Shown here: piece by piece, positions 1 through 32,160 of the stretch
Position numbering within the stretch: position 1 is the stretch's first letter
Layout: each line of letters opens with the position of its first letter
From: Candidatus Hadarchaeales archaeon
GTDB lineage: Archaea > Hadarchaeota > Hadarchaeia > Hadarchaeales > JAWBSP01
Direction of reading: 5' to 3'
Assembly: GCA_038842485.1 (NCBI GenBank)
Contig: JAWBSP010000013.1
Location: 1 to 32,160, forward strand
DNA: 32,160 nucleotides
Position numbers and translations under genes: made by a program
Notes under the pieces: generated by a model
Database searches by the model: none
Told to the model about the DNA's origin: nothing
The model's input: only the letters and a program-made list of their open reading frames with translations

Positions 1-995
1 TAAGATTTGCTGTCCACATCCAGTCCTCCGATCGTCAGCCTCACCGTGTGGCTCCCCCCCGCCGTTCCCGTGTTCTTCAGCCTGAAGATTATCAGCACGT
101 TGTCCCCAATCAGTAGCTCACCTTCAGGGCCGCTGGCGAAGGGCTTCACCTCCAGAAGTTCCGTCTCAAACTTGGCATGTCCGGTCACCTGAATGGTGGT
201 CGTTTCGCTTCCCAGCATCACGTTTACATCCAGGGCGGTGCCCTCCTCCGCCTCCCCCAACACGTCCGCCGTCAGGGTGTAGGAGAAACGAAGAACCTGA
301 TTCTCGCCCGGTCCCAGCCTGACCCTCTGACTTCCAACGCACTCCTCGAAACCGGACGGGCCCACGTACAGGAGCGCATCCTCATCCAGCACCTGCCCCC
401 CCTCGTTGGTGACCTCCGCAACGACTTCGAGCGTTGCCGTGGGAGAAACGTCTGGATCCAGGTTTACACTCTGTGGCGCCGCTGTGAGCCACTTGACCCT
501 GAACTTGGGGGCGGGAGGCGGAGAGACAGTAATGTTCTTAACATAGCCAGCCACAGATATTTTAACCGCCCCCGCCTTGGTTGGGGTGAAATCGATGAGG
601 AAGTTCTCCGACTGCTTGGGCGCGAGTCTGACGCGGCGCCGCTCTGGCTGCCGCCCCGGGACGTTTATCTCGATCCAGTCATCAAAAAGAGCATTGGTCG
701 TGTTTCTGACCGTCACCGTGATCTGATAGGTCCTGCCCACGTACACATTCTCCGGGGGGACGAGGGTTACCTGAAGTCCGGGAACGGGCTCGCTCCCGGT
801 TCCCCCTCCGATGAGCCCCAACTTCCAGGCCGCCACCCCTCCCCCGGCAGCTACCGCCGCGATTACGAGGGGAAGGAAGGTCTTGAACGCTGGGGCACGT
901 CTGGGGGGAGCTGGGACAGGTTTCTCCACCTTAACCCGCTCCATCTCCCTCGCCAGCTCGGAGAGCTTTTCCTTCAGTTCTTTTTCCTTGGGCAT
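1..995 (-). CDS. Membrane-anchored surface protein with tandem CARDB/Ig-like domains (runs off the window edge)
   Basis: Manual translation from ATG 995: MPKEKELKEKLSELAREMERVKVEKP..., one TM segment (FLPLVIAAVAAGGGVAAW), then repeats such as YQITVTVRNT..VRLAPKQS, VVAEVTNEGG..VRLGPGEN, IFRLKNTG. No stop before base 1, so it is absent from the ORF track. Confidence 0.8.
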   Translation of the reverse strand, partial: MPKEKELKEKLSELAREMERVKVEKPVPAPPRRAPAFKTFLPLVIAAVAAGGGVAAWKLGLIGGGTGSEPVPGLQVTLVPPENVYVGRTYQITVTVRNTTNALFDDWIEINVPGRQPERRRVRLAPKQSENFLIDFTPTKAGAVKISVAGYVKNITVSPPPAPKFRVKWLTAAPQSVNLDPDVSPTATLEVVAEVTNEGGQVLDEDALLYVGPSGFEECVGSQRVRLGPGENQVLRFSYTLTADVLGEAEEGTALDVNVMLGSETTTIQVTGHAKFETELLEVKPFASGPEGELLIGDNVLIIFRLKNTGTAGGSHTVRLTIGGLDVDSKS

Positions 996-1113
996 TTCTC
1001 AAATAACGTCGAAAACTTATTGTAAAAATCTTGCCAAGAATTGTTTGGATTCGCAAAAAATTGAAGAGTAACTGGCAAACCAAACGCCAGTAAAGTTTTC
1101 GGGAAATTTCGAA

Positions 1114-3768
1114 CTAGAGATAAAGGGCTCTCTCCTTCGCCCTCAGTGCGGCGTGAGCGGCGGCCACCCTCGCCACCGGAATCCGGAAGGGGGAGCAGGA
1201 AACGTAGTTCAGCCCCAGCTGGTGGCAGAGCTCGATGGAGGCCGGGTCCCCCCCATGCTCCCCGCATATCCCAACCTCGAGATCCGGGCGGGTGCGTCTT
1301 CCCAGCTCCACCGCCATCCGCATGAGCTTCCCAACCCCCGCCGCATCGAGGGTCTGGAAGGGGTTCGCCTCCAAGATTCCCTTCTCCAGATACTGGAAGA
1401 GGAAGGTGCGCTCCACATCGTCCCTAGAGTAGGCGAAGGTTGCCTGCGTTAGGTCGTTGGTCCCGAAGGAGAAGAACTCGGCATACCTCGCTATTTCGTC
1501 GGCGGTCAGGCAGGCTCTCGGCTGCTCCACCATCGTCCCGAACTTGTACTCAACCCTCACCCCCTCCGTCCTGAAGACCTCCTCCGCCACCTTCTCAACC
1601 AGCTCCCTCATCACCCTAAGCTCGTTGGCGTGCCCGACGTTGGGGATCATTATCTTGACCACCGGATGGTACCCCTCCTTCCTGAGCTCACAGGCCGCCG
1701 AGAGAATGGCCCTGACCTGCATGGAGTAAATCTCCGGCCTCAAGATCCCGAGCCTCACACCCCTCAGCCCGATCATGGGGTTGGCCTCCCTCATCGCCTC
1801 CACCCTCCTGAGCAGCCTCTCCTTTTCCTCGAGTTCCGCGGGGTTCCCTCCCCGCAACCTGAGCTCGAGCACCTCCCTTAGCAGGGTCTCGTAGGGGGGA
1901 AGGAACTCGTGAAGCGGGGGGTCAAGCAGCCTGATGATCACGGGGAGTCCGTCCATCACGCGGAGGATCTCCTTGAAATCCCCCTTCTGGATCTCGGCCA
2001 GCTTTGAGCAAATCTCCTCCCTCTCCTCCCTGCTCTCGGCTAGGATGAGCCGCTGAACCAGGGGCAGGCGCTCCCCCCTGAACATCCGCTCCGTCCTGCA
2101 GAGCCCGATTCCCTGGGCCCCGAATTCCCTAGCCTTCCTCGCATCCTCCGGGTAGTCCGCGTTCGCCCAGTTCTGAAGTTTCTTGACCTCGTCGCACCAG
2201 GAAAGGAGCTTTTGGAGCTCCCCGCCCAGCTTGGGCTCGACGAGCGGTGCCTCCCCGAGGATGACCTCCCCCTTCGTCCCGTCGATGGTTATCACCTCTC
2301 CCTCCCTCACCGTCACCCCTCCCGGTGCCCTGAAGTACCTCCTCTCCACATCTATCTCAAGTTCCTCGCATCCCACCACCGCCGGTTTGCCCAGTCCCCT
2401 GGCCACGACCGCCGCGTGGCAGGTGGCCCCACCCCTCGAGGTCAGAATTCCCTGCGAGGCAATCATCCCGCCCACATCGTCCGGGCTGGTCTCGGGCCTG
2501 ACTAGGATCACCTTCTCCTTCCGCTCCCCCAGCTCCTTGGCAAGCTTGGAGTCAAAAACAACCTTGCCCACCGCCGCCCCCGGACTGGCATTTATCCCCC
2601 TCGCGAGCACCGTGACCTTCGCGTTGGGATCCACCTGCGGGTGCAGGAGCTGCTCGACCTGCGAGGGCTCCACCCTGAGGATGGCCTCCTCCTTCGAGAT
2701 GAGCCCCTCCTCGCACATGTCCACGGCGATTTTGACCGCCGCGAGAGCCGTCCGCTTCCCCGCCCTGGTCTGGAGCATGTAGAGCTTCCCGCGCTCCACC
2801 GTGAACTCCATGTCCTGCATTTCGCGGTAATGGTGCTCCAGCTTCTCCGCCACCTCCACCAGTTGCTGGTAGAGGGCGGGGTGCTTCTCCCTTAGTTCGG
2901 AAATCTTGAGGGGGGTTCTGATCCCGGCTACCACGTCCTCCCCCTGAGCGTTGAACAGAAACTCCCCGTACAGCTCCCGGTCCCCGGTGGATGGGTTCCG
3001 GGTGAAAACCACTCCCGTTCCCGAGTCTGGACCCATGTTGCCGAAGACCATGGTCACCACGTTCACCGCCGTGCCCAGATCGTGCGGGATCTTGTAGAAG
3101 TTTCTGTACTCGACGGCGCGGGGGTTGTTCCAGGACCCGAAGACGGCCTTGATGGCCAGCTCCAGCTGGTGGAGGGGATCCTGGGGAAACTCCCCCTTCT
3201 CCCGCCTGATGAGCTCCTTGAATTCCTCCACGACCGCCCTCAGCTCGGCCGGACCCAGGTCGAGGTCGGACTTGGCCCCCACCTCCCTCTTCTTCCTCTC
3301 AAAAATTTCCTCGAACTTCTCCCCCTTGATCCCCAGCACAATCTTTCCAAACATCTGGAGGAAGCGCCGGTACGCGTCCCAAGCGAAGCGCTCGTTTCCC
3401 GTCAGACGCGCGAGTCCCTCCGCCACCTGGTCGTTCATCCCCAGGTTGAGCACGGTGTCCATCATTCCGGGCATGGAGTACTTCGAGCCCGACCTCACCG
3501 AAACCAGCAGGGGGTTGGAGGGATCCCCGAAGCGCTTGCCTGTTTTTTCCTCCAGTCTTCGCGTGGCCTCCCTAACCTCCTCCATCAGCCCGTCCGGAAG
3601 CTTCCCCTGCCGGTAGTACTCCCTGCACGCCTCGGTGGTTATGACGAAGCCTGGGGGCACGGGAAGACCGAGCTGGGTCATGGTGCACAGCCCGGCACCC
3701 TTTCCGCCCAGGAGATCCTTGTTGGTTCCGTCAGCCTCCTCGAAGAAGTAAACTCTCTTCAATCTCAA
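1114..3768 (-). CDS. ppdK: Pyruvate, phosphate dikinase
   Basis: 884 aa; LLGGKGAGL, VSVRSG..SMPGMMDT, GEDVVAG, phospho-His GGATCHAA, FSFGTNDL, ICGEHGG. Confidence 0.98.
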   Translation of the reverse strand: MRLKRVYFFEEADGTNKDLLGGKGAGLCTMTQLGLPVPPGFVITTEACREYYRQGKLPDGLMEEVREATRRLEEKTGKRFGDPSNPLLVSVRSGSKYSMPGMMDTVLNLGMNDQVAEGLARLTGNERFAWDAYRRFLQMFGKIVLGIKGEKFEEIFERKKREVGAKSDLDLGPAELRAVVEEFKELIRREKGEFPQDPLHQLELAIKAVFGSWNNPRAVEYRNFYKIPHDLGTAVNVVTMVFGNMGPDSGTGVVFTRNPSTGDRELYGEFLFNAQGEDVVAGIRTPLKISELREKHPALYQQLVEVAEKLEHHYREMQDMEFTVERGKLYMLQTRAGKRTALAAVKIAVDMCEEGLISKEEAILRVEPSQVEQLLHPQVDPNAKVTVLARGINASPGAAVGKVVFDSKLAKELGERKEKVILVRPETSPDDVGGMIASQGILTSRGGATCHAAVVARGLGKPAVVGCEELEIDVERRYFRAPGGVTVREGEVITIDGTKGEVILGEAPLVEPKLGGELQKLLSWCDEVKKLQNWANADYPEDARKAREFGAQGIGLCRTERMFRGERLPLVQRLILAESREEREEICSKLAEIQKGDFKEILRVMDGLPVIIRLLDPPLHEFLPPYETLLREVLELRLRGGNPAELEEKERLLRRVEAMREANPMIGLRGVRLGILRPEIYSMQVRAILSAACELRKEGYHPVVKIMIPNVGHANELRVMRELVEKVAEEVFRTEGVRVEYKFGTMVEQPRACLTADEIARYAEFFSFGTNDLTQATFAYSRDDVERTFLFQYLEKGILEANPFQTLDAAGVGKLMRMAVELGRRTRPDLEVGICGEHGGDPASIELCHQLGLNYVSCSPFRIPVARVAAAHAALRAKERALYL

Positions 3769-3825
3769 CTTCTTCTGCTCCTAAAAATAAGCTGGCTGGA
3801 ACGTTGCCAACTTGCCGGCATGCCT

Positions 3826-4008
3826 GTGTTACTATAGTAACACACGTTCGGCGGTTCGACATCATGCGGGGCTGGAGTGATGTTACTATAGTAACACCGA
3901 ACGTTGCGGACGCTTGAGCTCATAATTCAATAGCAACTCGCCGCGTGATGCGGTAAGCGGGAAGTGAGCGGTTGGATTTCAGAACGGCATGTGTTACTAT
4001 AGTAACAC
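3826..4008. repeat. Three copies of the 18-bp palindrome GTGTTACTATAGTAACAC
   Basis: Copies at 3826-3843 (perfect), 3880-3897 (G1A) and 3991-4008 (perfect); spacers 36 and 93 bp; between the trpS stop and the ppdK start. Confidence 0.97.
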
Positions 4009-4010
4009 AG

Positions 4011-5099
4011 CTAGTCCTTCGCGGCTTTTGCCAGCTCCAATGCCTTCGGGAGGAGGTTCTCCCTCCTGGTCTGAAGGGAGCCGAGGAAGCGACCGAGTAA
4101 ATCGATGGCCCGCCGCTTGCATTCGCCGCAGACCAGCTTTCCCGTCCTGCAGGACTCGGAGACTCTGGCCAGCTCGGCATCGTCCTCGATGAGGTGGTAG
4201 ACCATGAGCTCGAAAACCACGCACTGCTTGGGGTTGCCCCCAAGTTCGCGCTGTTCCTTCTCCGTCGGCTGTCCGCCCGTGAAAGCATCCCACACCTTCT
4301 TCCTGACCTCCTCCGCGGAATCCCCCAGCAGGATGGCGGTTTGGGGCTGGCTGCTCGACATCTTTCCCCCGGTGAGCCCCCTCATGAGCCTATGGTAGAT
4401 GGAGGAGGGAGGGACGAGGCCCGCCCTAGAGGCTAGATCTCTGGCGAGCCTGAGGTGCGGGTCCTGATCCACCCCAACCGGCACCACCGTGGGTCTAGGC
4501 CCCCCGAGCTCGGGCAGCTGCACGTGCAGAATGTCGGAGACATCAAGCAGGGGATAGAAGATGTGGGAAGCCTTGCTCTCCCCCGTGAAACCGTAAATGG
4601 CCCTCAGCTCGCTGAAGTTCACCATGGTACCGAGCGTGAGGGAGAGGTCCTTCACCCTCCTGCTCCTCGACTGGAAGTAGAGGTGACAGCGCTCGAGATC
4701 CAGACCCAAGGCGAGGTAGTTGGACAGGTATTCCTCAACCGCCACGCGCTCGGCCTCCTTCAGGGAGAGCCCGCGCATCACGTGAGCCTCCACGTCCGCC
4801 ACGCAAAGGAAGATCTCCGCCCCCCTCTCCTGGAACCACTTGAGCTCGTCTATCACCATCTTGTGTCCGAGATGCATGGGGCCGCTGGGCATGAGGCCGG
4901 TCATGACGGCGTAGGGGCTCCCTGACTTCATGGCCTCCAGTACTCTCCCGAAGTCCCTGTGTCCGAAGATGACGCCCCTCCTCATGAGGAGGTGGGGGTT
5001 TGGAATCTGCGGGAGGAGCTCGGGAAAGCTCTCGATTCCGAACTCCCGCATCAGCCTTTCGTAGTCGGCTGGCAGCTCACTCGCCCACGGGCTTATCAA
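4011..5099 (-). CDS. trpS: Tryptophan--tRNA ligase (archaeal type)
   Basis: PSGPMHLGH (HIGH), VPVGVDQDPH, KMSSS, AFTGG, CGECK. Confidence 0.96.
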   Translation of the reverse strand: MISPWASELPADYERLMREFGIESFPELLPQIPNPHLLMRRGVIFGHRDFGRVLEAMKSGSPYAVMTGLMPSGPMHLGHKMVIDELKWFQERGAEIFLCVADVEAHVMRGLSLKEAERVAVEEYLSNYLALGLDLERCHLYFQSRSRRVKDLSLTLGTMVNFSELRAIYGFTGESKASHIFYPLLDVSDILHVQLPELGGPRPTVVPVGVDQDPHLRLARDLASRAGLVPPSSIYHRLMRGLTGGKMSSSQPQTAILLGDSAEEVRKKVWDAFTGGQPTEKEQRELGGNPKQCVVFELMVYHLIEDDAELARVSESCRTGKLVCGECKRRAIDLLGRFLGSLQTRRENLLPKALELAKAAKD

Positions 5100-5608
5100 G
5101 GTTTCTCCCTCATGAGAGAGTAGTAGGTCACGTCTCCCTCATCGTCCACGACCCCAAAAAGCATCCCCTTCCTCACGCTCCTGGCGAGCCTAACCCCCCG
5201 CGCGAAGTCGGTTGGCGTGAGCTTGATCCACTCCGGAACGGCTTGAACGATGTACTTCGAGTGGGCCTCCCCGGGTTTCTCCCCGCGCTCGTAGACCCTG
5301 AAGTGAGCCCCAAACTTCAGCCCCGTTCGGACGATGTAGCCCCTCGAGCGGAGGTCGGAGTAAACGGCATACTTTAGGGAAAAGTCTGGATCCAGTTTGG
5401 TGAAATGGTCGATCAGCTCGATCGCCGAGAGCCTCCTCCCCTCCGCCTCCACCGCCAGCTTCCCCTTCTCCACCAGATACAGGGCCTCCACCGGGCAGAG
5501 CTGAAGGCCCCCCAGCGCGGGTTTCCCAAAAAAGCTCCTCTCCAGCTCCCCGGTCTCGCCAGTCACCATAACCCCGTGTTTGTGCAGGCGTCCCATCAGT
5601 TCCGCCAT
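5096..5608 (-). CDS. endA: tRNA-intron splicing endonuclease (short single-unit type)
   Basis: EALYL, VYSDLRSRGY, GLKFGAHFRVY, HS, RLARSVRK. ATG 5608 chosen; the track starts at 5611. Confidence 0.95.
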   Translation of the reverse strand: MAELMGRLHKHGVMVTGETGELERSFFGKPALGGLQLCPVEALYLVEKGKLAVEAEGRRLSAIELIDHFTKLDPDFSLKYAVYSDLRSRGYIVRTGLKFGAHFRVYERGEKPGEAHSKYIVQAVPEWIKLTPTDFARGVRLARSVRKGMLFGVVDDEGDVTYYSLMREKP

Positions 5609-5807
5609 CAAAACTGCTTGCTATGAATATGAAGTGTCGTGCCCGTCCCCCGCAATAAGTCGGACGGAAGATAGTAACCCGGAGACCTGATGCGAGTTCA
5701 TTTCTTTGCAGGTGACTTTTCCCGGCTTTCAAGAGGCTCGAATCCCCTCCTAACAGTTGGAAGCCCGCTTATCGGATCTACAAAGTTCACAACCCTACCT
5801 CTGAACC

Positions 5808-5948
5808 TTAGGAGGTTTTCATCTCTTGCGGAGAAACGCGCCTCGGCTTCCCCGTGTGCTCGGGATTCCAGCTCATGATCTCCTCAAGCCTCTTTTTGGC
5901 CCCTCCACCTTTCTCATTACCTCTCTCGTCAATAACCGCGATATATTT
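5808..5948 (-). pseudogene. Possible AbrB/MazE-type antitoxin remnant
   Basis: Startless frame KYIAVIDERG-NEKGGGAKKRLEEIMSWNPEHTGKPRRVSPQEMKTS*; the first 10 residues resemble the AbrB N-terminal motif but the rest of the domain is missing. Confidence 0.3.
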
Positions 5949-6018
5949 TGGGAATTTCCTGATTGCAGCGATAGAGTTGCTCTGGATTTGGTATGTCGTA
6001 GCATCTGGACATAGGGGG

Positions 6019-6093
6019 TGGGGTCGCTGGGATTTGAACCCAAGTCACCGGCTCCCGAAGCCGGCAGGATAGACCAGGCTACCCCACGACCCC
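6019..6093 (-). tRNA. tRNA-Pro(CGG)
   Basis: GGGGTCG acceptor stem, anticodon arm CCGGC-TT-CGG-GA-GCCGG, T-loop GGTTCAAATCC; CCA not encoded; no intron. Confidence 0.97.
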
Positions 6094-6096
6094 ATC

Positions 6097-7254
6097 CTAT
6101 TGTCCACCGCCTTCAATTTGCCTTCCGCTCCGCGATTCCATCAGCTTTTCCAGTTCGGGGATGAGCACCTCCACGGGGGCCTCCTCTATGCTCAGAAGGG
6201 TGAGCAGACCCTGACGCCTCTCCTGCTTGCTCCTGAGGAGACCCATCGCCCTCAGTCTTTCCAGGCACTCGCTGAACCGGTTGTAGCTCAGGGGCTTTTC
6301 CCCGTACTCCTCGCAAACCACCTGATACGTCCCATAAACCTCGGTGGAGGAGGCGTAGGCGGCGCGGGTGGACCGGAGCCTGCGCGCCAGCGCCAGCAGA
6401 GCAGTGGCTTCGTGGGGCCGCAGCTCGGCCAAGACGTGCCTCTTGAGCTCGGGATAGATGGAGGCCTTGGCTTCCCTGACGTGCTCCGGAAGGATTCTGG
6501 GCGCCATCCGCTGCTCCGCCAGACAGCCGGCCCTGTAAAGAACCTCCAAGGCGAACCTGGCGTCGCCCGTCCCGGAGGCCATGTCGGAAATGAGCCTCAG
6601 CACCTCCTCGTCCACTTTCCCGGGCTGAATCGCCTCCCCCGCCCTGAACACGAGGATGTCGAAGAGCTGCTCGCCCGAATAGCGGTCCAGTTCGATCAGG
6701 GTGTGCTGGAAGGTCGAACGGGTGGGAGCGTCAAGCCTGTTGAGGAAACCCCTGTCCCTGCATATTCCTATCAGGCCCAGTCTCCAGGCCGCTGGGTTCT
6801 GCTCCGGGTACCGGGTCAGCAGGTAGAGGAGATCCGGGCCCTCGACCTCCACCTGGTAGTCCAGCTCATCCAGGGTGAGGAGGAGCCTGCCCCCGTGTTT
6901 CTCCAGGTGGCTCACCAGCGTCCCGAGCATCTCCTCGACCGAGTACCCGCGGGAGGGAAAGGCGGGGAGGAGCTTCCTCACGGCCTCCAGCAGAATGAAG
7001 TAGGGAGAACGGGAAATCCTGCAATTCACGTGCACGTAGCTCACCCCCTTCCCCTCCATTTCCCTCCCGAAGAGGCGGGCCAGGGCGGTCTTACCCACCC
7101 CTACGCTCCCCAGCAGGAGGATCCGCTGGATGCACTGCCCCCGCAGGTAGCTCGAAAAGAACTTCCTGAGCTTTTCCAGTTCCTTCTCCCGGTGGGGCAG
7201 CCTGGGTGGCAGGTAGTCGGGGAGGAGCTTGGTGCGGTTCGAGAAAATTCCCAT
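6097..7254 (-). CDS. cdc6: Orc1/Cdc6 replication initiator
   Basis: IFSNRTKLLPDYLP..LPHRE, Walker A GSVGVGKT, HVNC, Walker B LTLDELD, GDAR, C-terminal winged helix. Start set to ATG 7254. Confidence 0.95.
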   Translation of the reverse strand: MGIFSNRTKLLPDYLPPRLPHREKELEKLRKFFSSYLRGQCIQRILLLGSVGVGKTALARLFGREMEGKGVSYVHVNCRISRSPYFILLEAVRKLLPAFPSRGYSVEEMLGTLVSHLEKHGGRLLLTLDELDYQVEVEGPDLLYLLTRYPEQNPAAWRLGLIGICRDRGFLNRLDAPTRSTFQHTLIELDRYSGEQLFDILVFRAGEAIQPGKVDEEVLRLISDMASGTGDARFALEVLYRAGCLAEQRMAPRILPEHVREAKASIYPELKRHVLAELRPHEATALLALARRLRSTRAAYASSTEVYGTYQVVCEEYGEKPLSYNRFSECLERLRAMGLLRSKQERRQGLLTLLSIEEAPVEVLIPELEKLMESRSGRQIEGGGQ

Positions 7255-7297
7255 CAGGTTCTCCGGCTGCGAGTTAAAGCATCCGAGCAAGGGAGAG

Positions 7298-7834
7298 ATG
7301 GTTCTGAGACTGGTGGGGGTGGGGGAGGTTCCGCGGGAGTGGCTGGAGAAGCTCAGGCTGGCCCTAAGGGAGGTGCTGAAACTCGAGTGCCTAACCGGCC
7401 CCTTCTTGGACCTCCCTCCCGCCTCCTACCGGGAAGAGCGGGGGCAGTACGATGCCGATCTGATTCTGAACAGGTTGCTGGCGAGGATACCGGGGAGGTT
7501 CCTAGCCGTCACCACGGTGGATCTCTTCACCTCCTCCTGCAACCTCAACTTCATCTTCGGACAGGCCCAGTGCCCCGGGAGAGGGGCTATAGTTTCATCC
7601 CACAGGCTCGACCCCTCCTTCTACGCCATGCCTGGAGGGGAGGAGCTTCTCCTGAGGCGGCTGGTGAAGGAGGCCGTGCACGAACTCGGACACACCTTCG
7701 GTCTCAGGCACTGCCCCAACCAGAGCTGCGCCATGAGTTTTTCCAACTCGGTCTTGGAGGTGGACAGAAAGAGGGAAAGGCTCTGCACCTCCTGTCTTTC
7801 AAAAATGGAGGCACTGAGAGCCACCCTCCTCTGA
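7298..7834 (+). CDS. amzA: Archaemetzincin (M54 zinc metalloprotease)
   Basis: KEAVHELGHTFGLRHC..CAMSFS..VD.K..LC..C. Start set to ATG 7298. Confidence 0.93.
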   Translation: MVLRLVGVGEVPREWLEKLRLALREVLKLECLTGPFLDLPPASYREERGQYDADLILNRLLARIPGRFLAVTTVDLFTSSCNLNFIFGQAQCPGRGAIVSSHRLDPSFYAMPGGEELLLRRLVKEAVHELGHTFGLRHCPNQSCAMSFSNSVLEVDRKRERLCTSCLSKMEALRATLL

Positions 7835-7870
7835 GCGGGTGTTCATAAAAACCCGAGGGGGAAGGTTTGG

Positions 7871-8947
7871 GTGAGAAAAAAGCGCGCGCCTTCGGCGGTC
7901 GAAGGAACCTCGGAGACGAGCAGGAGAAAGGAATCCCAGCTCAGGATTTGTCTGAGCGAGGACGTGGAGATGAAGGAGGTACCGGGGTTCGGGCAGCTGC
8001 ACTTCGTTAACCTAGCGCTGCCCGAGCTGAACCTCGCGGACGTGAAAACCGAAATCCGGTTCCTCGGGAAGGAGCTCTCCGCCCCCCTGATCATCTCGGC
8101 CATGACCGGGGGCCACCGGGAGGGGGAAAGGATCAACAGGAGGATGGCCAAAATCGCCCAGGAGTTCGGGATCGCCTTCTGCGTGGGGAGCATGCATGCG
8201 GCCCTCGAGAGGCCTGAACTCGCCCGCACCTATCAGGTGAGGGATGTTGCCCCGGATGTCCTTCTGCTTGCGAACCTGAGCGCCTCCCAGCTCACGGAGG
8301 GGAAGGAGGTGGAGGAGGCGAGGAGGGCGGTGGAGATGATAGGGGCGGATGGGCTCTCCCTCCACCTAAACCCCCTCCAAGAAGCCATCCAGCCCGAGGG
8401 GAAACCGGTGTACGCGGGTGTCCTTTCCAAGATCCAAAGGGTCTGCTCGGGACTGGGAGTTCCGGTGATGGTTAAGGAAACCGGATGCGGGATAAGCGGG
8501 GAAATCGGGGAGAGATTGGAAAAGGCAGGGGTGTCGGCCATCGATGTAGCCGGGGCAGGGGGGACCTCTTGGGCGGCGGTAGAGGCGCTCAGAGGGGGTA
8601 GGCTGGGGAGAACCTACCGGGACTGGGGGATCCCGACTCCCGTCTGCGTGGCGGAACTGGCTAGGCGGGTCAGGGTTCCCATCGTAGCCGGAGGGGGGAT
8701 CAGATCGGGACTGGATGCCGCCAAGGCCCTCGCGCTGGGGGCTCACGCGGTTGCGATGGCCCTTCCCCTGCTCAGGAGCGCCTGGAAGGGGGAGGAGAAC
8801 CTCAGAGAGTTCCTGCGAGGTTTTATAGATGAACTCAGGCTTGCCATGTTCCTCACGGGTTGCAGGCGTGTGGAGGATCTCCGGAAAACCCAGCTCATAC
8901 CGGTTGGGGAGCTTGCCGACTGGTTCCGGGCTAGAAGGCTGATGTAA
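7871..8947 (+). CDS. fni: Type 2 isopentenyl-diphosphate isomerase
   Basis: ISAMTGG, HLNPLQEAIQPEG, VKETGCG, DVAGAGGTSW, GGIRSG. Confidence 0.96.
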   Translation: MRKKRAPSAVEGTSETSRRKESQLRICLSEDVEMKEVPGFGQLHFVNLALPELNLADVKTEIRFLGKELSAPLIISAMTGGHREGERINRRMAKIAQEFGIAFCVGSMHAALERPELARTYQVRDVAPDVLLLANLSASQLTEGKEVEEARRAVEMIGADGLSLHLNPLQEAIQPEGKPVYAGVLSKIQRVCSGLGVPVMVKETGCGISGEIGERLEKAGVSAIDVAGAGGTSWAAVEALRGGRLGRTYRDWGIPTPVCVAELARRVRVPIVAGGGIRSGLDAAKALALGAHAVAMALPLLRSAWKGEENLREFLRGFIDELRLAMFLTGCRRVEDLRKTQLIPVGELADWFRARRLM

Positions 8948-8952
8948 AACCT

Positions 8953-9196
8953 GTGTTACTATAGTAACACACCTCCCAGCTTTCGCGGAGGCTTCTACTA
9001 CGAGGACTTCAACTTGCGCCGGGATGGGGAAACGTGTGTTACCATAGTAACACGCGACCGTTGCGCTGTTTCGCCTCGCTCGCGAACGGTTCGGCGACTC
9101 ACGGAGGTGACCTGTGTTACTATAGTAACACACAAAGTAGACGTAAACTCGGTCGACTTTGGAGAGGGGGAGGGGCGTGTGTTACTATAGTAACAC
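8953..9196. repeat. Array of four 18-bp palindromes
   Basis: Copies at 8953-8970, 9036-9053 (T8C), 9114-9131 and 9179-9196; spacers 65, 60 and 47 bp. Confidence 0.97.
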
Positions 9197-9235
9197 GCTC
9201 GCTACACAGACAAATATCCACTTTTCCATTTTCCG

Positions 9236-9727
9236 ATGGGGGTGAAGGTGCTGGTTCTTTACTATTCGAGGGGAGGGAATACCAAAAGCATGGCGGAGGA
9301 GGTGGCGGCTGGAGCCAGGGAAGGTGGGGCCGAGGTGGTGCTCAAGAGCGTGGAGGAGGCGAAGGTGGAGGAAATGGTGGAAGCGGATGGGATCATTATA
9401 GGCAGTCCCTCCTACTTTGGTGGTCCCGCCGCCGAGGTCAAGCGGTTTCTGGACGAGTCGCTGCGGGTGAGGGGCAAGCTGGAGGGAAAGGTGGGTGCCG
9501 CCTTCTGTTCCTCCAGGCACCGCGCGGGTGGAAGGGAGACCACCATGCTTTCCATCCTGCAGTCCATGCTCATCCACGGAATGGTGGTGTGCGGGGATCC
9601 CCTTTCCACGGGCGGGCACTACGGGGCGGCGGCGAACGGTCCCCCGGATGAACAAGCCAAAAGGGAGTGCAGGGGTCTGGGGCGAAGGGTGGCCGAGCTG
9701 GCCGGGAGACTGAAGGTTGGACGTTGA
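9236..9727 (+). CDS. Flavodoxin / WrbA-like NAD(P)H-dependent oxidoreductase
   Basis: YYSRGGNT..MAE, ADGIIIGSPSYFG, GKVGAAF, GGRETT. Confidence 0.9.
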   Translation: MGVKVLVLYYSRGGNTKSMAEEVAAGAREGGAEVVLKSVEEAKVEEMVEADGIIIGSPSYFGGPAAEVKRFLDESLRVRGKLEGKVGAAFCSSRHRAGGRETTMLSILQSMLIHGMVVCGDPLSTGGHYGAAANGPPDEQAKRECRGLGRRVAELAGRLKVGR

Positions 9728-10736
9728 GACCCGCCTCCAGCTGGTGAGGGAGGTCGCCGAGGAAATAGTCACGGAGGAGGAGCTCAGGCACCTGCTCGAG
9801 ACGGAGGAGCATCCCCTCGCCTACGACGGTTTTGAGCCCTCGGGTCTGGCCCACCTCCCCTTCGGGATTTACCGGCCCTTCACCCTGAAGAAGCTCCTCA
9901 GGGCGGGTTTCAGGTTCAAGCTCCTGCTCGCGGACTGGTTCGCCTGGATCAACAACAAGCTTGGGGGGGATCTGGAGCGCATCAGGAGGGCCGGGGAGTA
10001 CTTCGTGGAGGTCTGGAAGGCGGCCGGTGTGCCGATGGATCAGGTGGAGATCCTGTGGTCCTCCGATCTCGTCCGCGACCCCGAGTACTGGAAGCTGGTG
10101 CTCTCCGTTGCCAAGCACCACAACCTGCGCAGAACGCTCAGGGCCTTGGACATCGCGGGGAGGGAGGGGAGCTTGGAAAATCCAACCGCCTGGATTTTCT
10201 ACCCCTGCATGCAGGTGGCCGACATTTTTTACCTGGGGGTACAGGTCTGCCAGCTTGGGATGGACCAGCGGAGGGCAAACATGCTCGCCCGCGAGGTCGC
10301 CCCGAAACTGGGGAGGAGGAAGCCCATCGCCGTGCACCACCACATGCTCATGAGCCTGAGGGGGAAAACGCCCGAGGAGAAGATGAGCAAGAGCAAACCG
10401 GAGACCTGCATCTTCGTGCACGACTCGAGGGAGGAGATTGAGCGGAAACTCAGGAAAGCCTACTGCCCGGAGCGCGACCCCTCGAACCCCGTGGTGGACT
10501 ACGTTAAGCATCTGGTTTTCCCGGCCTTCGGGGAGCTTAGACTCGAGCTCAAATCTGGGGAGGAGGTTTCCTTTGGTAGCTTCGCCGAATTCGAAAAGCA
10601 GTACGTTGCCGGAAAGATACATCCTCTGGATTTGAAGCAGGGGTTGGTGGAGTACTTGGATCGGCTGGTTTCACCCATCAGGGAGCACTTCAAGAGTCCT
10701 CAGGGTATGGCCTACCTTTCCGTTCTAGAAGCCTGA
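9717..10736 (+). CDS. tyrS: Tyrosine--tRNA ligase (archaeal type)
   Basis: YDGFEPSG, ADWFAWIN, YPCMQVADIF, LGMDQR, KMSKS, IHPLDLK. Confidence 0.96.
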   Translation: MDVETRLQLVREVAEEIVTEEELRHLLETEEHPLAYDGFEPSGLAHLPFGIYRPFTLKKLLRAGFRFKLLLADWFAWINNKLGGDLERIRRAGEYFVEVWKAAGVPMDQVEILWSSDLVRDPEYWKLVLSVAKHHNLRRTLRALDIAGREGSLENPTAWIFYPCMQVADIFYLGVQVCQLGMDQRRANMLAREVAPKLGRRKPIAVHHHMLMSLRGKTPEEKMSKSKPETCIFVHDSREEIERKLRKAYCPERDPSNPVVDYVKHLVFPAFGELRLELKSGEEVSFGSFAEFEKQYVAGKIHPLDLKQGLVEYLDRLVSPIREHFKSPQGMAYLSVLEA

Positions 10737-10846
10737 CCCCCCTCTTTCTAGTGGAGAACCCCTGCCCTTCCAGAATTACCCTATGTTACTATAGTAACAC
10801 AAGGAGGCGGTATGGATGATGGAAACTTCCAGTGGAAAGAAGGGGG
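10737..10846. promoter_or_regulatory. Inverted pair of ORB-like boxes with the 18-bp palindrome at the exact centre (candidate origin or initiator-binding site)
   Basis: TTCCAGTGGAAAGAAGGGGG at 10827-10846 (+); CTCCACTAGAAAGAGGGGGG at 10756-10737 (-); palindrome at 10783-10800, 26 bp from each box. Confidence 0.5.
10783..10800. repeat. 18-bp palindrome copy
   Basis: ATGTTACTATAGTAACAC, directly followed by the RBS-like AAGGAGG. Confidence 0.95.
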
Positions 10847-11334
10847 TGTGGGCCAAGATCATCAGTTTCGATCTGGGGGCGACTGGTTCAAAAAAAGTCA
10901 AATTCTATCGCCAGCTGTTTGGGTTTCACAGCACCAGAAGGAGGGGAACCCAGACCCGCAGGGTTTTCACCCCCGGAATTCTCTCCAAAATCCCCCATCT
11001 GGTTTTGGGAAAAAGCGTGGTGGCGGTTCCCCCAGAGGCGTGCTCCCAGCTCTTGGATTTTCTCTCAAACCCCCAGTGGAAACCCATTCAGGTTCATGTG
11101 GTTGATGGCCTGCTTTCCGCGGAGCAGGTCAGGCGCGCCGTGGAGGAATTTTTCAGCCGGCCCGTCAGGCTCACGGGGGGAGAAGTGCCCCTCTCCCAGG
11201 CGGTGCGGGCGGTTTCAAGGAGGGATGCCGGGGACCCCGACCGGAGGTTTGTGGAAAGGCTGCTCGATCAGCTGGGGCGGTTCGAGTGGCTTAAGGAGGC
11301 GGTTCGGCGGGCGAAAGAGGAGCTGAGCAGGTGA
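10816..11334 (+). CDS. Hypothetical protein; N-terminal half resembles a Cas2/PaaX-central ferredoxin-like fold
   Basis: RBS AAGGAGG at 10801; pattern KIISFDL..KKVKFYRQLFG..GIL..LGKSVVAVP..LLDFL. Alternative start GTG 10846. The fold call is by eye only. Confidence 0.7.
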   Translation: MMETSSGKKGVWAKIISFDLGATGSKKVKFYRQLFGFHSTRRRGTQTRRVFTPGILSKIPHLVLGKSVVAVPPEACSQLLDFLSNPQWKPIQVHVVDGLLSAEQVRRAVEEFFSRPVRLTGGEVPLSQAVRAVSRRDAGDPDRRFVERLLDQLGRFEWLKEAVRRAKEELSR

Positions 11335-12179
11335 GTTCCGTCGCAGCTGGGGGAGGTGTTTAGCTCCTTCAATCCCTCCCTGCAGGTTGAGAAGGTGAGA
11401 CCGAAACGCTCGCAGGCTTCCCTCACCCTCAGCAGGAGCCGCCTGCGGAGGGAAAGGGGCAGATATCTGGCTCTACCGTGCCTCTCGCCCTCTCGGTAGT
11501 ACAGTTCGCGCGTTCGCTGACAGAACTCTGGAAAGGCTAGCATCATTCTTTGCCAAGCATCGGGCCTTGGTTTGAAGGTGGAGGCCGTGATGTGCACCGC
11601 CCCCGCTCCAGCGGCCGCCCCGACGATTTCCTCAATTTCCTCCTCGTTCAGGCCGGGGAAGAGGGGGTCAAGCCGAACGGTCACGGGGATTCCCCGCGAG
11701 GAAACCGCCTGAATCGCCCTCAATCTCTCAGCGGGTGCTGGTGCCCGGGGTTCCAGTTTGGAGGCAAGCTGGCGGTTCAGGGTGGTAAGGGTGAAACTCA
11801 CCACCGCCCTCATCCCCTCCAGCAGATCGAGATCCCCGACGACGAGGTTGGACTTGGTGATGATTTGAACCGCGAAACCCGCTTGGGCGAGGGCCTGTAA
11901 GCATTTCCTCGTTAGGTGGAGCCTTCCCTCCATTGGTGGGTAGGGATCACTCGAGTTGCTCAGGCTGACGGGGAGACGCCGGTCCAGCTTGGGGAGCTCT
12001 GCTCTGATTCTCGCGAGCAGGTCCCGCTTCGGTCTACAGTTGAAGGCCCGGGGGATGTAGGAGGTGATGTAGCAGTAGAGGCAGTGATGCTGGCAACCGG
12101 TGTAGGGGTTCAGGGAGTATTTTCTCGGACAGGTACAGAGTGGATCTCCCCAAGGATCGAACTCGGTAATTACCCTCAT
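11268..12179 (-). CDS. Radical SAM protein, SPL-like family
   Basis: LNPYTGCQHHCLYCY, SDPYPP, IITKS, LEPRAP..ERL, RLDP; its 3' end overlaps the convergent gene. Confidence 0.92.
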   Translation of the reverse strand: MRVITEFDPWGDPLCTCPRKYSLNPYTGCQHHCLYCYITSYIPRAFNCRPKRDLLARIRAELPKLDRRLPVSLSNSSDPYPPMEGRLHLTRKCLQALAQAGFAVQIITKSNLVVGDLDLLEGMRAVVSFTLTTLNRQLASKLEPRAPAPAERLRAIQAVSSRGIPVTVRLDPLFPGLNEEEIEEIVGAAAGAGAVHITASTFKPRPDAWQRMMLAFPEFCQRTRELYYREGERHGRARYLPLSLRRRLLLRVREACERFGLTFSTCREGLKELNTSPSCDGTHLLSSSFARRTASLSHSNRPS

Positions 12180-12194
12180 TTTCTCCTCGCTCGC

Positions 12195-12212
12195 GTGTCA
12201 CTATAGTAACAC
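12195..12212. repeat. 18-bp palindrome copy
   Basis: GTGTCACTATAGTAACAC, 15 bp upstream of the radical SAM start. Confidence 0.93.
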
Positions 12213-12320
12213 AGGTTTTCGGTCTGGGAGAAATAATTTGTGCTGGATTAGGGCAGGCAGTTTGTAAGCTTGGTAATCTGAATCCCAAAAATATTTTAAA
12301 TTCTTGGTAATTGAATTCCC

Positions 12321-12517
12321 AACCTCTGGTGGGACAACGAGCGCTGGCAGGAGAAGGATCCAGATTTAAAAAGATGGTCGCGGGCGTGCGGTGGGTCCCA
12401 ACCATACTCGAGAAAATCGAGTTGAAACCTCCCACCGTTCATTTTCTGCTTGGACCCAACGGAGGAGTTCAGCCGGGAGGTTCCATTGTGCCGGTGAGCC
12501 TTTTCCTCACCTGTTTG
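12321..12517 (+). pseudogene. Remnant of an archaeal AAA_14/DUF4143-type ATP-binding protein
   Basis: NLWWDNERWQEKDPDLKRW / frameshift / VRWVPTILEKIELKPPTVHFLLGP, breaking at Walker A, then the C-terminal-like IVPVSLFLTCL. Confidence 0.6.
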
Positions 12518-12565
12518 ACCCCTCAAGATATGAGCTGGAATCTACCCCGCGGCAATTCAGCTGGT

Positions 12566-12885
12566 TTATGCCTTAATCTCGATTCCTTCCTTTAAGGCCT
12601 CCGAGACTAGGGAAACTTTCGTCTTGAGTCTCTGAAACTCCTCCGGGGTATATGGAATGAAATCCACAGGTTTTTGGAGCTTCCATTTAAGCCAGAGTCC
12701 CCTGAGCCTTTCGAAAAAGTTCTTGCCCTCGAAACTTTTACTTATGAGGATCAGGTCAGGTCAATATCACTCCATTCTTTTGAAGTCCCTCTTGGAAGCG
12801 ACCCGAATAAAATCGCTTTTTCTATCCCGGCTTCACGCAGAAAGCTCCTGATCTGCTCCACTACTTCAGGCGCGACACGGCCCAT
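12566..12885 (-). pseudogene. Minimal nucleotidyltransferase (MNT antitoxin), frameshifted
   Basis: MGRVAPEVVEQIRSFLREAGIEKAILFGSLPRGTSKEWSDIDL / 5-bp tandem duplication TCAGGTCAGG at 12751-12760 / ILISKSFEGKNFFERL..PVDFIPYTPEEF..EALKEGIEIKA*. Removing 5 bp restores a 104-aa ORF. Confidence 0.88.
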
Positions 12886-12986
12886 TCCGTCACCTCGGCC
12901 ACTCCCAGTCTTCCCTCTGAAAAATTGAACCTGGCGTCGTCCAAGTCTTTCCTCGCTGCATTCAGCCGAGAATCAATCTCCTCCAT
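12861..12986 (-). pseudogene. HEPN toxin remnant (internally deleted)
   Basis: 41 aa MEEIDSRLNAARKDLDDARFNFSEGRLGVA-EVTEWAVSRLK*: HEPN-like first helix joined to a last helix, overlapping the MNT start. Confidence 0.7.
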
Positions 12987-13146
12987 CGTAGTTTCCGCCC
13001 GCTTTCTAATCTCTTTCCGCCCACATGGAAGGTTTCAAAGCAGGCACATGGCGAGGGAAAGAATTTGCGCGAAAGAGAGCAAAAACCGACAGTTTTCTAA
13101 AGACATGCATGCTGTATCCTCACCAGCTCCCTTCTTGGTGTAAAGT

Positions 13147-14043
13147 TTACCTGTGGGCGAGTCCCACGAGCTCCTCCACCGACCTGAAACCGCCCCGTTT
13201 GAGGTAGGCCTCCACCCCCTCGCGGATTTTTCCGAAGATCTCCACTCCCTCCACGGCCACGGCGGAGCCCACTTGGACGGCCCTCGCCCCCGCAAGCAGG
13301 AATTCCACCACGTCTCTCCACTCCATCACACCCCCCGAGCCGATGAGGGGGATGGAGAGGTGCTCGAAGAGCTCGTAGACGCACCTCACGGCGATGGGCC
13401 TCAGCGCCGGTCCCGAAAGCCCCCCGTACCTGTTTGAGAGGACGGGCCTCCTAGTTTCAACATCGATGAGCATGGATCTCACGGTGTTGATGGCCACCAC
13501 CGCCTCCGCCCCTCCCTCCTCGCAGGCCAGCGCCGACTCCAGCAGACGGTCACAGAGCCCCAGCTTCGCCCAGACGGGGATGCCCACCGAGCTCACCCTC
13601 CTCACGATTCTCCCCACCAGCGAGGGATCCTGTCCGATTTCCAGCCCCCTTCGCTCCGCATGCGGGCAGGAGAGGTTCAGCTCCACGGCATCGGCCCCAG
13701 CCCCCGCCGCCATTTCGGCCATCTTGCCGAACTCCTCCTCGCTCGATCCGGCCAAACTGACCACCACCGGAACCCCTCCCTGCTTGGCTAGGGGCAGCTC
13801 GTTTCTCAGATACTCCTCACATCCGGGGTTGGAGAGCCCGACCGCGTTGATGAGTCCCCCCTCGAATCCGACCACCACAGGAGTGGGGTAGCCCTCCCTA
13901 GGCTCGAGCGTCAGGCTCTTGGTTACCACCGCCCCGGCCCCCGCCTCGGCCGCCCTCCTGAGAAGGGAGCCGTGGGAGAGGATGCCCGAGGCCAGGACTA
14001 GGGGGTTTCCGAGTTCCAGCCTCCCGATTTTGACCGCTAGCAT
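13147..14043 (-). CDS. pyrD: Dihydroorotate dehydrogenase, catalytic subunit (class 1B)
   Basis: NPLVLASG, VTKS, NAVGLSNPG, ELNLSCPH, AINT, GGLSG. Start set to ATG 14043. Confidence 0.96.
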   Translation of the reverse strand: MLAVKIGRLELGNPLVLASGILSHGSLLRRAAEAGAGAVVTKSLTLEPREGYPTPVVVGFEGGLINAVGLSNPGCEEYLRNELPLAKQGGVPVVVSLAGSSEEEFGKMAEMAAGAGADAVELNLSCPHAERRGLEIGQDPSLVGRIVRRVSSVGIPVWAKLGLCDRLLESALACEEGGAEAVVAINTVRSMLIDVETRRPVLSNRYGGLSGPALRPIAVRCVYELFEHLSIPLIGSGGVMEWRDVVEFLLAGARAVQVGSAVAVEGVEIFGKIREGVEAYLKRGGFRSVEELVGLAHR

Positions 14044-15245
14044 TTTTTCAGGTTCTTCCCGCACCCTGGTTTGACCAAGATTTCTCCCGCCATCATGACT
14101 GGGGTGCCCCTGACGAAGGTGGCTACTGGCATGCCCTTCACCTTCCAACCCTCGAACGGGGAGAACTTGCTCTTGCTCTTGAAGTTCTCGGCCCTTATCT
14201 CCCCCTCGGCCTCCAAGTCGACCACGGTCAGGCTCGCGTAGTTCCCTGCTTCCAAGCTCCCGAAATTCCTCAGACCGAGAAGTTTGGCTGGATTGGTGGA
14301 GCAAACCTCCACGAGTTTCCCCAGCGTGAGGATGCCCCTGTTCACCAGCGTGAGGAGGAGGGGGAGGGTGGTCTCGAGCCCCGGGAAGCCTCCGGGAGCG
14401 GCTGGACCCTCCTTTTCCCAGGGCTGGTGCGGTGCGTGATCGGAGGTCACCGCGTGAATCCTTCCCTCCAAGAGCGCCTTCAGGAGGGCCTCCGAGTCCT
14501 TCTTCTGCTTGATGGACGGGTGAACCTTCCCCCTCGCGTCCAGCTTCTCCCCGCCGAGCAGGAGGTAGTGGGGACAGGTGTCGCAGGTGGCACCTTTCAG
14601 GGAGGCAAGCCCCGCGGCTGAGGAAAGGTGGGTGATGTGCAACCTCCCCCCCTGCCTGCAGATTTCCCTAACCGCCACCTCCTCCGCCTCGGGGGTTCCC
14701 ATCATTCCCAGTGGAGTGTCCGAGTAGAGGGAAGGGTTCTCCGCGTGCACAACCGTTACCATTCGCTCCCTGGCATAGCGGAGGGCGGCGAGGGCCTCCC
14801 CCCTTTTCTCCGAGTAGTAATCGTGCTGCATGAAGAGCTTGAGTCCCACGGCCAGCTCCTCGACCTTTTCCATCCTTCCCACCCCCACGTAGAGGCCGTA
14901 GTCCACCACGGCCTTCTCGCTCGCGAGCGCCTCCCTCTCCCTCAGCCTCTCCACCGAATCCACCTTCGGCCTCGTGTTGGGCATGTCGCAAACCGCCACG
15001 AAACCCCCGGCAGCGGCAGCGCAGGTTCCGGTGTAGAAATCTTCCTTGTAGGAGAGCTGCCAGTCCCTGAGGTGCACGTGCATGTCTATCAGCCCGGGAA
15101 GGATCACCAGCCCCTTCCCCGTGAAGTCGTAGACCTCCTCGTCCTCCTCCGCGAGCCCCGAGAGTTTCGAGATTTTCTCCCCCTCCACCCTGATTGATCC
15201 CTCAACCAGACCGGCCGGAGTGAGCATCCTTCCCTTCACTAGCAT
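14037..15245 (-). CDS. pyrC: Dihydroorotase
   Basis: PGLIDMHVHLR, DMPNT, HAE, HITHLS, SDHAPH. Start set to ATG 15245. Confidence 0.94.
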   Translation of the reverse strand: MLVKGRMLTPAGLVEGSIRVEGEKISKLSGLAEEDEEVYDFTGKGLVILPGLIDMHVHLRDWQLSYKEDFYTGTCAAAAGGFVAVCDMPNTRPKVDSVERLREREALASEKAVVDYGLYVGVGRMEKVEELAVGLKLFMQHDYYSEKRGEALAALRYARERMVTVVHAENPSLYSDTPLGMMGTPEAEEVAVREICRQGGRLHITHLSSAAGLASLKGATCDTCPHYLLLGGEKLDARGKVHPSIKQKKDSEALLKALLEGRIHAVTSDHAPHQPWEKEGPAAPGGFPGLETTLPLLLTLVNRGILTLGKLVEVCSTNPAKLLGLRNFGSLEAGNYASLTVVDLEAEGEIRAENFKSKSKFSPFEGWKVKGMPVATFVRGTPVMMAGEILVKPGCGKNLKKC

Positions 15246-16033
15246 GGAATCCTCCTCCCGCAAGCATCGTGTCTGACCCTCCCAAAGTCGGTTCCCTCCA
15301 GCTCCCAGTCGAAGAAGACGGGGCCCTCGGTGCAAACCCTCAGGCCCGGGTTCAGCACGCAGGAGCCGCAAATCCCGAAGCCGCACTTCATGAAACGCTC
15401 CAGGCAGAGCTGAACCCTCCAACCCCTCCGTCTCGAGATTTCCAGAACCCTCACCATCATGGCCTCCGGTCCGCAGGTGAGAACCCAGTCGTACCTACCC
15501 TCCCCCATCAGGTCGGTCACCATACCCTTCTCCCCCGCGCTCCCGTCCTCGGTTGAGACCAGGACCTCGCCGAGCCCGCCCGCCTCCTCCACGAAGAGGA
15601 GTTCATCCTTGTTTCTGGCACCAAGCAGGAACCGGAGTTTCCTCCCCTTCAGTCTCGAACCGGCGAAGATGAGGGGGGCCACACCGTATCCGCCACCCAC
15701 GAGCAGGAAGGAGTCCCCTTCCAGCTTGAAGCCCCTGCCGAAGGGACCCCTGAGGAGCAATAAGTCCCCCTCCCCCAGCCGGTGCAGCCGTCCGCTGGTT
15801 TCCCCCTCCCTGGAAACGGTGAGCCTCAGCAGGCCGTCGTAGCCCGAGGCGCTGAGGGGGATCTCTTCGGCCCCCGGCACCCAGACCATGTAGAACTGTC
15901 CGGGCTCGGGCGGGGGGAGATCGGTGGAAAGCAGGAAGGACTTTACCCTCGGGGTTTCGTCCCTCACCTTGACGATCCTTGCGGGACGGAAGCCGAAATC
16001 CGCGAACCCCCGCGCGCCGGCTTTCGGTTTCAA
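15239..16033 (-). CDS. pyrK: Dihydroorotate dehydrogenase electron transfer subunit
   Basis: PGQFYMVW, RGPFGRGF, GGGYGVAP, TCGPE, MKCGFGICGSC, VCTEGPVF. Start uncertain (TTG 16033 or 16054). Confidence 0.93.
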   Translation of the reverse strand: MKPKAGARGFADFGFRPARIVKVRDETPRVKSFLLSTDLPPPEPGQFYMVWVPGAEEIPLSASGYDGLLRLTVSREGETSGRLHRLGEGDLLLLRGPFGRGFKLEGDSFLLVGGGYGVAPLIFAGSRLKGRKLRFLLGARNKDELLFVEEAGGLGEVLVSTEDGSAGEKGMVTDLMGEGRYDWVLTCGPEAMMVRVLEISRRRGWRVQLCLERFMKCGFGICGSCVLNPGLRVCTEGPVFFDWELEGTDFGRVRHDACGRRIPC

Positions 16034-16034
16034 C

Positions 16035-17997
<1,963 letters not shown>

Positions 17998-18020
<23 letters not shown>

Positions 18021-18693
18021 CTCTCAGGATTTCCTCCGCCGCGCGTCTGGGGTCGGGGGCGGAAAGGATGCTTCTGCCCACGATTTCGAAATCGGCCCCC
18101 GCCGCCAGGGCAGAGCCAAAGGCCGCCCCCTGCGCTCCCACTCCTGGCGAGCAGATTAGGGCATCCGGGTAGGAGCGGCGGGCCATGGAGATGAGTTCAG
18201 GTTTCTGGGCGGGAAGAATGAAGCCATCCACGCCAGCCGACCAGGAGCGGGAGAGCAGCTCCTGTGTGTGGGCGTTCAGGAACTCCTCCGATCCCGGGTG
18301 GCTCATGGAACACACCGCCAGCACCCCCCTGTCACCCTTGACCCGCACGACTTCCTCCATCGCCCCCCTGAAACCCACAAAGGGCTGGATGATGATGGCA
18401 TCGAATCCGGCCGCAAACACCTTTTCTGCCACCAACCGATCCACATGCCCCACGTCCGCCAGCTTGCAGTCGAAGATGAACAGGAACCCTTTGAGGAGCC
18501 GGGGGAGTTCTAGGGTTCTGAGTCCCAGCTGGAGGAGGGAGGGGAGCCCCACCTTGATCCCGGCCACGGTTCCCTCCAGCGCGGAGAGTAGTTCGACCGC
18601 CTGCTGGAGTTCCATTTTCTCGGGGGGATCAAAGGCAAGAAGTAGGGGTGAGGCTTTTGCCGCTTCCTTGGCTTTTCTCGCGAAGCTTCCCAC
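17998..18693 (-). CDS. pyrF: Orotidine-5'-phosphate decarboxylase
   Basis: LAFD, IKVG, DCKLADV, MSHP, SPGVGAQG, IVGRSI. Start set to GTG 18693. Confidence 0.94.
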
Positions 18694-18747
18694 TTTCCCT
18701 CTTCGTTTCTCACACAAGCTAAAAAGGTTGATGGGAGGTGCGTGGGC

Positions 18748-18835
18748 GTGTTACTTAGTAACATCGGTTTTTGCGGCCGTGTTACTATGGTAACATCGAC
18801 CGGCTTCGGGACGCTAGGTGTTACTATAGTAACAC
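18748..18835. repeat. Three copies of the 18-bp palindrome
   Basis: 18748-18764 (1-bp deletion, C18T), 18779-18796 (A11G, C18T), 18818-18835 (perfect); spacers 14 and 21 bp. Confidence 0.95.
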
Positions 18836-18878
18836 ATTTCTGGTTAGCATGCAACCTCGAATAGAACGTTTCAAAAGC

Positions 18879-18975
18879 TGGATTTCTGCCAAACCTGCTC
18901 GCCCTGACGCTCACCTGCCTGGTTTGGGGGTTCGTGCTTGGTTGCGTGCACGAGCTGACCGAGCCGAAAATTCAG
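18879..18975 (+). pseudogene. Degenerate duplicate of the rnfG 5' end
   Basis: Aligns to about 20793-20891 (shared TGACGCTCACCTGCCTGGTTTGGGG.TTCGTGCTTGGTT.CGTGCAC); ATG changed to ATT and a 2-bp deletion. Confidence 0.9.
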
Positions 18976-19131
18976 CCGTGGAGTTCTCGCTGGGCGAGGG
19001 TTCGGGCTGCTGCGGTGGAAGCGGAGGCCGGGGTTCCGGGCAAAATTGAGAGAGGCTGAGGCCCATCTCAAACGAGGCGGTTTCAGGTCGTGGGGGTCGG
19101 GGCTGTTCACGGGTAAACCTCACACAAGAAG
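18976..19131 (+). pseudogene. Degenerate inverted duplicate of the pyrD 3' end
   Basis: 19058-19090 matches the reverse complement of 13180-13212 at 30/33; similarity continues through the stop codon to CAAGAAG. Confidence 0.85.
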
Positions 19132-19137
19132 TAAAGA

Positions 19138-19329
19138 ATGCCGGTGGTGACCATCGAGCTGTGGGAGGGGAGAACCCCCGAGCAGAAGCGGGAGCTGGTG
19201 AGGGCCGTGTCCTCTGCCATCTCAAGGGTGCTTGGATGCCCAGAGGAGGCCGTCCACGTTATCCTCCACGAGGTACCCAAGGCAAACTGGGGAATCGGCG
19301 GTCGGCTGGCCTCCGAGCTCAGCGCCTGA
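19138..19329 (+). CDS. 4-oxalocrotonate tautomerase family protein
   Basis: Catalytic Pro1: MPVVTIELWEGRTPEQKRELV..NWGIGG. Confidence 0.95.
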   Translation: MPVVTIELWEGRTPEQKRELVRAVSSAISRVLGCPEEAVHVILHEVPKANWGIGGRLASELSA

Positions 19330-20248
19330 GGGAGCTGAGGAACTCAATGAAGTACGACTGGGTCGCGGCGACAACCGCCCCGTAAACCCCGGCCTCCTCA
19401 CCCAGCCTCGAGAGCTCGATGGGGGGAACCGCATTCACGGCGTGGTCCGCCACCCTCTCCCTTATCGGCCTCAGGATTAGCTCCTTGCCGGCCAGCGCTA
19501 GTGCCCCACCCACGATTACCAGCTCTGGATCGTAGGAGTTTATCACGTTAGCGAAGCCAATGGCGTTGAGCCTCCCTATCTCCTCCAGCAGTTGGAGAGC
19601 CTTCTTGTCCCCCTTTCCAGCCCTATCCAGAAGCTCCTCTGACTTCAGCGGGGGATAACCCTTCAGTTTTGCCAAGTTGGGGATGCCCGGTCCCGAACAG
19701 TAGGCCTCCCAGTGCCCGCGCCTCCCGCACCCGCACCTCAGCTTTCCCTCCGGATCTATGGTGTAGTGCCCGATCTCGTGCGCGTTCCCATCCTTCCCGA
19801 ACAGCACCCTTCCGTCCACATAGACCCCTGCCCCTATCCCAGCGCCCAGGTTCACGAAAACCAAATCGTCTATCCCGCTTCCCAGGCCGAATTCGTGCTC
19901 CCCCATGACCGCCGCGACGCAGTCGTTGATGAGATAAACCGGTGAACCCAGCTTCTTCTGCAGGGGTTTCACGATGGGGATGGTCTGCTTGAAGGGCAGG
20001 TGGACGGGATTCACCAGCTCACCCATCCTGTAGTTGAGGGGACCGAAGGAGGCCACGCATGTTCCCTCGAGCTCTTTCGGCTTGACCCCGGCCTTCTTAC
20101 AGAGGGATTCCGAGATGCGGACCAGCTGCCGCGTGAACCCTTCCACGCTTCCGGTCTCGGTTGGCTCCCTAGCTTTGCACACCATTTCCTTCCCGTCAAA
20201 AATCGCGCCCCTGATCTTGGTGGCTCCAATGTCTATCCCAAGGTACAT
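19319..20248 (-). CDS. ROK family sugar kinase (glucokinase-like)
   Basis: GIDIGAT, INDC, GAGIG, HEIGH, CGCGRRGHWEAY. Confidence 0.94.
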   Translation of the reverse strand: MYLGIDIGATKIRGAIFDGKEMVCKAREPTETGSVEGFTRQLVRISESLCKKAGVKPKELEGTCVASFGPLNYRMGELVNPVHLPFKQTIPIVKPLQKKLGSPVYLINDCVAAVMGEHEFGLGSGIDDLVFVNLGAGIGAGVYVDGRVLFGKDGNAHEIGHYTIDPEGKLRCGCGRRGHWEAYCSGPGIPNLAKLKGYPPLKSEELLDRAGKGDKKALQLLEEIGRLNAIGFANVINSYDPELVIVGGALALAGKELILRPIRERVADHAVNAVPPIELSRLGEEAGVYGAVVAATQSYFIEFLSSLRR

Positions 20249-20290
20249 ATAAAAAATTTGAGAGATTGTATGAGTACCTAGCGCATGTGT

Positions 20291-20308
20291 GAGTTACTAT
20301 GGTAACAC
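20291..20308. repeat. 18-bp palindrome copy (2 mismatches)
   Basis: GAGTTACTATGGTAACAC, between the amylase fragment stop and the ROK start. Confidence 0.88.
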
Positions 20309-20314
20309 TGGCCG

Positions 20315-20644
20315 CTACAGTTTGGCATATATTTTTCCTTCCCTCGGCGCCAGAGTAACCTGAATGGTTCTATCCTGACCAACGGTTATTCTTTCCTCGG
20401 TGTTCAGAAGGTTTGTCAACACGGTTCCGGGGGCGAAGCTATCGGGAAGGGTTATGGTCCTGCTCTGCTGCGAGGGGGAGTTGTTGAGCACCACGAGTGT
20501 TTGGTTCTCCCCGTAGACCCTCCTGTAAGCATAGATGGCCGTCTCCCTGTACACCTCAATCTGGCTTCCCCTCCTCAGCTCTATACGATCTTTCCTTATC
20601 TGGCAGAGCTTCTGGATGAGTTTGTAAGTGTCCGTGATCTCCAT
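20315..20644 (-). pseudogene. C-terminal fragment of a GH13 alpha-amylase/CGTase-like gene
   Basis: YKLIQKLCQIRK..LRRG..IYAYRR..LVVLNN..LTNLL..VTLAP: last barrel helix plus C domain; catalytic core absent. Confidence 0.75.
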
Positions 20645-20749
20645 AAGCCCTCCATGGCACCGCTTCTGATTGCCGTGGTCATCGTGGTTGTCGCCGTCAT
20701 CCTGCTCGTGACCTTCAGACGACCAAAACGACGGGGAAAATCCAGATAG
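20645..20749 (+). pseudogene. Orphan C-terminal membrane anchor (or a 31-aa membrane peptide from ATG 20654)
   Basis: KPSMAPLLIAVVIVVVAVILLVTFRRPKRRGKSR*: TM helix plus basic tail typical of surface-protein ends. Confidence 0.5.
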
Positions 20750-20795
20750 CCAACTGGAAGGGCTGAGGGGTTTGAAATAGGAAAGGAAGAATTGG

Positions 20796-21284
20796 ATGTC
20801 AGTCAAGCCCGTGCTCGCCTTGACGCTCACCTGCCTGGTTTGGGGTTTCGTGCTTGGTTACGTGCACCACCTGACCCAACCGAGGATAGAGGAGGCCGAG
20901 CGGAGGGAGATGGCGACGAGGCTCTCGGAAATCTTTCCGGGTTGCGAGTTCGTGGAGGAAAATGGAATCTTTCTCTGCTACCGGGAAAACCAGCTTGTGG
21001 GAAGGGCGCTCGAGGTGAGGGGGAAGGGCTACGGTGGGGAGATGAGGATCTTGGTCGGGATAAACCTGGACAAAACCGTCAGGGGGGTGAGGGTCCTCTC
21101 GCACTCCGAGACCAAGGGGATAGGGTCTAGGGCGGCCGAGCTCCCATACCTCTCCCAGTTCGAGAACCTGTCACTGAACCAGCTAGCCTTCAGGCCCGAG
21201 GGAAAAATAGAGGCGGTGAGCGGTGCCACCGTGAGCTCGAGGGCGATCCTGGAGGCGGTGAGGAGGGCGCTGGAGCATGCCTGA
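20796..21284 (+). CDS. rnfG: Rnf complex subunit G (FMN-binding)
   Basis: N-terminal TM, KGYGG, HSETKGIG, flavinylation motif VSGATVSS. Confidence 0.92.
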   Translation: MSVKPVLALTLTCLVWGFVLGYVHHLTQPRIEEAERREMATRLSEIFPGCEFVEENGIFLCYRENQLVGRALEVRGKGYGGEMRILVGINLDKTVRGVRVLSHSETKGIGSRAAELPYLSQFENLSLNQLAFRPEGKIEAVSGATVSSRAILEAVRRALEHA

Positions 21285-21882
21285 GGAAGGGCGCGACCTC
21301 AGGTGGGAGACCGAGAAGGGGGTCCTGCGCAAGAATCCCGTCTTCGTCCTCCTGCTGGGTCTCTGTCCCTTCCTCGCCATCTCCAAGTCCGTGGAGGACG
21401 CGCTCGGGATGACCCTCGCCTTCTCCTTCGTGCTCCTGTGCTCCACCCTGCTCGTCTCCCTCCTCAAGCGGCAGATACCAAAAAACGTGAGGATCCCCAT
21501 CTTCGTGGTCATCATCTCCAGCTTCGTGACCATAACGGAACTCACCATCAAGGCCTTCTCCCCCACCCTCCGCGAGCACCTTGGAATCTTCCTCCCCCTC
21601 ATCACCGTCAACTGCATCGTGCTGGGAAGGGTCGAGGCCTTCTCCTCCAAGCGTGGCGTGCTCGAAACCCTTGCGGACGCGCTCGGGATGGCGGCGGGCT
21701 TCGGGCTTGCCATCATCTCCATCTCCTTCATCAGGGAGCTACTCGGGGCGGGGGGGATAACCCTCTTCGGGCACACCCTGACCGTTCTCTCCCAGCCCGT
21801 TTCGGCCTTCCTCCTCTCCCCCGGCGGCTTCCTGGTGATGGGGGTGATTTTGGCGGTCCTCAAAAAGTTGGGGGTGATCTAG
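21277..21882 (+). CDS. rnfE: Rnf complex subunit E
   Basis: NPVFVLLLGLCP, VRIP, PLITVNCIVLGR.E. Confidence 0.94.
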   Translation: MPEEGRDLRWETEKGVLRKNPVFVLLLGLCPFLAISKSVEDALGMTLAFSFVLLCSTLLVSLLKRQIPKNVRIPIFVVIISSFVTITELTIKAFSPTLREHLGIFLPLITVNCIVLGRVEAFSSKRGVLETLADALGMAAGFGLAIISISFIRELLGAGGITLFGHTLTVLSQPVSAFLLSPGGFLVMGVILAVLKKLGVI

Positions 21883-22458
21883 GTGGAGGATCTGGTCTCC
21901 ATTTTCCTGGTGACCCTGCTGATCAACAACATCGTGCTGACCCGCTTCATCGGACTCTGCTCCTACTTTGGAATCTCCTCCAACCTGAAGAACTCGGCCA
22001 TGATGGGGATGGCCGTCACCTTTGTGGCGGTGAGCTCCTCGGCCGTTACCTGGTTCGTCAACAGGGGCCTGCTCCAGCCCTTCGGGGTGGAGTACATGAG
22101 GATAGTGGTTTTCATCCTAGTCATAGCCTCCTTCGTCCAGCTGGTGGAGATCCTCATGCGCAAGCTCTCGCCAAAGTTCTACTCCGCCTTCGGGATCTAC
22201 CTCCCCCTCATTACCGTGAACTGCGCCATCCTGGCGGTGAACCTGATCAACTTCGATGAGGGTTACTCCCTCCCCGCCTCCCTCGTGAACGGTTTGGCGA
22301 CGGGGCTGGGCTACACCCTAGCCATCCTCCTCCTCGCGGGAATAAGGGAGAGGTTGGCGTACGAGGACGTCCCGCGCTCCCTTAGGGGTGCCCCCATTGC
22401 CTTCATCGTGGCGGGTCTGCTGGCCCTCTCCTTCCAGGGTTTTGTGGGGATAGGATGA
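21883..22458 (+). CDS. rnfA: Rnf complex subunit A
   Basis: NNIVLTRFIGLC, IASFVQLVE, GIYLPLITVNCAIL, GIRER. Confidence 0.94.
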   Translation: MEDLVSIFLVTLLINNIVLTRFIGLCSYFGISSNLKNSAMMGMAVTFVAVSSSAVTWFVNRGLLQPFGVEYMRIVVFILVIASFVQLVEILMRKLSPKFYSAFGIYLPLITVNCAILAVNLINFDEGYSLPASLVNGLATGLGYTLAILLLAGIRERLAYEDVPRSLRGAPIAFIVAGLLALSFQGFVGIG

Positions 22459-23249
22459 TCGGGGAGCCCCTCACTCTGGCACTGGTGGGGTTTGGGTTCG
22501 CCCTTCTGCTGGTCTGGGCCTCCAAGCGTTTTGCCGTGCAGGTGGATGAGCGGCTGGAGGAGGTGAGGGGGATGCTTCCCGGTGCCAACTGCGGGGCGTG
22601 CGGGTACAAGGGGTGCGAGGACTTCGCCCGGGCACTCGTGGGAGATCCCGCCCTGCTGGGTCAGTGCAGGGTCTTGGCGCCTGCCGAGAGGGCGAGGATA
22701 GCGTCCTACTTGGGGGCGAAGCTCTCGGTCGAATGGGCGGCGGCAGTAGCGGCCTGCTCTGGGGGAAGCAAGGTGGCGTTCGGGTATGCGGGAGAGCGGA
22801 GCTGTCTTGCGGCCTCCCTTCTACAGGGCGGTCCTACTCTCTGCAGGTTTGCCTGTCTTGGGTTCGGGGATTGCGAGAAGGTCTGCCCTTTTGGGGCTAT
22901 ACGGATGGTGAACGGGCTCCCCCAGGTGAATTGGAGGAAATGCACCGGATGCGGTCTCTGCGTGAAGGCCTGTCCGAGGGGGGTCATGGTCCTACTGCCG
23001 AGAAATGCCAAGGTCTACGTCAAGTGTATCTCCCCCGAGCCCGGAAAGCTGGTTGCCACCTCTTGCACCAAAGGGTGTATCAAGTGCAGGCTTTGCGAGC
23101 GCAACTGTCCGAGGGGGGCGATAAAATTCGTGGGGGACAGGATTTCCATCGACTCAACTCTCTGTGACGGGTGCGGGAAGTGCGTGGAGGTCTGCCCGAG
23201 GAAGTGCATCGTGTGGATCCAGCGTCCCGTTCCCCTCCCGGTCAGATGA
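22455..23249 (+). CDS. rnfB: Rnf complex subunit B (polyferredoxin)
   Basis: LPGANCGACGYKGC, CLGFGDC..VCP and further CxxCxxCxxxCP motifs. Confidence 0.94.
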   Translation: MIGEPLTLALVGFGFALLLVWASKRFAVQVDERLEEVRGMLPGANCGACGYKGCEDFARALVGDPALLGQCRVLAPAERARIASYLGAKLSVEWAAAVAACSGGSKVAFGYAGERSCLAASLLQGGPTLCRFACLGFGDCEKVCPFGAIRMVNGLPQVNWRKCTGCGLCVKACPRGVMVLLPRNAKVYVKCISPEPGKLVATSCTKGCIKCRLCERNCPRGAIKFVGDRISIDSTLCDGCGKCVEVCPRKCIVWIQRPVPLPVR

Positions 23250-23470
23250 GGTACGAGGTTGAGGTGAGGTTCGGTAGGGAATTTCTGGAGGTTTGCGGCA
23301 ACAAGATCTCGATTGGGCTCACCTCGAGGCCGGAGGGGGGAAAGGCGAACTTGGAGCTGGTCAAGAAGCTCGCCAAGCACTTCGGCGTCCCCTCCACTCA
23401 AGTCAGAATCGTTTCAGGCTTCACCTCTAGGAAGAAAGTGGTTGAAATCGTTGCATGTTCAACAAAATAA
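23246..23470 (+). CDS. DUF167 (UPF0235/YggU) protein
   Basis: PEGGKANLELVKKLAKHFGV..IVSGFTSRKK; ATGA overlap with the rnfB stop. Confidence 0.92.
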   Translation: MRYEVEVRFGREFLEVCGNKISIGLTSRPEGGKANLELVKKLAKHFGVPSTQVRIVSGFTSRKKVVEIVACSTK

Positions 23471-23482
23471 GTGAGAACTCGA

Positions 23483-23500
23483 GTGTTACTATAGTAACAT
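23483..23500. repeat. 18-bp palindrome copy
   Basis: GTGTTACTATAGTAACAT, between convergent genes. Confidence 0.95.
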
Positions 23501-23568
23501 CATTTCTGGGGATTGTGCACGGATTCACCGGGTTTCTGAGAAACTTCCCTTGGTCTCACCCGAATAAA

Positions 23569-23652
23569 GTTCCGTTATAGTGGTAATCTTGCTTAGAAAC
23601 TTTACCGCTATAGTGGTAAAATATACAGTTGGCTTCTCCACTATAGTGGCAA
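23569..23652. repeat. Three copies of a second palindrome (consensus TTACCACTATAGTGGTAA) at a 33-bp period
   Basis: 23569-23586 GTTCCGTTATAGTGGTAA, 23602-23619 TTACCGCTATAGTGGTAA, 23635-23652 TCTCCACTATAGTGGCAA; unrelated 15-bp spacers. Confidence 0.85.
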
Positions 23653-25731
23653 TCACACAACCAGAAGCCCCCAATTTTCAGTTTGTAGAAGGTTCCCGCT
23701 AGAGTCGACGAACAGACCGAATGCCCCAAGACGCTCGAGCAGAAGCCTCCCGTTTTCGGGTCCCAGCACGAAGGAGGCGGTGCTGAGGGCATCCGCGTCC
23801 ATCCCCCGGCTCGCCACCACCGTCACGCTCTGGCACTGGGTGGCGGGCTCCCCCGTTCTCGGGTCGATGATGTGGTGAATCCTTCTGGCCCCGAGGAAGT
23901 AAACCCTGACGTAATCGCCAGAGGTCGAGACCGCGCCCTCGCTCAGCTCGATGGTCTGGAGGATCTCCTCGGGCTTCCTGGGGTGCTGGATCCCTATCCT
24001 CCAGGGTTTGCCGAAGACCCTGATTTCGCCACCTATCTGGACCATTCCAGCCTCCACCCTCGAGCGGAGGATCTCGCAGGCAAGGTCGGCTGCGTAACCC
24101 TTCGCAATCCCGCCCAGCGTCACCTGCATCCCCTCTTTTAAGAATCTCGCCCTCCCGTTCTCCAAGACTAGGGCCCTCCAATCCACGAGTTCCCGTGCCC
24201 CTTGAAGTTCGGAGGTCGAGGGAAGCCTGCCCCTCTCCTTTACCTTCTTCATCCAGAGGTCGACCAGAGGCTTCACGGTGGGGTCGAAGGCGCCGTCCGA
24301 GAGTTCGGCGTAGCGCAGTGCCTCTTGGAGCACCTGGTAGGTTTTGGGCGAGAGCTCCACCCATTCGGTCCCGGAATGGTTTAGCTTCCAGATTTCTGTT
24401 CCCTCCTTCTCGCAGGAGAGCAGGTCCTCCAGCTCGTGTACCTCCCGCAGCGCCAGCTGGACGGCCTCTCTTGCCTTCTCCAAGTTTTCATCGCACGCAG
24501 TGATGCGCACGAAGGTGTCCATGGCGAGATCCTCGGCCCTTACGTAATCCCGGCCGAACTCGAAGCGCGGGAGGGAAAGGTGGGAGACGAGCACAGGAAG
24601 CAGAACCAAGAGACAGGCGGCCCCGACGGCGGCTCTCCTGCGTTCCCTTCCGAGCCTTGGGATGAGGATGAGGAGGATGGTGAGGAGGCACTGGGTGAGG
24701 AGGAAGCTTGCCGCGAGCCCGGTCAGCCCGAACCTTCGCCCGAGCGCCACGACCGAGAGAAGCTGGAGGGGGACGGTGATGGCGTAGGCCGAGGAAGTAC
24801 TGGCGGGGCTTTGTTCGGAGAGGAGTTCGGCGGAGCAGACTTGGGAGAGGGTGGCGGGAACCAGTGCGAGGAGCATCAGCTGGAAGGCGCGGAGCGAGCC
24901 CGAGTAGTCAGGGAAAAGACGGGGGAGGAGGAGGGAGAAGCCAAGCCCGCCCGCGAGAAGGAGGAGGGAGGATTTCAGGGCGAGCGAGCGCATGCCCTTG
25001 GACTGGGTGGAGAGGGAGTAGAAGAAAAGGGTCTGGGGGAGGGCAGCGAACAGGTAGAGGAGACGGGAGGAGAAGTAGTAGAGGCCTAGGATCTCCATTC
25101 CAAGCAGGTGCCCGGCCACAACCTTGTCCAGGAAGCCCAGGGAGGCCGAACCGAGATCGGTGAGGAGGTAGCCGGCAAGTTTTGGTGTTACTATGGCAAC
25201 ACGCGCGTTTTGCTTCGGTGCTGATGTTACTATAGTAACACTCGGGCGGGACAGAACTGCCAGCGAGGGGAGAAAGTGGGCGAGGAAAAGGCCGAGGAAG
25301 ATTGCCCAAGTTTGTTGGAGCAACAGATAGAGGAGAAGGGGGAGGATGAGGAGAGCGGAGCGAGCGATCCAGAGCCTGAGGTACCCCGAGAAGTTCTTCC
25401 GCGCAAGCTGAAGGTGGAAGGAGAGGGAGAAGAGGGAAAATCCGAGGACGAGCAGACCGGCTCCAGGGTGAAGGAGGGTGAGGGGAAGACCCAGAGCGGT
25501 CGAGGAAATCAGCGTCAGGTACAGGGAACGCTCGGGATCCGGGAACTTGGAAACGATGAGCGACTTCCCTAGGCCGAGGGAGGCAATCGTCGAGAGGAGC
25601 ATGGAGATTGAAAAGAAATAGCCAACTTCCCCGAAGGCAAAGGGGTGCAGGAGGAGAGCCAGAACAAGCCAGAAGAGGCTTCCCGAGAGAGTAGCCATCG
25701 CTTGGGCCAGTGCAATGATTTTCATCTTCAT
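23653..25731 (-). CDS. apbE: Fusion of a MOP/Wzx-like multi-TM transporter (N) and an ApbE FAD:protein FMN transferase (C)
   Basis: N-half polytopic (FGEVGYF..SLGLG, LDKVVAGHLLGMEILGLYYFS); C-half AMDT, SDGAFDPTV.PL..LW, LGGIAKGYA, GGEI, STSGDY, HHIIDPRTG, ADALSTA. Confidence 0.9.
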   Translation of the reverse strand: MKMKIIALAQAMATLSGSLFWLVLALLLHPFAFGEVGYFFSISMLLSTIASLGLGKSLIVSKFPDPERSLYLTLISSTALGLPLTLLHPGAGLLVLGFSLFSLSFHLQLARKNFSGYLRLWIARSALLILPLLLYLLLQQTWAIFLGLFLAHFLPSLAVLSRPSVTIVTSAPKQNARVAIVTPKLAGYLLTDLGSASLGFLDKVVAGHLLGMEILGLYYFSSRLLYLFAALPQTLFFYSLSTQSKGMRSLALKSSLLLLAGGLGFSLLLPRLFPDYSGSLRAFQLMLLALVPATLSQVCSAELLSEQSPASTSSAYAITVPLQLLSVVALGRRFGLTGLAASFLLTQCLLTILLILIPRLGRERRRAAVGAACLLVLLPVLVSHLSLPRFEFGRDYVRAEDLAMDTFVRITACDENLEKAREAVQLALREVHELEDLLSCEKEGTEIWKLNHSGTEWVELSPKTYQVLQEALRYAELSDGAFDPTVKPLVDLWMKKVKERGRLPSTSELQGARELVDWRALVLENGRARFLKEGMQVTLGGIAKGYAADLACEILRSRVEAGMVQIGGEIRVFGKPWRIGIQHPRKPEEILQTIELSEGAVSTSGDYVRVYFLGARRIHHIIDPRTGEPATQCQSVTVVASRGMDADALSTASFVLGPENGRLLLERLGAFGLFVDSSGNLLQTENWGLLVV
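25185..25241. repeat. Two 18-bp palindromes inside the coding sequence
   Basis: 25185-25202 GTGTTACTATGGCAACAC and 25224-25241 ATGTTACTATAGTAACAC; read in frame as SVTIVTS and RVAIVTP. Confidence 0.93.
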
Positions 25732-25788
25732 TTAAACTAAAAGCCAGTTCACGCCCGGCATGCTACTAAAGGTTCAGTTACAGGCACT

Positions 25789-26163
25789 TTAGACGGCACG
25801 GTCGAGGTTCCTGGTGGCGACGATATCCACCCCTAGACCCAAGATATTTTTGACCACGATGTCCCCGAGCCTGACGGGGGCTTCAACCTCCACCTTGGCG
25901 AGTTCGGATAGGCACTCCATCAGTTTCCCTTTCGGCACGGGTCCGGTCGCACGCACGGGCAGCACGGGTATCTTGGCCCCCCTGACCCTCACGGTGGTGA
26001 AGAAATCCCGGACAGGGTCTCTAACCTCTCGAGAAACGTAACCCTTCCCCCGCTCACATTCGATGTTTTGAATTTCAACCACCTCCCCGTCCCTCGTGCT
26101 CACCCTAGCCTTACACGCCAGGGGGCAGAGGAGGCAGGTGATTTCAAGCGTTCTCTCCCTCAA
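25789..26163 (-). CDS. DUF1667 Cys-rich protein (partner of GlpA-like clusters)
   Basis: ITCLLCPLAC, CERG..Y, P.R..TTV.V, APV..GD. Confidence 0.9.
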   Translation of the reverse strand: MRERTLEITCLLCPLACKARVSTRDGEVVEIQNIECERGKGYVSREVRDPVRDFFTTVRVRGAKIPVLPVRATGPVPKGKLMECLSELAKVEVEAPVRLGDIVVKNILGLGVDIVATRNLDRAV

Positions 26164-27382
26164 CGCTCACCACCCATTCTCTTCCCGCTTTCAGCTCCCT
26201 CAACGCCTCCCCCTCGATGTTAATGGTTGAGACCTCCGACGGCTTCACCACCCGTTTCGAGATGGAAAGCTTTCCTATCCTCACCTCTGCATTGCGAATC
26301 GGCTTCTTCACGCGCATCTGGAGGACGAAGGGCTCCTCACCGCTGATCACCTGCGGCACCACGTATCTCACGTTGTTTCCAGGGGTCAGCCTTATCCGCT
26401 TGGGTATGGGGGGAATCCCGCTTAGATACCTTGCGGCCATTGCGCCGGCGAGCTCACCCTCCCAAGTTACATGGTCAACCAAGTCGTGAACGTGAACAAC
26501 ATTCCCACAGGCGAAGATCCCGCGGACCGAGGTCTCCATATGCTCATCGACCACAGGCCCCAGTGTGGCGGGGTCGAGTGAGAGGCCCGCCTCCCTCGAA
26601 AGTTCGTTTTCCGGGATCAATCCCACCGACAGGATGAGGGTGTCGCATTCGATCGTTCTTTCGGTTCCGGGGATCGGCTTCCCATCCTGGTCAACCTTCG
26701 CAATCGTCACACCTTCCACCCTGTCCCTGCCGTGGATGGAGGTAACCGTATGCTCAAGTAAAAGGGGAATGTCAAAATCCTGCAAGCATTGAACAACGTT
26801 TCTGTCCGAACCTCCGGGGAACGGCAAGATCTCGACCACGGCCTCTACCTTGGCTCCCTCCATCGCGAACCTCCTAGCCACGATCAGGCCCACATCACCC
26901 GATCCCAGGATAACCACCCGTCTACCCGGCAGGTAGCCTTCGATATCCATAAGCCTCTGGGCGGTCCCGGCGGTGTAGATCCCCGCCGGCCTGGTTCCAG
27001 GGATGTTCAGCTGCCCCCTTGTCCTCTCCCGGCAGCCCATCGCCAGAATCACCGCCCCAGCATGGATTTCCAGCAGACCATCGTCGCTGTTGGCGGCCAG
27101 GACCCTCTTGTCTGGAAAGAGTCTCAGAACCATGGTGTTGAGCTTGTACTCGATCCCCAGTTGGTGCAATTTCTCAATGAATCTTGAAATATATTCCGGT
27201 CCGGTCAAGTTCTCCCCGAAATAGTGGAGTCCGAAACCCGTGTGTATACACTGGGGTAGAATTCCCCCGAGTTCTTCTGCACGCTCGAGGACGAGAATCC
27301 TTTCCACCCCCTCCTCCCTAGCTTTGATCGCCGCCGCCAGTCCGGCCGCCCCCCCACCTATAACGAGCAAGTCAACTTCCAT
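26144..27382 (-). CDS. FAD/NAD(P)-binding oxidoreductase
   Basis: IGGGAAG, GGILPQCIHTGFG, AMGCRER, LGSGDVG, ACGNVVHVHDLVD. Start set to ATG 27382. Confidence 0.92.
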   Translation of the reverse strand: MEVDLLVIGGGAAGLAAAIKAREEGVERILVLERAEELGGILPQCIHTGFGLHYFGENLTGPEYISRFIEKLHQLGIEYKLNTMVLRLFPDKRVLAANSDDGLLEIHAGAVILAMGCRERTRGQLNIPGTRPAGIYTAGTAQRLMDIEGYLPGRRVVILGSGDVGLIVARRFAMEGAKVEAVVEILPFPGGSDRNVVQCLQDFDIPLLLEHTVTSIHGRDRVEGVTIAKVDQDGKPIPGTERTIECDTLILSVGLIPENELSREAGLSLDPATLGPVVDEHMETSVRGIFACGNVVHVHDLVDHVTWEGELAGAMAARYLSGIPPIPKRIRLTPGNNVRYVVPQVISGEEPFVLQMRVKKPIRNAEVRIGKLSISKRVVKPSEVSTINIEGEALRELKAGREWVVSVEGENA

Positions 27383-28842
27383 CTGCTCCCCCTCCCGCCT
27401 TTGACCTCGCAGGATAGCAAGCGGGAGTCGCCTCCTCGCTTTGTGAGTTTTTCGGCTGGGACTCCAAGCTCGCGACTTAAGATTTTGATTATGCGAGGGG
27501 TGCAGTAGCCGCCCTGACACCTCCCCATCCCCGCCCTCGTGCGGAACTTGATCCCATCCAAAGTGGTTGCACCCCTCCGGATGGCCTCCAAGATCTCCCC
27601 CTCCGTCACGTGCTCACACCTGCAGATGAGGTGTCCATAGGCGGGGTTTTGAGAGATCAGCTCCCTCGCCTTTTCCGCCGAGAATTCGCGCGCAAAACGT
27701 TTGATCGGTTGGTGTCCTTCGCGGTATTCGGACTTTTCCCTCAAGTCTAGCCCCCGCTCCCTCAGCAGTTCGACCACAAGTTCGGCGATTGCTGGGGCGG
27801 CCGTCAGCCCGGGCGAGTCGATTCCCGCAACGTTTATGAATCCCTCCACCTCGTCGTAAGCCTCAATCACGAAGTCGCCTGTGCTCGGAACAGCGCGTAG
27901 GCCTGAGTAATTGGTGATTATCTTGTCAAGGTGGGAGGACAAACCTGGGACCAATTTGAGTGCGCCTTCGAGGGCCTCCTTCAATCCGGCGGTCGTTGTG
28001 GCAATGTCGGTTTTGTCCTCTATGTCGCGAGCGGTGGGACCGGCGAGCAGATTTCCGTCAACGGTTGGGACGACCTTAATCCCTTTGCTCAAGGGGGTGG
28101 GGATTGGAAAGAGGACGTGGTTGACCAAACCCCCCAGATCCTTATCGAAGACGAGATACTCGGCCTTTCGGGGAGTTATTTTGAAATGATCGATTCCGAC
28201 TTTTGCTGATATCTCATCCGCGTAGAGCCCGGCCGCGTTGATCACGTAATCCGCCTGAATGTATCCTCGATTTGTCTCAACCCCTTCCACTCTTGTGCCT
28301 CTCAACCTGATGTTCACCACCTCAGTTTGCAGGAGGATCTTTGCCCCATTCCCTGCTGCATTCTCGGCCAGAGCCATTGCCATCTCAACGGGGCTTGTTA
28401 TCCCCACGCTTGGTGCGTAGAGAGCCGCGACGGCTTTCGGGTTCAGGTTCGGCTCCAGCTTCATCAGCACCTCGCGATCCTCTATCATCTGCAGCCCGGG
28501 AACCCCATTCTCCTTCCCCTGGGCCTCCAGCTCACGGAGGATTTTCACTTCTTCATCTTTCAGGGCGACCACTAGGCATCCCACCCTCCTGAGCGGAACC
28601 CCGAGCATTGGGGCGAGTTCATACCACATCGAGTTTCCGCGTACGCACAACTTGGCCATCAGACTCCCCGGCGTGTTGTGCTCACCGGCATGAATCAGAG
28701 CTGTATTTGCTTTCGTGGAGCCGCCGAGACCTATATCAATGGTTTTCTCCAAGAGGATGATCTCTAGATCATACTTCGAGAGCCATTTCGCTATCGCTGC
28801 TCCGACAATCCCGCCTCCAATTATTACAACTTTAGGTTTCAT
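27358..28842 (-). CDS. GlpA-like FAD-dependent oxidoreductase with C-terminal BFD-like [2Fe-2S] domain (glycerol-3-phosphate dehydrogenase-like)
   Basis: IIGGGIVG, TKANTALIHAG, INAAGLYAD, SPGLTAAPA, ICRCE..GMGRCQGGYC. Confidence 0.9.
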   Translation of the reverse strand: MKPKVVIIGGGIVGAAIAKWLSKYDLEIILLEKTIDIGLGGSTKANTALIHAGEHNTPGSLMAKLCVRGNSMWYELAPMLGVPLRRVGCLVVALKDEEVKILRELEAQGKENGVPGLQMIEDREVLMKLEPNLNPKAVAALYAPSVGITSPVEMAMALAENAAGNGAKILLQTEVVNIRLRGTRVEGVETNRGYIQADYVINAAGLYADEISAKVGIDHFKITPRKAEYLVFDKDLGGLVNHVLFPIPTPLSKGIKVVPTVDGNLLAGPTARDIEDKTDIATTTAGLKEALEGALKLVPGLSSHLDKIITNYSGLRAVPSTGDFVIEAYDEVEGFINVAGIDSPGLTAAPAIAELVVELLRERGLDLREKSEYREGHQPIKRFAREFSAEKARELISQNPAYGHLICRCEHVTEGEILEAIRRGATTLDGIKFRTRAGMGRCQGGYCTPRIIKILSRELGVPAEKLTKRGGDSRLLSCEVKGGRGSRWKLTCSL

Positions 28843-29012
28843 TCCTGCGCCTACCGGACCTGATTTATCTTTGATTCTGATCTCTATTAAGGATCTCTGA
28901 TTACGGGGTCAGGATGAGCCAAGTGAACAGATCGCACTCAGGGCCAGCTTCGGAGGATTCGGTATTTAGAACAGTGAGGAGGGAGCATTTGCGGGCAGAA
29001 ATTGTTTACACC

Positions 29013-29351
29013 CTATAGGTGGCTGCGAGCTTCCTTAGAGACACCTCGATTCACTCTTACTATAAAGTGCCAGCCATTTCCCACATCGAGCGTATACAGG
29101 ACTCCAAACTTTCCCCTCCATTTCCAGCCGCGCTCACCAAGCCGTGGGCATCTTTCAAATTTGGTCTTGCCGAGCAACTCATCGATAAAGTCCTCCGTAA
29201 ATTCTTGGCCTACCAAGTCGGCTAGTCTTTCTCGTAGTCTATCAAAATCGAAAGAGGACTGACAATCCAAGCACTTCCAAATGTTTCTCTCAACTTTTCT
29301 CAAAGCATCACCGCAGCACACGGGACACGTCAGGTACAATTCCTCTTTCAT
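29013..29351 (-). CDS. Hypothetical protein with N-terminal zinc ribbon
   Basis: CPVC..WKCLDC; TATA-like TTTAAA about 25 bp upstream. Confidence 0.7.
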   Translation of the reverse strand: MKEELYLTCPVCCGDALRKVERNIWKCLDCQSSFDFDRLRERLADLVGQEFTEDFIDELLGKTKFERCPRLGERGWKWRGKFGVLYTLDVGNGWHFIVRVNRGVSKEARSHL

Positions 29352-29533
29352 GATCGATCTGATCCTAGAGTGGTATTTAAAGCTTCAGGTTCTGGTTCTG
29401 GAAACTTTTCAAAAGAAACAAGACCCTCAAGTCAATTGGAGGATTACCATGCAAGGGCTCTACGGAAAATTGTGGAGCAACACTTTTGCTCAAACTTTGC
29501 CGCTTTAAATGGTACTTCTTCACAAACAACCAA

Positions 29534-30367
29534 ATGAGACCGTGGAAACCCTTTGAAAGGAAGGAAATTAGACTCTTTGGTACCAATAAGACCAATCCCA
29601 AGGATCAAAGCGGCCGGGCCTATGGGAGGAGAAGGGTAACGGAGGGGAACTGTTTGGACCCCGTTAAAGGATGTTCCTCAACCTTCTGCGAGTGGTGCTA
29701 TGCTAGGGAATCCTGCGCCCGCTATCACATCCTCTTCAACGTTCCAGTTCCTCAGGTACTGAGAGAGGATCTGCTTAGGAAGGATCTTAGGATGTGCTCT
29801 TTGGACTGGGTTCGCATAGGTGTGATGGGTGAGCCCTCCGAGGATTGGGAGCTTACAGCAAAAGTGGCAAAAGTATGCGCAGAGGAGGGGAAAAGGGTTG
29901 CGATTATTACACGACTGCTGAAATTGCCAAATCATTCAGAGCTTCAGACACTAGCGGACATTGGAACGGTTATTAATTGGAGCATCAGTCCTACCGATCC
30001 GGTAGAGTTTATCAAGAGCCGCTGGGAATCGGTCAGGACCTATCCCTATCTGGTTCTCAGGCTGCTTACCTTTGCATTCGCCGATGGGTGCGAGGAATCT
30101 AAGATGCAAGCTTGGCTTTCCTCCATACATCCGCATATTCTGGAGCAACCGGCAAGGGTCTTCAGGACGCTAAGGGTTTGGCCCAAGTTGGATCATAAGA
30201 GGTACCATCATCCCCCATCCTATATTGTCGGTTCGAAGGGCCCGAGCAGATGGCTTACAGCAGGTCCGGTGTTGAATGTCCCAGTCTGTTGCGGTCATTG
30301 TTCGTCATGTCCTTGGAAGTGTGGTCTAGTCTTTTTCGAATCTAGCCTGTCGAATCATCGATTTTGA
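29534..30367 (+). CDS. Divergent radical-SAM-like protein (resembles the phage Gp37Gp68/DUF5131 N-terminus)
   Basis: LDPVKGCSSTFCEWCYA (Cx4Cx2C), RIGVMGEP, C-terminal CCGHCSSCPWKC. Start set to ATG 29534. Confidence 0.65.
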   Translation: MRPWKPFERKEIRLFGTNKTNPKDQSGRAYGRRRVTEGNCLDPVKGCSSTFCEWCYARESCARYHILFNVPVPQVLREDLLRKDLRMCSLDWVRIGVMGEPSEDWELTAKVAKVCAEEGKRVAIITRLLKLPNHSELQTLADIGTVINWSISPTDPVEFIKSRWESVRTYPYLVLRLLTFAFADGCEESKMQAWLSSIHPHILEQPARVFRTLRVWPKLDHKRYHHPPSYIVGSKGPSRWLTAGPVLNVPVCCGHCSSCPWKCGLVFFESSLSNHRF

Positions 30368-30401
30368 GAAACTAAATCACTCACCACTTGCAAATTTAGA
30401 T

Positions 30402-30475
30402 GGGCCCGTAGTCTAGCCAGGATAGGACACAGGCCTGCGGAGCCTGGGAGTCGGGTTCGAATCCCGACGGGCCCG
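30402..30475 (+). tRNA. tRNA-Arg(GCG)
   Basis: GGGCCCG acceptor stem, anticodon arm CAGGC-CT-GCG-GA-GCCTG, T arm TCGGG-TTCGAAT-CCCGA. Confidence 0.93.
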
Positions 30476-30533
30476 TTCGCGCCGAGGGATTCCATTTTCC
30501 AATTTTTAAGGAAGTTTAGCCTCAAGCCCCTCA

Positions 30534-30647
30534 ATGAGAGAGCTTACCTGTCCAATGTGCGGCTCGAACAAGGTCAAACCGGTGAAGAGAGGCCTCGGAG
30601 ATGTTAGGTGCTCGAGCTGCGGGTACTGGTGGGCGATAACCCTTTAG
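30534..30647 (+). CDS. 37-aa CPxCG zinc-ribbon microprotein
   Basis: MRELTCPMCGSNKVKPVKRGLGDVRCSSCGYWWAITL*; TATA-like TTTTTAAG at 30503-30510; below the ORF-track length cutoff. Confidence 0.7.
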   Translation: MRELTCPMCGSNKVKPVKRGLGDVRCSSCGYWWAITL

Positions 30648-31594
30648 AGTTCCAGCCTTACCGAATCCAGCAGTTCGTCGAAGGTATGAGGAACAGACAA
30701 ACTGGTGGAAAAAGAATAGCGAACTAAATGAATTCCTTCAGGAGGATGTATGCGTTTGGGTATTCTTTCCGCCAGCAAGACTCCAGCTTTACATTCCCTC
30801 CCTAGTTCTTTCATGTACCGCTCGAGCTGTTCAATATCCTTCCCCGTGCCGGGCCCCAACTTGACCTCGATGGCAACCATCATGTTTTCTCCCCTAGGGT
30901 GGGGTCTCTTGAGGAGGATGTCCACATATCCTTCAGGCAACGCTTTTTCCCCCAAAACCTCCAATTCCTCCCACTCGATGTCCAGATGGTTCAGCAATCT
31001 CTTCAAATTCTCAGGATGGAGGAGATGCTGGCGGAGAACCGATTGGAGTATAACTTCACGGAGAGGGTAGGTGCCTTCCATCCTCTTTCTGCCCCGCACG
31101 AATTTGGGCTCGAATAATTCTGGCGTGCCGGTCTCGGTTCTTGGTTTTTCTGTATCGACCCCACCCATTTTGGAGATTTGCTCAAGCGTGGTACAATCCG
31201 CTTGGAAGTGGGTTTTCCAATACCCACCCCTCTGGAGGAGGTTCTCTGCAATATAGGAGAACTCGGGTCTTGTGAGAGATTCCTTGATTTTTCTTATGGG
31301 CTCTAGCCTCAACCGAAACGGGAACTGGCAGGTTCTCCCGGTTTTCCTGAAATAGATGGGTTTCCAAGGTGGGGGTAAAGATCCTGGATTTTTCACAGCT
31401 TCCTTCCTGACCACTCGGTAAAGGTTGTACGCTTTGGCACCGTATAGGAAGGTGAGGAAATCCCCAATTTTGATGTCGCAATAAGCCCAGACCCCATTTA
31501 TAGTTTCAGGGAAGCCTGCGGTGGCCCACTCGATGCAGAGCCTTAAGTTCTCTTCATTCGAAACCGCGACGAAAAAATATTCCTCCATTTCCAC
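30644..31594 (-). CDS. EVE/PUA-like domain fused to a NucS-like PD-(D/E)XK nuclease
   Basis: N-terminal EENLRLC..IKIGDFLTFLY..FPFRLRLE; C-terminal E..LQ, GYVDILL, IEVK, QLERY, GVLLA. Confidence 0.75.
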   Translation of the reverse strand: MEMEEYFFVAVSNEENLRLCIEWATAGFPETINGVWAYCDIKIGDFLTFLYGAKAYNLYRVVRKEAVKNPGSLPPPWKPIYFRKTGRTCQFPFRLRLEPIRKIKESLTRPEFSYIAENLLQRGGYWKTHFQADCTTLEQISKMGGVDTEKPRTETGTPELFEPKFVRGRKRMEGTYPLREVILQSVLRQHLLHPENLKRLLNHLDIEWEELEVLGEKALPEGYVDILLKRPHPRGENMMVAIEVKLGPGTGKDIEQLERYMKELGRECKAGVLLAERIPKRIHPPEGIHLVRYSFSTSLSVPHTFDELLDSVRLEL

Positions 31595-31758
31595 CTGATC
31601 GGTATTTTTAAAAGATCTTCATAAATCAGCCGAAAGACACGAGTGATATATTGACCCGCATAGGAAGATTTCAAACCCAAATTTCCCAAACTAACTTTCA
31701 CCAGCCAGCCTGCGCAACTCGGATGCGGGTAGCCTAACTGAAGACCAGGTCAGATTCT

Positions 31759-31947
31759 CTAGAACGGTCCCTCCTCTTCCTCCAGTCCGCTCTCTTCCGT
31801 TTCTACGCCCTCCTCCTCGAATGCAGGTTCCTCGGCTACCGGGGTTTCCTCAACCGGTTCCTCCTCGATCACTGGTTTCTTCTTGGCTGGCTTCTTGGCC
31901 GCCGGCTTCTTCTTTCTTCTGCACCCGCCCTTTTTCTTGCCTTTCAT
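31759..31947 (-). CDS. 62-aa bipolar protein (Lys-rich N-half, Glu-rich C-half)
   Basis: Clean ORF with a TATA-like TTTTATA about 22 bp upstream of the ATG. Confidence 0.6.
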   Translation of the reverse strand: MKGKKKGGCRRKKKPAAKKPAKKKPVIEEEPVEETPVAEEPAFEEEGVETEESGLEEEEGPF

Positions 31948-32014
31948 GCTGTATTGCTCTTACTTCGGGTATAAAAGGGGGGCGCCATCCTAGTAAGCCA
32001 GGGTTTGGGTAGCA

Positions 32015-32160
32015 TCACCACCAGCCCAGCCTCGCGTACACCAACCTGAAGGTGACCAACGCCAGTATCCCGACGAGGAGGGGAATCACGCCCAGCCACT
32101 CCACCCCCAGCACGTCCCAGGCGTACAGGGGCTCGAGGATGCCGTATGCGAGCTGCGTGA
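32015..32160 (-). CDS. C-terminal end of a membrane protein (starts beyond the window)
   Basis: ..TQLAYGILEPLYAWDVLGVEWLGVIPLLVGILALVTFRLVYARLGWW*; codon usage like the host genes. Confidence 0.6.
   Translation of the reverse strand, partial: TQLAYGILEPLYAWDVLGVEWLGVIPLLVGILALVTFRLVYARLGWW

Follow-up and report, generated by a model that had tools for sequence, protein, structure and literature searches.

Bacterial parS/ParB, matS/MatP and SlmA/Noc sites are near-perfect palindromes of 13-18 bp that occur in tens of copies, carry excess information and cluster in one chromosomal domain, around the origin in the case of parS, beside functionally unrelated genes. The stoperators of cluster A mycobacteriophages and the sites of yeast Abf1 and Reb1 are numerous high-information sites at gene boundaries, with one co-evolving reader that blocks read-through, and Abf1 also binds at replication origins. 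The properties of parS are also summarised in bioRxiv 10.1101/2025.02.07.637068, which describes the sites of SegB, from the SegAB segrosome of Sulfolobales, as a palindromic family of 32-46 copies with the 13-bp motif TCTAGASTCTAGA, conserved across genera, ~83% intragenic, located inside or beside unrelated genes and most enriched near segAB and oriC1, and proposes that they couple chromosome organisation to segregation. REP/BIME elements with RAYT transposases, according to PMC3733652, are extragenic palindromes past gene ends, clustered, species-specific, present as several families per genome and sometimes located in genes.

The window, a 32,160-nucleotide stretch of a Candidatus Hadarchaeales genome (G000, 943 kb), contains a dispersed 18-bp palindrome, here named S, that is also present in the other two species of the genus (G001 and G002). 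The S copies, listed without strand, and the neighbouring features are as follows.

3826-3843: S copy, perfect; the pyruvate phosphate dikinase (PPDK) ORF (1114-3768, minus strand) starts 57 bp away
3880-3897: S copy, one change (ATG...CAC)
3991-4008: S copy, perfect; a class-I W/Y tRNA synthetase ORF (4011-5099, minus strand) ends 2 bp away
6097-7290, minus strand: Orc1/Cdc6 initiator gene; distance to the ORB pair 3.5 kb
8953-8970: S copy, perfect, first in an array of four; 5 bp past the stop of an FMN-dependent dehydrogenase-like ORF (7871-8947, plus strand)
9036-9053: S copy, one change (centre CCATAG)
9114-9131: S copy, perfect
9179-9196: S copy, perfect; 39 bp ahead of the flavodoxin ORF start (9236)
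10737-10759, minus strand: ORB-like element (consensus from PMC1868953), G-string on the minus strand; directly past a TyrRS-type stop codon (10734-10736)
10783-10800: S copy, one change; between the two inverted ORB-like elements
10816-11334, plus strand: gene for a 172-aa protein with no Pfam family and a weak Cas2-like fold
10827-10846, plus strand: ORB-like element TTCCAGTGGAAAG-AA-GGGGG (consensus from PMC1868953)
12195-12212: S copy, one change; a radical SAM ORF (11268-12179, minus strand) starts 15 bp away
18748-18764: S variant GTGTTACTTAGTAACAT, 17 bp with a 3-bp centre
18779-18796: S copy, two changes; upstream of the pyrF-pyrE-pyrB-pyrI... operon (start 18717, minus strand)
18818-18835: S copy, perfect
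20291-20308: S copy, two changes; between the start of a ROK kinase (20248, minus strand) and the stop of an amylase C-domain fragment (20315)
23483-23500: S copy, one change; between the stops of rnfB (23249) and the ApbE-fusion gene (23653)
25185-25202: S copy, two changes; inside the ApbE-fusion CDS (23653-25731, minus strand), in an in-frame extra segment present only in G000 (...RVAIVT...)
25224-25241: S copy, one change; inside the ApbE-fusion CDS, codons 164-169 (SVTIVT)

The copy at 12195 adjoins a 0.9-kb stretch with decayed HEPN/MNT-like fragments.

With up to two mismatches to GTGTTACTATAGTAACAC, 15 copies are found in the window, whereas none of 100 dinucleotide-preserving shuffles contained any match, and allowing three mismatches adds no further copy. 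An initial sequence-only reading had counted 16 copies, all of which are real, but its tally of six perfect, six with one change and four with two is corrected to 6, 6 and 3 plus one deletion variant, because the copy at 18748 is the 17-bp form lacking one central base. Its consensus, RTGTTACYATRGTAACAY, is correct, and scans at both tolerances agree with its statement that no copy lies beyond 25241. Extended to the genome and its relatives, as that reading had proposed, the scan revealed 34 copies in G000 (up to three mismatches), 31 of them outside called ORFs, and 30, 25 and 13 occurrences of the core GTTACYATRGTAAC in G000, G001 and G002, respectively; 63 other genomes from the phylum all lack the core, and a reversed control pattern gave 0-1 matches per genome. 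The copies are not assembly artefacts, as contigs from three other studies (X5, X6, X7) carry this stretch with 0-4 differences per listed piece, one X5 piece covering 8118-10962, and the two other species hold S at orthologous places. The information content of S is 34-44 bits, with the 14 core positions fixed by the criterion used to collect the sites, versus the ~15 bits that this number of sites in 1 Mb would require. Variation at positions 8 and 11 is independent, S in G000 is 43% G+C, the spacers within arrays are unrelated and no flank is common to the G000 copies. Four further palindrome families (P2, P3, P3b and P4) have the same array build and lie elsewhere in G000, next to EF-1alpha, FolD, RFC and HSP20, with no members in the window; P2 is patchy (8 of 65 genomes, 5 of 19 genera). 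A single origin-linked role cannot fit all of these families, so the phenomenon may be more general and may comprise several regulators or repeat families. Half-site spacing is flexible, with the 3-bp-centre variant found in both G000 and G002 (which has the core of the 18748 variant) and an everted arrangement in P4, and this flexibility suggests modular readers.

In all three species, the densest S cluster (±6 to ±14 kb) surrounds one copy located between two inverted ORB elements. In G000 the cluster spans 3826-25241, surrounds the ORB-S-ORB arrangement at 10737-10846 and comprises the variant and 15 of the 34 copies; in G001 it comprises 10 of 25 at C3:20634-38442 around 32417, with none in the other ~132 kb of the contig; and in G002, 6 of 13 at C4:2347-12237 around 6320, with none in the other ~51 kb. 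The central copy at 10783 retains the centre CTATAG in all three. The ORB pair agrees with the euryarchaeal ORB consensus as quoted in PMC1868953, and the element at 10827 is the only exact TCCAGTGGAAA in the genome with a five-G run within 3 bases. The centre of this S copy is 24.5 bp ahead of the 172-aa protein gene, which adjoins the ORB pair in other genera too, and in a genus that lacks S but has the same gene neighbourhood, two ORB-like elements flank a stretch of 65-69% A+T. Motif density had been suggested for comparison with cdc6 and GC skew; the cumulative skew of G001:C3 is lowest at 40-50 kb, beside cdc6, and the ORB pair there is 15 kb away from cdc6 and 8-13 kb away from this minimum (5-kb bins). 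The ORB pair is a predicted oriC and may be the active origin. The other 19 G000 copies are on seven other contigs.

The genes next to S are unrelated, and include those for PPDK, two tRNA synthetases, flavodoxin, the pyr operon, a ROK kinase and rnfGEAB, and further those for thioredoxin reductase, PdxT, glycosidases and TIP49. The 38 S-bearing gaps are 24 tandem, 9 convergent and 5 divergent, with 19.9, 7.1 and 11.0, respectively, expected from length, a distribution not significantly different from random placement (chi-square P ~0.10). Seventeen of 42 gene ends facing S have it within 22 bp of the stop codon versus 9.2 expected (P ~0.002). Measured to start codons that are rough calls, S centres are at promoter-like distances in some cases, 10 of 34 at 44-57 bp and 2 of 34 at 24 bp. 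The sequence-only reading's observation that S occurs beside unrelated genes, in a convergent gap (rnfB/ApbE-fusion) and inside a CDS (two copies in the ApbE-fusion frame) was borne out; S is not confined to promoters and, as it occurs in convergent gaps, past stop codons and beside unrelated genes, is unlikely to be the operator of a classical regulon.

Less probably, S is the operator of a global transcription factor, such as a small winged-helix dimer, with repressing, activating or roadblocking effects at numerous promoters and gene ends; clustering at the origin would then reflect merely where the target operons are located. In its format, 18 bp with one helical turn between its half-sites, S is typical of sites for helix-turn-helix dimers, and the promoter-like distances are consistent with such a factor, as is a lone G001 copy between the divergent flavodoxin and rnfG genes, 48.5 and 47.5 bp from their respective starts. 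S is retained upstream of flavodoxin in all three species and upstream of rnfG and pyrG in two, several neighbours are sugar-related (PPDK, ROK kinase, GH31, GH106, the amylase fragment), and in G001 a gene encoding a 90-aa coiled-coil plus wHTH protein has S and a second palindrome just upstream. Several palindrome families per genome would be compatible with several regulators, and the species-specific co-variation described below with coevolution of regulator and operator. However, pairs of S fill convergent gaps too short to accommodate a promoter (126 bp in G000:C8, 134 bp in G001:C3), divergent gaps are too few, one copy is kept within a CDS, the neighbours have no common function and the information content far exceeds the needs of an operator. 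Copies per gap also vary freely: ahead of flavodoxin, the three species have 4, 1 and 2, and a ~95% related strain has three, not four. In addition, 22 G001 and G002 copies outside the cluster are at non-orthologous places, with no S within 1 kb of the corresponding G000 genes.

S has a species-specific form. In G000, T is next to the core at 59 of 60 half-sites, followed one base further out by G or A (40 and 20); the G001 version is a 24-bp palindrome, TGTCTGTTACYATRGTAACAGACA, with outer positions conserved at 44-49 of 50, and in G002 the outer base is C at 20 of 26. At three orthologous places, the TyrRS/172-aa gap, the region ahead of flavodoxin and codon ~165 in the ApbE-fusion gene, each copy has the version of its own species. 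The ApbE-fusion gene encodes a conserved membrane protein, and its S copy at 25224 is present at the orthologous codons of G001 and G002 (SVTMVT). Comparison of orthologous loci, also proposed earlier, revealed that the loop holding this copy has the same length (within ~1 residue) but another sequence in four other genera (G016, G010, G003 and G034; the fifth aligned row, G013, is blank in that stretch). Given the species-specific outer bases, their tracking at orthologous places and the absence of added length in the CDS, S sites are read and selected in place, co-varying between species, and not merely inserted.

These results bear on the proposal, made in the sequence-only reading, of a REP-like mobile palindrome, in which S would be a selfish REP- or MITE-like miniature repeat multiplying in non-coding DNA, with the other four families as its sisters. 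This is unlikely, although the extragenic location of 31 of 34 copies, the frequent positions directly past stop codons, the arrays with unrelated spacers, the coexisting families with patchy P2, the turnover between species and the strain differences in copy number are all as expected for such a repeat. Genes that abut or overlap in G000 are parted by S-bearing spacers of 85-900 bp in G001 or G002 (six cases inspected), and S is found where shuffled synteny blocks join. REP repeats inside genes, and families without a dedicated transposase, are reported in PMC3733652. The same text describes imperfect hairpins of 20-40 bp, whereas S is a perfect palindrome of 14-24 bp without a GTAG/CGTC tag. 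The lack of a shared flank, the tracking of the species consensus by orthologous copies, unlike passive copies, the unchanged length of the CDS and the conserved clustering at the ORB pair in all three species also argue against this proposal, as does the profile of mobility enzymes. HUH transposases (IS200/IS605-type Y1) and, above cut-off, Resolvase (serine recombinase) are present in none of the three genus genomes, a tyrosine recombinase (Phage_integrase) only in G001 and Cas1 in only one of the species.

This profile makes a recombination site the weakest of the three options first put forward. A crossover site at which a site-specific recombinase inverts or shuffles operon-sized modules near the origin is highly improbable, even though the rnfGEAB block is inverted in G001 relative to G002 with S at both ends, and the ROK and radical-SAM genes, divergent neighbours in G001 and G002, are split in G000 with S at each new junction. 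The central AT dinucleotide of S and the outer arm TGTCTGTTA in G001 presumably add a likeness to resolvase site I. Breakpoints associated with S at operon borders are, however, to be expected, as S sits at most such borders in the region, and known inversion systems have no place for arrays of 4-7 copies. There is a similarly slim chance that S functions at the RNA level, forming a stability or processing hairpin of 7-10 bp in leaders or at the 3' ends of transcripts. Positions directly past stop codons, and outer bases that differ between species but remain complementary, would fit. Against it, the symmetry extends across the centre although a loop has no need of this, positions 8 and 11 behave like two half-sites, one-sided changes are mixed with no G-U preference on the transcribed strand, a 43% G+C stem is weak for a hot-spring organism, and the ORB-flanked and divergent-gap copies would be unexplained.

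The best, but tentative, reading is that S constitutes a centromere-like or boundary family of sites around the origin. The dense origin-centred packing and the in-step change between sister species suggest a putative DNA-binding organiser protein. This candidate reader, presumably a protein, would co-evolve with its sites and contact a pair of GTTAC half-sites separated by roughly one helical turn, either through a symmetric dimer or through two domains joined by a flexible link. S would mark gene and operon boundaries rather than serve as a regulon operator, and, packed into a zone of ~±6 to ±14 kb round the predicted origin with one copy exactly between the inverted ORBs, could allow the bound protein to build a centromere-like or macrodomain-like nucleoprotein domain round oriC; it may also block transcription leaving gene ends. 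The organisation or segregation site first suggested thus gains from the ORB-centred cluster in three of three species and from positions not confined to promoters, but not from ParB_N, present in none of the three genomes, nor from the motif, which is unlike the SegB site. Our searches found no S reader protein and no partition ATPase-adaptor pair tied to S; of the 13 ParA/MinD-like matches in G000, none is linkable to S. Further points against this reading are the 19 G000 copies on other contigs, the 22 outlying copies in G001 and G002, the four other palindrome families, the promoter-like distances, the gap-type distribution close to random and, in G001, the separation of the ORB pair from cdc6 and the skew minimum.

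The motif was at first not recognised, but its 14-bp core is identical to validated C. elegans X-boxes, the eukaryotic sites of winged-helix RFX proteins (PMC3245922, in which one of the four S core 14-mers occurs once and Table 1 has GTTGCTATAGCAAC and GTTTCCATGGTAAC). In X-boxes, 2-3 bases separate two halves of 6 bp; S, too, exists in a version that is shorter by one base, with the 13-bp core GTTAC-TTA-GTAAC. No RFX_DNA_binding domain is above the Pfam cut-off in the three genus genomes, the best matches being a mobile-element-like protein found only in G001 (24.1 bits) and the Cdc6 winged helix (14.9 bits), and the likeness may be convergence or chance. Relative to REP/BIME, as described in PMC3733652, S is also extragenic, past gene ends, clustered, species-specific, in several families and occasionally in genes, but is a shorter, perfect, untagged palindrome in genomes without a Y1 transposase, has orthologous copies that track the species consensus and is centred on a predicted origin. 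Stoperators, from phage, and Abf1/Reb1 sites, from a eukaryote, would resemble S in function only. Within the origin-like ORB pair, a single S copy takes the position of the A+T-rich stretch seen in other genera, but S differs from archaeal ORBs in sequence, in being fully symmetric and in its dispersal over >20 kb and on other contigs. As candidate analogues, parS, matS and SlmA/Noc sites share with S the palindromic form, tens of copies, information excess, one domain and unrelated neighbours; parS and matS are often within genes, whereas S avoids coding DNA, and S differs from parS in sequence, in the absence of ParB_N and in having about half of its copies on other contigs. From SegB sites as described in bioRxiv 10.1101/2025.02.07.637068, S differs in sequence, extragenic location, restriction to one genus and species-specific edges, but both are archaeal palindromic families enriched near an origin, in S a predicted one, and situated beside unrelated genes.

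The 18-bp palindrome S, GTGTTACTATAGTAACAC, has 15 matches in the window with no more than two mismatches, six perfect, six with one change and three with two; none of 100 shuffled versions of the window contains a match, and allowing three mismatches adds no further copies in the window. The sequence-only reading listed 16 copies, and its count stands except for the copy at 18748, a 17-bp form with a 3-bp centre rather than an 18-mer. In the whole genome (G000; 943 kb in 27 contigs, 89% complete, the window being all 32,160 bp of contig C13) there are 34 copies with up to three mismatches, distributed over 8 contigs and including a seven-copy array on contig C18 with a spacing of 52-64 bp. 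Comparison of the flanks of the G000 copies revealed no common sequence beyond the 18 bp. Arrays generated by tandem duplication were rejected, as TRF (score 30) lists none of the arrays of S, or of a second palindrome family, P2, because their spacers are unrelated. Based on rough ORF calls, with 89% of the genome coding, 31 of the 34 copies lie outside ORFs, and one of the three within ORFs is probably upstream of an over-extended start. DNA nearly identical to the window is found in hot-spring metagenomes from seven studies, and contigs from three other studies have the same S copies, which are therefore not an assembly artefact. A strain with ~95% identity has three copies, instead of four, in the array upstream of the flavodoxin gene. 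Among the data sets listed as carrying the stretch none is RNA: two runs labelled metatranscriptomic are marked as probably DNA, and a ~95% relative is present there as contigs only. Given the empty shuffles, the contigs from other studies and the copies in sister species, chance or artefact is ruled out as the origin of S, and the palindrome first recognised in the window is real. An Rfam search of the window returned nothing besides two tRNAs, with 12100-13250 empty at E values up to 1, and C/D-box sRNAs in the spacers were rejected as their boxes are not consistent.

Two regions of the window have features of their own. Short ORF fragments of nucleotidyltransferase type (FGS..RG...SDIDL) and HEPN-like type, at 12751-12986 on the minus strand in a 0.9-kb non-coding stretch with 50% G+C, look like the remains of a toxin-antitoxin pair, next to which lies S at 12195. 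The final 4 kb (28000-32160), in which G+C falls to 47-53%, have no S copy, contain a tRNA-Arg gene (30401-30476) and a weak NucS-like ORF, and are possibly an integrated element.

The core of S, GTTACYATRGTAAC, is present 30 times in G000, 25 times in G001 and 13 times in G002, three species of one genus, and in none of the 63 other genomes of the phylum searched, with 0 or 1 match per genome for a reversed control pattern. The scan of genome and relatives proposed by the sequence-only reading thus confines the core to one genus among the genomes searched. The edges of S are species-specific, RTG...CAY in G000 and GCG...CGS in G002, and in G001 they extend S to a 24-bp palindrome, TGTCTGTTACYATRGTAACAGACA. 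The 25 centres in G001 are CATG (11), TATG (8), CATA (5) and TATA (1), with CCATGG favoured, and as 19 are CATG or TATG, the central TATA of the G000 sites is not a TATA box. A second palindrome of ~25 bp (AAsTGTTTrT...AyAAACAsTT) is located 4-17 bp from S at ~7 of the 25 G001 sites (loci L013, L017, L019 and L020), and one such double site precedes a gene, inserted relative to G000, for a 90-aa protein with a coiled coil and a wHTH.

In the window, the S copy at 10783 lies between two elements that resemble origin recognition boxes (ORBs).

ORB-like elements of the predicted origin in the window
10737-10759, inverted: ORB-like element, a C-run followed by TCTTTCTAGTGGAGAAC
10827-10846: ORB-like element, TTCCAGTGGAAAG-AA-GGGGG

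Both match the euryarchaeal ORB consensus, GTTCCAGTGGAAAC-AAA----GGGGG, in the form in which it appears in the excerpted text of PMC1868953. ORB-like elements flank S at this location also in the sister species, both being detected in G002 and only one by the motif scan in G001, and the CTATAG centre of this S copy is retained in all three species. Apart from S, the stretch between the G000 elements is not A+T-rich; in the equivalent neighbourhood (radical SAM, 172-aa protein and TyrRS genes) of G028, from a genus that lacks S, two ORB-like elements surround a stretch with 65-69% A+T. An Orc1/Cdc6 gene is located 3.5 kb from the G000 pair, and contig C6 carries a second Orc1/Cdc6 paralogue. 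An origin directly upstream of cdc6 was rejected, as that stretch has no ORB and is coding, apparently for an archaemetzincin-like protein as judged by an HExxH-type motif. In each species, the main S cluster is centred on the ORB pair, so that the largest S cluster brackets the predicted origin in all three. The sequence-only reading had suggested plotting S density against cdc6 and GC skew, and the agreement is partial: the clustering is found in 3 of 3 species, but the cumulative skew minimum of the 150-kb G001 contig, at 40-50 kb, is 8-13 kb from the ORB pair (32.4 kb) at 5-kb resolution, with cdc6 at 47.7 kb and all ten S copies between 20.6 and 38.4 kb.

Several S sites occupy the same places in G000, G001 and G002, namely between the TyrRS-type gene and the 172-aa gene, upstream of the flavodoxin gene (4, 1 and 2 copies, respectively), downstream of rnfB, and inside a gene encoding a membrane-domain/ApbE fusion, where S constitutes codons 164-169 and is translated as SVTIVT or SVTMVT. 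At every shared place, the outer bases are those of the host species. In four other genera, the protein loop that corresponds to the in-CDS copy differs in length by about one residue at most and has an unrelated sequence, from which it follows that this copy was not inserted but formed, or was rewritten, where it now stands. The G000 fusion gene has a second, degenerate S copy within a lineage-specific, in-frame extra segment. Judged from these sequence comparisons, S sites are selected and tracked across species. The places are not conserved beyond the origin gene neighbourhood; for 22 off-cluster copies in G001 and G002, there is no S within 1 kb of the G000 orthologues of the flanking genes. 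The search for empty sites advocated by the sequence-only reading has a divided outcome, with no added length at the in-CDS copy and, in the six cases inspected, genes that abut in G000 being parted by S-bearing spacers in sister species.

Gene order around the origin (window 3769-25731 compared with L008 and L009 of G001 and L010 of G002) is shuffled in operon-sized blocks, and most of the junctions carry S. The rnfGEAB genes are inverted between G001 and G002, a ROK/radical-SAM pair is split in G000, and pyrG, which is beside the S cluster in G001 and G002, is on another contig in G000. A 171-aa ORF (20315-20830, minus strand), whose only match is to the C-terminal domain of alpha-amylases, is probably what is left of a gene at the junction of a rearrangement.

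The genes that adjoin S are functionally unrelated. The 38 S-bearing gaps in the three genomes are tandem (24), convergent (9) or divergent (5), as compared with 19.9, 7.1 and 11.0 expected from the available length (chi-square P about 0.10), and two of the convergent gaps, short ones of 126 and 134 bp, have two S copies apiece. At 17 of 42 facing gene ends, S is no more than 22 bp from the stop codon, with 9.2 expected (P about 0.002). Two class-I W/Y-type tRNA synthetase genes (4011-5099, minus strand; 9717-10736, plus strand), with 29% mutual identity, both have an S copy just past the stop codon. An operator of one regulon, the finding that the sequence-only reading had set against its own interpretation, was rejected, as S is not restricted to promoters of linked genes, 9 of the 38 gaps are convergent and one copy is within a CDS. 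The same unrelated neighbours, convergent gaps and in-CDS copy make it less likely, though still a live alternative, that S is read by a global regulator, as might be argued from the 10 of 34 cases in which the S centre is 44-57 bp before a called start; the start calls are rough, and these promoter-like distances are therefore given less weight.

S is the most frequent 12-mer family in the G000 genome, which has four additional families of perfect palindromes with the same build.

Further palindrome families of G000
TGCGAACGTTCGCA (P2): 20 cores
TGCACACGTGTGCA: 11 cores
TGCGCACGTGCGCA: 10 cores
TGTAACACGTGTTACA (P4): 13 cores

Based on rough ORF calls, 51 of these 54 copies are intergenic, in arrays of up to nine, on contigs C2, C3, C9, C11, C12, C16, C18, C21, C23 and others; the window has no copy of any of the four. 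They adjoin genes for EF-1alpha, FolD, RFC, HSP20 and others, with no gene family in common among the neighbours. Upstream of EF-1alpha, P2 copies are separated by fixed 56-58-nt spacers with a faint common pattern by eye, and the distribution of P2 is patchy (8 of 65 genomes, 5 of 19 genera). P4 corresponds to two S half-sites turned outward (everted). A separate palindrome family, GATACAYGTGTATC, is present in G028, and the ORB region of that genome has two related copies, recognised as 12-mer matches.

A protein that would bind S, hereafter the reader, was sought by domain and by position. Of the co-occurring genes that the sequence-only reading proposed to profile, ParB_N (PF02195) is absent from the three genus genomes (89-92% complete; control positive in 10 of 14 known genomes), as is Y1 (HUH) transposase (PF01797), for which a first look provided no candidates, and tyrosine recombinase (PF00589) is present in only one. 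With resolvase (PF00239) in none of the three above cut-off, a serine- or tyrosine-recombinase crossover site is very unlikely. G000 has 13 ParA/MinD-like matches. A 678-aa protein with no Pfam family, flanked by eight S copies on C18, has no match in a PDB sequence search; as a query it finds counterparts in other genera (16 of 65 genomes) and none in G001, and it therefore does not follow S. AAA_14/DUF4143 ATPases were rejected: S is upstream of one per species, but not of the same paralogue, and a palindrome is missing near most of the ~8 encoded by G000. Of the TrmB-type wHTH genes, only one, in G001, adjoins S. The 172-aa protein encoded next to the predicted origin (10816-11334, plus strand) has no Pfam family and, at 58-59% identity inside the genus, diverges faster than the proteins encoded around it. 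Its gene stays adjacent to the ORB pair in different genera, and the protein, present in 35 of 65 genomes, is not genus-specific. Its single-sequence model was poor; a model with pLDDT 90 predicts a ferredoxin domain resembling Cas2, together with a helical tail, with no PDB fold matched at E 0.001 (best, a Cas2-type ferredoxin fold, probability 0.8, E 0.33) and no recognisable DNA-reading domain. Tried as the reader, it is no more than a suspect by position. Candidates picked by position thus failed or gave no clear answer.

RFX domains (PF02257) have no match above 27 bits in the three genomes. Below that threshold, an RFX-type winged helix is matched at 24.1 bits by a 236-aa protein of L027 (G001:C13:2345-5485). 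This locus, where small membrane proteins of low complexity are clustered, is present in G001 only and looks like the remnant of a virus or plasmid. The gap G000:C6:51784-51899 separates a 240-aa wHTH gene from the genes for anaerobic ribonucleotide reductase activase/NrdD and has several direct and inverted GTAACA(C/T) half-sites, the same half-site as in S.

Mobile or repeat-derived origins were also considered. A CRISPR array was rejected, as only 18 bp are conserved, versus repeats of at least ~23 bp with cas1/cas2, there is no shared flank, Cas1 is present only in G001, and S sites are single, dispersed and at orthologous places. REP repeats mobilised by RAYTs, as characterised in the excerpted text of PMC3733652, have a GTAG or CGTC tag at one end of an imperfect 20-40-bp hairpin. 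S resembles these in being extragenic, clustered and variable between strains and species, but the tag is absent from both the 18-bp (G000) and 24-bp (G001) consensus and, with no Y1 transposase in any of the three genomes, we consider it less likely, though again a live alternative, that S is a REP-like repeat.

Our preferred, still tentative, reading is that S is a selected, co-evolving family of protein-binding sites which clusters around the predicted origin and whose role is to organise or to form boundaries. In a more specific and rather improbable scheme, S is the cis element of an origin-domain or centromere system new to Archaea, with a fast-evolving dimeric reader. This putative reader may be a winged-helix protein that has arrived at the eukaryotic X-box by convergence. 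It would nucleate on the S copy flanked by the ORBs and on some ten to fifteen others no further than ±6-14 kb away, would thus organise or segregate the origin region, and at gene ends would additionally act as a boundary or roadblock. Paralogous proteins would read the remaining palindrome families, which would label other domains of the chromosome. Archaeal chromosome organisation and segregation are largely open outside the Sulfolobales, and S provides a compact, sequence-defined site family that, in each of three species from an uncultured lineage of hot springs, brackets the predicted origin, with edges that would change in step with the putative reader and an in-CDS copy maintained by selection. 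As S is sequence-defined, species-tuned and selected, it offers a concrete handle, an 18-24-bp bait with three natural specificity variants with which to match a reader. Were the more ordinary explanations true, S would exemplify clear operator-regulator coevolution, or a transposase-less palindromic repeat family in Archaea.

Among known systems, the only archaeal sites described in the sources consulted are those of SegB and HpaB and the AspA site of plasmid pNOB8. In the available text of bioRxiv 10.1101/2025.02.07.637068, the SegB motif is TCTAGASTCTAGA, with an invariant AGA-S-TCT core, unlike the core of S, and is mostly intragenic and conserved between genera, in which it also differs from S. 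The core of S is identical to 14-mers among validated eukaryotic X-boxes, 14-15-bp sites with GTNRCC-type halves, and in a full-text literature search with the four core 14-mers, the sole paper containing any was on the C. elegans X-box; as an RFX protein is lacking, this identity is a likeness and not membership. The clustering of parS sites near an origin is matched by S at its predicted origin, in genomes with no ParB_N match. For S as a family of organising or boundary sites, the nearest working analogues would be the parS, matS or SegB-type families, and roadblock or boundary sites.

Follow-up and report, generated by a model that had tools for sequence, protein, structure and literature searches.

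Detailed dissection of archaeal replication origins is limited to a handful of cultured models. For Sulfolobus/Saccharolobus oriC1, the published account gives the order ORB3, a DUE with ucm, and ORB2, bound by Orc1-1 and UBP (PMC12141716). It further states that oriC1 requires this motif midway between its inverted ORBs, that ucm is 11 bp long and bound by a UBP monomer, that ucm/UBP was recently shown to be essential in Sulfolobus, and that UBP has more than 300 genomic sites (PMC12141716). For the Methanomassiliicoccales, origins have been predicted that contain inverted pairs of 22-nt ORBs (a core, 3 to 4 nt, and AGGGGT) with gaps down to 39 nt, in genomes that each carry two copies of cdc6 (PMC4153887). 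In Pyrococcus, according to the sections consulted, an inverted ORB pair defines oriC, Cdc6 also binds an ORB cluster inside the dp1 gene, and a lone 13-nt mini-ORB is insufficient for binding in vivo (PMC1904270). We found no published account of the origin described below in the literature on Hadarchaea replication origins, judged by titles.

We analyzed a window of 32,160 nucleotides from a Hadarchaeales assembly (943 kb, 89% complete; referred to as G000), in which two ORBs arranged symmetrically around a palindrome had been proposed as an origin. Judging from sequence, this 112-base element is probably a compact chromosomal replication origin of the oriC1 type, the center of which would be a factor-binding site tied to the neighboring gene. 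Most likely, it is ordinary as to the kind of origin but unusually compact.

As in Sulfolobus oriC1, inverted ORBs flank a loading zone, each ORB has a fixed polarity and takes one initiator (bound there, predicted here), and the motif midway has many further genomic copies, although one relative (G011) has only two. The center differs, being a perfect 16-bp palindrome rather than the 11-bp ucm, and therefore implies a dimer, in contrast to the UBP monomer on ucm. Also unlike oriC1 as described in that source, the inner zone is only 70 bp long and not strongly AT-rich, no cdc6 is adjacent, and one ORB lies in coding sequence. With the predicted Methanomassiliicoccales origins the locus shares an inverted pair of the same short ORB type and two cdc6 copies; however, those pairs lie directly beside orc1/cdc6.1, and the available portion of the report describes no central palindrome or linked gene (PMC4153887). 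The inverted ORB pair and an ORB within a coding gene are shared with Pyrococcus, whereas the sections consulted describe long, 34-bp ORBs, many mini-ORBs, two AT-rich regions, and an adjoining cdc6 there (PMC1904270).

Layout and ORB identity of the element

The element consists of two inverted 21-bp boxes and a central palindrome (Table 1), which have the dyad axis at 10791.5 in common, as had been proposed. The boxes have the sequence originally reported and are identical at 16 of 20 positions; a repeat search returned arms at 10736-10755 and 10828-10847, each of 20 nt, 85% complementary and separated by 72 nt. The palindrome is perfect over 16 bp and lies 27 bp from the box on each side, whereas the 18-bp version first put forward (10783-10800) ends in noncomplementary bases (A and C). 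On the left, the tyrS stop codon (10734-10736) abuts the box, and tyrS is also the neighbor in the same-genus relatives G002 and G001. On the right, the overlap with the next open reading frame was correctly called: the box covers codons 4 to 11 in the frame starting at 10816, not in that starting at 10812. This overlap had been raised as a caveat, which loses force because Cdc6 is known to bind ORBs within a coding gene in Pyrococcus. The whole origin would thus occupy 112 bp, from a stop codon to codon 11, a size practical for in vitro loading assays and structures.

Table 1. Features of the locus, numbered from the first base of the window
Feature	Position	Strand	Remarks
Three further palindrome copies	3827..4007 (3827, 3881, 3992)		Between PPDK start and trpS stop
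Orc1/Cdc6 gene	6097..7290	-	Probable ATG at 7254; Cdc6_lid, Cdc6_C, and AAA domains; TIGR02928, 255 bits
Four further palindrome copies	8954..9195 (8954, 9037, 9115, 9180)		288-bp gap upstream of flavodoxin-like gene
Tyrosine-tRNA ligase gene (tyrS)	9717..10736	+	NF006330, E = 1.1e-105
Left ORB box	10736..10756	-	G-string points left (outward); first base is last base of tyrS stop codon
Inner 70 bp between boxes	10757..10826		Presumed helicase-loading and unwinding zone
Least stable duplex stretch (mini-DUE)	10773..10802		Palindrome and left flank
Perfect 16-bp palindrome, TGTTAC-TATA-GTAACA	10784..10799		Exact center; equals its own reverse complement
Shine-Dalgarno-like GGAGG	10803..10807		Inside inner 70 bp, as is start codon of next gene
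Conserved 172-aa gene, family without name	10816..11334	+	Linked to origin and palindrome across the order
Right ORB box	10827..10847	+	G-string points right (outward); within codons 4-11 of next gene
Mini-ORB-like 13-nt core without G-string	11071..11083	+	Over codons of invariant Trp88 (PQWKP)
Further palindrome copy, one half-site mismatch	12196..12211		Just upstream of radical-SAM gene converging on 172-aa gene
Six further palindrome copies	18780..25240 (18780, 18819, 20292, 23484, 25186, 25225)

Both boxes agree in sequence and length, the terminal GGGGT included, with the archaeal and Methanomassiliicoccales ORB consensus in the published table (Table 2 of PMC4153887). We built an ORB matrix from 20 boxes of relatives, excluding G000, and scanned the 943-kb assembly with it. 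The right box was the best match (32.2 bits) and the left box, the weaker of the two, was second (23.4 bits); the next match scored 15.8 bits, and shuffled genomes yielded about one match at a threshold of 16 bits. An Infernal model (R1) gave per-genome E values of 1.6e-4 and 0.0062 for the right and left boxes, respectively. The assignment of both boxes as ORBs has strong comparative support. A third ORB-like core had been noted at 11073-11083. It is real and, scored as a 13-nt core, reached 14.0 of 22.3 bits, but its score as a full ORB was -6.6 bits; we rejected it as a full ORB and would call it no more than a mini-ORB, positioned over the codon of an invariant Trp.

The inner 70 bp have a GC content of 45.7%, compared to 58.8% for the contig, which places them in the lowest 7% of 70-bp windows. 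This is a mild dip only, and a long AT-rich DUE is absent from G000, as the original prediction had conceded. The mini-DUE has a nearest-neighbor sum of -21.8 kcal/mol per 21 bp (contig mean, -29.9; standard deviation, 2.6) and is among the 0.16% least stable windows; no 21-mer of the region is less stable than the center. Seven of eight modules of relatives had a lower GC content than the surrounding locus (34 to 44% versus 37 to 52%), while the eighth (G013) was not AT-rich (58% versus 60% GC).

According to our model, one Orc1/Cdc6 monomer would occupy each inverted box with fixed polarity, and the two bound initiators would load MCM onto the 70 bp between them. Opening would begin at the center, where the duplex is least stable, and a factor that recognizes a specific sequence and is probably a dimer would dock at the palindrome. 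This factor may be functionally tied to the 172-aa gene, the palindrome being either the operator of the gene or the site of its product, and its sites would have multiplied around the origin in this genus.

Conservation across the order and position relative to cdc6

R1 matched 51 of the 61 genomes of the order, and one inverted pair per genome was found in 29 of 61; the relatives compared are kin, not independent samples. Start-to-start spacing ranged from 91 to 417 bp. The outward direction of the G-strings, listed as a caveat in the original prediction, loses force because the polarity was the same in all 29 pairs found. The same-genus relatives G002 and G001 retain both boxes, the left one being noncoding, and the palindrome. 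The adjacent protein is only 58 to 59% identical there and the spacer sequences have diverged; among same-genus relatives, the length from box to box is kept (70, 70, and 76 bp), but not its sequence. Exact symmetry is not kept; what persists, in 13 of 17 loci with the gene and across three families, is a distance of 26 to 33 bp from the palindrome to the right box. The right box owes part of its conservation to the protein that it encodes.

The boxes could also act as RNA, forming in a tyrS read-through transcript a 20-bp stem that encloses the palindrome hairpin, the ribosome-binding site, and the start codon and so controls translation of the 172-aa gene. Indeed, the fold of positions 10730-10855 has an energy of -51.5 kcal/mol and a z score of -3.65, a stability that none of 200 shuffles reached. 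This energy does not discriminate, however, because any inverted repeat folds well. Moreover, what is conserved in the arms, beyond mere complementarity, is a primary sequence that follows the pan-archaeal ORB consensus, and mismatches between them are not compensated; the arm spacing varies over the range given above, and 14 genomes have a whole gene between the two arms. We therefore regard control by an mRNA stem as highly improbable.

The cdc6 gene lies 3.5 kb from the element and has little space upstream, as had been stated; a gap of 44 bp separates it from the next gene. A second Orc1/Cdc6 copy is present on contig C6. Across G000, G011, G018, G001, G008, G029, G003, and G013, cdc6 genes were found 3.5 to 40 kb from the pair, so that the initiator gene is not directly adjacent to it (8 to 40 kb in the relatives). 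Only a tRNA-Pro is found near the region 5612-6015. We rejected a canonical origin beside cdc6, since matrix and core scans detected no ORB or 13-nt core near this gene in G000 or G001. Given the 89% completeness of the assembly, a further ORB cluster could lie outside it.

We used the GC skew to locate the switch relative to the pair. In the 1,030,738-bp contig G011:C1, the cumulative G-C curve reaches its minimum at 790,950, 45 bp from the pair (790,995/791,086), and the skew-switch metric peaks at 791,000 with both 25- and 100-kb arms. G008:C2 has its switch peak at 86,000 and the pair at 87,868, less than 2 kb apart. The remaining contigs point elsewhere. The switch is 13 to 39 kb from the pair in G003:C2; in G001:C3 (150 kb, same genus), the skew minimum (47,274) and the switch (45 to 48.7 kb) are at cdc6, with the pair at 32.4 kb, a separation of 15 to 16 kb. 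On the contig under study, which is short for skew analysis, the switch metric with 5-kb arms has its maximum next to cdc6, at 6,400, and from about 12 kb onward the skew is negative. The switch is thus located at the pair in two of four relatives' contigs.

These data bear on the view that the pair binds Orc1/Cdc6 but is inactive for initiation in this genus, where it would have a regulatory function (for example, on the adjacent gene) or be a relic (for example, a dormant origin), with replication starting elsewhere near cdc6. The skew of G001:C3, of this contig, and of G003 fits this view, as do the lack of a long DUE and the position of the pair over the promoter and the start of the coding sequence of a conserved gene; Orc1 paralogues acting as transcription regulators are known (PMC9738581). 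Nevertheless, the vicinity of cdc6 offers neither an ORB or core in G000 or G001 nor, in G000, more than the 44-bp gap; the switch coincides with the pair in G011 and G008; and the contigs of this genus are short, a scale at which local gene orientation dominates the skew. Furthermore, all 10 palindromes of G001:C3 surround the pair and not cdc6. A noninitiating pair is, in our judgment, unlikely.

The interpretation of the pair as an origin has strong comparative support from the ORB consensus, the uniqueness of the boxes in the genome, the single inverted pair per genome, a cdc6 gene within 3.5 to 40 kb, and the skew in two of four relatives. We consider the prediction partly supported, because the skew in the same genus switches at cdc6 (G001 and here), the symmetry is not conserved, and we infer the palindrome-binding factor. 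In this uncultured lineage, the pair would mark the origin in a way that can be used to finish genomes and to estimate growth rates (peak-to-trough).

The central palindrome and the adjacent gene

The multicopy nature of the palindrome was not known to the original prediction. Exact half-site copies number 30 in G000. This contig carries 12 of these, and 19 of the 30 fall outside crude open reading frames, which leave 9% of the genome uncovered; several are a few bases past stop codons, and some form arrays of 3 to 7. Because the distance to start codons varies between 24.5 and over 250 bp and copies form arrays, we rejected a core promoter or TATA box. Among the origin loci, those with the 172-aa gene have the palindrome in 14 of 15 cases, and those whose center is taken up by a LAGLIDADG-like gene have it in 0 of 14. 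G011:C1 (1.03 Mb) has two copies, one at the origin center and one just past the stop codon of the 172-aa gene. A loose pattern matched 19 times in G011 compared to 19 to 40 times in shuffles, and therefore indicates no excess.

Bacterial parS/ParB centromeres and the SegB sites of the Sulfolobales consist of 16-bp palindrome copies concentrated around the origin. The arrangement here resembles them in general outline, in that 12 of 30 copies are on this contig and 10 of 21 in G001 lie within 18 kb of the pair. Unlike parS/ParB, G011 has just its two copies. ParB itself was rejected as the binder, as no ParB_N domain was detected in the 89%-complete assembly at E <= 0.01.

REPs bracket their transposase, and in many relatives palindrome copies bracket the 172-aa gene. 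The palindrome alone might be a 3'-end hairpin or a repeat of the REP type, selfish or structural, that occupies this intergenic gap by chance, as it does many others, and has no role in initiation; its copy number in G000, the intergenic location of most copies, the positions past stop codons, and the arrays are in keeping with this. Such a repeat would, however, not be expected to keep 26 to 33 bp from the right box in three families, or to occur in G011 only at the origin locus. In addition, the G012 origin retains a copy although the gene has moved away, and the 172-aa family has no conserved HUH motif. We consider a chance repeat improbable.

We tentatively assign the palindrome the role of a docking site at the origin center, similar to ucm/UBP. 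That it is only the operator of the adjacent gene appears somewhat unlikely, a REP-like element or RNA hairpin is distinctly unlikely, and any other role is more unlikely still. A more specific, and doubtful, scenario is that two alternative lineage-specific occupants colonized the origin center of the order: a LAGLIDADG-derived gene, or the palindrome together with a protein of Cas2-like fold encoded next door. A dimer of this protein or of a partner would bind the palindrome between the Orc1-bound boxes and aid helicase loading or release, and its sites would have spread to dozens of origin-proximal gaps. If true, this would be a new origin-associated DNA-binding system, UBP- or ParB-like in action and unrelated to both. 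The strict alternation of the centers and the parallel with ucm/UBP suggest that a third factor at the origin center may be a general archaeal feature, provided by unrelated proteins.

The 172-aa gene is present in 20 of 41 genomes. Searches of Pfam, NCBIfam, and PDB sequences with the protein returned no family or match, and no recognizable DNA-binding domain emerged from the fold searches (Foldseek/PDB, VIA-align, and BFVD); UBP was absent among the matches listed. Against the PDB, Foldseek found nothing at E <= 1e-3 with the predicted structure, Cas2 being best by probability, and BFVD contained no match. An alignment of the family (A1) has W88 as an invariant residue and a single invariant His. 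We rejected an HUH-Tyr transposase (REP/RAYT, REPtron), since A1 lacks an HUH motif, no Pfam family was assigned, and the fold is generically ferredoxin-like. The model (pLDDT 90) predicts an N-terminal ferredoxin-like (Cas2-like) domain followed by C-terminal helices. VIA-align scores of Z <= 7.3 fit a generic ferredoxin-like fold, and an Atlas search yielded ChrB_N/PaaX_M-like matches at TM 0.5 to 0.58.

Layout and conservation of the box-palindrome-box element

We examined the contig (C13) as one whole contig of the source assembly G000 (943 kb, 27 contigs, 88.9% complete). At 10736-10847, the tyrosine-tRNA ligase stop codon is followed by the left box, 27 bp, the palindrome, 27 bp and the right box. 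Both boxes and the palindrome share the axis 10791.5, so the symmetric element of the original prediction is real. The predicted palindrome does sit at the centre but is 16 bp long, not 18. The right box, as proposed, overlaps the first codons of the next ORF, a 172-aa gene; it covers codons 4-11, with the frame corrected to 10816. The inner 70 bp has a GC content of 45.7%, compared to 58.8% for the contig, and ranks among the lowest 7% of windows. The lowest-stability 21-mers of the surrounding 400 bp comprise the palindrome and its left flank and rank within the least stable 0.16% of contig windows. The module was more AT-rich than its own locus in 7/8 relatives examined, the exception being G013.

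Both boxes fit the published short ORB form, a TTCCAGTGGAAA core followed by 3-4 bases and (A/G)GGGGT. Table 2 of PMC4153887 gives archaeal and Methanomassiliicoccales ORB consensus sequences and inverted pairs separated by 39-256 nt. Of 22 boxes gathered by coordinates from the relatives' loci, the 20 not derived from G000 were used to construct a matrix. When the whole assembly was scanned, the two boxes took the top two places, with 32.2 and 23.4 bits against 15.8 for the next match; shuffled genomes gave about one match at ≥16 bits. R1, a sequence-only Infernal model of the box built from alignment A2, returned per-genome E values of 1.6e-4 and 0.0062. No ORB or 13-nt core was found near either cdc6 (Orc1/Cdc6 initiator) gene of G000 (C13:6097-7290 and on C6). 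The third ORB-like core proposed at 11073 scored 14.0/22.3 bits as a core but only -6.6 bits with the full ORB matrix. It overlies the codon for a Trp that is invariant in the 172-aa family (alignment A1).

The element is conserved. In two same-genus relatives, identity of the 172-aa protein is 58-59% and the spacer sequences have changed. Despite this divergence, both boxes, including the left one, which is non-coding, and the palindrome are retained; the inner zone measures 70, 70 and 76 bp in G000 and these relatives. The proposed 26-bp spacing is conserved only as a range: in 13/17 gene loci, a palindrome copy is found at a distance of 26-33 bp on the inner side of the right box. R1 matched 51/61 genomes of the order, and in 29 genomes two matches formed one inverted pair on one contig, spaced start to start by 91-98 bp (9 genomes), 137-236 bp (8) or 362-417 bp (12). 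The minus-strand box had the lower coordinate in 29/29 pairs, so the G-strings point outward every time; the outward polarity first recorded as a caveat thus describes the lineage's rule.

Candidate origin position and comparison with known origins

Taken together, skew and cdc6 positions support the origin region well. On G011:C1 (1,030,738 bp), cumulative G-C computed base by base reaches its minimum at 790,950, beside the pair (790,995/791,086), which is also the top matrix match on that contig; for the left-right switch metric, arms of 25 and 100 kb put the peak at 791,000 and arms of 50 kb at 784,500. On G008:C2 (250 kb) the switch peak (86,000) is close to the pair (87,868), but the cumulative minimum is far off, at 243,825. 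The signal is offset on G003:C2 (440 kb), with the pair at 326,352, the minimum at 365,941 and the switch at 339,500-350,500 (100- and 50-kb arms) or 109,000 (25-kb arms). By our tally, no more than 40 kb separates the pair from the skew switch on any of the four relatives' contigs, and on two of them the pair marks the switch precisely.

Within the genus, the switch instead falls at cdc6. The cdc6 gene of G001:C3 (150 kb) is at 48.6 kb, where both the skew minimum (47,274) and the switch (45-48.7 kb) are found; the pair (32.4 kb) has no skew switch. C13 has its 5-kb-arm switch peak next to cdc6, at 6,400, and its skew is negative from ~12 kb. The cdc6 gene was 3.5-40 kb from the pair in 8/8 genomes checked and directly adjacent in none. 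In this genus, initiation may take place at the pair itself or nearer cdc6.

The closest known system is Sulfolobus oriC1. As described in PMC12141716, its DUE is flanked by inverted ORB2 and ORB3, and origin activity requires the ucm motif halfway between the two. This motif and the MCM N-terminus are bound by UBP (111 aa, >300 genomic sites). The element described here shares this layout. It differs in having a dimer-type palindrome, an inner zone that is very short, one ORB within coding sequence and an initiator gene that is not adjacent. For Pyrococcus, PMC1904270 reports that Cdc6 binds ORBs within a gene and that a single mini-ORB is insufficient. Overall, the element is real and conserved, and it is most likely a compact oriC1-type origin whose central palindrome would bind a factor; we consider this reading fairly probable.

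The palindrome family and the 172-aa protein

The palindrome occurs in many copies and is linked to the adjacent 172-aa gene. G000 contains 47 matches at ≤1 mismatch per half-site, compared to 6-17 in shuffles. Half-sites are exact in 30 copies. Nineteen of them fall outside crude ORFs, a fraction that makes up 9% of the genome, and C13, with 3.4% of the assembly, carries 12. In G001, 21 copies are exact, and all 10 of those on C3 lie at 20.6-38.4 kb, around the pair. Exact copies number 15 in G009, two each in G002 and G018, and none in G011. The 1.03 Mb of G011 contain a variant of its own at two sites only: the centre of the candidate origin and a point immediately past the stop codon of the 172-aa-family gene. 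Among 30 ORB loci, one from each of 30 genomes, a 172-aa-family gene adjoins 15, 14 of them with the palindrome, and a LAGLIDADG-like ORF lies between the boxes at 14, none with it; the genomes are kin, and these co-occurrence and copy counts overstate independence. At the remaining locus, in G012, the gene has moved to another contig with its own palindrome copy 12 bp upstream, and the origin retains a copy.

Homologues of the 172-aa protein were found in 20/41 genomes searched; each of its eight close relatives is annotated as hypothetical. Pfam, NCBIfam and PDB sequence searches gave no match. The predicted model (pLDDT 90, pTM 0.78) has a ferredoxin-like domain, spanning roughly residues 10-113, followed by C-terminal helices. 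Fold searches returned generic ferredoxin-like, Cas2 and CutA matches only: nothing at E ≤ 1e-3 with Foldseek, Z ≤ 7.3 with VIA-align and no match in BFVD. Atlas matches were ChrB_N/PaaX_M-like models (TM 0.5-0.58). Invariant residues in A1 include D19 (end of strand 1), H61 and K66. Since sequence and fold searches revealed no recognisable DNA-binding domain, binding of the palindrome by this protein is only a hypothesis drawn from linkage. Atlas entries also include NTP_transf_2 fusions.

Other features

Coordinates of the element and of further features
Feature	Location	Remark
Left box	C13:10736-10756 (-)
Right box	C13:10827-10847 (+)
Inverted arms	C13:10736-10755 / 10828-10847	20 nt, 85% complementarity (repeat search)
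Palindrome	C13:10784-10799	perfect; identical to own reverse complement
Least stable 21-mers	C13:10773-10802
Seven-copy palindrome array	G000:C18:11709-12067 (locus L139 3710-4068)	spacing 52-64 bp; ~1 kb non-coding DNA, prephenate dehydratase gene to 678-aa gene without Pfam family
Further palindrome copy	G000:C18:14153	start of the 678-aa gene
Swapped-half-site variant TGTAAC-ACGT-GTTACA	G000:C18:3481-3727; G000:C23:6909	four in 250 bp; one
LAGLIDADG loci, 14 genomes	L076-L079, L081, L084-L088, L090, L091, L096, L098 (e.g., L088 1551-1919)	ORB pair (362-417 bp) surrounds ~120-aa ORF with LAGLIDADG-like N-terminal motif; right ORB within its last codons; palindrome absent
Four 13-nt ORB-core-like matches	G001:C3:118711-119235	inside 520 bp, far from ORB pair; near small local dip in cumulative skew
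Distant ferredoxin-like-domain homologue	L020 (G031:C44) 1432-1755 + upstream	apparently fused behind nucleotidyltransferase-like N-terminus
Stretch without Pfam-matching ORF	C13:12180-13146	~950 bp; may hold decayed genes
Lowest GC of contig	C13:12263-12330	22%; inside 12180-13146
Apparently non-coding stretch	C13:5612-6015	~400 bp, tRNA-splicing endonuclease gene to tRNA-Pro (6016-6094); directly downstream of cdc6; no Rfam match
Purine-rich top strand	C13:24500-25700	GC skew 0.32, AT skew 0.32

The strongly purine-rich stretch corresponds to the N-terminal, Pfam-less half of a 692-aa ApbE-containing ORF. Palindrome copies at 25186 and 25225 fall inside this ORF, which may therefore be over-extended.
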